Shown: piece by piece, positions 1 through 64,000 of the stretch
Layout: every line of letters begins with the position of its first letter
How positions within the stretch are numbered: position 1 is the first letter of the stretch
Source of the DNA: Heptranchias perlo
Lineage: Eukaryota
NCBI RefSeq assembly: GCF_035084215.1
Contig: NC_090338.1
Span: 9,362,001 to 9,426,000, forward strand
DNA: 64,000 nucleotides
Reading direction: 5' to 3'
Made by a program: the position numbers and the translations under genes
Notes under the pieces: model-generated
Seen by the model: only the letters and a program-made list of their open reading frames with translations
Database searches by the model: none
Told to the model about the DNA's origin: nothing

Positions 1-589
1 TAAAGCCTTGCATGCTGTATTATTACATAGTCCCATTGTTAACAACTATATCCATATTTATACGGAAAATTGCTCTTTAAACATTCGCACTGTTATCACA
101 CCTTACCACCAATGGTAGCGCTACAGCGCCTCTACCGGCGGTATGATGTAATTGCACCGTGAAAAGTTTACAGAGACATTTTCCTTTATCAATGTGAATA
201 GGAATTTATAATAATAAAAACATTACAGAAAGTTTATTTAGAAAATTATACATATAAAGTACGTTTTGAATAAACAGATATAATTTAAAGGAACAGCTTT
301 ATCAATTGATTTTAAAAATATATGAATTAACCGTGTGCATATCAATCAAAAAAATTGTCCCAAACTATCAAATTTTTTATCATGTTTATAGCAGTAATTA
401 TTTCAGAAAGGATCTGAGAAATATTTCTTCCCTCACATTTCCCAGTACTTTATTTCCCGGGGAATAATAGAGGTGAAACGTATTCATTGCAAGTTTCTAT
501 TCAAGATGACCATTCATAAGGAAAAATAAATTCATAATATGCTTGGAACATAATCATTGCTGTTCAGGTGACCTTAGATTAAGGGTGAA

Positions 590-623
<34 letters not shown>

Positions 624-626
624 ATG
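590..626. repeat. (TA)n(TG)n compound microsatellite
   Basis: Direct: atatatatatatatatatatgtgtgtgtgtgtgtatg. Confidence 0.9.
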
Positions 627-629
627 TTA

Positions 630-1205
630 AATACTGTTATGTTAAACTTTTATAAAACATTGGTTAGGCCTCAGCTGTAATATTGTGTTCCAATCGGGGC
701 ACCACACTTTAGGAAGGATGTCAAGGTGCGGAAGAGATTTACTAGAATGGTACCAGGGATGAGAGACTTCAGTTATGTGGAGAATCTGGAGAATCTGGGG
801 TTGTTCTGCTTAGAACAGAGAAGGTTACGGGGAGATTTGATAGAGGTGTTCGAAATCATGAACGGCTTTGATGGAGTAAATAAGGAAAATCTGTTTCCAG
901 AAGTGTCCATAACCAGGGGACACAGATTTAAAGTGATCAGCATAAAAGCCAGAGGCGACATGAGGAAATATTTTTTACACAGTGAGTTGTAAAGATTTGG
1001 AATGTACTGCCTGAAAGGGTGGTGGAAGCAGATTCAATAGTAACTTTCAAAAGAGAATTAGATAAATAATTGAAGGGAAATCATTTACAGGGCCATGGGG
1101 AAAGAACAGGGGAATAGGAATAATTGGATAGCTCTTTCAAGGAGCCGACACAAGCATGATGGACTGAATGGCCTCCTCCTGTGCTGTACCTGTACCTACT
1201 CTGAT
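630..1205 (+). mobile_element. CR1-type LINE, 5'-truncated 3' fragment
   Basis: ORF 726-992 (RFTRMVPGMRDFSY..LGLF.LEQRRLRGDLIEVF..TRGH) is the CR1 ORF2 C-terminus; 3' tail gatggactgaatggcctcctcctgtgctgtac. Confidence 0.85.
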
Positions 1206-1342
1206 ACCTCTGTGTGGGTATAGTAAATAGATTCAATGCTTAATCTATCACAGTGAAGAAAAAAATTCCAAAAAGATGGAAATATAATTTCAGTTGCGCA
1301 ACTAAAAATGCAGTCAATCCACATCGATTTGGAAAGATTTCT

Positions 1343-1445
1343 CAGCTTTAAGAAATGTGCTACTCCTTGATTGGTTGTGCCTCTATAGGCTTATATCCGC
1401 CAATGACAGCGTCCAACTATGACTGGTAATCCATACAACCCCCTT
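1343..1445 (+). promoter_or_regulatory. cPcdh variable-exon promoter cassette (V1)
   Basis: CTTTAAGAAAT at 1346, ATTGG at 1370, CCAAT at 1400, GACTGG at 1421; same layout upstream of all 11 units. Confidence 0.75.
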
Positions 1446-1709
1446 CACCAACATTCGCAGGCAGAGTCTAAAATCAGAAAGCAGGCTGCGTAACGCTTTG
1501 CGAATTCTGGATATGCAGCCAGAGATGATACTCTGAAAACCACGTAGATATTTTAAAAATGGTAATGGCGACTCGATTAATCACGTAATTATTTTCGTAT
1601 AACCTCGATCTTCCTCCGATAACAAAGGAATGTGCATCGGCTTCATTCCTGGGAGATATTGAAGACTCGGCGTGTCCTGCTGAAATAATTATAATTCTGG
1701 ACGGTGGCG

Positions 1710-4181
1710 ATGGTCCTTTTTAAAATATATCGGCTGTTTAAGTGGCAAACATTCTTCCTTTTTTCCTTCTGGGAACTAGCTTCTGGGCACATTCGGTATT
1801 CGATTCTCGAAGAACTACAACTCGGCGCCTTTGTTGGGAAGATCGCAGACGATTTAGGATCGGATGTAAAACAGCTCTCAGCTCGCAATTTTCGGATTGT
1901 GTCTGGTGCAAGGAAGCAATATTTGAAGGTGAATTTAGAAAATGGAGTCCTATTCGTAAACGAACGAATTGACAGGGATCAGTTTTGCGGGCCAAGCCTC
2001 AGTTGTGTGTTGCCCTTGGAAGCCGTGATTGAAAACCCCTTGAATCTCTACCATATCGAAGTGGAGATTCTGGACGTAAACGATAATTCTCCAAGGTTTC
2101 CAAACAATCAGTTCCGCCTTGAAATTTCAGAGGTTGCGGCACCGGGAGCGCGCTTCCGTCTCGAGTCTGCGCACGACCCAGACGTCGGGACCAACTCCGT
2201 GCAAACCTACCAGCTTAGTCAAAATGATTATTTTATTCTCGACGTGCAGACAAGCAGTGAAGACGAAAAATTGCCATTCTTAGTGCTGGAAAAGACCTTG
2301 GACAGGGAAAAGCAATCGACTCACAGGTTGGTGCTATTTGCAAAGGACGGCGGGGTTCCTCCGAGGTTCAGTACCGCACAAATAATTATCCTAGTACAGG
2401 ATGCCAACGACAACGCACCTGTTTTTCCCCAATCAGTTTATAGGGTTAGCCTATTAGAAAATGTACCCAAAGGAGCCATAGTAATCAAACTAAATGCTAC
2501 TGACTTGGATGCTAGTTCCAATGGAGAAATAGTGTACTCTTTTAGCAGTCATACCCCTGTTGGAGTCCGTGAACTGTTTAATCTGGATTCCCGAACTGGT
2601 GAAATAAGGGTTAAAGGTAATCTGGACTTTGAGGAAAATAGTAGTTTTAAGATCAACGTGCAAGCAATGGACAAGGGTCCTCATGCAACCCCGGTGTATT
2701 GTGACGTGCTAGTGAACATTATTGATGTAAACGACCACGTACCTGAGGTGGCACTGACTTCTGTGTCCAGCTCAGTGCGCGAAGATGCCCTTGCAGGGAC
2801 TGTGGTGGCTCTCTTTAGTGCAGCAGACAAAGATTCTGGGGAAAATGGGCAAGTGAAATGCCATATCCCAGAAAAGCTTCCTTTCACGTTAGATTTTTCT
2901 TTGAAGAACTATTATAGAGTGCTTACACAAAAGCCACTGGATCGTGAACACATCTCCAAATATGAGATCATCATCACATGCAGTGATTCAGGGACCCCTC
3001 CTCTGATATCCAAGAAAACTATCATGGTGGAAGTTTCAGATATAAATGACAACGCACCACGATTTACGCAGCCTTTATATACAACGTATGTGATGGAGAA
3101 TAATGCGATTGGGACTTCTATATTCTCCGTGACAGCCTTTGATCCAGATGGAGGACAGAACGCTCGACTAAACTATTCTATTCTGGAGACTCGGGTTCAT
3201 GGCGCCTCTGTAGCCGGTTACATCTCCATCAAATCAGAGAGTGGTGTCATATTTTCTCAGAGATCTTTTGATTACGAGAAACTAAAACACTTTCAGGTGG
3301 AAGTTCAGGTCCAGGACTGTGGAACCCCATCACTCACCAGCAACACTTCGGTGGATATTATTATCCTTGATCAGAATGACAATGTTCCATTGATCGTGCA
3401 GCCATTACCCGAGTTCGGTTCTACAGCGATAGAGACAATGTCCAGGTTTGCTGAACCAGGTTATCTAGTTACCAAAGTATCGGCCATCGATGCTGACTCT
3501 GGCCAGAATGCTCGCCTTTCTTACCAGATTCTCCAAGCTACTGACCCTCGACTTTTCACTATTTCACCAGACACGGGTGAAATATGGGCAATTCGTAGTA
3601 TCGTGAACAAAGATGCCACCAAGCAACGGTTGGTTATTGTGGTCAAAGACTGTGGAACACGACCACTTTCTGCTACAATGACCATCATCTTGTCAGTGAT
3701 TGAAGATCATACGGAAATTCTTTCTGTTGCAAGCAATTTATCTGAGGATCCTGAGTTTGCTTACGATACAAGCATTTTCTTAGTCATCTCTTTAGGGGTA
3801 ATATCTACTATTTTGTTCGTGGTTTTAATTACCCTCTCTTTTAAAGTCCACAAGAACAGGAATGGTTTTGGTGATCACAACTGTGTCCTGAGCACTTGCT
3901 GTTGCTTTGAAGCAAGGAATTCGCTGAATGGAATTCAAAAAGCCAGTCGAAATCTTCAGATACCTCCGAACTACGTTGAAGTATTTGGGGGTGATCCACT
4001 TTCACAAAGTTACCGCTACGAGACATGTTCCACTTCAAATTCAAAGGCGAGAGACTTCATGTTCCCCAAGATGTGTAATTCATCTGCAGGAAAAATTAAT
4101 GTCAGAACTGAAACGATGGACACCGAAAACAACTCTGGCTCATCAAATCCTGAATATTTTCGGAGCACTGTAAATAATGAG
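1710..4181 (+). CDS. Clustered protocadherin variable exon V1 (signal peptide, EC1-EC6, TM, variable cytoplasmic domain); unspliced frame stops at 4196
   Basis: 830-aa ORF with IRYSILEE EC1 start, C-X5-C in EC1, repeated DxNDNxP / LDRE / DxD cadherin motifs and hydrophobic TM (IFLVISLGVISTILFVVLITL). Ends at GAG|GTGAGG donor. ATG 1710 aligns with paralogue starts. Confidence 0.93.
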
Positions 4182-5296
4182 GTGAGGCGCTTCTAAAGCA
4201 AAAACACTCCGGTTTTTATCTGGCTATGCAGCTACTCACTTGATGATTCCATTACTACGAGGTGGGCAGATGAAGGGGATATCTAAAATCCAGAGTTCTC
4301 GGTTTTCTGCACTATTTCACTTCCCAGGTAACATGCTAGATTGTGCCCCACTGCATTGCGTTGTGGTTCCGTCACGTTATCGTCCCATTCCTTTACAATT
4401 TAGTAGTTGTAGCTGTAATCTGCCTATCCATCCCTATACCCTATAAATAAACATGTTGTAAAATAGGAAACGAAGTGATAGTTGCACAATTGTCATGGAA
4501 AATGTAAAGAAAAATTAATCAAATTCCATGTGCCAATTTCCTATTGGTCCCACCTCAGGTAAAATGCAATGCTGAAGTTGCATTTTCGCTGAGAAAAGTT
4601 CAAAATAAGCAAACCTCCGAGTAGTAATTTATTGAGGAAATATTTGTAACTACCAAACATTGCCAGCACAGTCCAGTGCTAAAATAAGTTAACAGGATAA
4701 AAGTAAATGGGTATGCAGGTAAGAATGGTGAATATGTCACACTTGGTCATTGGGGACTGCCCTTGTGATGTTTACACTTTATGCACATTGTTGAGTCATT
4801 CAGAATGGAATAGCTTTACAACGAATCGTGCCGTATTATACCTTGTCTGGGACTACTTCATGCTGGAATGGGTGCCCAAATAGGTGGCAACGTTAATGCC
4901 TGTTTTCAGAACCAAGAGCCATCAACTTAATGAGCACGTGGAATTATACAAAAAATGTTAAGGAAATAAATAAATAAACAAATAACGCCAAGGGCAGGAT
5001 TAACGTGGACGATCTATATTTGAAGCATAAATAAACAATATCATTTGAAGATTTAGATATCTCCTCATGCAATTTCATGAAGGAAGCTTTAATCGAGCTA
5101 TTTTCTTTCTAGGAGCAGTTTCTGGATGAGTGATTCTGGGGTTAAAGGAATCTAATTCCAATTGATAATCGGAGACTTATGGATAACCTTGGGAATGCAG
5201 GGCAGTGAGCATGACATATGTAGTAAGTAGAACATTGGAGGGGCGATTGGTGTGAGAACAGAGGAAGACATGCATTCGGTATATGTGCTATGAGGA

Positions 5297-7300
5297 ATGA
5301 AGCAGAAAAAAGGGGCATATGACATGAAGCAGAAAAAAGGAGCATACGACAGATGTCAGGTTGATAACACAAGTGAGAACCAGGCTGAATATAGAAAGTT
5401 CAGAGAGGAAGTGAAAAAGGAAATAAGAGGGGCAAAGAGAGAGTTTGAGAATATACTGGCGGCAAACATAAAAGGGAATCCAAAAGTCACCTATAGGCAT
5501 GTAAACAGTAAACGACTAGTAAGAGGAGGGGTGGGGCCATTCGGGGACCAAAAAGAAGATCTACTCATGAAGGCAGAGGGCATGGCCAACGTATTAAATG
5601 AGTACTTTGCATTTGTCTTTATCAAGGAAAAATATGCTGCCAGAGTCTCAGTGAGGGAAGATGTAGTTGAAATACTAGATGGGCTAATAATTGATAAAAA
5701 GGAGGTACTATAAAGGCTAACTGTATTTATAGTAGATAAGTCACCTGGTCCTGATGGGTTGCATCCTCTGTTGCTGAGGGAAATAGGTGTGGAAATTGTG
5801 GCGGTACTGGCCATAATCTTCCAAACGTCCTTAGATATGGGGGCGGTGCCAGAGGACTGGAGAGTTGCAAATGTTACATCCTTGTTCAAAAAAGAGCGTA
5901 AGGATAAACCCAGCAACTACAGGCCAGTCAGTTTAACCTCGGTGGTGGGGAAACCTTTTAGAAACAATAACCTGGGACTGAATTAGCAGTCACTTGGTCA
6001 AGTGTGGATTGATTAGAGAAAGCCAGTACGGATTTGTTAAAGGCAAATCGTGTTTAACTAACTTGATAGAGTTTTTTGATAAGGTAACAGAGAGGGTCGT
6101 TGAGGGCAATGCGGTTGATGCGGTGTATACGGACTTTCAAAAGGCGTTTGATAAAATGCCGCATAATAGGCTTGTCATCAAGTTTGAAGCCCATGGAATA
6201 AAAGGGGCAGTAGCAGCATGGATACGAAATTGGCTAAGTAACAGGAAGCAGAAATTAGTGGTGAACGGTTGTTTTTCGGACTGGAGGGAGATGTACTGTG
6301 GGTTCCCTAGGGGTCGGTACTAGGACCACTGCTTTTCTTGATATATATTAATGACTTGGACTTGGGTGTACAGGGCACAATTTCAAAATTTGCAGATGAG
6401 ACAAAACTTGGAAGGGTAGTGAACAGTGAGGATAGTGATAGACTTCAAGAGAACGTAGACAGGCTGGTGGCAAGGATGGACACGTGGCAGATGAAATTTA
6501 ACGCAGAAAAATGTGAAGTAATACATTTTGGTAGGAAGAACGAGGAAAGACAATATAAACTATTGGGCACAATTCTAAAAGGGGTACAGGAACAGAGAGA
6601 TCTGGGGATATATGTGCACAAATCGTTGAAAGTGGCAGGGCAGGTTGAGAAAGTGGTTAAAGTAGCATACGGGATCCTGGGCTTTGTAAATAGAGGCATG
6701 GGGTACAAAAGCAAGGAAGTCATGATGAACCTTTATAAAACCATTGGTTCGACCACAACTGGAATATTGTGTCCAGTTTTGCGTACTTCGCTTTAGAAAA
6801 GTTGTGAAGGCCTTAGAGAGGGTGCAGAAAAGATTTACTAGAATGGTTCCAGGGATGAGGGACTTTAGTTACGTGGATAGACTGGAGAAGCTGGGGTTCT
6901 TCTCCTTGGAACAGAGAAGGTTGAGAGGAGATTTGATAGAGGTATTTAAAATCATGAAGGGTCTAGACAGAATAGATAGAGAGAAACTGTTCCCATTGTA
7001 AGAACCAGAGGACATAGATTTAAGGTGATTGGCAAAAGAACCAAAGGTGATGTGAGGAAAAGCTTTATTATGCAGCGAGTGGTTAGGATCTGGAATGCAC
7101 TGGCAGGAGGGATGGTGAAAGCAGATTCAATCGTGGGTTTCAAAAGGGAACTAGATAAGTACTTGAAAGGAAAAAAAATGCAGGGCTATGGGGATAGGGC
7201 GGGGGAGTGGGAATAGCTGGATTGCTCGTGCATGGAGCCGGCACGGACTCGATGGGCCGAATTGCCTCCTTCCGCGCTGTAACCCATCTATGATCCTATG
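5297..7300 (+). mobile_element. CR1-type LINE, ~2 kb 3' part of ORF2 (RT), frameshifted
   Basis: ORFs 5297-7216 contain KSPGPDG, NYRPVSLTS, DFQKAFDK, YIND, FADETK; 3' tail gatgggccgaattgcctccttcc..ctatgatcctatg; 27-bp tandem duplication at the 5' end. Confidence 0.9.
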
Positions 7301-7721
7301 AGTAGGAAAGCTGTGATTTTTTTGCGCAGCAGTAAAAGAAGGCTAAGCAGAGACTATTAATACATTTTTATGGTTCTAAAAAGAATGGATAAACTGAACC
7401 TTAAGAAATTGTTTGACAGCTTCTGTAATCAAGGTGCATGGACTTAAAACCGAGAGACTAGGTGAACATTTGAAACCTAACTGCTCCAGACAGAGGGTGG
7501 TGATGATGTAGAACAGGCTACCGAGGGAGACAGCGGAAGTGGATATTGTCAACAAGTTCGAGTGGCAATTGGGTAGGTTTTTAGCGAAAGCAGCGACCCT
7601 GACGATAACAACCGCAAAATAATCTTATAACAGAAAAGAATTCTTAACAGAAAAATGTTAGTTACACTTTCGTTACACAGCATTAAATTCATATTTTATA
7701 CAGACATTTACCAAGATATTC

Positions 7722-7830
7722 AAGCTTTGAGAAATGATCAGTATTCTGATTGGTAGAGTCTGGGAGTGCCTCCGTTCACCAAAACTAGCCTGAAACGTCA
7801 CTGAATCCTGACGGCCGTTTTCCCTTCCCC
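7722..7830 (+). promoter_or_regulatory. Degenerate promoter cassette of pseudogene P1
   Basis: CTTTGAGAAAT at 7725, ATTGG at 7749, CCAAA (broken CCAAT) at 7779. Confidence 0.65.
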
Positions 7831-8049
7831 TGTGCCAGGTCAGATGCAATGTGCGCGCTGAATGTCTATGTAGCAATTTTTTTTTTTTTTAAAGATTTAT
7901 CTGAAATATCCCAAAAATTTAACAAGTAATGTTTTTGTCGTAGAATACAACTATTTAACCAAGTAAACTAAATATGGTGTAATTTACTTTATATCAATGG
8001 ACCTTTAGACGATGCTATGACGTACTGAAATAATTGCATTACATCATTT

Positions 8050-10300
8050 CTGATGTGGTATATTGTACAATATATTTGCGGTTAAAATTGCAAATGTTAC
8101 ACTATACAATGGCCACTGGGATATAGTTTCCGAGTAGTTTAGCTGCTTGATTCTTTTAGACCTACAACTGGATGCCATTGTTGCGCATATTGCAGAGGAT
8201 TTAGGATTAGACATAAAGTACTTCTCCTCTAGCAGATTTCGGATTGCAACGAGTCCCAGGACGTAAACTGAATCAATGGGATTTTATATCTAAAAGGAAG
8301 AAATGAAAGAAAGCAACTTTGTCGGAGTATCCAGATTTACGTATTGTCTTTATAACTCTTGGTTGATAATAGGAACATAGGAACAGGAGTAGGCCATTCA
8401 GCCCCTCGTGCCTGCTCCGCCATTTAATAAGATCATGGCTGATCTGTGATCTAACTCCATATACCCGCCGATGGTCCATATCCCTTAATACATTTGGTTG
8501 CCAAAAAGCTATCTATCTCAGCAATTGAGCTAGTATCAATCGCCATTTGCGGAAGAGAGTTCCAAAATTCTACCACCATTTCTGTGTAGAAATGTTTTCT
8601 AATCTCGCTCCTGAAAGGTCTAGCTCCAATTTTTAGACTGTGCCCCCTACTCCTAGAATCCCCAACCAGTGGAAATAGTTTCTCTCTATCCACCCTATCT
8701 GTTCCCCTTAATATCTTATAAACTTCGATCAGATCACCCCTTAACCTTCGAAACTCCAGAGAATACAACCCCAATTTGTGTAATCTCACCTCGTAACTTA
8801 ACCCTTGAAGTCCGGGTATCATTCTAGTGAACCGACGCTGCACTCCCTCCAAGCCCAATTTGTCCTTCCGAAGGTGCGGTGCCCAGAACTGCTCACAGTA
8901 CTCCAGGTGCGGCCTAACCAGGGTTTTGCATAGCTGCAGCATAATTTTTGCCCCCTTGTACTCTAGTCCTCTAGATAGAAAGGCCAGGATTCCATTAACC
9001 TTATTGATTATTTTCTGCACCTGTTCATGACACTTCAATGATCTATGTACCTGAACCCCTAGGTCCCTTTGGACATCCACTGATTTTAACTTTTTACCAT
9101 TTAGAAAGTACCCTGGTCTATCCTTTTTTGATCCAAAGTGGATGGCCTCACATTTGTGTACATTGAATTCCATTTGCCATAGTTTTGCCCATTCGCCTAA
9201 TCGATCAATATCGCTTTGTAATTTTATGTTTTCATCTGCAACAATCCTTTCAAACGTTGTCGGGGGAACGTGCACAACCTGGGGAGGAATTCAAGGTTTC
9301 TTGAAATCTCAAGAGATATGAGACAGGAATGTGGTTCCCACTTCAGCGCGCGCACGATGCAGACTTGGGACGCAACACCTTACTTAGCATCTGGTTGCTA
9401 ATGAACAGCTCAGACTAAATACTGAGGCACCCAGTGTGCATGGAAGGTTTCATCATTAATATTGGAAAAATCCTTTGACAGAGAAAAATAATCGACGCTC
9501 AGGTTATTGCTAATTGACGAGGCCCGTTCATGAAATGTTTGCAACATTCAAATAAGTGAAAAAGCAGAAGTTTAATGACGACGTGCCTATATTCCTCCAG
9601 TCACTCTTTACCGTCAGCTTGGTAGAATGCGCACGCAAAGGAAGCTCAGTCATCAAGCTAAATGCAACTGATTTGAATAATGCCTCCAGTAGAGAAATAG
9701 TGTAAACGCACCCTAAATGATGAAATAGCCTTGGGACGGATTTGTTTTACATAAACACACGTTTTTGTTGTTGTTGTTGTTGATCCACCAAGGTTAAACG
9801 TCGTTTATGGACAGCATGCATTGGAGAGAATTTTCTTTATTGCGACTTCTATCTTTTCAGTGATCGCTTTTGATACAGATTTAAAGCAGAACGTGCAACA
9901 AAATGTTTCCGGAGAGCCAAGATCGAGGCGTGACTGTGCGCCGTTGCGTGTATATTAATGCAGAGAAGAGCATCATCATTTTCTTGGAGAAGTCTTGACT
10001 TGGAGCAGTGAAAACTTTCAGCTCCAAGTTCAAGCGCAGGACAGTGGGGTCCCACGTTTCAGCAGGTATCATTGACCATGTTCAGAATTACAATTCCCCT
10101 ATCATCGTGTTGACATTGCACCTTTATGGCTCAATGACAATAGAGATCGTATCCAGGTTCGCAGGACCAGGGAAACTTGTGGACATGATATCGGCCATTG
10201 AGGCTGATACTGGCCGGAACCCGCCTTTCTTACCAGATTTTCCAGGGTACGTAATTACGACATTTTACTATTTTCCCAAAACTGCACAGATGCTAGGAAT
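8050..10300 (+). pseudogene. Decayed cPcdh variable exon P1, split by a CR1 insertion
   Basis: 8160-8330 resembles EC1 (LQLDAIVAHIAEDLGLDIK..RFRI); 9241-9705 EC2 and start of EC3 (cgcgcgcacgatgcagac, atcaagctaaatgcaactgat); 9782-10300 EC5-EC6 (ORF 10008-10322 IEIVSRFAGPG..SAIEADTG); many stops and frameshifts. Confidence 0.8.
8370..9240 (-). mobile_element. CR1-type LINE 3' fragment inserted in P1
   Basis: ORF 8451-9275 (LQSDIDRLGEWAKLWQMEFN..RPHLEYC..RRLRGDLIE); tail (cctatgtt)n at 8370-8388. Confidence 0.9.
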
Positions 10301-10417
10301 CTCTTATATTTTACATTTGTAGAAGAAGTTCTAACTCTCCAAAATACTGAAAAGCGATTAAATACATTTTTGACTGCACAACTATAAATGCACGCTGCAG
10401 ACGCCTGGATGACATTC

Positions 10418-10530
10418 TAGCTTTAAGAAATCAACAGCATTCTAATTGGTTGAGTGTGAATATGCTTCCGTTCACCAATGAGAGGCTGAAATGTCACTGA
10501 AGATCCTGGCTGACCCTTTTTTCCTTCCCG
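10418..10530 (+). promoter_or_regulatory. cPcdh promoter cassette (V2)
   Basis: CTTTAAGAAAT 10421, ATTGG 10445, CCAAT 10475, CACTGAAGATCC 10495. Confidence 0.75.
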
Positions 10531-10790
10531 TCTGCCGTGGCATACGAGCAGACACAATGAAGACTGAGCAGCGAGCTGCTTGGCGTTGTGTTAAGTTTTG
10601 CACCTATTGGTAATTCCAATCGAAATTACAAGATTTACCAAATCATCTCAATGAATTTAAAACGAACGGATCTTTACGTACACTCCATCTCTTCTTCCAG
10701 GTAATCAATGAAGAACAACTAGCCCTACTCGAAGGGATTGTTGGACCGTGTTGCATCGAATTGAAGAAATTTAAGTGTTTCGTACATGAA

Positions 10791-13256
10791 ATGCGATGTT
10801 ATAAAATATTTTGGGTGTTAAAATGGCAGCTGCTGTATTTTGCATTTCCCTTTTGGGACTTAGTTTCTGGGCAAATTTATTATTCGATTCCAGAAGAGCT
10901 GCAACCGGGTTCCTTTGTTGGAAATATCGCGGACGATTTGGGTTTAGATGTAAAGCAGCTCTCGGCTCGCAGTTTTCGGATTGTGTCTGGTGCCAGGAAA
11001 CAGTATTTGGACATAAATCAAGGCAGTGGGATTTTGTTTGTGAAAGAAAGAATCGACAGAGAACAGCTCTGTGAGTCAAGCCCCACGTGTGTGTTATCTT
11101 TAGAGGCCGTGATTGAAAGTCCCCTGAATTTGTACCATGTTGAAGTGCAAATTCTGGATGTAAACGACAATGCTCCCAGTTTCCCAAAGGCCCCGTTCCG
11201 CCTTGAAATCGTGGAGGTTGCTGCGCCGGGAGCGCGCTTCCAGCTCGAGTCCGCGCACGACCCAGACGTCGGGACCAACTCCCTTCAAACTTATGAGCTC
11301 ATTCCGAACGATTATTTCATTCTCGACGTGCAGACACGCATCGAAGAAGGCCAAATTCCGTTCTTAATGCTGGAAAAGCCTCTGGACAGAGAAGATCTAT
11401 TGACCCATCAGCTATTGCTAATTGCCAAGGACGGGGGGGTCCCTCCGAGGTCCAGTACAGCTCAAATAATAATCCTAGTAGGGGATGCCAACGACAACCC
11501 ACCTGTGTTTCCCCAGTCACTTTATAGGGTCAGCCTATTAGAAAATGTACCGAAAGGAACCTTGGTAATCAAACTAAATGCCACTGATTTAGATGATGGT
11601 CCCAACGGAGAGATAGTATACTCGTTTAACAGTCTTGCTTCTGTTAGAGCCCGTGAACTGTTTGACGTGGATTCCAGGACTGGTGACATCAGGGTTAAAG
11701 GCAATCTGGACTATGAAGAAAGCAGCTTATTTAAGATCAAAGTGCAAGCAATGGACAAGGGCCCTTATGCAACACCCGCGTACTGCGATGTGTTGGTGAA
11801 AATTATTGATGTAAACGATCACGCGCCTGAAGTGACACTGACTTCTTTGTCCAGTTCAATTGGCGAGGACGCTCCCGCTGGGACTGCGGTGGCGCTGATC
11901 AGTGCTGCAGACCAAGATGATGGAGAAAGTGGACAGGTGAGATGTCATATACCAAATAACCTCCCTTTCAAATTAGATTCTTCCATGAAGAACTATTATA
12001 GATTGCTTACTGAGCAGCAACTGGACCGCGAAAGTATCGCGAAATACGACATCACTATCACATGCAGTGATGCAGGAGACCCTCCTTTGGTATCCAAGAA
12101 AACTATCCAGGTGGAGATTTCAGATATAAATGACAACGCACCAAGGTTCATGAAGCCGCTGTATACTGTTCACGTTATGGAGAACAACGCTATTGGGTCT
12201 TCTATATCCTCAATGACAGCCGTGGACTCAGATTTAAATAAAAACGGTCGGCTGTTATATTCTGTCCTGGAGACTCAAATCCAGGGAGCCTCAGTAACCA
12301 CTTACGTCTCTATTAACTCAGAGAGTGGTGCCATATTTACTCGGAGATCTTTTGACTACGAGGAATTGAAAAACTTTCAGATCCAAGTTCAGGCCCAGGA
12401 CTCTGGAGTCCCACCACTCACCGCAAACGTTACGGTAGATATTACTATCCTTGATCAGAACGACAACGCCCCCGTGATCGTGCACCCATTGCCCGAGTTC
12501 GGCTCAACCGTATTAGAAACAATATCCCGGTCCGCAGAACCAGGCTATCTGGTTGCCAAGGTGTCGGCCATTGATGCTGACTCAGGAAAGAATGCTCGTC
12601 TTTCTTATCAAATTATCCAGGCTACTGACCCAGGTATTTTCACTGTTTCTCCAGATACAGGGGAAATCTGGACAATACGTAGTTTTGGGGGCAAAGATAC
12701 CATTAAACAAAGATTGGTTATTTTGGTAAAAGACAATGGAACACCATCACTTTCTGTTACAATGACCATCATCCTGTCAGTGATGGAGGCCGATACGGAA
12801 ATGCACTCTGATGCGAGCAATTTATCTGAAGATCCCAAGTTTGCTTCCGATACGAGCTTTTTCTTAGTCATCTCTTTAGGGGCAATATCTACCATTTTCT
12901 TCGTGGTTTTAATTATCCTCTCTGTTAAAGTGCACAAGAACAGGAATGGGTTTGGTGATCGTAACTGTGTCCTGGGCGCTTGCCGTTGCTTTGAGGCAAG
13001 AAATTCATTGAATGGAACTCAAAAAGCCAGTCGAAATCTTCAGATACTTCCGAACTATGTTGAAGTGTTTGGGGGTGATCCACTTTCGCAAAGTTTCCGC
13101 TACGAGACGAGTTCGACTTTAGATTCGACCAAGAGAGACTTCATGTTTCCCAAGTCGTGTCATTCATCTGGAGCCAAGCTTAATGTCAGAACTGAAACGA
13201 TGGGCAATGAAGACCATTCTAGGACGTCCAATCCTGCAAATATTGTAAATAGCGAG
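10791..13256 (+). CDS. Clustered protocadherin variable exon V2; unspliced frame runs to 13394
   Basis: 877-aa ORF with 6 cadherin repeats, TM and NYVEVFGGDPLSQSFRY motif; ATG 10791 (MRCYKIFW); donor GAG|GTGAGC. Confidence 0.93.
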
Positions 13257-13754
13257 GTGAGCCATACGGGACATAAATACAAATTAGAATTCTCAATTTT
13301 CTGCATTATTTCAATTAACAAACATGTCCCTTCAGTAGAGACCGGAAAACATTATGGTTTACCGCAGGTTACATACATATCGTTTTGCACTTAAACAGTC
13401 GGGATCACAGCCAGTCCCATAAAATCTCATGTTCGTACAATCCAGTTGCATTGCGCTCCTCCGTTCCGCTTGAAAATAAATATGTTGCAAAAAAAATTTG
13501 AAATGCCAGGTATGTCGTCCTCTCAGAAATGGCAACTCAGAATTCGCTAAATACCAAGCAATAGTTATTTTACCCCCTTCGCGTCGACCTCGGTGTAAAA
13601 TGTTGTACTAGAATCAACATTTGCCTGGACAAAAATGCAGACTAAATTCCCTAAAACTGGAGTTCATCTGAAATAATTAGCACTTTAATCAGCAGCCATT
13701 ATCACTACTAGTGCAGTAAAGGCTATTCTCCTGAGATTTACACTGATTTTGATA

Positions 13755-14822
13755 ATTACGGACTTGGTTAGGAAGTTCGCTGAGCGAAAGGCGACAGAGA
13801 GTAGGAATAATGGGTAGGTATTCAAATTGGCAGGGTGTGACTAGTGGAGTCCCGCAGGGGCCTCAATTATTAACAATATTTATTAACAACTTAGATGAAG
13901 GCATAGAAAGTCTCATATCTACGTTTGCCGACGACACAAAGATTGGTAGCATTGTAAGCAGTGTACATGAAAACATAAAATTACAAAGGGATATTGATAG
14001 ATTAGGTGAATGAGCAAAACTGGCAAATGGAGTTCGATTTGGGCAAATGTGAGGTCATCCACTTTGGACCAAAAAAAGGATAGAACAGGGTACTTTCTAA
14101 ATGATAAAAAGTTAAAAATAGTGCATATCCAAAGGGACTTAGGGGTTCAGGTTCATAGACCATTAAAGTGTCATGAACAGGTGCAGAAAATAATCAATAA
14201 GGCTAATGGAATGCTGGCCTTTATATCTAGAGGACTAAAGTACAAGGGGGGAGAGGTTATGCTACAGCTATATCAAACCCTGGTTAGACCGCACCTGGAG
14301 TACTGTGAGCAGTTCTGGGCACTTCACCTTCAGAAGGACATATTGGCCTCGGAGGAAGTGCAGCGTAGGTATACGAGAATGATACCCGGACTTCAAGGGT
14401 TAAGTTACGAGGAGAGATTACACAAATTGAGGTTGTATTCTCTAGAGTTTAGAAGGTTAAGGGGTGATCTGATTGAAGTTTATAAGATATAAGGGGAACA
14501 GATAGGGTGGATAGAGAGAAACTGTTTCCGCTGGTTATGGATTCTAGGAGTAGGGGGCACAGTCTAAAAATTAGAACCAGACCTTTCAGGAGTGAGATTA
14601 GAAAACACTTCTACACACAAAGGGTGGTAGAAGTTTGGAACTCTCTTCCGCAAACAGCAATTGATGCTCGCTCAATTGCTAATTTTAAATGTGAGATAGA
14701 TAGCTTTTTAGCAACCAAAGGTATTAAGGGATATGGGCCACAGGCAGTATATGGAGTTAGATCACAGATCAGCCATGATCTTATCAAATGGCGGAGCGGG
14801 ATCGAGGGGCTGAATGGCCTAC
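13755..14822 (+). mobile_element. CR1-type LINE 3' fragment; its tail resumes at 17962-17993 after a nested insertion
   Basis: ORFs 13810-14899 (SGVPQG, FADDTK, RPHLEYC); tail split as gaatggcctac / tactcctgttccgatgttcctatt. Confidence 0.88.
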
Positions 14823-17800
14823 ATTTTTTTTATTCGTTCTTGGGATGTGGGCGTCGCTGGCAAGGGCGACATTTATTGCCCATCACTAATTGCCCTTGAG
14901 AAGGTGGTGGTGAGCCGCCTTCTTGAACCGCTGCAGTCCGTGTGGTGAAGGTTCTCCCACAGTGCTGTTAGGAAAGGAGTTCCTGGATTTTGACCCCCGA
15001 CGATGAAGGAACGGCGATATATTTCCAATTTGGGATGGCGTGTGACTTGGAGGGGAATGTGCAGGTGGTGTTGTTCCCATGTACCTGCTGCTCTTGTCCT
15101 TCTAGGTGGTAGAGGTCGCGGGTTTGGGAGGTGCTGTCAAAGAAGCCTTGGCGAGTTGCTGCAGTGCATCTTGTGGATGGTACACACTGCAGCCACTGTG
15201 CACCGATGGTGAAGGGAGTGAATGTTTAGGGTGGGAGATGGGGTGCCAATCAAGCAGGCTGCTTTGTCATGGATGGTGTCGAGCTTCTTGAGTGTTGTTG
15301 GAGCTGCATTCATCCAGGCAAGTGGAGAGTATTCAATCACACTCATGACTTGTGCCTTGTAGATGGAGGAAAGGCTTTGGGGAGTCAGGAGGTGAGTCAC
15401 TCGCCGCAGAATACCCAGCCTCTGACCTGCTCTTGTAGCCACAATATTTATATGGCTGGTCCAGTTAGGTTTTTGGTCAATTGTGAGCCCCAGGATGTTG
15501 ATGGTGGGGGATTCGGCGATGGTAATGCCGTGGAATGTCAAGGGGAGGTGGTTAGACTCTCTTTTGTTGGAGATGGTCATTGCCTGGCACTTGTCTGGTG
15601 CGAATGTTACTTGCCACTTATGAGCCCAAGCCTGGATGTTGTCCACATCTTACTGCATGCAGGCTCGGACTGCTTCATTATCTGAGGGGTTGCGAATGGA
15701 ACTGAACACTGTGCAATCATGTGCGACCGTGCCCATTTCTGACCTTATGATGGAGGGAAGGTCATTGATGAAGCAGCTGAAAATGGTTGGGCCTAGGACA
15801 CTGCTGTGAGGAACTCCTGCAACAATGTCCTGGGGCTGAGATGATTGGCCTCCAACAACCACTACCATCTTCCTTTGTGCTAGGTATTACTCCAGCCACT
15901 GGAGAGTTTTCCCCCTGATTCCCATTTATTTCAATTTTACTAGGGCTCCTTGGTGCCACACTCGGTCAAATGCTGCATTGATGTCAAGGGCAGTCACTCT
16001 CACCTCACCTCTGGAATTCAGCTCTTTTGTCCATGTTTGGACCAAGGCTGTAATGAGGTCTGGAGCTGAGTGGTCCTGGCAGAACCCAAACTGAGCATCA
16101 GTGAGCAGGTTATTGGTGAGTAAGTGCCACTTGATAGCACTGTCGACGACACCTTCCATCACTTTGCTGATGATTGAGAGTGGACTGATGGGGTGGTAAT
16201 TGGCCAGATTGGATTTATCCTGCTTTTTGTGGATAGGACATACCTGGGCAATTTCCACATTGTCGGGGAGATGCCAGTGTTGTAGCTGTACTGGAACAGC
16301 TTGGCTAGAGGCGCAACTAGTTCTGGAGCACAAGTCTTCAGCACTGCAGCCGAGATGTTGTCGGGGCCCATAGCCTTTGCTGTATCCAGTGCACTCAGCC
16401 GTTTCTTGATATCACGTGGAGTGAATCGAATTGGCTGAAGATTGGCTTCTGTGATGGTGGGGCTATCGGGAGGAGGCCGAGATGGATCATCCACTCGGCA
16501 CTTCTGTCTTTTGCACTCACATGCTGCACTCTGCCGTCATTGAGTATGGCGATGTTCACAGACCCTCCTCCTACCAAGAGTTGTTTCATTGTCCACCATC
16601 ATTCACGACTGAATGTGGCAAGACTGCAGAGCTTTGATCTGATCCGTTGGTTGTGGAATCGCTTAGCTCTGTCTAGAGCATGTTGCTTCCGCTGTTTAGC
16701 ATGCATGAAGTGCTGAGTTGTAGCTTCACCAGGTTGGCACCTCATTTTTAGGTATGCCTGGTGCCGCTCCTGGCATGCTCTTCTACACTCCTATTGATCC
16801 AGGGTTGATCCCCTGGCTTGTCAGTCATGGTAGATTGAGGAATACGCCGGGCCATGAGGATACAGATTGTGCTGGAATACAATTCTGCTGCTGCTGATGG
16901 CCCACAGCGCCTCATGGATGCCCTGTTTTGTGCTGCTAGATCTGTTCTGAATGTATCCCATTTCGCACGGTGGTAGTGGCACACAACACGTTGGATGGTG
17001 TCCTCAGTGCGAAGAAGGGACTTCATCTCCATGAGGATTGTGCGGTGGTCACTCCTACCAATACTGTCATGGACAGATGCATTTGCGACAGGTAGGTTGG
17101 TGAGGACGAGGTCAAGTAAGTTTTTCCCTCGTGTTAGTTCACTCACCATCTGCCACAGGCCCAGTCTGGCAGCTATGTCCTTCAGAACTCCGCCAACTCA
17201 GTCAGTAGTGGTGCTACCGAGCCACTCTTGGTGATGGTCTTTGAAGTCCCCCACCCAGTGTACATTCTGTGCCCTTGCTACCCTCAGTGCTTCCTCCAAG
17301 TGGTGTTCAATATGGAGGAGGACTGATTCTTCAGCTGCTGGAGGGCGGTAGGTGGTAATCAGCAGGAGGTTTCCTTGCCCATGTTTGACCTGATGCCATG
17401 AGATTTCATGGGGTTCAGAGTCAATGTTGAGGACTCCCAGGGCCACTCCCTCCTGACTGTATATCACTGTACCGCCACCTATGGTGGGTCTGTCCTGCCG
17501 GTGGGTCAGGACATACCCAGGGATGGTGATGGAAGAGTCTGGGACATTGGCTGAAAGGTATGATTCTGTGAGTATGGCTATGTCAGGCTGTTGCTTGACT
17601 AGTCTGTGGGACAGCTCTCCCAATTTTGGCACAAGTCCCCAGATGTTAGTGAGGAGGACTTTGCAGGGTCGACTGGGCTTGGTTTGCCTTTGTCGTGTCC
17701 GGTGCCTATTGGTCCGATACCGGGTGGTCCGTCAGGTTTTATTCTTATTGTGACTTTTTTAGCGAGATTTTACAACTGAGTGGCTTGCTAGGCTATTTCA

Positions 17801-17961
17801 GAGGGCAATTAAGAATCAATCACATTGCTGTTGGTCTGGAGTCACATATAGGCCAGACCGGGTAAGGACGGCAGGTTTCCTTCCCTGAAGGACATTAGTG
17901 AACCAGATGGGTTTTTACGACAATCCGGTAGTTTCATGGCCACCATTACTGATACTACTGG
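14823..17961 (-). mobile_element. Second LINE family (CR1/L2 superfamily), near-complete APE-endonuclease + RT ORF, frameshifted
   Basis: Minus ORFs: endonuclease (QPDIAILTESYL..GGGTVIY..GDF, LDLVLTN..SDH), RT (KAMGPDNI, QFGF, ALDINAAFDRVWH, GVP.SSVLGP, FINDLP); A-rich 3' end at ~14823. Confidence 0.88.
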
Positions 17962-18715
17962 TACTCCTGTTCCGATGTTCCTATTTTCCTATTTTTATTG
18001 CAACTGCTAGTTTTAAATCATGATGTTTATCGTATGCATTCCAGCCAGACTATGCCTGATTGGAGAAAGGATTCTTACTCCCAGAGCAGAGCTCTGCCCA
18101 TAGATGGCAAAACTCCTCTCCCAGTATTTAAACTGTAATTGCTTAGAGAGTACGGGTGACAGTTTCCGTACTTTCTAACCATTTAAATTAACTTTAGTGT
18201 GCAGGAAATCCTTGTGCATTCGGCTCCGGATTTATACTAACACTTTGGTGTCAGACCCAGGAAGAATCCTTCCCGCTTGAGAAAGCGCAAAAAGTTACAT
18301 TGCTTGGTCAGTTGTGAAAGCAGCTTAGTCTGGATGCGGTATATTTGATCTGGGAGGAGCTGGTAATGCTGTTTGGTCGCTCTGTACTAATCACACAACA
18401 AAGCTTAAAAAAACAAATAGGTACCGTGAATAAAGTCAAAGTGCATTAGATATATTTATAACTGGACTACAAAAGAGCATTTCGTGATTCAGCTAAATCC
18501 AATTTTGTCTCATGATTCATTAATAGCATTTTTTTTTCTTAGGTCTTTGTAGGATAAGTGCTCGTGAGGAGACTCATTGCAAAATAATCATAAAATATAA
18601 ATTAAACTAAAGAGTTGGGATATAAAGTTGTAGTATTTTTGAATGCACAACCCTGCAGTGGGTGCAACTGTATTTATGATTGTGAAACACTAAATATGAA
18701 TTTTACACAGTTGAA

Positions 18716-19127
18716 AAGAAAAATAAAGGCTTGCATTTATGTAGCACATTTCACGGCCGCAGGACAACACAACGCACTTGATAGCCAATTAAGTACTTTT
18801 TGGAGCGTAGGCACTGTTGTAAATTAGGAAACGTGGCAGCCAATTTACGCACAGCAAGGTCCCACAAACAGCAATGTGATAATTACGAGATGATCTGTTG
18901 TTTCGGTATTGGTTGAGGGATAAATGTAGGCCAAGACACGAGAAAAAAAATCCTCTACACTTCTTCGAATAGTGCCATGGGGTCATTTATGTCCACCAGA
19001 GAGGGCAGACGGGGCCTTGGTTTAACGTCTCATAGCAAAGGCTGGGAGGGTGCAGCACTCCCTCAGTACCGTAGTGGAGTGTCAGCTTACATTTTATGCT
19101 CAAATCTGTGGAGTGGGACTTGAACCA
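18716..19127 (-). mobile_element. Deu-domain SINE (SacSINE1/AmnSINE1-like)
   Basis: Minus strand reads ggttcaagtcccactccacagatttgagc..ctgacactcc..gtactgagggagtgctgcac..gagacgttaaacc..cattgctgtttgtgggaccttgctgtgcgtaaattggctgcc..ataaatgcaag; family recognised from memory of the consensus. Confidence 0.7.
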
Positions 19128-19139
19128 TCAAAAGTATTC

Positions 19140-19215
19140 CAGCTTTACGATATGAAATGAAAAGCCAATGAAAAGCTGAAATGTGACTGGAGATCTTGCC
19201 CCCTCCCTTTCCACC
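19140..19215 (+). promoter_or_regulatory. Internally deleted promoter cassette of pseudogene P2
   Basis: agctttacgatatg..aaagCCAATgaaaagctgaaatgtGACTGGAGATCT; ATTGG box and spacer deleted. Confidence 0.65.
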
Positions 19216-19809
19216 TGCCATCACGTACTATCAGACGCAGTGTAAATTATGATAGCGAGATGCGTAACTTCATAGCAGGTTCCTAATGCGCATCCGTTGA
19301 TGGTTTTAGAAGAAAATAGAAGATTATGTAAAACAATACAACGATTTTTAACCAGTACAATCATTATTTTTCAAAAATGTAGCTCCACATCCAGGGAAAA
19401 AAAATCCTATTGACTTTATTCCAATTAAGTTTTGGGCTGATGCTGTGTCGTGATAAAGCAATTTGAATATCTTACGCTTGAAGTTATATATTGTAAAACA
19501 TATTGCTTGTTTAAATGGGAATTAATTGTATTGTATGTTCCCCTTCTGGAATCTAGTTTCTGGGCAGATTCAGTATTGGATTCTTAAAGAACTGCAACTG
19601 GTTTTCTTTGTTGGGAATATCGCAGACGATTTGAATTTAGATGTAAAACAACTCCTAGCTCGGAATTTTGAGAGTGTGACCGGCTCCAGGAAGCAGTATT
19701 TGGACATAAATTTAGACAATTATGTGTGACTATGGATGATGTCGTTAAAGGAAAAAATTGACGGAGAAAAATATTTTGGGTGGAGCCGCGCTTTGGAGGC
19801 AGTGATTGG

Positions 19810-20370
19810 ATCACAGTGCAGAAGGAGGTCATTCGTCCCACCTTACCTGTTTCGGCTCTTTGAAAGAGCTATCAAATTAGTCTCACTCCCGTACTCTTTC
19901 CCTATGGCCCTGCAATTGTTTTCCTTTTCAAGTATTTATCCAATTCCCTTTTGAAAGCTACTATTGAATCTGCTTCCACCATCCTTTCAGGCAGTGAACT
20001 CCAGATCATAAACTCTCCTGATAAGAAAATACTCCTAATCTCCCCATTGGTTCTTTTGCCAATTACCTTAAATCGGTGTCCTCTCGTTACCGAACCTCCT
20101 GCCAAGGAAATACTGCAGTTAATCCTTATTTACTCTTTCAAAACCTCTCACAATGTTGAACACCTCTAATAAAATCCCCTTAACCTTCTTTGTTCTAAGG
20201 AGAACAATGCCAACATCGTTAGTCTCTCTACGTAACTGAAGTCCCCCATCCCTGGTATCATCCTGGTAGATCTCCTCTGTACCATCTCCAGGATCTTGGT
20301 GTCATTCCGAAAGTGTGGTTCCGAGAACTGGATACAATACTCCAGCTGAGGCATAACCAGTGATTTATAA
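19810..20370 (-). mobile_element. CR1-type LINE 3' fragment in P2
   Basis: Minus ORFs 19902-20105 and 20166-20495 (PQLEYCIQF, LEQRRLRG, TRGHRFKVIG). Confidence 0.85.
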
Positions 20371-21240
20371 AGGATTGAAAATCCCTTCAATCTATAAGGT
20401 TTTGCAGTGAAAATTCTAAATTCAAATGACAATGCACCAAGCTTCACAAAGAGCCAGTTACGTACGGAAATCTCCCAGTGCTCTGGTTGGTGCACGCATG
20501 ATCCAGACGTTGGAATCGTTGCTAACGATTACTTTACCCTAAGTATAGAGAAACCCATGGTGGATGGAAAGTTGCCAGTGTGAGTGTTGGAGAGGCCCCT
20601 GAACAGAGAAAAGCAAGCGACCCATAGGTCACTGGTAATTACTAAGGACAGAGGAGTGCCTGAAATTTCTGGAACTAGCATCATAGTGCACGACGTCAAC
20701 TCCAGAAGATGCTCTGTCGTGTACTATGATGTCTCTAATCAGCGCAACAGATAAATATTCCGGAGAAATTGGACAAGTACAATGTCGAATCGCAAATAAC
20801 TTTCCTTTCAAATTGGACTCCTCTTTGAAAGATTTTTATAGGCTGATCACCCAGAGGCAACTGGATCGTTAAAGTGTATCGAAGTACGATGTAATTACCT
20901 CAGGCAGTGATGCTGTAAAATGTCCTCTCACCTCATACAAAACCATCCAGATGGATGTATTTTGATATAAATGATAAAGGTACCACAGTTTACGCAGTTT
21001 TCATGAACATGCTACATGATAGGAAACAACATTATTAGGAACTCTATCCATCTCTGTGACAGATTTTGATACGGATTAAAGTCAGAATTGTCGGCTTTCT
21101 TAATCTATCCTCGACATCGAGGATCAGAACATGTCAGTGACCAATTATGTTTATATTAATTCGGAGAATGCCATCAAATTTTCTCAGAGATTGTTTGACT
21201 ATGAGCAGCTCAACAACTTCCAGATCCAAGTTTAGGCACA

Positions 21241-22354
21241 TAGGAACATAGGAATATAGGAACAGGGGTAGGCCTTTCAGCCCCTCGAGCCCACTCCGTC
21301 ATTTGATAAGATCATGGCTGATCTGTGATCCAACTCCATATACCTTCCTTTGGCCCATATCCATTAATTCCTTTGGTTGGCAAAACCTATCTATCTCACA
21401 TTTAAAATTAGCAATTGAACTAGCATCAATTGCCATTTGCGGAAGAGAGTTCCAAACTTCTACCATCCTTTGTGTGTAGAAGTGTTTTCTAATCTCACTC
21501 CTGAAAGGTCTGGCACTAATTTTTAGACTGTGCCCCCTACTCCTAGAATCCCCAACCAGCGGAAATAGTTTCTCTCCATCCACCCTATCCGTTCCCCTTA
21601 ATATCTTATAAAATTCGATCAGATCACCCCTTAACCTTCTAAACTCTAGACAATACAACCCCAATTTGTGTAATCTCTCCACGTAACTTAACCCTTGACG
21701 TCCGGGTATCATTCTAGTAAACCTATGCTGCACTCCCTCCAAGGCCAATATGTCTTTCCGATGGTGCAGTGCCCAGAAATGCTCACAGTACTCCAGGTGC
21801 GGTCTAACCAGGGTTTTGTATAGCTGCAACATAACTTCTGCCCCCTTGTACTCTGGTCCTCCAGATATGAAGGCCAGCATTCCATTAGATTTATTGATTA
21901 TTTTCTGCACCTGTTCATGACACTTCAATGATCTATTTGCCTGAACTCCTAAGTCCCTTTGGATATCCACTGCTTTTAACTTTTTACCATTTAGAAAGTA
22001 CCCTGTTCTATCCTTTTTTGATCCAAAGTGGATGACCTCACATTTGTCTACATTGAATTCCATTTGCCACAATTTTGCCCATTCACCTAATCTATCAATA
22101 ACCCTGTGTAATTTTATGTTTTCATCTACACTGCTTACAATGCCACCAATTTTTATGTCATCGGCAAACTTAGATATGAGACTTTCTATGCCTTCATCTA
22201 AGTCGTTAATAAATATTGTGAATAATTGAGGCCCCAAGACAGATCCCTGCGGGACTCCACTAGTCACATCCTGCTAATGTGATTACCGACCCATTATCCC
22301 TACTCTCTGTCACCTTTCGCTCAGTCACCTTCCTAACCAAGTCCGTACTTTTTC
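21241..22354 (-). mobile_element. CR1-type LINE 3' segment (left arm of inverted duplication)
   Basis: 322-aa ORF 21299-22267 (SGVPQGSVLGP..FADD..RPHLEYC); tail at 21241-21265. Confidence 0.9.
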
Positions 22355-23708
22355 CTATAATTAAGGATAGGGTGACTGAACACCTCGAGAATTTTCAGTT
22401 AATCAGAGAGAGCCAGCATGGATTTGTGAAAGGTAGGTCGTGCCTGACAAACCTGATTGAATTTTTTGAAGAGGTGACTAAAGTAGTGGGCAGGGGAATG
22501 TCAATGGATGTTATTTATATGGACTCCCAGAAGGCATTTGATAAGGTCCCACATAAGAGACTGTTAGCTAAGATAGAATCGAGGGAAAAGTATGGACTTG
22601 GTTAGGAAGTTGGCTGAGCGAAAGGCGACAGAGAGTAGGGATAATGGGAAGGTACTCACATTGGCAGGATATGACTAGTAGAGTCCCGCAGGGATCTGTC
22701 TTGGGGCCTCAATTATTCACAATATTTATTAACGACTTAGATGAAGGCATAGAAAGTCTCACATCTACATTTGCCGATGACACAAAGATTGGTGGCATTG
22801 TAAGCAGTGTAGATGAAAACATAAAATTACAAAGGGTTATTGATAGATTAGGTGAATGGGCACAATTGTGGCAAATGGAATTCAATATAGAGAAATGTGA
22901 GGTCATCCACTTTGGATCAAAAAAGGATAGAACAGGGTACTTTCTAAATGGTAAAAAGTTAAAAACAGTGGATGTCCAAAGGGACTTAGGGGTTCTGGTA
23001 CACAGATCATTGAAGTGTCACGAACAGGTGCAGAAAATAATCAAGGAGGCAAATGGAATGTTGGCCTTTATATCTAGAGGACTAGAGTACATGGGGCAGA
23101 AGTTATGCTCCAGCTATACAAAACCCTGGTTAGACCGCACCTGGAGTACTGTGAGCAGTTCTGGGCACCGCACCTTCGGAAGGACATATTGGCCTTGGAG
23201 GGAGTGCAGCGTAGGTTTACTAGAATGATACCATGACTTCAAGGGTTAAGTTACGAGGAGCGATTACACAAATTGGGGTTGTATTCTCTAGTGTTTCGAA
23301 GGTTAAGGGGTGATCTGATCGAAGTTTATAAGATATTAAGGGGAACGGATAGGGTGGATAGAGAGAAACTATTTCCGCTGGTTGGGGATTCTAGGAATAG
23401 GGAACACAGTCTAAAAATTAGAGCCAGACCTTTCAGGAGCGAGATTAGAAAACATTTCTACACACAAAGGGTGGTAGAAGTTTGGAACTCTTGTCTGCAA
23501 AAGGCAATTGATACTAGCTCAATTGCTAAATTTAAATCTGAGATAGATAACTTTTTGGCAACCAAAGGTATTAAGGGATATGGGCCAAAGGCGGGTATAT
23601 GGAGTTAGATCACAGATCAGCCATGATCTTATCAAATGGCGGAGCAGGCACGAGGGGCTGAATGGCCGACTCCTGTTCCTATGTTCCTATGTTTTCTATG
23701 TTTCCTAT
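22355..23708 (+). mobile_element. CR1-type LINE segment, inverted relative to its flanks (right arm)
   Basis: ORFs 22279-23608 (QHGFVKGRSCLTNL, KAFDKVPH, FADDTK); tail (cctatgtt)n at 23665-23708. Confidence 0.9.
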
Positions 23709-25116
23709 TCTTAATTATAGATTCCAGCATTTTCCCCACAACAAATGTTAGGCTAACTGGTCTATAATTCCCTGGTTTCCCTTTCTCTCCTTTCTTAAAA
23801 GCAGAGAAACAGGTGCAATTTTCCAATCCAGAGGGACGATTCCAAAATCTAGAGAGCTTTGAAAGATTATAGTTAGGGCATCTGCAATGTGCTCACCTAC
23901 TTCCTGTAAAATCCTGGGATGAAAACCATCTGGTCCCGGTGATTTGTCACTCTTTAGTGCTATTATTTTCTTCATTACTGTTGTTTTACTTACGTTAATT
24001 TTATTGAGTCCCTGTCCCCGATTCAATATTAGTTTTCTTGGGATTTCCGGCATGCTATCCTCTTTTTCTACTGTAAATACTGACGCAAAGTAATTATTCA
24101 ACATGTACCCCATTTCCCCATTGTCAATGACAATATCCCCACTTTCAGTTTTCAAGGGGCCAACATTGCTCCTGACAACCCTCTTTTTCTTAATATAACT
24201 ATAAAAGTTCTTCCTATTGGTTTTGGTATCCCTTGCAAGTTTCTTTACATACTCTCTTTTTGTAGCTCTTACTATCTGTTTTGTGACCCTTTGTTGATCT
24301 TTGTATCTTTCCCATTCGCTAGGATCTGTGCCAATTTTTGCCTTTTTGTATGCCCTTTCCTTATTTATTATACTGTCCCTTACCACTTTAGTTCAGGGGT
24401 ATAAACCAGTTCTGTATCACGTTAAATGTTTCTTTAAACATTTCCCACTGATCATCAGTCGTTTAGCCCATTAACAGATTTGCCCAGCATTCTATGGACA
24501 GTCTCTGTCTCATCCCATTGAAGTCGGCATTACCCGAGTCTAGAATTTAGCAGCTGATTCACTTTTTTCCCTTTCAAACACTACCTTGAACTCGATCATG
24601 TTATGATCGCTATTGGATAGTTGTTCACGCACAGTTAAGCTGTTAACTAAATCTGGTTCATTACTCATTACTAAATCTAGTATGGCTTGCCCCCTTGTTG
24701 TCTCTAGGATATACTGCTTTAGAAAACTGTCCCGGACACACTCAAGAAATTCACTACCTTTCTGACAGTTGCTAGTCTGCTTTTCCCAATCTCTGTGAAG
24801 GTTTAAGTCCCCCATTAAGACCACTATGCCTTTGTTACACGCTTGTTAATCTCTGCATTTATACAATCTAGCACTTCAGAGCTGCTGCCAGGGGTCCTAT
24901 ACACAACTCCCACAATAGTCTTAGATCCTTTCCTATTTCTCAATTCAATCCATAAGGTCTCTGTTGGCTACTTACCTCTCGTTATATCCTCCTTTATCGA
25001 TGAAGTGATTTCACCTCTAATCACTAAGGCTATTCCTCCACTTCTTCCATGTTCCCTATCTCTCCCGTAGACCTTATAACCTGGTATATTTAGTTCCCAA
25101 TCCTTTTGGCGTCTTT
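23709..25116 (-). mobile_element. CR1-type LINE, upstream part of ORF2 (endonuclease to start of RT)
   Basis: Minus ORFs 24540-24824 (GDLN..ILDLVMSN..SDHN), 23748-24386 (KSPGPDGFHP), 23632-23826 (NYRPVSLT..ESIIK). Confidence 0.88.
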
Positions 25117-25763
25117 CAGTACTTTGGAGTCCCACCGAGGTCCAGTGGAGTTTCAGTAGGTATTATTGTTGATCAGAATGACAGTACCTCAGTTATTGTG
25201 CATCCATTACCCAAGTATGGGCGTACAGCAATAGAGACAGTGTCTCGATTCGCAGAACCAGGCTATCTAGTTGCCAAGGTGTCGGCCACTGATGCTGATT
25301 CTGGCCAGAATGCTCCCCACTCTTACCAAATTCTCCAGACTACTGACCCTGGACTTATTAGGATTTCACCTGATTCAGACGAAATCTGGACAATCCATGG
25401 CATTGTGAGCAAAGGTGGCACGAAGCAACGGTTGGTCATCGAGGTTACAGACAATGGATCACCTCCCCTTTCAGCTACGATGCCAATCCTCTTATCACTG
25501 GAAAGTCGTGATACAGAGCTATTCTCTCACCTCAGCGATGCGTCTGTAGCTTCCGGATTCGATTATAACACAAGCTGCACTTAGTCATAACTTTAGGAAT
25601 ATTCTTGTCTATTTTTCAGATAATTTTAATTTTCCTGGCGGTGAAGTCCACAAAAACAGAAATGTTGTTTCGCTGACCATACCCGTTGTCAGGACATGTC
25701 AAGGAATTCGCTGAATTAAATTTGAAAAGCCGGTAGAAAGATTCAGATACCTCCCAACTATTA

Positions 25764-25956
25764 TAGAATCATAGAATCTTGCAGCACATAGGGAGGCCAT
25801 TCGGCCCGTCGTGCTGTGCCGGCTCTTCGAAAGAGCTGTCCAAATTAGTGCTGCAATCCAGCTTTTTCCTCCTTCACCCTGCAAATGTGTCCTCGTCAAG
25901 TACATGTCCAATTGTCTTTGAAAGTTCCCGTGGAATCTGATTCCGTCACCCTTTCA
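25764..25956 (-). mobile_element. Short CR1 3' tail inserted in the P2 cytoplasmic region
   Basis: atagaatcatagaatc..gaggccattcggcccgtc tail; interrupts cccaactat / actatgttgaagtg (possible ACTAT target duplication). Confidence 0.75.
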
Positions 25957-26849
25957 CTACTATGTTGAAGTGTTTGTTAAAGATCTACTTTCCAAAGTTT
26001 ACGCTGTGAGACATGTCCCACTTCAAATTCGACTGCGAGAGGCTTTGTGTTTCCCAATGTGTCTCATGCATCTTCCAGCAGAGGTGAATCTATTAGGAAA
26101 GAATAGGACCCTGGAATATCAAAATCTGGATATTCTAAATAATGAGGTGAGGCAATGCTAAATGTAAGGGGAATAACCTCGCGGCTGTGGCACGAGTGTG
26201 GAGTGGTTCACTGGAGAACGCCAGCAATTAAGATATGGAGTAAAAATCAGAGGTTTCAATTGTGTTTGCTATTTCATTTTCTAGAAAAAAACCGTGGGTC
26301 AGGGCCGTGCAATTTTCTAGTATCGTCCATGGTACTTTACTTTTCTTTATAATTAATGAATTGCTTATATAAAATGATTTTACTTTGTCCACCTCATGAA
26401 AACACAGGTCACTCAAGCTAGTTATAGTGGGCTCCACGATTACGCAAAATAAAATTAAAGGTCATTTACACCGTTGCCTCAATTGCTGCGTAGAATCAAA
26501 CTTTCAAATATCCCTTGAAATGTTCTTTGAAGCATTTTAACAATCAGCGACGCTATAGATCAGTGATAAAAATAAATCGCCAAGAAAAAAGCTCGTGAAC
26601 TAGGTATACAGGAATGAAACAAATAATTTGAGGATTTAGCAAAATCCCAGTAACTTATTATGATTTTAATATTTTTTTTCTTGTTTTGCACGGGTTTCTG
26701 GACAAGTAATCCTTAGGATGCCTATTTTCAAAGTAATCTTACAGAATAGTTTATAATAGAGCAGCAAATATCCACATGGCAAGAAAGGCATGTTGGCATT
26801 ATGACTACGCAACAATAAATGATTTTTCGCACAATTAACAAAGACAGTT

Positions 26850-26960
26850 CAGCTTTAAGAAATGAAAAGTGTTCTGATTGGTTGCGTGCGAGTGCGTCCC
26901 CATTCACCAATCAGAGGCTGAAATGTGGCTGGAGATCCTCACTGCCCCCTTCCCTCTTCA
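26850..26960 (+). promoter_or_regulatory. cPcdh promoter cassette (V3)
   Basis: CTTTAAGAAAT 26853, ATTGG 26877, CCAAT 26907, GGCTGGAGATCC 26927. Confidence 0.78.
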
Positions 26961-27232
26961 TCTGTCGTCACATTCGACCAGACTGGGGGGAAAACTGGAC
27001 AGCTAGTGACGCAAGGTTGAATTATGTTTTTGTAAACGCATCCCTTTGTGATTCTGGAAGAAATAAGGACATTTGTCAGAAATCATGACGAGGATTTTTC
27101 AAAAGTGCAGGTACCATTGCGCGATCTGTCAGTTCCTCCGTGTACACGATGCTTTGTAACTATCTGTATCCTGGGGAAGTGAATGAACGCTACTGAGACG
27201 CGTTGAAATAATTCGAATGGTCTACGGCCGCA

Positions 27233-29664
27233 ATGAGATGTTATAAAATACATTGGTTTTTAAATCGACAATTGTACTATTTGTTCCTCTGCTGGTATCT
27301 AGTGTATGGAGAGCTTCGTTATTCGGTTCCAGAAGGGTTACAACTGGGTGCCTTTGTTGGGAATATCGCAGACGATTTGGGTTTAGATGTAAATCAGCTC
27401 TCAGCTCACAGTTTTCGGATTCTGACCGGTCCCTGGAAGCAGTATTTGGACGTAAATGTAGACAATGGGATTTTGTTTCTGAAAGAACAAATTGATAGAG
27501 AACAGCTCTGTGGGTCGGCACTCAGTTGCATATTATCGTTGGAGGCCGTGACTGAAAATCCTTTCAACCTGTATCGTATAAAAGTGGAGATTCTGGATGT
27601 AAATGACAACGGTCCGATTTTCCCAAAGAGCCAGTTCCGCCTGGAAATCTCAGAGGTTGCTGCCCCGGGAGCGCGCTTTCCCTTGGAGTGCGCGCACGAC
27701 CCAGACGTCGGGAGTAACTCACTACAAACGTATCAGCTAGCTGCAAACGAATATTTTACCCTAAATATTGAGACGACTAGTGTGGTGGGAAAATTGCCCG
27801 TGTTAGTGTTGGACAAGGCCTTAGACAGGGAAAAACAATCAACCCTCAACTTAATGCTAATTGCCAAAGACGGGGGTGTTCCTACAAGATCTGGCACTGC
27901 TCAGATTATGGTCTTGGTGGTGGATGCAAACGACAACTCGCCTGTTTTCTCGCAGGCGTCTTACAGACGCAGTCTTTTAGAAAACGTACCTAAAGGAACA
28001 TTGATTCTAAAACTAAATGCGACTGACATGGATGACGGTTCCAATGGAGAAATAGTGTACTCTTTCAGTAGTCACAATTCAGCTATAGTCCGCGAACTGT
28101 TCGATCTTGATTCCAGAACTGGTGAAATCAGAGTTAAAGGGAAAGTGGATTATGAAGAAAGCAAGTTATTCGAGCTAAATATTAAAGCATTGGACAGGGG
28201 ACCAAATGCAACCCCGGGGTACTGTCGTGTGCTGATCGATATTGTCGATATGAATGACAATGCACCTGAGATGATTCTCACTTCTTTGATCAGTTCAGTC
28301 CCTGAAGATGCTCCGCCTGGTACTATGGTGGCTCTGATCAGCACAACAGATAAAGATTCCGGAGAAAATGGACAGATACGATGTCAAATTGAAAATAATA
28401 TTCCCTTCAAACTGGATTCGTCATTACAGGATTACTACAGATTGCTTACCCAGGCGCTACTGGATCGCGAAAGTATCGGGAAATACGAGTTTACTGTCAT
28501 GTGCAGTGATAATGGAAAACCTTCTTTAGTCTCTAACAAAACAATTCGTGTGGAAGTGATAACGCACCACGGTTTATGGAGCCATTATATACAGCATATG
28601 TATCAGAAAACAACGCTATAGGGATTTCAATCTTCTCAATGACAGCTGTTGACCCAGATATAAACCAGAACGGTCGACTATCCTACTGTGTACTGGACAG
28701 TGAGGTTCAGGGCGCATCGGTATTCAATTATGTTCGTATAAATTCAAAGAGTGGTGTCATATATTCCCAGAGATCTTTCGACTACGAGCAGCTCAAAAAC
28801 TTTCAGGTCCATATTCAGGCGCAGGACTCTGGACTCGTACCGCTCGCCAGCAACGTATCACTGGATATTATTGTCCTTGATCAGAATGATAACGCTCCAA
28901 TCATCTTGCATCCATTATCCGAGTTCGGCTCCACAGCAACAGAGACAGTGTCCCGGCACGCAGGACCTGGCTACCTCGTGGCCAAGGTGTCAGCAATTGA
29001 CTCTGACTCCGGTCAGAATTCTCGGCTCAATTATCAAATTCTTCAGGCTGCTAATTCTGAACTTTTTACGATTTCACCCGACACGGGGGAAATCTGGGCA
29101 ACCCGCGGCATCGTGGGCAAGGACGTCAATAAGCAAAAATTAGTCATTGTGGTAAAAGACAGTGGAACACCACCGCTTTCAGCTACAATGACCATGGTCC
29201 TATCACTGGTAGACGGTGATACAGAAATACTCGCTGATCGCAGCGGTATCTCCGAGGAACCCGGACTCACGTACGATATGAGCCTTTACTTGGTTATATC
29301 TTTGGGTATAATCTCTTCCATGTTTCTTCTGATTTTAATCACCCTTGCTGTTAAGATCCACAAAAACAGAAATGGTTTTGATGAGCGGAACTGTTCTTTC
29401 GGCGTTTGTTGCTGCTCTCAAACTAAGACTTCGCTGAATGGTATCCAGAAAGCCAGTAGAAATCTTCAGATACCTCCGAATTATGTTGAAGTATTTGGAG
29501 GTGATCCGCTTTCCCAAAGTTTCCGCTACGAGACGTGTTCCGTTTCAGACGTAGAAATGTTTTACAACAGGCGCAGTCCATCCACAATGCAGAATATCGT
29601 GCGGAGTGAAACTATTGGGAAAGAAAACAACCCTGGGATATCGAATTCCGCAAATTATAGTGAG
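27233..29664 (+). pseudogene. cPcdh variable exon V3 with a single 13-bp frameshift deletion at the EC4/EC5 linker (recent pseudogene, null allele or truncated product)
   Basis: ORF 27233-28621 (SP, EC1-EC4) and overlapping ORF 28576-29679 (EC5-EC6, TM, tail) are both otherwise intact; gtggaagt^gataacgcacca versus paralogue gtggaagtttcagatataaatgacaacgcacca; donor GAG|GTGAGA. Confidence 0.85.
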
Positions 29665-30136
29665 GTGAGAAGCTTCTAAACAGGAAAGAAAGCACCTACG
29701 GGTTACTTTTGGATGCGCCTACTTCCCTTAGAACGTTACAACCCAACAAAATATGAAATAGGACATATTTCTCAAAATATGAGAAAATATTAATTTTCTT
29801 TAGTATGTCCATTACTCCAGTCAGAGCCCCATGCTATGCCCCTCCGTGCGTGCTAACGTTTCATTAGAGTGACATGATTATAATTATTAATGCACTTTCC
29901 CTCATAAACTTTCATTTTCGCAAGCTAGTTGCAGTGCGTTCAACAATTCTATCAATACATTGCGACAGGCATCAATCACACGGTGTTCTTATCTGTGGAA
30001 CTTTGTCAAATGTTTTCTATTGTTATACGTATGTATGACAAAGCTCCACATTCCAAATTCTAGCCACCCTTTTTGTAGAATTTTTATTCAAACCATTCCT
30101 TTTAGTTTTATAATTGTCTTAAAACTTGTGCCAACG

Positions 30137-30440
30137 ATAGAATTACATAGAACGTACAGCAGAGAAACCGGCCATTCTGCCCAACAGGTCCATGCCGGTG
30201 TTTATGCTCCACACGAGCCTCCTCCCTCTCTACTTCATCTAAACCTATCTGCAAATCCTTCTATTCCTTTCTCCCTCGTGTCTTATCCAGCTTTCCCTTA
30301 AATGCATCTATGCTAGTCGCCTCAACTGTGTAAACAATCTTTCACAATTCAACTTGTCATAACTCTTCAAAATGTTGTGACCTATATCAGATCACCTCTT
30401 AAATTTCTCAGCTCTAGTGAAAAATTGCTAACTTCTCAAG
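30137..30440 (-). mobile_element. CR1-type 3' fragment(s)
   Basis: atagaattacatagaac..ggccattctgcccaac tail; atcagatcacctctt (reverse of RGDLI). Confidence 0.65.
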
Positions 30441-30599
30441 TCACTTTTCATAACAGTGAACCCTTTAAAATGCTGAGAGATAGAAATGATATCGACGCAG
30501 GCAGTCCAGAATATTGGCACTAAACGAGAGAGAGCATGGTTAAAATTAACAATCCTCAACTAAGATAATCAACAGATTGAACAGATTCTGAGCAGAAGC

Positions 30600-30835
30600 A
30601 GTTTAGGTTGAATCAATTAAGCCCTTCCAAGAGGAATTGGATATATTATTGGCTAGTAATGCCTTTGGAGATATACTGCAATAGCTGTAGACTGAAATGA
30701 TGAAATGATGGGGAGAGAGCGAGAATATGGTATTGAGATGGAGGATCAGCCATGATCATATTGAATGGCGGAGCAGGCTGGAAGGGCCGAATGGCCTACT
30801 CCTGCTTCTATTTTCTATGTTTCTATGATTCTATG
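30600..30835 (+). mobile_element. CR1-type 3' tail
   Basis: gatcagccatgatcatattgaatggcggagcaggctggaagggccgaatggcctactcctgcttctattttctatgtttctatg. Confidence 0.75.
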
Positions 30836-31164
30836 ATGAATAAGGCATTATGTCGCTGGTGCGCGAGTGATGTTGTCTGTGGAGACAATAGGCCAGAACT
30901 GAATAATGAACAAGTCCATATGGATACATAGTATGGAGCTCAGCCTGATAACCGTGGGAATTCATGGAGTATTTATGCAAGGCATTCCCACAGGAGATTA
31001 AATTCTGGGTAGAATCCATCATAGGATTCATTCTTTATATTCTCTGGAAAGAGTACACTAGATAGTATTTTTTGTTGCATGTTATCTTAGATTCAAAATA
31101 TATGTTTTCCAACTAGCAGTTCGGGCAAGGATTAGATAAAATAATTCATATGAAGTAGAACATA

Positions 31165-31526
31165 ATAAACTTGTAAAATAATGAGGGGCATAGATAAGGT
31201 AGATAGTCAAAATCTTTTCCCAAAGGTAGGGGAGTCTATAACGAGGGGGCATAGATTTAAGGTGAGAGGGGAGAGATACAAAAGGGTCCAGAGGGGCAAT
31301 TTTTTCACTCAAAGGGTGGTGAGTGTCTGGAACGAGCTGCCAGAGGCAGTAGTAGAGGCGGGTACAATTTTGTCTTTTAAAAAGCATTTGGACAGTTACA
31401 TGGGTAAGATGTGTATAGAGGGATATGGGCCAAGTGCAGGCAATTGGGACTAGCTTAGTGGTATAAACTGGGCGACATGGACATGTTGGGCCGAAGGGCC
31501 TGTTTCCATGTTGTAAACTTCTATGT
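31165..31526 (+). mobile_element. CR1-type LINE 3' end
   Basis: ORF 31181-31453 (LFPKVGESITRGHRFKVRG..FFTQRVVSVWNELP). Confidence 0.85.
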
Positions 31527-32525
31527 ACACATGATGAAAAAGTAATGTTTCGAAATAGACTCACGAGTTCTGGAATTGGAAGCATCGAATCCCACTGAGA
31601 TAGTTTTAACAGATTTTGCAGCTTATAGGGAAGACTCCACTATTAATTCAGTCAGGAGTTGGTCGACGTAAACTATTTTAACAAATCAGAAGGGACTAAA
31701 AAAAATTAAAACTGTACAATCGTGGCCAAAAATACAAGGTAACGGACGCTGCTCAATGGACATAGTCGATATCCCAGTGGTCCAGTAGACACTGCAAGTT
31801 GGCCCTGAAAGGTTAAGCAAGTGTGAGCTAAAACTCAAAACATATGAAAGCAGTCAGCTGAACCTTTCCCAGTGATTTTGAAACATTGCGCCAGTGGGGG
31901 TAGACTTACCTAGGCCAGACCCATCAGGGGATGTCCGCTCAGTTGTCTCTACAAATTAGGTGTACAATTAAAGAATTTGCTTTACACGGGCTTGTGGACT
32001 GTGAGATTTATAAGTTTAAACCCACAGGTAAACATTATCAGATGTATCTCCTTGCAGGAAGACACCACTAAAACTCAAGCCAGGGAGTGACCCACCCAAA
32101 CTGTTATTAAAACAAAAAAACAGGGAATTAATTCAATGACTTAAAACAAGTATTCCATTAGTTCCCATCAGTTACGGGGACCAGTGAACTGTTGGATACT
32201 GTTTTGGAGTTCTAAGGTTAACTAGGGGTGAGCTAAAGTTCGAAACACGAGTGAACAGTAAGAGGATCTTTGCCCAACAATCTTTCACACCGTGGGTTTT
32301 GTGGGTGGGAGAATTAGCCAGATCAGGAACAGAACAATCACGAAGACGTCGCATCTTCTCACCCAATACAACTTAGAAGATGGAACGCGCCTATTTTGAG
32401 ATAGGCTAGTAGGATGGTGAGATTGCACTCAGGCCAATACTACCGAGGCAGGAGTATTGTCGCAGTAGACGCAATCTGCATAGTGGGCATAGATGCATAT
32501 AATGGTGTCTACCTGCATGTGAACT

Positions 32526-32835
32526 AAAGAAAGAACTTTCAATTATATAGCGTCTTTAACGAACCTCAGGGCGTCGCAAAGCGCTACCCAACCAATGGAG
32601 TATTGGCACTCGTGTAATGTAGGGAAAGGCAGCAGCCAATTTGTGCACAGCAAGGTCCCACAAACAGCAATGAGATAAATGATCAGATAACCTGTTGTAA
32701 TGATATTGGTTGATGGATAAATGTTGGCCGAGACAACTTCCTTGTTCTTCTTGAATAGTCTCATGGGATCTCTATGTACACCTGAGAAGGGTGACATAGA
32801 CTCAGTTTAACATTACAACCGAAAGAGGGCACTTT
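32526..32835 (-). mobile_element. Second Deu-domain SINE copy, 5'-truncated
   Basis: Shares gcagccaatttgtgcacagcaaggtcccacaaacagcaatg..tattggttga.ggataaatgt.ggcc with 18716-19127. Confidence 0.7.
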
Positions 32836-32837
32836 CC

Positions 32838-33340
32838 AGGTGAGGCGAGAGTGACTGCCCTTGACATCAATTTGACCTAGTGTGGCACCAAGGAGCCCTG
32901 GTAAAATTGAAGTCAATGGGAATCAGGGGGAAAACTCTCCAGTGGCTGGAGTCATACCTAGCACAAAGGAAGATGGTAGTGGTTGTTGGAGGTTAATCTT
33001 CTCAGCCCCAGGACATTGCTGCAGGAGTTCCTCAGGGCAGTGTCCTAGGCCCAACCATCTTCAGCTGCTTCATCAATGACCTTCCCTCCACCATAAGGTC
33101 AGAAATTGGGATGTTAGCTGATGATTGCACAGTGTTCAGTTCCATTCGCAACCCTTCAGATAATGAAGCAGTCCGAGCCCGCATGCATCAAGACCTCGAC
33201 AACATCCAGGCTTGAGCTGATAAGTGGCAAGTAACATTTGCACCAAACAATTACCAGCTAATGACCACCTCCAACAAGAGAGAGTCTAACCACCTCCCCG
33301 TGACATTCAATGGCATTACCCTCGCCAAATCCCCCATAAC
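32838..33340 (+). mobile_element. Internal RT fragment of the second LINE family
   Basis: Near-identical to the reverse complement of ~15500-16005 (ORF 32882-33079 matches ORF 15762-15959). Confidence 0.85.
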
Positions 33341-33784
33341 ATAATGTTGGATTCGCATGTGAATTGGAAAACGTGATAATAATCACTTATCACAAAATAT
33401 TTCTCGCCGAAATAATAACCACTATTATAATCAATGCATATTTGTTCTACATTGCGTTTAGAAAAAAAGTGAAAACTATCAATAACAATACGGAAAGTGA
33501 ATTACATAAATTGCAAGTGAATTATATGCATGTAATACAGAAATGCAGAAGAAGATGAATGGGTTTGGCTCAATCACAATAGAGACTCAGCAACACGGTA
33601 TCCTTGGAGGAACTTCTATTTCGGAGGTCCCAGTTAGCTGTTGCATCGAGTGTAAAGCTGTTGTTGAAGAACATTATAGAAAAAGAAAGAAAATCTACAA
33701 AATAGTAAAAAAAAACTGGTCACTTATATTTTTCATTGCACAACTATAAATGCCACTTTTACGCATAGACGTACAAGGGCATTA

Positions 33785-33895
33785 CAGCTTTAAGAAATGT
33801 TCCGCAACGTAATTGGTTGAATTAGGGCATGACTCCATTCACCAATGAAAAGCTGAATCATGTCTGGAGATCTTCACTGCCCCCTTTCCTTCCCA
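33785..33895 (+). promoter_or_regulatory. cPcdh promoter cassette (V4)
   Basis: CTTTAAGAAAT 33788, ATTGG 33812, CCAAT 33842, GTCTGGAGATCT 33862. Confidence 0.78.
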
Positions 33896-34158
33896 GCCAC
33901 CATTACAGACAATCAGCACTGCGAACTGAAGGAACTGCCTTAGGATTAATAACGTCGTCTAAACGCATCCATTGGGAATTTTGAACAAAATATGAAGATT
34001 TTCTTTCAGCACTCTCAACGCATTTTAAAGCGTACAGGTATTTTGTAGCATGTACCTCTTTATTTGGTTGAAAAATCATACAGTTTTTAACTCCATTCGA
34101 AAGGATTGTCGAACGGCTTTGTGTCGTGCTGAAACCGTGCGAATGTTTTGTGCTGGAA

Positions 34159-36633
34159 ATGCAATATTACACAATATATTGGTTGTTGAAATGGCGACAG
34201 TTGTACTTTATGCTTCTGTTCTGGAATCTAGTTTATGGACAGATTCGATATTCGATTCCTGAAGAATTACAAGTGGGTGCCTTTGTTGGGAATATAGCAG
34301 CCGATTTAGGATTAGATGTGAAACAGCTCTCAGCTCGCCGCTTTCGGGTCGTGGGCCGTTCCAGGAAGCAGTATTTGGACGTAAAATTAGACAATGGGAT
34401 TTTATTTGTAAAGGAAAAGATTGACAGGGAACAACTCTGTGGGCCCAGCCTCGCGTGCACGCTATCTGTCGAGACTGTGCTCGAGAATCCTGTCAATCTA
34501 CACGATTTCGAAGTGGAGATTCTGGATGTAAATGACAACGCTCCCAGTTTTCCAAAAGGTCAGTTCCGCCTTGAAATCTCAGAGCTTGCGGCCCCGGGTG
34601 CGCGCTTCCCCCTCGAGTCCGCACACGATCCAGATGTTGGAACGAACTCGGTACAAACCTACCAGCTGGTCGCAAATGAATATTTCACTCTAAATGTTCA
34701 GTCGCGCAGTGGAGATGGAAAATTACCAGTGCTCGTGCTGGAAAGGCCACTGGACAGAGAAAAGCTATCGAGTCACAGATTACTGCTAATTGCCAAGGAT
34801 GGCGGAGACCCTGAAAGATCTGTCACTGCTCAAATACTGGTAATCGTTGAGGATGCAAACGACAACCTACCTGTTTTCCCGCAGTCAGTTTATAAAGTTA
34901 ACTTGTTGGAAAATGTACCGAAAGGGACCTTGGTAATTAATCTAAATGCCACAGACTTAGATGAAGGGTCCAATGCAGAGATAGTGTATTCTTTCAGCAG
35001 CCATACTTCGATTAGAGTCCGTGAACTGTTTAGTATAGATTCTAAAACTGGCAAAATCAGAGTAAATGGGGGTTTGGACTATGGGGAGCATAGTGTTTTT
35101 GAGATTAATGTGCAGGCCAAGGACAAGGGCTCTTCCGCAATACCCGTATACTGTGATGTGGTGTTGAACATCATTGATGTGAATAACCATCCACCTGAGG
35201 TGACACTAAATACTTTATTCAGTCCGGTTGGTGAAGACGCTCCGCCTGGGGCTGTCGTTGCTCTAATCAGCGTAGCAGACAAAGATTCTGGAGAAAATGG
35301 ACAAGTGCAATGTCAACTCGCAAATAGCCTCCCCTTCAGGCTTGATTCATCATCAAAGAAGTACGCGAGATTACTCACTAAGCAGCTACTTGATCGTGAA
35401 ACAACCTCTAAATACGAGGTTACTATCACATGCAGTGACTCGGGAAGACCACCTCTCACCTCCAGCAAAATCATTCGGGTGGAGCTTTCGGATATAAACG
35501 ACAATGCACCGCAGTTTGCCCAGCCTTTATATACAGCGTACGTGATGGAGAACAACGTTATTGGGGTTTCTATATTCTCCGTCACTGCTTCTGATCGTGA
35601 TTTAAATCAGAACGCTCGACTGACATACTCTATCCTAGAGAATCAGGTTCTGGGCGAGTCAGTGTACACTTACGTCCATATTAATTCAGACAGTGGTGCC
35701 CTATGCTCCCAAAGGTCATTTGACTACGAGCAATTAAAACAATTTCAGGTACAAGTTCAGGCACAGGACTCCGGAGTCCCGTCACTCACCAGCAATGTTT
35801 CGGTGGATATTATTATCCTTGATCAGAATGACAACGCCCCAGTGATCGTGCATCCATTACCTGAGTATGGATTGACAACATTAGAGACTGTGTCCCGCTT
35901 CGCAGAACCAGGCTATCTAGTCACCAAGGTGTCTGGGATTGATGCAGACTCTGGACAGAATGCTCGCCTCTCTTACCAGATTCTGCAGGCTACTGACCCT
36001 GGTCTTTTTACTATTTCATCCGACACGGGTGAAATCTGGACAATCCGTGTTATTCTGGACAAGGATCTCAGTAACCAAAGGTTGGTCATCGGGGTAAAAG
36101 ACAATGGAACACCACCCCTCTCAGCTACATTAACTATTGTCTTATCAGTAGTAGACGGTGATACAGAAATGCTCTCTGACATTAGTGGTCTGGCTGAAAA
36201 TCCACTGCTCGCTTCCGATACAAGCCTCTACTTAGTCATATCTCTAGGGGTAATCTCCTCCATATTTTTTGTGGTTTTAATTATTCTCGCTTTTAGGGTC
36301 TACAAAAACAGAAATGGTTTCGGTGACCCCAATTATTCTCTGGACACGTGCTGCTGCTTTGAATCAATGAGTTCGTTGAATGGAATTCAAAATGCAAGCA
36401 GAAATCTTCAACTAGCTCCGAACTATGTTGAAGTGTTTGGGGGCGATCCACTTTCTCAAAGATTCCGCTATGATACGTACTCCGCTTCAGATTCGACCAA
36501 GAGAGATTTCTTGTTTCCCAACGTGCGCAGTTCATCTGAACGCAAGAATAACGTCAGCGATGAGTCTGTTGGGAAAGAAGCAAACCCGCTGATGTCACGT
36601 CCTGCAGATTATACGAACGCTTTAAATAGCGAG
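34159..36633 (+). CDS. Clustered protocadherin variable exon V4; unspliced frame stops at 36648
   Basis: 840-aa ORF with [11 protein letters not shown]5-C, 6 EC repeats and TM; ATG 34159; donor GAG|GTGAGG. Confidence 0.94.
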
Positions 36634-37414
36634 GTGAGGCGATTCTAAAAAGAATCTTCATGAGTTCTATTTGGATTACCATACATGAAAATTGGGAGAT
36701 GGGGGAGATACCCAATAGTCAGAATTCTGAGTTTGTGTTGTTGCTTTATTTCCAGAATTATTTCAGGGGCCACTCCTTTATGTTGTAGAACCCCAGGTTG
36801 CATTCACTCATTGCTTAACGATTAAGCTGGATACCAATAGTACATTCTCCAAAGAAAATGCGCAATCTACGTATGGTATAAATTATTGGTATAGTTAATA
36901 GCATCTATATCTCATAAGACAACATCCCACACTCGCTTCTACAGTGTTTTATAACGGTTATGTAAGAATTGGTTGAGCCAATTCCTTACCATTGCTGTTC
37001 CATCTAATCATTCTTATTTGGTAATGGGAGATCGTCATAACAATAACATTGCTTAATATTTTAATTATGCAAGAAGTTTGATATCGGTTTCAATCAGTAG
37101 ACGTTAATATTACGATTACATCGAGTGGAATGGGGTTACCAACAAGAAGATTAAATTAGAGCCGATGTGTCTCATTCTAGTTTTCAGCAGCACATTTAAG
37201 GTTTTAACTCAATATTCATGGGGGGAGGGAGATTTATTCCGTGAGTTCGGGCAGCGAAATTACAAACCGGTTCAGTGCAAACGTTGTTTACGGTTTCCTA
37301 CACCGAACTTACAAAGGATAGTGCATAACTCCTCGCCCATGAAGCACGAAAACAAGTGCTTTTCAGGATTTTCTGGATATCTTATCCTAATGATGTAAGC
37401 TATATACTCATAGA

Positions 37415-37670
37415 TAGGCGACATGAGGAAACATTTTATTTACGCAGCCAGTTGTAATGATCTGGAATGCACTGCCTGAAAGGGTGATGAAAGCAGATTC
37501 ACTAGTAATTTTCAAAAGGGAATTGAATAAATACTCGAAGGGGAAAAATTTACAGGGCTATGGGGAAAGAGCAGGGGAACGGGACAAATTGGATAGCTCT
37601 TTCAAAGACCCGTCACAGGCACGATGGGCTGATTGGCCCCCTCCAGTGCTGTACTTATTATGCTACTATA
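37415..37670 (+). mobile_element. CR1-type 3' tail
   Basis: ORF 37457-37687 (IWNALPERVMKADS..FKRELNKY); absent from the paralogous positions in units 2 and 3. Confidence 0.8.
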
Positions 37671-37800
37671 ATGATGTTATCAAATAATAGATAAGCAGAG
37701 AACTATAAACTACGCAAATTTTGAAAACATTCGTTGGTTGCATTTTTGTTGCACAACCATAAATGTGAAATTAACTTAGTGATTTTTTTCGAAGGCATTT

Positions 37801-37910
37801 CAGCTTTAAGAAATGCTCAGAAGCCTGATTGGTTGCATGTGTTTATGTTTCCATCACCAATCAGAAGCTGCAATGTGACTGGAGATCCTGAATGCCCCTT
37901 CCCTTCCCAT
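37801..37910 (+). promoter_or_regulatory. cPcdh promoter cassette (V5)
   Basis: CTTTAAGAAAT 37804, ATTGG 37828, CCAAT 37857, GACTGGAGATCC 37877. Confidence 0.78.
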
Positions 37911-38133
37911 CCACCATTGCGCAGATCAGCCACAGTTCAGTGTTAAACCTCGCGCCGCGCATCTTTGTAAGCGGTTTTGCATTCGCATCCAATGGTGATT
38001 TTCTCAGAAATAAGAAGGTCCGTCAGAAGTAATCGTAAGATTTTTAAACCCACGGGTATTTTTGTGTAATCTGCTACTTGCACTATCGAACCAAGCTGTC
38101 GCGCTGAAACAATTGGGATGCTTTGTGCTGGAA

Positions 38134-40590
38134 ATGAGATATTATAAACGACACTGGCTGTTAAAATGGTCTCTGTTGTACTGCGTGTTCTCCTTCTGGG
38201 ATCTAATTTCTGGACAGATTCGCTATTCAATTCCTGAAGAGCTGCAGCTAGGTGCTTTTGTTGGGAATATCGCTGAGGATTTGGGTTTAGACGTGAAGGA
38301 ACTCTCAGCTCGCAGTTTTCGGGTTGTGCCTGGTCCCTCAAGGCAGTATTTCGACGTGAATTTGAACAATGGTAATTTATTTGTAAAGGAAAAGATTGAC
38401 AGGGAGCAGCTCTGTGGGCCGAGCGCGACGTGTGTGTTATCCTTAGAAACAGTGATCGAAAATCCTTTCAGCCTGTACGATATTGAAGTGGAGATTCTGG
38501 ATGTGAATGACAATGCTCCTACTTTTCCAAAAAATCTGTTCCACCTCGAAATCTCAGAGATGGCCGCACCGGGAAGACGCTATCCCCTTGAGTGCGCGCA
38601 CGACCCAGACGTAGGAACCAACTCACTGCAATCGTACCAGCTCGTTGCAAACGAATACTTCGCTTTAAATGTTGAGAGCCGAAATGGGAATGAAGACATG
38701 CCAGTGTTAGTTTTGGAAAAGCCCCTGGATAGAGAAAAGACATCTAGTCACAGATTAGTGCTAATTGCCAAAGACGGCGGGGTCCCTGAGCGGTCTGGTA
38801 CTGCTCAGATAATAATCAGAGTACAAGATGCCAACGACAACACACCTTTGTTCCCTCAGCCAGTTTATAGGGTAAGTCTGTTGGAAAATATACCTAAAAC
38901 AACATTGGTGATCAAGCTAAATGCCACTGATTTGGATGATAGTTCTAACGGAGAGATTGTGTACTCTTTCAGTAGTCATACCTCTGTTAGAGTCCGTGAG
39001 CTGTTTGCCTTGGATTCCAAAACTGGTGAAATCAGAGTCAAGGAAAATTTAAACTATGAAGAGAACAGTGTCTTTGAGATAAATATACAAGCAATGGACA
39101 AAGGACCTTATGCAATTCCTGCTTATTGTCACGTGTTAGTTCAGATTGAGGATATAAATGATAACGCCCCTGAGGTGACGGTTTCTACCCTGTTCAGTCC
39201 AATTCCAGAACACTCTGTGCCCGGGACGGTGGTGGCTCTAATCAGTGCAACAGACAAAGATTCAGGAGAAAATGGGCTGGTAGAATGTCAAGTTACAAAT
39301 AACCTTTCTTTTCAATTGGACTCATCCTCCAAGAAATACTTAACATTGCGTACACAACAGGTACTTGATCGTGAAAATATCTCGAGGTACGAAGTTACTG
39401 TCCTCTGCAGTGATTCAGGGTCTCCACCTCTCACATCCAAAAAAGTCATCCTGGTTGAGGTTTCGGATATAAATGACAACGCTCCACGTTTTGCACAGCC
39501 TTTATATACAGCTTACGTGATGGAGAACAATGTTATTGGGACGTCTATCTTTTCAGTGACAGCTTTTGATCCAGATTTAAATCAGAACTCGCGGTTAAAC
39601 TATTCTATCACGACGACTCAGGTTCAGGGCGAGTCAGTGCTCAATTACGTCTACATCCAATCAGAAAAGGGAGTCATATTTTCTCAAAGATCTTATGACT
39701 ACGAGATACTCAAAAACTTCCAGATCCAAGTTCAGGTCCAGGACTCTGGTGTCCCACCACTCTCCAGCAACGTCTCAGTGGAGGTAATTATCCTTGATCA
39801 GAATGACAATGCTCCGGTGATCGTGCATCCAACGCCCGAGTATGGATCTGCAGTAACAGAGACAGTATCTCGATTCGCAGAACCAGGCTATCTAGTTGCC
39901 AAGGTGTCGGCCACTGATGCCGACTCTGGCCAGAATGCTCGCCTCTCTTACCAGATTCTCCAGACTACTGACCCTGGACTTTTTACTATTTCAGTGGACA
40001 CAGGCGAAATCTGGACAATCCGTGGGATTACGAGCAAAGATGGCACGAAGCAAAGGTTGGTCATCGGAGCAAAAGACAATGGTTCACCGCCGCTTTCAAC
40101 TACAATGACAATCATCTTATCACTGACAGACGGTGATACAGAAATGTTTTCTGACGTGAGCAATTTCTCTAAAGAGCCTGGGTCCTTTGGTGACATTAGC
40201 CTTTATTTAGTCATATCGTTAGGGATAACCTCATCTATTTTTCTCGTGGTTTTAATTATCCTCGTCATTAAGGTACATAAAAACAGAAACCGGTTTGGTG
40301 CCCATAATGACTCTCTGGACACGTGTTGTTGCTTCGAAACACGAAATTCGTTGAACGAAATTCAAAAAGCCAGCAGAAATCTTGAAATAGTTCCGAACTA
40401 TGTGGATGTATTTGGGGGCGATCCACTTTCTCAAAGCTTCCGCTATGGGACGTGTTCGACTTCAGGTACGACCAAGACAGACGCTATGTTTCCTAACATG
40501 TACAGTTCATCTACATCGAAGAATAACGCCACGAGAGAGAATGAAGAAATTATCCGGAATTCAAACTGCAAGAACGCTCTAAATAGCGAG
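38134..40590 (+). CDS. Clustered protocadherin variable exon V5; unspliced frame stops at 40605
   Basis: 847-aa ORF; ATG 38134 (MRYYKRHW); 6 EC repeats, TM; donor GAG|GTGAGG. Confidence 0.94.
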
Positions 40591-41137
40591 GTGAGGTGCT
40601 TCTGAAAATAAAAACACTTTTGAGTTTGATTTGGATGTAAAGATATCCGCTAAAGTATTGAAGCGCATGGTTCTGTCTTTGTCTAGTTGATGACAGAGCA
40701 ACGGCAGGTATGAGTAAAATTCCCACATCTGAACTTGTTTTGCTATTTCTGTCCCTAATATTTATGCCTAAACAAGGCACCATTCAAGTTTTAAATTGCT
40801 ACGTCTAGGTGGTGTGTCATGGGCCATTGTGCAGAATAGCAACAATGTGCAAAGTATAGGTGAAAAGACGAGATCCGTCAAATATTGGCTAAAAGACACC
40901 AAGATTGGTTTATCGTATTTTGCATCATCAAGGAGACTGAAAGAATCAAGATATTCCACACTTTTGAGGTTCTGCGTGATAATGAGGTAGAATAGGAGAC
41001 GGTGAGATTGGCCTGAATTCGGGGAGAAGGACGAGTGGTAGATATATTCTTGAAGTTTAGGAGAAGCAAGAAAAAAAATGAGAGCACTAAAATAGGCACA
41101 GTACTATGGATAAGGCTGATAGAAAAGTTGTGATGTA

Positions 41138-43040
41138 CATAGAAACATAGGAACAGGAGCAGGCCATTCAGCACCCTCGAGCCTGTATCACTATTCAATT
41201 AGATCATGACTGGTCTGTATCTTAAATCCATCTACTCGTCTTGGTTTCGTAGCCCTTAATACGCTTGCTGAACGAAAATATATCAATTTCAGTTTTTAAA
41301 TTTTCAACTGACCCAGTCTCAATAGCTTTTTGTGGGAGAGAGTTCCAGATTTCTACTACCCTTTGTGCGAAGAAATGTTTGCTGATATCACCCCTGAACG
41401 GCCTAGCTCTAATTTTAAGGTTATGCCCCTTATTCTGGACTCACCCACACGTGTAAATAGTTTCTCTTTGTCTACCCTATCAAAACCTTTAATCATCTTA
41501 AACAGTTCATTAAATTGGCCCTTAACCTTCTATAGGGAAATGCAAGCCTGGTCTATGCAACCTGTCCTCATTATTTAACCTGGTAATTCTACGCTGCACA
41601 CTCTCCAAGGCCAGTATATCCTTCCTGAGGTGCGTTACCCAGAACTGCATGCAGTACTCCAGATGGGGTCTAAACAGGGCTCTGTGCAGCTGTGAGATAA
41701 CTTCCATCCCTTTGTATTGATTTGGTTAGGAGATTGGTTTGGCGGTAGAAGGCAGAGAGTAGGGTTACTTGGTATGTACTCGAATTGGAAGGAATTGACT
41801 AGTGGTGACCCACAAAGGTCTGTGCTGGGACCTCAACTATTTACTATATTTATTAATGACATGGATACCACAATAGAGAGACAGGTTTTTCGATGGCACA
41901 ACGATTGGTGGCGTAGTAAGTAGTGTACACGGGAACATAAAATTACAAAGATACATTGATAGATTAAATGAGTGGGCAAAACTGTGGCAGATGGATTTCA
42001 ACACAGGTATGTATGAGCTCATCCATTTTGGAACAGAAAGATGATCCGTGCATGTTTTAAATGATGAAAAGCTAGGAACAGGGGGGTACAAAGGGATTTA
42101 GGGGTCCATGTACACGGATCATTAAAATGTAGTAGTCAGGTACAAAAAATAATCAACAAGGCTAATGGAATGTTAGCCTTTATAACCAAAGGGCTAGAAT
42201 ATAAAGGGGAGCAAGTTTTGCTACAGCAGTACAACGTCCTGGTTAGACCACATCTGGAGAACTGCGTACAGTTTTGGGCATCGCAACTTAGAAATGACAT
42301 ATTGACCTTGGAAAGAGTGCAGTGCAGGTTCATCAGCATGTTACCAGGGCTCTAAGGGTTAGATTATCAGGAGAGATTACATAAACTAGGCTTGTATTCC
42401 CTGGACTATCGAATGTTAAGGGATGGTTTGATTGAGATGTTTAGGATTGTGAAAGAAATTGATAAGATGGATGGAGAGAAACGTTTTAATCGTGAAGGAG
42501 TCTAGGACAAGGGCACATAAGCTTATAATCATAGCCAGGCGATTAAGGAGAGAAGTTAGAAAACACTTCAAATTTTAAATCTGAGATCAATAGATTTTTG
42601 CGAGCCGAGGGTAATAAGGGATATGGAGCCAAGGCGGGTGGATGGGGTTAGGATACAGATCAGCCATGATCTCAGTGAATGGCCGAACAGGCTCGACGGG
42701 TTGAATAGCCTATTCCTGTTCCTATGTTCTTATGTATTCCAACCCTCTTGAGATAAAGGCCTACATTCCATTAGCCTTTTAAATTATCGTTTGTACCTGA
42801 CCACTAGCTTTTAGTGATTTCTGTACTTGGACCCCTAAATCTCTCTGCTTATCCACAGTTCCTAGCTTCTCGCCATTTAGAAAATACTCTGATTTATCTT
42901 TCTTACATCCAAAGTGGATGAACTCACACTTTCCCACATTGAACTCCATCTGCCACAGTTTTGCCCACTTAATCTATCAATGTCCCTTTGCAACTTTCTG
43001 CTCCCATCTACACTATTTACTGTGCCACCTAACTTAGTGT
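41138..43040 (-). mobile_element. Minus-strand CR1 fragment (shared by all three duplication units), interrupted by a nested plus-strand CR1
   Basis: Tail at 41138-41160; ORF 41522-41707 (RPHLEYCMQFW); resumes 42739-43040 (LQRDIDRL). Confidence 0.8.
41719..42732 (+). mobile_element. Nested CR1 3' fragment, unit-1 specific
   Basis: ORFs 41717-41923 and 42170-42355; flanked by TGTATT at 41713-41718 and 42733-42738 (candidate TSD). Confidence 0.82.
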
Positions 43041-44251
43041 CTATCGAGAGACTGTAGAGAGAGGGAGAAACGTTTGATGTCAGTAGTGAGAAAAGGATCA
43101 TCTATCAGACAACAGGCTTTTTGAGCTTAATATTATGTTGACCATAAGGATGCGCTTGTATTCATTCGCTGTTATTTTTTTCGAATTCTTTAAGTGGCTT
43201 ATGTACACCATAAGAACGTGCCCTCACACGAGCTAGCTATGTTTTGTCACACTACTACATATCAAAAGTCAGGAAGTAACGGAGAAAAATCGTGACTAAA
43301 TGCATAACTGCCATAAAAGCATAGGTAAGGGTGGATTTGCAAGTATTAGTTCATTGCTGATTCTACTCTATGTTTAGTGGAGTACTGGATTCATATTTGA
43401 TGTTGGCAGAAATTGAAACAAATATTTCTCCTAATGTTTTGTTTGACTTCTGGAATAAATAAAAATAATACTATTTAATTTGAACTTTATTGGAGAATTT
43501 GTGTGTTAGGAACAGAGTGATGTTGGCATTGGATAATTGAACAGTTTCCCATTTCAAGCATTGCCATTGTGGAACAGTCTCAGGTCAGGCATAGCACAAT
43601 TTAAATGCACAGTGAATCTCCTCTTGTTTGTTTCAATATGTGCCTCAAACTCAACTTCAGATCCCTGGTCGATAGACTCAGTTTGATATTTCACATTAAT
43701 ACACCAGCCTTGGTCCCTTTGAGTGAGGATGTCAAATGGGTGCTAAATTAGAGGCAGCATTGTGCAGCGGGACTATGCCCACTGGTAACTGTTCCACATA
43801 GAACTCTTATATCCGGAAGAGAGAGAAGACATTCATCCCAACAATCTTGGTTGGATTAGTCCAAATGCCTTAAAAGACAATATGCTAATCCACGGTGCCA
43901 TCTATTCCCTAATATTGGTGTCATCAACAGCAGACAGTGGTCCAATTGTTCACCGTCGCAGAACAACTATGATACTAATCATAAGATGTAAAATGATTTT
44001 AGATGTAGTCAGCGAAGCACTAACGGAAATAATTGGGTTGACTCATACGCGTACAATGAATTAAAATGTGTATTTTAGAAATGTCGGTTTGCATGTGTTC
44101 TTTCACGGTGACTTTAGAAGATTGACTATAAGTCTATTCTTGAAGAACAGCTTAGTACAGTAAAGGAAAGATCCAAAGTAATAAAATAAAAGATTGCATG
44201 AATTTTTGAGTAGACAACAATAAATTTGGACAAAGGATTGCAAAGACGCTG

Positions 44252-44350
44252 TAACTTTAAGAGATGCAGAGTATCGTCATTAGTTAAATTTCAGAGTTAA
44301 TATTTTCACCAATGAGAAGCTGAAATGTGACTGGAGATCATGACAACCCG
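44252..44350 (+). promoter_or_regulatory. Degenerate promoter cassette of pseudogene P3
   Basis: CTTTAAGAGAT 44255, ATTAG (broken ATTGG) 44279, CCAAT 44309, GACTGGAGATCA. Confidence 0.68.
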
Positions 44351-44549
44351 CTTCTGCCATTACGCACTAGCCGATACATTGCAAAACTAAATGGCGAGCT
44401 GTGCAATGTTGTTAGGTTTTCTGTGAATGTCTTGCAGAAAATGGCAGAGATAATCATTTCAGCATTCAAAATGTACAGGGATTTTAAACTAGGTAGCTCT
44501 TCTGGTGGACAAAATTCAGACATGAACTTTATTCCAAGGAATTTCAGAA

Positions 44550-45100
44550 CTCTGTAATGGGCAGGATGTGAACATACAAATTTTGTTGGCGTGCAACTGA
44601 ACATCGCTATGAGACTTTTAATACCAACACCGAAGGTCCAGCTTCATATCCTCCTACATAGCTTGCCATCACCTCTCAGAAGAGAAACAGCAATCACCAG
44701 AGAATACAATCGGGGCCTAGCAAAGTCAGAGCTGCTTATTAATGAAGATCTCCAGAATGTCTCGAGATGCCACATTTAGTACAAGAACCCCTTTTGGTCA
44801 GCGGCTGAAACGTTCAACACCTCAGAAATCACACCGGAGGATGTGGGAAACCAGCGAGGTCAAGAATCAGGAGCTGATTATGAACCCCGTGGCTTCACCA
44901 TGCCATGTAAAATATGGATCACTCCGATCTGTATCAGAACTTCATATAGACTCTGCAACCACCTTCTACATAAATAGAAGAAGGATAGCCGTTTGTGCAA
45001 CTGTGCAGAGACTACCCAAAACAATGTGAACTATTGCTCACTAAGATCTCTCCTCGGAAGAATATATTCATATCACCAGAGTCCACAGAGTGCACGAAGA
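44550..45100 (+). mobile_element. Decayed Vingi/Ingi-like LINE 3' fragment between the P3 promoter and ATG
   Basis: ORF 44591-44779 (VQLNIAMRL..PTP...LHIL....PLRRETAITREY) and downstream GFTMPCKIWIT..CIRT...CNHLLHK..CNC resemble the Ingi/Vingi ORF C-terminus (recognised from memory). Confidence 0.55.
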
Positions 45101-45205
45101 ACTGGAGCGTCGACATTTAATGTTGCTTTACAAGCTGAAATACGAAAGAAAGAAGACTGAATGGTGGCTACCGTTCCGAAACATTTGAAAGGCTGTTTGT
45201 TGGAA

Positions 45206-46470
45206 ATGGAATATTTTAAAATAAGTGCGTCACTAAATTGACAACTGTTATGGTTTATGTTCCTTTGCTGCAATTTGGTTTACGGACAGATTCGTTATTC
45301 AATTCCTGAAGAACTGCAACTGGGTGCCTGTGTTGGGAATATTGCGGTCGATTTGGGTTTAGATGCATGATAACTCTCAGCTCGCATTTTTCCGGTTGAG
45401 TATTGTCCGGGAAAACATCATTTGGACGTAAATTTAAACAATGGAATGTTGTTTGTGAAGTAATTGCTTTTTGGGCACAGCATCACTTGCATATTGCATT
45501 AAAAGAATGTGAATGAAAAGCCCCTCAATCCCTGCCGAACTAATGTGGATATTCTAGATGTAAATGACAATTCTCCGACTTTCCTAAAGAGTCAGTTCTA
45601 TCTGGAAATCTCACAGGTAGTTGTACCAGAGGCGAGCTTCACCCTTAACTTTGTGTGCAAGTTCCGGACGTTGGAAGCAAATCCCTACGAGCTTGTTCTG
45701 AACGATTATTTCATTCCAAAGATACAAATCCGGAGTGGTGATGGGAAGTTTCGTGTGTTTGTTCGAGAAAACTCCTTGGACAGAGGAAGATAATTGACAC
45801 ACAAGTGTGTCCTAATCGCTAAAGATGGTGGAGTCCCTAAAAGATCTGCAACTGCTTAGATAACAGTTGTAGTACAGGGTGCCCACAGTACGGCGCATAC
45901 CTTTACCAAGTCAATTTACAAAGTCAGCTCGTTAGAAGACTCACCCAATGGTAACCAAACCAAACGCTCCTGATTGGGCGATGGTTCCAATCGAGAGATG
46001 GTGTACTTTTTAGACAGACTCAAGAAGCTCAACACCATCCAGGACAAAGCAGCCTGCTTGATTGGCACCCCATCCACCACCTTAAACATTCACTCCATTC
46101 ACCACTGGCGCATGGTAGCTGCAGTGTGTACCATCTACAGGAAGCAATGCAGCAACTCACCAAGGCTTCTTCGACAACCTCGACCACCTAGAAGGACTAG
46201 GGCAGCAGGCACATGGGAACAACACCACCTGCAACTTGGAAATATATCGCTGTTGCTTCATCGTCGCTGGGTGAAAATCCTGGAACTCCCTACCTAACAG
46301 CACTGCGGGTGAACCTTCACCACACGGACTCCAGCGGTTCAAGAACGCGGCTCACCACCACCTTCTCAAGGGCAATTAGAGATGGGAAATAAATCCAGGC
46401 CTTGCCAGCGATATCCACATCCCATGAGCGAATTAAATAAATGACAGCCGTACATCTGCTAGAGAGTGTG
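45206..46470 (+). pseudogene. 3'-truncated cPcdh variable exon P3 (SP to early EC3)
   Basis: ggacagattcgttattcaattcctgaagaactgcaactgggtgcc ([15 protein letters not shown]); ORF 45509-45793 (DILDVNDNSPTF); stops and deletions; ends at cagccgtacatctgctagagagtgtgagct. Confidence 0.85.
46011..46441 (+). mobile_element. 3' end of the second LINE family, inserted in P3 only
   Basis: ORF 45974-46297 (KKLNTIQDKAACLIGTPSTTLNIHS); tail ttctcaagggcaattagagatggg..atcccatgagcgaat. Confidence 0.85.
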
Positions 46471-46477
46471 AGCTAGC

Positions 46478-46750
46478 AATATAGGAACATAAGTAATTCA
46501 TTCAATCCCTCGATCCTGCTCCGCCATTCAGTTAGATAGTGGCTGATCTGTAGCTAAACTCCATTTACCCACCTTAGTTCCACATCCCCTGGAACCCTTA
46601 CCTAACCGAAATCCATCTCAGGATTGAGGGCTACAATTGTCCCAGCATCCACGGCCGATTGGGGGAGAGAAATCCAGATTTGTACTACCCTTTGTGTGAA
46701 AATGTACTTCTTGATTTCCCTTCTAAATGGCCTAGCTCTAATTTTAAGAT
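46478..46750 (-). mobile_element. Old CR1 3' tail at the P3 truncation point (paralogous copy 57503-57780)
   Basis: ataggaacataag..cctgctccgccattcagttagatagtggctgatctg..aatggcctagctctaattttaag. Confidence 0.7.
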
Positions 46751-47206
46751 TCGGTACACGTAGGCGTTATTGTACCAGTCCCTTACCAGTGCTGTTCCAC
46801 CTCTATTATTAGTGGTTAAAGAGACATCGTCAAAACAATGACAGTTCTTAATAATTTAATTTAATTATATAAGAAATAAAGGTTCCAATTAGTGAGTGTT
46901 AATACTACGATTACTGTGGGGTGGAGTGGAGTTGCCAACAACAGCATTAAACTGGAGTTAATGTAATTGATTCTAGCTTTCAGCAGCACATTTAAGGTAA
47001 ACAACTCCTCACTATGAAGCACTAAATTAGGTGTATTTTAGGATTTTTTGGCTAGCTTAACCGAATGATATGGGCTATATACTGCTATTAAAGGATATGT
47101 TAGCAGAGAAATATTATCACTGCAAATTTTGAAAACATTGTATCGTTGCATTTTTGATTGAACAACCATAAATGTGAAATGGACGCAGTGATTTTCCAAG
47201 ACATTC

Positions 47207-47320
47207 CAGCTTTAAGAAATACTCAGAAGCCTGATTGGTTGAATGTGATTATGTCTCCATCCACCAATCAGAAGCTGCAATGTGACTGGAGATCCTGACT
47301 GGCCCCTTCCCTTCCCATCC
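47207..47320 (+). promoter_or_regulatory. cPcdh promoter cassette (V6)
   Basis: CTTTAAGAAAT 47210, ATTGG 47234, CCAAT 47264, GACTGGAGATCC 47284. Confidence 0.78.
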
Positions 47321-47587
47321 ACCATTGCGCACGTTCAGCCACAGTTCAGTGTTGGAACAGCGGGCCGCACAGCATCGTAAGCGGTTTTGCATTCGAATCC
47401 AATGGTGATTTTCAGCAGAAATAAGAAGGTCGGCACACAAATAATCACAAGACTTTTAAACCTACAGGTATTTTTGTGTAATCTGCCACTTCCACTTGGG
47501 AATTTTTAAAAATATAAATAACTTAAATCGAAGGAATTATTGAACCAAGCTGTCGCGTTGAAACAATTGGGATGCTTTGTGCTGGAA

Positions 47588-50044
47588 ATGAGATATTATA
47601 AACGACACTGGCTGTTAAAATGGTCTCTGCTGTGCGGCGTGTTCTCCTTTTGGGATCTAATTTCTGGACAGATTCGCTATTCAATTCCTGAAGAGCTGCA
47701 ACTAGGTGCCTTTGTTGGGAATATCGCTGAGGATTTGGGTTTAGACGTGAAGGAGCTCAAAGCTCGCAGTTTTCGAATTGTGCCTGGTCCCAGGAAGCAG
47801 TATTTCGACGTAAATCTGAACAATGGTAATTTACTTGTAAAGGAAAAGATTGACAGGGAACAGTTCTGTGGGCCGAGTGCGACGTGTGTGTTATCTTTAG
47901 AAACAGTGATCGAAAACCCTTTCAGCCTGTACGATACTGAAGTGGAGATTCTGGATGTAAATGACAATGCTCCTACTTTTCCAAAAAGCCAGTTCCACCT
48001 TGAAATCTCAGAGATGGCCGCACCGGGAAGACGCTATCCCCTTGAGTGCGCGCACGACCCAGACGTAGGAACCAATTCACTGCAATCGTACCAGCTCGTT
48101 GCAAACGAATACTTCGCTTTAAATGTTGAGAGCCGAAATGGGAATGCAGACATGCCAGTGTTAGTTTTGGAAAGGCCACTGGATAGAGAAAAGACATCTA
48201 GTCACAGATTAGTGCTAATTGCCAAAGACGGCGGGGTCCCTGAGCGGTCCGGAACAGCTCAGATAATAATCAGAGTACAAGATGCCAACGACAACTCGCC
48301 TATGTTCCCCCAGTCAGTTTATAGGGTAAGTCTGTTAGAAAATATGCCCAAAGGAACATTGGTAATGAAGCTAAATGCCACTGATTTGGATGATGGTTCC
48401 AATGGAGAGATTATTTATTCTTTTACTAGTCATACCTCTGTTAGAGTCCGTGAGCTCTTTGGTCTGGATTCCAAAACTGGTGAAATCAGAGTCAAGGGAA
48501 ACTTAGATTATGAAGAGAACAGTGTTTTTGAGATAAATGTACAAGCAATGGACAAGGGAGCTCACGCAATTCCTGCGTATTGTCATGTGCTGGTTCAGAT
48601 TGAGGATATAAATGATAACGCCCCTGAGGTGACGGTTTCCACCCTTTTCAGTCCAATTCCCGAAGACTCTGCGCCCGGGACGGTGGTGGCTCTAATCAGT
48701 GCAACAGACAAAGATTCAGGAGAAAATGGGCTGGTCGAATGTCATGTCGCAAATAACATTCCTTTTCAACTGGATTCATCCTCCAAGAAATACTTAACAT
48801 TGCGTACACAACAGGCACTTGACCGTGAAAATATCTCGAGGTACGAAGTCACTGTCCTCTGCAGTGATTCAGGGTCTCCTCCTCTCACATCCAAAAAAGT
48901 CATCCTGGTGGAGATTTCGGATATAAATGACAACGCGCCCCGCTTTGCACAGCCGTTATATACAGCTTACGTGATGGAGAACAATGCTATTGGAGCGTCT
49001 ATCTTTTCAATGACAGCTTTTGATCCAGATTTAAACCAGAACTCTCGGCTAAACTATTCTATCACGACGACTCAGGTTCAGGGCGAGTCAGTGCTCAACT
49101 ATATCGACATCCAATCAGAAAAGGGAGTCATATTTTCTCAAAGATCTTTTGACTACGAGACACTGAAAAACTTTCAGATCCAAGTTAAGGTCCAGGACTA
49201 TGGAGTCCCACCACTCTCCAGCAACGTCTCAGTGGAGGTAATTATCCTTGATCAGAATGACAATGCTCCGGTGATCGTGCATCCAACACCAGAGTATGGA
49301 TCTACAGTAACAGAGACAGTATCTCGATTCGCAGAACCGGGCTATCTAGTTGCCAAGGTGTCGGCCACTGATGCCGACTCTGGCCAGAATGCTCGCCTCT
49401 CTTACCAAATGCTCCAGACTGCTGACCCTGGACTTTTTACGATTTCACCTGATACAGGCGAAATCTGGACAATCCGTGGGATTAGGAGCAAAGATGGCAC
49501 GAAGCAAAGGTTGGTTATCGGGGCAAAGGACAATGGTTCACCGCCGCTTTCAGCTACAATGACAATCATCTTATCACTGACAGACGGCGATACAGAAATG
49601 CTTTCTGACGTGAGTAGTTTGTCTGACGTTCCTGGATCCGTTGGTGACATTAGCCTTTACTTAGTCATATCATTAGGGATAACCTCATCTATTTTTCTCA
49701 TAGTTTTAATTATCCTCGCCGTTAAGGTTCATAATAACAGAAACCGCTTTGTTGCCAATAATGGTTATCTGAGCTCATGTTGTTGCTTCGAAGCACGAAA
49801 TTCTTTGAACGGAATTCAAAAAGCCAGTAAAAATCTTGAAATAGTTCCGAACTACGTCGAAGTATTTGGAGGCGATCCACTTTCTCAAAGCTTCCGCTAT
49901 GGGACGTGTTCGACTTCGGGTACGGCCAAGAGAGACGCTATGTTTCCTAACATGTACAGTTCATCTACACGCAAGAAAAACGTCACAAGAGGGAATGAAG
50001 AAATTCTCCGGAATTCGAACTGCCAGAACACTGTAAACAGTGAG
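47588..50044 (+). CDS. Clustered protocadherin variable exon V6; unspliced frame stops at 50059
   Basis: 839-aa ORF, close paralogue of V5; ATG 47588; donor GAG|GTGAGG. Confidence 0.94.
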
Positions 50045-50519
50045 GTGAGGTGCTTCTGAAAACAAAAACACTTTTGAGTTTGATTTAGATGTACAGACAT
50101 CCGCTGAAGTATTGGAACACAAGGTTCCGTCTTTGTCTAGTGATGGCCGAGAAATCATAGATATAATTAAAAGTCCCACATCTGAACTTAGTTGAAGTGC
50201 CAAGGTTCATTGTGCAGAATAGCAACAATGTGAAAAGTATAGGTGAAAAGATGAGATATGTTAAGTATTGGCTAAAGGACGCCAAGTTTGGGTTATCGTA
50301 GATTACAATAGCAAAGAGGCTGAAAAAAATCAAGGCATTCCGCACTTTTGAAGTTCTACGGCAGAATGAGGCAGAATAGGAGAGGGTGCGATTGGCCTTT
50401 ATTCGGGGAGAAAACGAATGGGTAGATACATACTTCAAGTTAAGGAGAAGCAAGAAAACAATCTGAGCACTAAAATAAGGACAGTACTATGGATACGGTT
50501 AATTGAAGAGTTGTGATGA

Positions 50520-51437
50520 ACATAAAACATTGGAAAATAGGAACAGGAGGCCATTCAAGGTCCTGCACCCCCCCCCCTCCCCACCCACCACCCCTTTGCC
50601 TATTCCGCCTTTCAATTAGATCATGGCTGAGCTGAATCTTAACTTCATCTATCTGCCGCGTAATATACTTTGCCAAACAAAATTATATCAATATTAGCTT
50701 TTAAATTTTCAATTGACCTAGCCTCAACAGGTTTTTGGGGGAGAGAGTTGCAGATTTCCACTATCCTTTGTGTGAATAAGTGCTTTCTGACATCACCCCT
50801 GAACGGCCTAACTCTAACTTTAATGTTATGCCCCCATGTTCTGGCCTCTCCCACCAGGGGAAATAGTTTCTCTCTGTGTACCCTTTCAAATCTTTCAATC
50901 ATCTTAAACACTTCAATTAGATGACCCCTTGAACTTCTATATTCAAGGAAATACAAGCTTAGTCTATGGAACCTGTCTTCGTAATTTAACCATGTTCGCC
51001 CCAGTATTCTGGTCAATCTGCACTGCACTCCCTCCAATGCCAGTAGATCCTTCCCGAGGTGCAGTGCCCAAAACAGAATGCAATACTCCAGATGGGGACT
51101 AACCAGAACTCTGAACAGCTGTAACTTAGCTTCCACCCCTTTCTATTCCAGCCCTCTTGAAATAAAGGCCAACATTCCATTAGCCTTTTTAATTATTTTG
51201 TGAACCTGTCCACTAGCCTTTGGTGATTTCTGTACTTGTACTCCCTGAATCTCTCTGCTCATCTACTGTTTCTAGCTTCTCACCATTTAGAAAATACTCT
51301 GATCTATCTTAGTTCCAACGTGGATGAACTCATACTTTCTCACATTGAACTCCATCTGCCACAGTTTTGTCCATTCAGTGTCCATTTGCAACTTTCTGCT
51401 CCCATCTACACTGCTGTGCCACCTAACTTAGTGTCTA
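50520..51437 (-). mobile_element. CR1 3' fragment (paralogue of 41138-43040)
   Basis: ORF 50645-51136 (SPHLEYCILFW..RGHLIEVFK..FTQRIVEI.NSLP). Confidence 0.82.
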
Positions 51438-51725
51438 TAGAGATTATAGAGAGAAGAAGAACGGTTTGAGGCAAGTAGTGAGAGAAGGATCACCAATCAG
51501 CTTTTTGCGATGAATATTGAGTTGTCCCTGAGGATGCGTTTTTATTCATTCACAATTATTTTTTTTTGAATTCTTTAAGTAGCTTCTCAGCACCATGCGA
51601 ACGTGCCCACACACGATCTGGCAGTATTTTGTTGCACTACTACATATAAAAAGTCAGGAAGTAATGGAGGAAAATAGTGATTAAATGCATTACTGCCACA
51701 AAAGCATAGTTAAGGATGGATTTAT

Positions 51726-53060
51726 ATAGAATTGCATAGAATGTGCAGCACAGAAACAGGCCCTTTCGCCCAACAGGTCCGTGAAGGCGTTTTTTCATGC
51801 TCCATACGAGCCTCCTCCCTCCCTACTTATTCTAACCCTATCAGCATATCCTTCAATTCCTTTCTCCCTCGTATGTTTATTTAGCTTCCGCTTAAATGCG
51901 TCCACACTAGTCACCACAACTACTCAGTGTGGTAGCGAGTTCCACATTCTAACCACTCTCTGGGTAAAGAACTTTCTCCTGAATTCCATATTGGATTTAT
52001 TAGTAACGATCTTATATTTATGGCCGCTAGTTCTGGTCTCCCCCTCAAGTGGAAACATCTTCTCTACAGCGAAACTATCAAACCCTTCCATAATCTTCAA
52101 GACCTATATCAGGTCACCGCTCAGTCTTCTCTTTTCTAGAAAAAGAACCCCAGCCTGCTCAATCTTTCCTGACAGGTATAACTGCTCAGTTCTAGTATCA
52201 TCCTAGTAAACTTTTTTGCACCTTCTCCAGTCCCTCTATATCCTTTTATAACATGGAGACCATAACTGTTCACAGTACTCCAAGTGGAGTCTAACCAGGG
52301 TTATATACAAGTTTAACATAACTTCTCTGCTTTTCAGTTCTATCCCTCTAGAAATGAACCCCAGAGCTTGGTTGGCTTTTTTAATGGCCTTGTTAACCTA
52401 CTACACTACTTTTAGTGATCTGTGTGTCTGTACCCCCAGATCCCTCTGCTCCTCTACCCCATTTAGACTCTTCTTAGCCAAGCAGTATGTGGCCCCCTTA
52501 TTCTTCCTACCAAAATGTAATACCTCACACTTATCTATATTGAAATTCATCTGCTAATTACATGCTCATTCTGCAAGCTTATTAATATCTTCCAGTATTT
52601 TGTCGCAGTGCTCCTTGGTACTAACCATACTTCCAAATTTTGTGTTGTCTGCAAATTTTGAAATTGTACTTCTAATTCCTAATTTCAAATCATTTATGTA
52701 AATGGTGAACAACAGTGGTCACAGCACTGATCCTTGTGGAACACCACTTCCCACCTTTTGCCAGCCTGAATAACTACCTTTAACCCATACTCTCTTTTCT
52801 GTTTTGTAGCCAGCCTGCTATCCATTCTGCTACCTGTCCTCTGACTCCACATGATCTGGCCTTAGCCATGAGTCTATCTTGCGGTACATTATCAATAGCC
52901 TTTTCAAAATCCAAATATATTACATCTACCGCAATACCCTTGTCTACAGTTTATGTTACTTCTTCATAGAATTCAATAAGGCTGGTCAAGCATGACCTTC
53001 CCTTTTGGAATCCGTGCTGACGATTCTTTATTATATTTTCGGTTTCTATATATTTTCTAT
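51726..53060 (-). mobile_element. CR1-type LINE 3' fragment, ~1.3 kb
   Basis: ORF 52951-53145 (QHGFQKGRSCLTSLIEFYEEVT); reverse GVPQGSVL / FADNTK; tail at 51726-51780. Confidence 0.82.
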
Positions 53061-53979
53061 TACGTATTAGTTCATTGCTGATTTTACTCAACGTATAGTG
53101 AGAACTAGATTCATATTCGATGTTGGCAGAAATTGTATCAAACATTTCTCCTAATCATTTGTATTGAATTCTGAAAGAAGTACAAATAATGCTATTGATT
53201 TGAACTTTATTGGTGATTTGCGTGCTGGGAGCAGAGTGATGTTAGCATTGGATAATTGAACAGTTTTCCATTGCAAGCAAAGCTATTGTGGAGCAGTCCC
53301 AGGTCAGACATAGCACAATTTAAATGCACAGTGAAGCTCCTCTTGTTTGTTTCAAAACGTGACTCAACCTCGTCGTCAATGCACTGTTCCGTAGCACCAG
53401 TACGATGTTTCACATTAACAAACTAGGCTTGGTCCATCTGAGTGAGCTTGTCAAATGAGTGACAAATTAGAGGCAGCATTGTGGAGTGGGACCACGCCCA
53501 CTGCTAACTGAGCTTAGTCTGCCCAAACTCATTTAACATAGAACTCTTACATCCGGAAGAGAGAAAAGACATTCATCCCAACAATCTCGATTGGACTATC
53601 ATCTATGCCCTAAAAGGCAAAGTGTTAAATACACGGTGCCATCTATTCCCTAATGTTGGTGTCATCGGCAGCCAACAGTGGCACAACTGTTCACTGTCGC
53701 GGAACAACAATGATGCCAAGCATAATATTAACACGATTTTAGATGTAATCTGCGGAGCACACACGAAATGAAATGGGTTGACTGAATTAAGACGTGTAAT
53801 TTTAAAATGTCTGTTTGCAGTGTGTTCTTTCATGGTGAATTTTGGAAAATTTACTCTGATACTATACTTGAAGAATAGCTGAGTACAGGATAGGAAAGTC
53901 CAAAGTAATAAAATAAAAGATTGCTTGAATTTTTGATTAGACAACAATAAATGTGGACAAAGGAATGCAAAGACGTTAT

Positions 53980-54061
53980 AGCTATAAGAGATGCAAAGTA
54001 TCGTCATTGGTTCAATTTGAGGTATTATGTTTCTCAATCAGAAGCTGAAATGTGACTGGAG
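53980..54061 (+). promoter_or_regulatory. Promoter cassette of pseudogene P4, split by a CR1 insertion
   Basis: CTATAAGAGAT 53982, ATTGG 54006, TCAAT (broken CCAAT) 54034, GACTGGAG then insertion; resumes tccatgacaacccg at 55777. Confidence 0.68.
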
Positions 54062-55776
54062 TTTGGACAAACACTGGACAAACAGGGGGCTCTAGGCGGG
54101 GAGGAGCTAAATACGATTAAAATCACAAAGGAATTGGTACTCAGTAAAATAATGGGACTCAAGGCGGATAAATCCCCTGGACCTGATGGCTTACATCCTA
54201 GGGTCTTGAGGGAAGTGGCAGTAGGGATTGTGGATGCTTTGGTAATAATTTTCCAAAATTCTCTGGACTCGGCAAAGGTCCCGGCAGATTGGAAAACTGC
54301 TAATGTAACACCCTTATTTAAAAAGGGTAGTAGGCAGAAGGCTGGAAATTATAGACCAGTTAGCCTAACATCTGTGGTGGGTAAAATTTTGGAATCTATT
54401 ATCAAGGAGACAGTAGCGGAACATTTGGATAAACATAATTTAATAGGACAAAGTCAGCATGGCTTTACGAAGGGGAAGTCATGTCTGACAAATTTGCTTG
54501 AGTTCTTTGAGGACATAACGTGCAGGGTGGATAAAGGGGAACCAGTGGACGTAGTGTATTTAGACTTCCCGAAGGCATTCGACAAGGTGCCACATAAAAG
54601 ATTATTGCTCAAGATAAAGAATCACTGGATTGGGGGTAATATTCTGGCATGGGTGGAGGATTGGTTATCTAACAGGAAGCAGAGAGTTGGCATAAACGGT
54701 TCATTCTCGGACTGGCAACCAGTAGCCAGTGGTGTTCCGCAGGGATTGGTGCTGGGTCCCCAACTCTTTACAATCTATATTAACGATTTGGAGGAGGGGA
54801 CCGAGTGTAACATATCAAAGTTTGCAGATGATACAAAGATGGGAGGGAAAGTGGAGAGTGAGGAGGACATAAAAAACCTACAGGGGGATATAGACAGGCT
54901 GGGTGAGTGGGCGGAGATTTGGCAGATGCAATATAATATTGGAAAATGTGAGGTTATGCACTTTGGCAGGAAAAATCAGAGAGCAAGTTATTATCTTAAA
55001 GGCTAGAAACTGGAAAGTACTGCAGTACAAAGGGATCTGGGGGTCCTAGTGCAAGAAGATCAAAAAGTTAGTATGCAGGTGCAGCAGGTGATCAAGAAGG
55101 CCAACGGAATGTTGGCTTTTATTGCTAGGGGGATAGAATATAAAAACAGGGAGGTATTGCTGCAGTTATATAAGGTATTGGTGAGATTGCACCTGGAAAA
55201 CTGCATACAGTTTTGGTCTCCATACTAAAGAAAAGACATACTTGCTCTCGAGGCAGTACAAAGAAGGTTCACTCGGTTAATCCCGGGGATGAGAGGGCGG
55301 ACATATGAGGAGAGGTTGAGTAGATTGGGACTCTACTCATTGGAGTTCAGAAGAATGAGAGGCGATCTTATTGAAACATATAAGATTGTGAAGGGGCTTG
55401 ATCGGGTGGATGCGGTAAGGATGTTCCCAAGGATGGGTGAAACTAGAACGAGGGGGGCATAATCTTAGAATAAGGGGCTGCTCTTTCAAAACTGAGATGA
55501 GGAGAAACTTCTTCACTCAGAGGGTAGTAGGTCTGTGGAATTTGCTGCCCCAGGAAGCTGTGGAAGCTACATCATTAAATAAATTTAAAACGGAAATCGA
55601 CAGTTTCCTAGAAATATAGGGAATTAGGGGTTACGGGGAGCGGGCAGGAAATTGGACATTAATTTAGATTTGAGGTTAGGATCAGATCAGCCATGATCTT
55701 ATTGAATGGCGGAGCAGGCTCGAGGGGCCGATTGGCCTACTCCTGCTCATATTTCTTATGTTCTTATGTTCTTATG
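54062..55776 (+). mobile_element. CR1-type LINE, ~1.7 kb RT region, relatively young
   Basis: 290-aa ORF 54134-55006 (KSPGPDGLHP, NYRPVSLTS, QHGF, AFDKVPH, SGVPQG, FADDTK); tail (ttcttatg)3. Confidence 0.92.
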
Positions 55777-55989
55777 TCCATGACAACCCGGTTATGCCAC
55801 TAGCAGATACATTGCAAAACTAAATGGCGAGTTGCACAATGTTGTTAGTTTTTTTGTGTATGAATCTAAAGTCTCGGAGAAAATGAAAGAAATAATGATT
55901 TCAACAATCAAAACGTACAGGTATATTCAAACCAAGTCGCTCTTCTGAACAAAATTTAGACATGAACTTTATTCCAAGAAATTTCAGAA

Positions 55990-56550
55990 ATCTGTAATGG
56001 GCAGCAAGTGCACATACAAATCATGTTGGCGTGCAACTGAGCATCGCTATGAGACTTGCCACACCAACACCGACGGTCTAGCTCCATATCCTCCTACATA
56101 GCTCGCCATCACCTCTCAGAAAAGAAACAGCAATAACTAGAGAATACAATCGGGACCTAGCAAAGTCAAAGCTGCCTATTAATGAAGGTCTGGACTTGCC
56201 ACCTTAAGTCCAAGCATCCCTTTTGCTTAGCGGCTGAAACACTCAATGCTTCAGAACTCTTACCTAAATACGTGTGGCGGAGGATGTGCGGAGCCAGCTG
56301 GGTCAAGAATTAGGAGCTGACCATGAACCGTGTGGATCAACAACCTGGCTTCACCTTGTCACGTAAAATATGGATCACTCCGAACTGCTTCGGAACTTCA
56401 TGTGGACTCTAAAACCATCTTCTTTATAAATAGCTGATGTTCCACTGTCGAGAGACCATCATAAACAATGGCGTATCTTGCGAGCCATTGCTCACTAAGA
56501 TGCTTCCTCGTAGGAATAGATTCAGATCACGATAGGCCATAGATTGTATG
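55990..56550 (+). mobile_element. Vingi/Ingi-like LINE fragment (duplicate of 44550-45100)
   Basis: Collinear with 44550-45100 (ggcgtgcaactgagcatcgctatgagact..ggcttcaccttgtcacgtaaaatatggatcactccg). Confidence 0.55.
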
Positions 56551-56659
56551 GCGAACTGGAACGTCGATATTTAATGTTGCTTTACCAGCTGAAATACGAA
56601 AGGAATAAGATTGAATGGTGGTTACCATACCGAAGCATTTGAAAGCCTGTTAGTTGGAA

Positions 56660-57500
56660 ATGGAATATTTTAAAATAAGTACATTACCAAAATGAAAACT
56701 GCCATGGTTTATGCAGATTTGCCGCAAGTTGGTTTACGTACAGATTCGTTATTCGATTCCTGAAAAAATACAACTGGGTGCCTTTGTTGGGAATATTGCG
56801 GACAATTTGGGTTTAGATGCATGATAGCTCTCAGCTCGCATTTTTCGGATTGTGTATTATCCGGGAAAACATCATCTGGATGCAAATTTAAACAATGGAA
56901 TGCTGTTTGTGAAGTAATTGCTTTGTGGGCAGAGCATCACTTGCATATTGCATTAAAAGAATGTGAATGAAAAGCCCCTCAGTCCCTGATGAACCAATGT
57001 GGATATTCTACATGTAATTGACAATTCTCCGACTTTCCCAAAGAGCCAGTTCTATCTGGAAATCTCACAGTTAGTTGCACCAGAGGCGCGCTTCACCCTT
57101 AACTTTGTGTGCAAGTTCCGGACGTTGGAAGCAATTCCCTACGAGCTTGTTCTGAACGATTATTTCATTCCAAAGACACAAACCCGGAGTGCCGATGGGA
57201 AGTTTTCTGCCTTTGTGCTAGAAAACTCCTTCGAAAGAGAAAGATAGTAGAACCACAAGTTAGTCCTAATCACCACAGACTGTGGAGTCCCTAAAAGATC
57301 TGGAACAGCTTAGATAACAGTCGTATTACATGACGTCAAAAACAAGGCGCCTTTGTTTCCTGAGTCCGTTTACACGGTCGGCTCGTTAGACGACTCACCC
57401 AACTGGTAATCAAACTAAACGCTCCTGACTTGGGCGATGGTTCCAATCGAGAGGTAGTGTACTTCTTCTGCAGCCATACATCTGCTAGAGAGTGTGAGCT
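56660..57500 (+). pseudogene. 3'-truncated cPcdh variable exon P4 (duplicate of P3)
   Basis: cagattcgttattcgattcctgaa..gggtgcctttgttgggaatattgcg; ORF 56999-57247; same lesions and same truncation point as P3. Confidence 0.85.
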
Positions 57501-58239
57501 AGCAACATAGGGACATAAATAAGCCGTTCAGTCCCTCTAACCTGCTCCGTCATTCAATTAGATCATGGCTGATCTGTAACTCAACTCCAAATACCCGACT
57601 GAGCTCCACATCCTTTGATACCCTTACCCAACTGAAATTTATTGGCACCAGGATTAAAAGCTACAATTGTCCCAGCATCCACAGCCTTTTGGGGAGGGAA
57701 TTCCAGATTTGTACGACCGTTTATTTGAAAAAGTGATTCTAGATTTCCCTTCTAAATGGCCTAGCTTTCATTTTAAGATTCTGTACACGTTAGCATAAGT
57801 TGTACTAGTCCCTTAGCGGTCTTGTTCCACCTAGTTACTATTATTGGGTGAAGGGAGATCGTCATAACAATAACAGTTAATATTTTAATCATGCAAGAAA
57901 TATTAATAACGGTTCCAATAAGTGAGCGTTAATATTACGATTACTGCGAAGTGCAGTGAAGTTGTCAACAATAGCATTAAATTGGAGTTGATGTATCTGA
58001 TTCTAACTTTCAGCAGCACATTTAAGGTTTTATCAAGTCCTAACTTATGAAGCACGAAATGAAGTGTATTTTAGGATTTTGTGGATAGTTTAACCGAATG
58101 ATATACGCTTTGTGCTGATATTACAGAATATATTAACGAAGAAATATCATCCACTCAAATTTTAAAAACATTCTTGAGTTGCATTTTTGATTGAACAACC
58201 AAAAATGTGAAATCGACGCAGTGATTTTCCAAGACATTC

Positions 58240-58350
58240 TAGCTTTAAGAAATGCTCAGAAGCCTGATTGGTTGAATGTGATTCTGTCTCCATCCACCAA
58301 TCAGAAGCTGCAATGTGACTGGAGATCCTGACTGGCCCCTTCCCTTCCCA
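58240..58350 (+). promoter_or_regulatory. cPcdh promoter cassette (V7)
   Basis: CTTTAAGAAAT 58243, ATTGG 58267, CCAAT 58297, GACTGGAGATCC 58317. Confidence 0.78.
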
Positions 58351-58612
58351 TCCACCATTGCGCACGTTCAGCCACAGTTCAGTGTTGAACAGCGGGCCGC
58401 ACAGCATCGTAAGCGGTTTTGCATTCGAACCCAATGGTGATTTTTCGCAGAAATAAGAAGGTCCGTCAGAAATAATCTCAAGATTTTTAAACCCACAGGT
58501 ACTTTTGTTTGTCTGCCACTTCTAATAGGGAAAATATATTAATAACTTAATTCGAAGGAATTATCGAACCAAGCTCTCGCGCTGAAAAACATTGGGATGC
58601 TTTGTGCTGGAA

Positions 58613-61051
58613 ATGAGATATTATAAACGACACTGGCTGTTAAAATGGTCTCTGTTGTACTCCGTGTTCTCGTTTTGGGATCTAATTTCTGGACAGATTC
58701 GTTATTCAATTCCTGAAGAGCTGCAACTAGGTGCCTTTGTTGGGAATATCGCTGAGGATTTGGGTTTAGACGTGAAGGAGCTCAAAGCTCGCAGTTTTCG
58801 GATTGTGCCTGGTCCCTCAACGCAGTATTTCGACGTGAATTTCAACAATGGCAATTTATTTCTAAAGGAAAAGCTTGACAGGGAACAGCTCTGTGGGCCG
58901 AGTGCGACGTGTGTGTTACCTTTAGAAACAGTGATCGAGAATCCTTTTAGCCTGTACGATGCTGAAGTGGAGATTCTGGATGTAAATGACAATGCTCCTA
59001 CTTTTCCAGAAAGCCAGTTCCGCCTTGAAATCTCAGAGGTGGCCGCACAAGGAACCCGCTATGCTCTTGAGTGCGCGCACGACCCAGACGTAGGAACCAA
59101 CTCCCTGCAATCGTACCAGTTAGTTGCAAACGAATACTTCGCTTTAAATGTTGAGAGCCGAAATGGGAATGCAGACATGCCAGTATTAGTTTTGGAAAGG
59201 CCACTGGATAGAGAAAAGGCATCTAGTCACAGATTAGTGCTAATTGCCAAAGACGGCGGGGTCCCTGAGCGGTCCGGAACAGCTCAGATAATAATCAGAG
59301 TACAAGATGCCAATGACAACAGGCCTGTGTTCGCCCAGTCAGTTTATAGGGTCAATGTGATGGAAAATACAGCCAAAGGAACATTGGTGATCAAGCTAAA
59401 TGCCACTGATTTGGATGATAGTTCCAATGGAGAGATTGTGTACACTTTCAGTAGTCATACTTCCGTTAGAGTCCGTGAGCTGTTTGGTCTGGATTCCAAA
59501 ACTGGTGAAATCAGAGTCAAGGGAAATTTAGATTATGAAGAGAACAGTGTTGTTGAGATAAATGTACAAGCAATGGACAAGGGACCTTCTGCAATTCCTG
59601 CTTATTGTCATGTGCTGGTTCAGATTGAGGATATAAATGATAACGCCCCTGAGGTGAAGGTTTCTACCCTGTTCAGTCCGGTTCCCGAAGACTCTGTGCC
59701 CGGGACGGTGGTGGCTCTAATCAGTGCAACAGACAAAGATTCAGGAGAAAATGGGCTGGTCGAATGTCATGTGACAAATAACCTTCCTTTTCAATTGGAT
59801 TCATCCTCCAAGAAATACTTAACATTGCGTACACAACAGGTACTTGATCGTGAAAATATTTCGAGCTACGAAGTCACTGTCCTCTGCAGTGATTCAGGGT
59901 CTCCTCCTCTTATATCCAAAAAAGTCATCCTGGTTGAGATTTCGGATATAAATGATAACGCGCCGCGCTTTGCACAGCCTTTATATACAGCTTACGTGAT
60001 GGAGAACAATGCTATTGGAGCGTCAATCTTTTCAATGACAGCTTTTGATCCAGATTTAAACCAGAACTCGCGGCTAAACTATTCTATCACGACCGCTCAG
60101 GTTCAGGGCGAGTCAGTGTTCAATTATGTCTACATCCAATCAGAAAAGGGAATCATATTTTCCCAAAGATCCTTTGACTACGAGAGACTCAAAAACTTTC
60201 AGATCCAAGTTAAGGTCCAGGACTCTGGAGTCCCACCACTCTCCAGTAACGTCTCAGTGGAGGTAATTATCCTTGATCAGAATGACAATGCTCCGGTGAT
60301 CGTGCATCCAACGCCCGAGTATGGATCTACAGTAACAGAGACAGTATCTCGATTCGCAGAACCGGGCTATCTAGTTGCCCTGGTGTCGGCTACTGATGCC
60401 GATTCTGGCCAGAATGCTCGCCTCTCCTACCAGATTCTGAAGTCTACTGACCCTGGACTTTTTACTATTTCAGTGGATACTGGCGAAATCTGGACAATCC
60501 GAGGGATTAGGAGGAAAGATAGCACGAAGCAAAGATTGATTATCGGAGCAAAGGACAATGGTTCACCGCCGCTTTCAGCTACAATGACAATCATCTTATC
60601 ACTGACAGACGGTGATACAGAATTACTTTCTGACGTGAGTAGTTTGTCTGAGGATCCTAAGACCTTTGGTGACATTAGCCTTTACTTAGTCATATCGTTA
60701 GGGATCACCTCATCTATCTTTTTCATCGTTTTAATTATGTTCGCCATTAAGGTTCATAAAAACAGAAACCGCTTTGGTTATCTGGACACGTGTTGTTGCT
60801 TCGAAGCACAAAATTCGTTGAATGGAATTCAAAAAGCCAGCAAAAACCTTGAAATAGTTCCGAACTATGTGGATGTATTTGGGGGCGATCCACTGTCTCA
60901 AAGTTTCCGCTATGAGACGTGTTCCACTGCGGGTACTGCGAAGAGAGACGCTATGTTCCCTAACTTGTACAGTTCATCTTCACACAAGAATAACGTCACG
61001 AGAGGGAATGAAGAAATTCTCCGGAATTCCAATTGCACTGTCAACAGTGAG
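58613..61051 (+). CDS. Clustered protocadherin variable exon V7; unspliced frame stops at 61084
   Basis: 830-aa ORF, close paralogue of V5/V6; ATG 58613; donor GAG|GTGAGG. Confidence 0.94.
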
Positions 61052-62536
61052 GTGAGGCGCTTTTGGAAACAAAAGCACTTTTGAGTTTGAATTGGATGTA
61101 CAGACATCCTCTGACATATCGGGGCTCATGTTTTCATGTTTGGCTAGTTGATGGCAGAAGCATGCAGGTATGAGTAAAATTCCCACATCTGAACTTATTT
61201 TGCTATTTCTGTCCCTAACATTTATGCCTAAACGAGGCACCTTTCGAGTTTTAAATTGACAAGACTAGGGGAAGTTTCATGATCATCGTGCAGAATAGTA
61301 ACCATGTGCAAAGTATAGTTGAAATGAAGAGATAATTCAAATATTGGCTAAAAGACATGAAGATTGGGTTATTGTAGATTGCAACAGCAAAGAGACTGAA
61401 ATAAGACATTCCACAAATTTGAAGTTCTACGGTGAATGAGATAGAATAGGAGGCGGTGAAATTATTCTGAATTCGGGGAGAAAAACGAATGGGTAGATTC
61501 ATACTTGATGTTTAGGAGAAGCAAGAAAATTTCACAGCACTAAAATAAGCACTGTACTATGGATAAGGTTGATAGAAAAGTTGTGATGAACATTGAAACA
61601 TAGGAACATAGGAACAGGAGAAGGCCATTCAGCCGCTTGACCCTGTTCCGCCATTCAATTAGATCATGGCTGATCTGTATCTTATCTTCATTTACCCGCC
61701 TTGGTTCCGTAGCCCTTAATGCCCTTGGTGAACAAAAATCTATCAATCTCAGTTTTGAAATTTTCAATTGACCTAGCCTCAACAGCTTTTTTGGGGAGAG
61801 AATTCCAGATTTCCACGATCCTTTGTGTGAAGAAGTGCTATCTGACATTACCCCTGAACGGCCTAGCTCTAATTTTAGGTTATGCCCCCTTGTTCTGGAC
61901 TCTCCCACCAGAGGAAATAGTTTCTCTCTATCTACCCTTTCAATCCTTTTAATCATCTTTAGTACTTCAATTCGACCATCCCTTAATCTTCTATATCCAA
62001 GGGAATACCAGCCTATCCTGTGCAACCTATTCCCATATGTTAACTATTTTAGCCCCGGTAGCATTCTGGTCAATCTGCGCTGCACCCTCTCCAAGGCCAA
62101 TATATATTTCCTGAGGTCCGCTGCCCAGATTTGAATACAATATACCAGATAGGGTTTAACCAGAGCTCTTTACAGCTGTAACATAACTTCCACTCCTTTG
62201 TATTCCAGCCCTCTTAAGATAAGGGTCAACATTCCATTAGCCTTTTAAATTATTTTTGGTACCTGTCCACTAGCTTTTAGTGATTTCTGTACTTGGACCC
62301 CTAAATCTCTCTGCTCATCCACAGTTCCCAGCTTCTCGCCATTTAGAAAATACTTCGATCTATCTTTCTTAGGTCCAAAGTGGATGACCTCACATTTTCT
62401 CACATTGAGCTCTGTTTCTATGCTGTACATTCTATGTTATCTATGCAATTCTATGAACTGCATGTGCCACAGTTTTGCCGACTCAGTTAATCTATCAATG
62501 TCTCTTTGCAACTTTCTGCTCCCACCTACATTATTT

Positions 62537-62773
62537 GCTCAAAAGCAAAATACTGTGGATGCGAGAAATCTGAAACAAAAACAGAAAATGCTGGTAAAGC
62601 TCAGCAAGTGAGGCAGCATCTGTGGAGAAAGAAACAGAGTTAATGTTTCAGGTCGAAGACCTTTCGTCAGAACTCGAGTTCTGACGGGACTTCGACCTGA
62701 AACATTAACTCTGTTTCTTTCTCCACAGATGCTGCCTCACTTGCTGAGCTTTTCCAGCATTTTCTATTTTTAT
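62537..62773. mobile_element. Palindromic Penelope-type non-autonomous insertion with 10-bp TSD
   Basis: ~95-bp arms (62577-62675 / 62676-62771) centred on cgtcagaactc|gagttctgacg; TACATTATTT at 62527-62536 and 62774-62783; absent at the paralogous sites near 43010 and 51410. Confidence 0.75.
62637..62675 (-). ncRNA. Minimal type-I hammerhead ribozyme motif (putative)
   Basis: Minus strand: GAGUU-CUGACGA-A-AGGUC-UUC-GACCU-GAAA-CAUU-AACUC; conserved core, 5-bp stem II, 5-bp stem I, vestigial stem III. Confidence 0.5.
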
Positions 62774-63167
62774 TACATTATTTACTGTGCCACCTAACTT
62801 AATGTCTATAGAGAGACTATAAAGAGAGGAAGAAAGGTTTGAGGCCAGTCGTGAGAGAAGGATCACCTACCAGCTTTTTGGGATGAATATTATGTTGTCC
62901 CTAAGTATTCATTCACAATTATTTTTATCGAAATATTTAAGTAGCTTATCTGCATCATAGAAACGTGCACTCACACGAGCTGACTGTATTTTGGTACACT
63001 ACTACAAATAAAAATTCAGGAAATAAGAGAGAAAAATAGTGATTAATGCATAGCTGCCGCAAAAGCATAGGAAAGGATGGATTTGCCCGCATGACCTGAC
63101 CTTTTGGAATCCGTCCTGATTATTCTTTATTATATTTTCAGTTTCTAGATGTTTTTCTATTACGTAT

Positions 63168-64000
63168 TGACTAATTTATTAAAGTTCTTTGAGGAAGTAA
63201 CAAGCAATGTGGATAAAGGGGATCCTGTGGATGTGATGTACTTGGATTTCCAGGAGGCTTTTGACAAGGTGCCACATCAAAGGCTACTACACAAAATAAG
63301 AGCTCATGGTGTAGGGGGTAATATATTAGCATGAATAAAGGATTGGTTAGCTAACAGGAAACAACGAGTTGGCATAAATGGGTCATTTTCAGGTTGGCAA
63401 GATGTAATGAGTGGAGTGCCACAATGATCAGTGCTTGGGCCTCAACTATTTACAATCTATATCAATGACTTGGATGAAGGGACCGAATGTGTGGTTGCTA
63501 AATTTGCTGATGACACAAAGATAGGTAGGAAAGTAAGATGTGAAGAGGACATAAGGAGTCTGCAAAGGGATATAAATAGGTTAAGCGAGTGGGCAGAAAT
63601 TTGGCAGAGGGAATATAATATGGGAAAATGTGAACTTGTCCACTTTGGCAGGATGAATAGAAAAGCAGTATATTATTTAAATGGAGAGAGATTGCAGAAC
63701 TCTGAGGTACAGAGGGATCTGGGTATCCTAGTACATGAATCACAAAAAGTTAGTATGCAGGTACAGCAAGTGATTAGGATTGCAAATGGAATGTTGTCAT
63801 TTATTGTAAGGGGAATGGAATATAAAAGTAGAGATGTTTTGCTACAGTTGTACAGGGCATTGGTGAGACCACATCTAGAATACTGTATGCAGTTTTGGTC
63901 TCCTTATTTAAGAAAGGACCTAATTGCTTTGGAGGCGGTTCAGAGAAGGTTCACTCGACTGATTCCTGGATGAGGCGGTTATCTTATGAGGAAAGGTTGA
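63168..64000 (+). mobile_element. CR1-type LINE RT region, runs off the window end
   Basis: ORFs 63149-63334 (DFQEAFDKVPH) and 63431-63973 (YINDLD, FADDTK, RPHLEYC). Confidence 0.9.

What the first reader, a model, noticed from the sequence alone, without database searches (positions are those of the whole stretch)
1343..58350. Rigidly spaced inverted double-CCAAT promoter cassette in front of every variable exon
Seen: all 11 units carry AGCTTTAAGAAAT..ATTGG..CCAAT..gaagctgaaatgtGACTGGAGATCC followed by a C/T tract, ~330-385 bp before the ATG in the intact genes. CTTTAAG to ATTGG is 24 nt start-to-start in all 10 copies where both positions exist. The ATTGG-CCAAT spacer is 25 nt in V1, V2, V3, V4, V6, V7 (24 in V5) although its sequence varies freely. 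CCAAT to GACTGG is 20 nt (21 in V1). A further ttgcacaacyataaatg motif lies ~45-50 bp upstream in most copies. Known: mammalian cPcdh promoters are defined by a CGCT-core CSE bound by CTCF; CCAAT boxes bind NF-Y. I see no CGCT-core element at a fixed position here. Inference: this lineage may use a helically phased, inverted NF-Y pair (about 3 turns apart, potentially bidirectional) as its promoter-choice element. This is the best candidate for an undescribed regulatory system in the window.
Basis: partly seen in the sequence, partly recalled or inferred. Interest (0 to 1): 0.8.

Follow-up and report, generated by a model that had tools for sequence, protein, structure and literature searches.

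The report
Shark protocadherin promoters lost CTCF box
The repeated cassette is the shark form of the known protocadherin promoter: most genes of the cluster carry the CGCT box (a CTCF-binding site in mammals) between its two CCAAT boxes, but all 19 intact genes of the last sub-cluster have lost it and are likely driven by the factor NF-Y instead.

Summary
The cassette is real (7 exact ATTGG-N24/25-CCAAT pairs in the window, 0.29 expected) and confined to this shark's clustered-protocadherin locus. It is not a lineage-wide replacement for the CSE/CTCF element; it contains it. In 46 of 47 intact variable genes upstream of the window's sub-cluster, the 25-nt spacer holds the CGCT box at one fixed place, often with a TGCAG-type CTCF upstream module 17 nt before the core. 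The window lies in the distal nu sub-cluster, where 0 of 19 intact genes have it. There the old core has drifted to neutral identity (0.55 against 0.53 at fourfold-degenerate sites), while both CCAAT boxes are invariant and have gained stronger NF-Y-type flanks. The tree makes the loss derived. 'Rigid helical spacing' is not supported: 5 of 19 nu spacers are 24, 15 or 12 nt, an indel rate equal to the 5'UTR's. Contigs show nu exons spliced to nu constant exon 1. Best reading: a whole sub-cluster of CGCT-less, likely NF-Y-driven promoters whose 25-nt gap is a fossil of the CTCF site. Precedents are mammalian C-type genes and Xenopus gamma2 15-36. No binding or start site was measured. New variant of a known kind.

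The parts
1343..1440 (+). Full cassette 1: CTTTAAG 1346, ATTGG 1370, 25-nt spacer without CGCT, CCAAT 1400
1710..4196 (+). Intact nu-type Pcdh variable exon (828-aa ORF)
7722..7830 (+). Decayed cassette (CTTTGAG 7725, ATTGG 7749, forward box CCAAA) before an exon remnant at 8117-8332
10418..10530 (+). Full cassette 2: 10421 / ATTGG 10445 / CCAAT 10475
10791..13394 (+). Intact nu-type variable exon (ORF runs on past the exon end near 13259)
19140..19215 (+). Decayed cassette, reverse box and spacer deleted, CCAAT 19165; precedes a broken exon in pieces at 19526-25773
26850..26960 (+). Full cassette 3: 26853 / 26877 / 26907, before a frameshifted exon
27233..29679 (+). Variable exon split over two frames near 28600
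33785..33890 (+). Full cassette 4: 33788 / 33812 / 33842
34159..36648 (+). Intact nu-type variable exon
37801..37905 (+). Full cassette 5, 24-nt spacer: 37804 / 37828 / 37857
38134..40605 (+). Intact nu-type variable exon
44252..44350 (+). Decayed cassette (reverse box ATTAG 44279, CCAAT 44309) before an exon remnant at 45206-46006
47207..47315 (+). Full cassette 6: 47210 / 47234 / 47264
47588..50059 (+). Intact nu-type variable exon; splice donor after 50048, joined in a contig to nu constant exon 1 (G000:C14:9510626)
53979..54065 (+). Decayed cassette (CTATAAG 53982, ATTGG 54006, TCAAT 54034, 23-nt spacer), cut off from its exon remnant (56660-57400) by a reverse-transcriptase-like insertion
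58240..58350 (+). Full cassette 7: 58243 / 58267 / 58297
58613..61084 (+). Intact nu-type variable exon

Best explanation
The cassette is the shared promoter module of this shark's clustered protocadherin variable exons; upstream sub-clusters keep the CGCT box inside it, and the nu sub-cluster in the window has lost that box, so nu promoters likely do not bind CTCF and likely run on NF-Y at two CCAAT boxes. Shown: the module, the fixed place of CGCT in 46 of 47 non-nu genes, its absence in 19 of 19 nu genes, neutral drift of the old core, invariance of both boxes, and nesting of nu among CGCT-bearing clades. Inferred: (1) the ancestral spacer is a full-length CTCF site (TGCAG module, a linker that contains the ATTGG, core, CGCT) directly followed by a forward NF-Y box. 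(2) There the reverse ATTGG overlaps the CTCF footprint and is a weak NF-Y site. (3) After CTCF loss both boxes became strong NF-Y sites set back to back, with their histone-fold halves pointing outwards, so nothing fixes the gap and 25 nt is a leftover. (4) Transcription would start roughly 60-100 nt below the forward box. (5) Without a loop anchor, nu genes would be switched on by nearness to downstream enhancers and by methylation state, more broadly than CTCF-chosen isoforms, as mammalian C-type genes are.
For: CGCT starts 9 nt before the forward CCAAT in A 26/27, B 8/8, C 12/12 and nu 0/19 intact genes (the first window gene). A CGCT+CCAAT pattern has 41 matches genome-wide, all forward, all at C14 8.09-9.32 Mb, none in nu. 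A TG[CT]A[GA]T module sits 7 nt before ATTGG in A 25/27, B 6/8, C 0/12 and nu 1/19. Its start is 17 nt before the 14-nt core, the same distance as in the IL3 insulator oligo printed in PMC12885311. Pairwise identity of the core segment: A 0.86, B 0.95, C 0.99, nu 0.55, against fourfold-site identity 0.61, 0.42, 0.65, 0.53; both boxes are 1.00 in nu (the 14 nu genes with 25-nt spacers). The reverse box is preceded by C/G in 17/19 nu and 0/47 others; forward CCAATCA occurs in 14/19 and 0/47. Both boxes are exact in 19/19 intact and 3/9 broken nu units. nu is one clade with five elephant shark nu proteins (99.9/1.0), sister to CGCT-bearing group C (94.8/1.0). A matrix of the shark CGCT element finds nothing above 6 bits from -2000 to +2700 of any nu exon. 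Contigs join nu exon ends to nu constant exon 1, and one spliced contig begins 85 nt below a nu forward CCAAT. NF-Y sits -40 to -100 from start sites and NF-YB about 15 bp 3' of CCAAT (PMC3730095, passages).
Against: No binding, start-site or single-cell data. The shark CGCT-type core differs from the canonical 14-nt CTCF consensus (recalled) at 4-7 positions, so CTCF binding even in the non-nu genes rests on homology with the mammalian CSE. Group C lacks the TGCAG module. Zebrafish and Xenopus alpha CSEs lack the CGCT box yet are still called CSEs (PMC4978886). No array of reverse CTCF sites was found in 320 kb downstream of the nu exons. nu proteins are no closer to mouse C-types than a CGCT-bearing group A protein is. 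The group contrasts come from one evolutionary event, so their Fisher p-values overstate support. That CCAATCA is the strongest NF-Y flank is recalled, not from a call. The RNA label of the runs is a guess, and two contigs run across nu cassettes.
Confidence: 0.62

Rival explanations
1. One reading: a helically phased, inverted NF-Y pair is this lineage's promoter-choice element in place of CTCF, possibly bidirectional.
For: Both boxes are invariant in 19/19 intact nu genes. 16 of 19 spacers are 24-25 nt, and two independent deletions remove exactly 10 nt, which keeps phase. The flanking distances are tight (CTTTAAG-ATTGG 24 nt in 18/19; CCAAT-GATC 27 nt in 18/19).
Against: 46/47 other intact genes have CGCT in the spacer. 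nu spacer indels match the 5'UTR rate (5 seen, 4.6 expected), whereas 0 of 47 CGCT-bearing spacers deviate. One intact gene has 12 nt, out of phase. A 15-nt-spacer gene is covered by contigs. Identical boxes in every gene give no evident means of choosing.
Confidence: 0.1
2. nu promoters are still CTCF/cohesin-chosen and stochastic, through a non-canonical, indirect or distant CTCF site; only the CGCT letters have gone.
For: CSEs without a CGCT box are reported for zebrafish and Xenopus alpha genes. An orphan CGCT-bearing cassette with both CCAAT boxes mutated stands at the 5' edge of nu (C14:9337507). The AGCTTTAAG and GATC blocks are kept and unexplained.
Against: No residual constraint in core or upstream module in nu (0.55 and 0.37 identity). 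0 of 19 nu promoters have a canonical core within 2 mismatches. The exonic site at about +360 averages 4.1 mismatches in 17 nu genes.
Confidence: 0.15
3. The conserved CGCT-type spacer of the upstream genes binds some other factor in sharks, so the nu change is the loss of an unknown site rather than of CTCF.
For: 4-7 mismatches to the recalled canonical core, including the usually fixed AG.
Against: CGCT box at a fixed place before Pcdh exons, as the CSE is defined. TGCAG module at the CTCF distance. The 5'-most single gene has GATGGCGC, closer to the canonical 3' half.
Confidence: 0.09
4. The cassette is only a by-product of tandem duplication and gene conversion, with no selection on the boxes.
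For: The copies are paralogues; four nu genes are about 90% identical.
Against: Boxes are 1.00 identical beside neutral sites at 0.53, decay in 6 of 9 broken units, and the module persists across groups only about 50% identical in protein.
Confidence: 0.04

Closest known systems
Pcdh conserved sequence element (CSE, CGCT box, CTCF site) of mammals; CGCT element also reported in elephant shark
   Same: Same module: fixed position before each variable exon, forward orientation, CGCT box in 46/47 upstream shark genes (definition; shark report cited).
   Different: In this shark it lies about 230-330 nt before the ATG (about 200 in mouse), is flanked by inverted CCAAT boxes, and is absent from the whole nu sub-cluster. 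Whether mammalian CSEs also abut a CCAAT box could not be checked: the sequence logos and source papers were not available.
Mammalian CSE-less isoforms (alpha-C2, gamma-C4, gamma-C5, beta1)
   Same: No CSE; the C-types sit at the 3' end next to the constant exons.
   Different: These are four single genes; here 19 intact paralogues. C-type expression is constitutive and biallelic in Purkinje and cortical neurons but unknown for nu. nu shows no specific C-type protein affinity.
Xenopus tropicalis pcdh-gamma2 15-36
   Same: A contiguous block of 22 isoforms without CSE (PMC4978886).
   Different: It carries an uncharacterised 13-bp motif whose letters I could not see (figure only) and groups with gamma-C4/C5. 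In the shark the ancestral module is traceable base for base and CCAAT boxes remain.
Multi-CCAAT NF-Y promoters
   Same: CCAAT in either orientation, 40-100 nt above the start.
   Different: Back-to-back pair inherited from a CTCF-site scaffold; no evidence of required phasing.

Membership tests
Clustered Pcdh variable-exon promoter | Fixed position upstream of large single-exon cadherin ORFs in a tandem array spliced to constant exons | tested here: met
CSE (window's nu promoters) | CGCT box at a fixed distance from the ATG | tested here: not met
   0/19 intact nu genes
CSE (upstream shark groups A-C) | CGCT box at a fixed distance from the ATG, forward orientation | tested here: met
   46/47; 41 forward, 0 reverse matches
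CSE / CTCF site | Match to the canonical CTCF core | tested here: inconclusive
   4-7 mismatches of 14 in groups A-C, 6-11 in nu, against a recalled consensus
CSE / CTCF site | Upstream ZF9-11 module (TGCAG) at the proper distance from the core | tested here: met
   A 25/27, B 6/8 at 17 nt; not in C (0/12) or nu (1/19)
CSE / CTCF site | CTCF binds, methylation-sensitive | not testable with these tools
   needs ChIP or EMSA
NF-Y site | Intact CCAAT pentamer with conserved flanks, under purifying selection | tested here: met
   both boxes exact in 19/19 intact nu genes, 3/9 broken units
NF-Y site | 40-100 nt upstream of the start site | tested here: inconclusive
   one spliced contig begins 85 nt below a forward box; contigs cannot map starts
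NF-Y site | NF-Y occupancy and loss of activity on mutation | not testable with these tools
   needs CUT&RUN and reporters
Helically phased NF-Y pair | Spacer length conserved above the neutral indel rate | tested here: not met
   5 gap patterns in 25 nt against 4.6 expected at the 5'UTR rate
C-type Pcdh | Protein groups with alpha-C/gamma-C isoforms | tested here: inconclusive
   PDB scores favour C-types for the nu protein but equally for a CGCT-bearing group A protein; no tree with mammalian rows
C-type Pcdh | Constitutive, biallelic expression in single neurons | not testable with these tools
   needs single-cell allele-resolved RNA

The most novel reading that the evidence does not exclude
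The ancestral Pcdh promoter is a composite CTCF/NF-Y switch, and sharks turned a whole 19-isoform sub-cluster into CTCF-independent, NF-Y-driven promoters by one loss of the CTCF site. This gives either a large deterministic C-type-like set or a second, CTCF-free way of choosing isoforms, converging with the CSE-less block of Xenopus gamma2.
Probability: 0.3. Interest if true: 0.75.

Novelty: new variant of a known kind. Interest (0 to 1): 0.5.

Why it matters
CTCF-anchored promoter choice is the standard model for how neurons pick protocadherin isoforms, and how CSE-less isoforms are regulated is named as open in the review read (PMC7811963). This locus holds 47 promoters of the CGCT-bearing groups (46 with the box) and 19 without, on one alignable scaffold in one genome. 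That is a natural experiment: one can ask directly whether the box decides stochastic versus broad expression, and it names NF-Y as a candidate driver.

Tried and rejected
Undescribed lineage-wide element: rejected. Dispersed repeat: rejected; 22 of 22 DNA matches and 55 of 56 pattern matches lie in the cluster. Rigid phasing: not supported. C-type ancestry of nu by PDB scores: not discriminating. A shifted CSE or exonic CTCF site in nu: none found. Downstream reverse CTCF array: no excess in 50-kb bins to 9.826 Mb. Other sharks' promoters: 0 matches in metagenome contigs; no eukaryote relatives were available, so conservation of the loss across chondrichthyans is untested. Sequencing runs: no RNA holder listed on record. 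Only contigs were laid (5 of 10 runs), so strand, level and start sites are not shown. No contig covered the cassette at 47210, which is no evidence either way. The C/T tract as a 3' splice tract was considered and not tested; the one 5'UTR intron seen lies further down. Landmark script misplaced the reverse box in three non-nu genes and missed the first window gene; I took those four. Earlier scan findings: none. Papers not held: the elephant shark cluster paper, the CTCF structure paper, the mouse-human and gene-conversion papers and the 2012 looping paper. One supplement file each of PMC3333863 and PMC4978886 was not searchable and bioRxiv supplements are closed; any of these may show CSE flanks with CCAAT or state which shark sub-clusters lack CGCT.
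Full report
Setting. The window is G000:C14:9362001-9426000 of a 3.25-Gb genome. Proteins on a contig of the same length are labelled Heptranchias perlo by their source. It holds 6 intact, 1 frameshifted and 4 remnant protocadherin variable exons. An EC1 search gave 105 hits, 99 of them in a cluster at C14 7.68-9.50 Mb. I examined 96 of the 99, leaving out 3 weak pseudogene hits. 69 are intact (at least 750 codons from EC1): 3 single divergent genes, group A (27; 8.05-8.80 Mb), B (8; 8.86-8.96), C (12; 9.14-9.32) and the window's group (19; 9.35-9.50). Group C has its own constant exon at 9328602. The window's group is followed by constant exons at 9510622, 9513062, 9549500, 9588336 and 9592910, three of which match elephant shark nu tails. 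It is therefore the nu variable array.

Observation. The cassette is real: 11 copies in the window, 7 with both boxes exact, against 0.29 expected. The stated registers hold. The four imperfect copies all precede broken exons. Genome-wide, 22 of 22 DNA matches and 55 of 56 exact pattern matches (control 0) are in the cluster, all on one strand.

What the spacer is. A profile search found weaker copies before the group C genes. Aligned, their 25-nt spacer contains GTCGCTGTC directly before CCAAT. Over the cluster, CGCT starts 9 nt before the forward CCAAT in A 26/27, B 8/8, C 12/12 and nu 0/19. A CGCT+CCAAT pattern has 41 genome-wide matches, all forward, all between 8.09 and 9.32 Mb. The CSE is defined as a CGCT box at a fixed distance from the ATG, bound by CTCF (PMC7811963, passages; PMC4978886, passages and section 18). 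A CGCT element was reported for elephant shark (PMC2926608, passage citing a paper I could not read). In A (25/27) and B (6/8), but not C (0/12), a TGCAGT-type word begins 17 nt before the 14-nt core. That is the distance between upstream motif and core in the IL3 insulator oligo (PMC12885311, passages; upstream motif also in PMC11417384, passages). The reverse ATTGG thus lies in the linker of a probable full-length CTCF site. Against this, the shark core has 4-7 mismatches to the canonical consensus, which I recalled, so CTCF binding is inferred from homology. The 5'-most single gene has the same module with GATGGCGC and a 27-nt gap; the two other single genes lack CGCT at that place.

What happened in nu. 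nu forms one clade with five elephant shark nu proteins (SH-aLRT 99.9, aBayes 1.0), sister to group C (94.8/1.0), inside CGCT-bearing groups when rooted on the 5'-most gene (76 rows, 55 rows with 8 group A sequences). The loss is therefore derived and probably single. In the 14 nu genes with 25-nt spacers, the old core has pairwise identity 0.55 and the upstream-module segment 0.37, against 0.53 at fourfold sites; both boxes are 1.00. In A, B and C the core is 0.86, 0.95 and 0.99 against 0.61, 0.42 and 0.65. The reverse box is exact in 19/19 nu and 37/47 other genes, and preceded by C/G in 17/19 and 0/47; the forward box reads CCAATCA in 14/19 and 0/47. Flanks matter for NF-Y binding (PMC3730095, passages); that these are the best flanks is recalled. 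Both boxes are exact in 19/19 intact and 3/9 broken nu units (several broken units are copies of one another). No shifted element was found: a matrix of the shark CGCT element scores under 6 bits within -2000 to +2700 of each nu exon, and 0/19 nu promoters hold a canonical core within 2 mismatches. The exonic position about 360 nt into EC1 is a near-perfect site in only 2 group A genes and averages 4.1 mismatches in 17 nu genes.

Spacing. All 47 non-nu genes keep the 25-nt register (correcting three misplacements). In nu it is 25 in 14, 24 in 2, 15 in 2 and 12 in 1. Five gap patterns in 25 nt equal the 5'UTR rate (4.6 expected). The gaps on either side are tighter (1 seen against 3.1 and 4.1 expected; not significant). 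The simplest reading is that CTCF geometry fixed the length and nu inherited it. NF-YB lies about 15 bp 3' of CCAAT, so back-to-back trimers would point away from the gap (inference).

Activity. No run is on record as RNA; I laid contigs of 5 of 10 listed runs. A contig identical to window 49888-50048 continues into letters found once in 464 kb, at nu constant exon 1. Contigs of a second organism do the same at two other nu exons. One contig skips a 102-nt GT..AG intron in a nu 5'UTR and begins 85 nt below the forward CCAAT, within the -40 to -100 range for NF-Y. Two other contigs cross nu cassettes with unknown strand; nu exons lie in introns of upstream isoforms, so this decides nothing. CGCT-less nu exons are thus spliced to the constant region, but starts and direction are unmapped.

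Mechanism. I commit to this: ancestral module = CTCF site plus forward NF-Y box; nu = CTCF site lost, two strong NF-Y boxes, no loop anchor, activation by enhancer proximity and methylation state, probably broader expression (confidence 0.62). The sequence steps are shown; binding, start sites and expression mode are inferred. The AGCTTTAAG, GATC and ttgcacaac..taaat blocks occur in CGCT-bearing groups too (the last in group C) and have no assigned factor. No reverse CTCF array was seen downstream to 9.826 Mb.

Comparison and novelty. CSE-less promoters are known: alpha-C2, beta1, gamma-C4 and gamma-C5 in mammals, and the Xenopus gamma2 15-36 block with its unseen 13-bp motif. One nu protein scores best with C-types among comparable PDB constructs, but so does a group A protein, so I do not file nu as C-type. 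Ten library searches listed no paper whose title or abstract start describes CCAAT/NF-Y in Pcdh promoter choice or a CSE-less shark sub-cluster. The key shark and CSE source papers were not held, so prior description is not excluded. Other papers seen: PMC3333863 (passages, methods part 1; supplement unsearchable), PMC2764143, PMC1852091, bioRxiv 525543 and 2023.09.27.559875 (passages), PMC7087399 (supplement search only). None added CSE flank sequences. Verdict: new variant of a known kind, interest 0.5.

Noticed in passing
G000:C14:9337507-9337591 (L038): Orphan cassette at the boundary between group C's constant exon and nu: CGCT kept in a TTTAGGGCGCTG context while both CCAAT boxes are mutated, the reverse of the nu pattern. 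Could be a retained boundary site; the nearest exon is a broken one 2.4 kb on.
   Followed up: partly
L042 (C14:7899077) and L098 (C14:9115278): Two single, divergent intact Pcdh genes keep the module outline but lack CGCT at the usual place, like mammalian CSE-less single genes; the 5'-most gene (L041) keeps CGCT with GATGGCGC.
   Followed up: partly
window 125-140, minus strand: CTCF-like word one G shorter than the canonical core, the only such match in 664 kb; a related AGTAGAGGCAC word is conserved about 45 nt above ATTGG in most group C promoters.
   Followed up: partly
about 360 nt into EC1 of each exon (PLESA codons): CTCF-like site about 720 nt below the CSE core, near the reported distance of the mammalian exonic site: 1 mismatch in two group A genes. 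Serine is AGC/AGT outside nu, but TCN (or cysteine TGC) in most nu genes.
   Followed up: partly
L007:2396-2499: 102-nt GT..AG intron in a nu 5'UTR, seen in one contig.
   Followed up: partly
C14:9448299-9470155 promoters (L003-L005): In four nu genes GACTGG has become GATTGG, a third (reverse) CCAAT box 21 nt below the forward one.
   Followed up: no
C14:9328602-9328757 (L037): Group C is spliced in other sharks to a short constant region that maps to a single exon here.
   Followed up: partly
window 37700-61100 and L001: Recent tandem duplications: four about 90% identical nu genes interleaved with related decayed units.
   Followed up: no
window 8451-9173, 14010-14492, 21299-23228, 54152-55006: Reverse-transcriptase-like (LINE-type, label from recall) fragments between and inside exons; they break two units.
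   Followed up: no
C14:9567000-9582500 (L015-L016): A tandem repeat of about 15 kb in an intron of the nu constant region.
   Followed up: no
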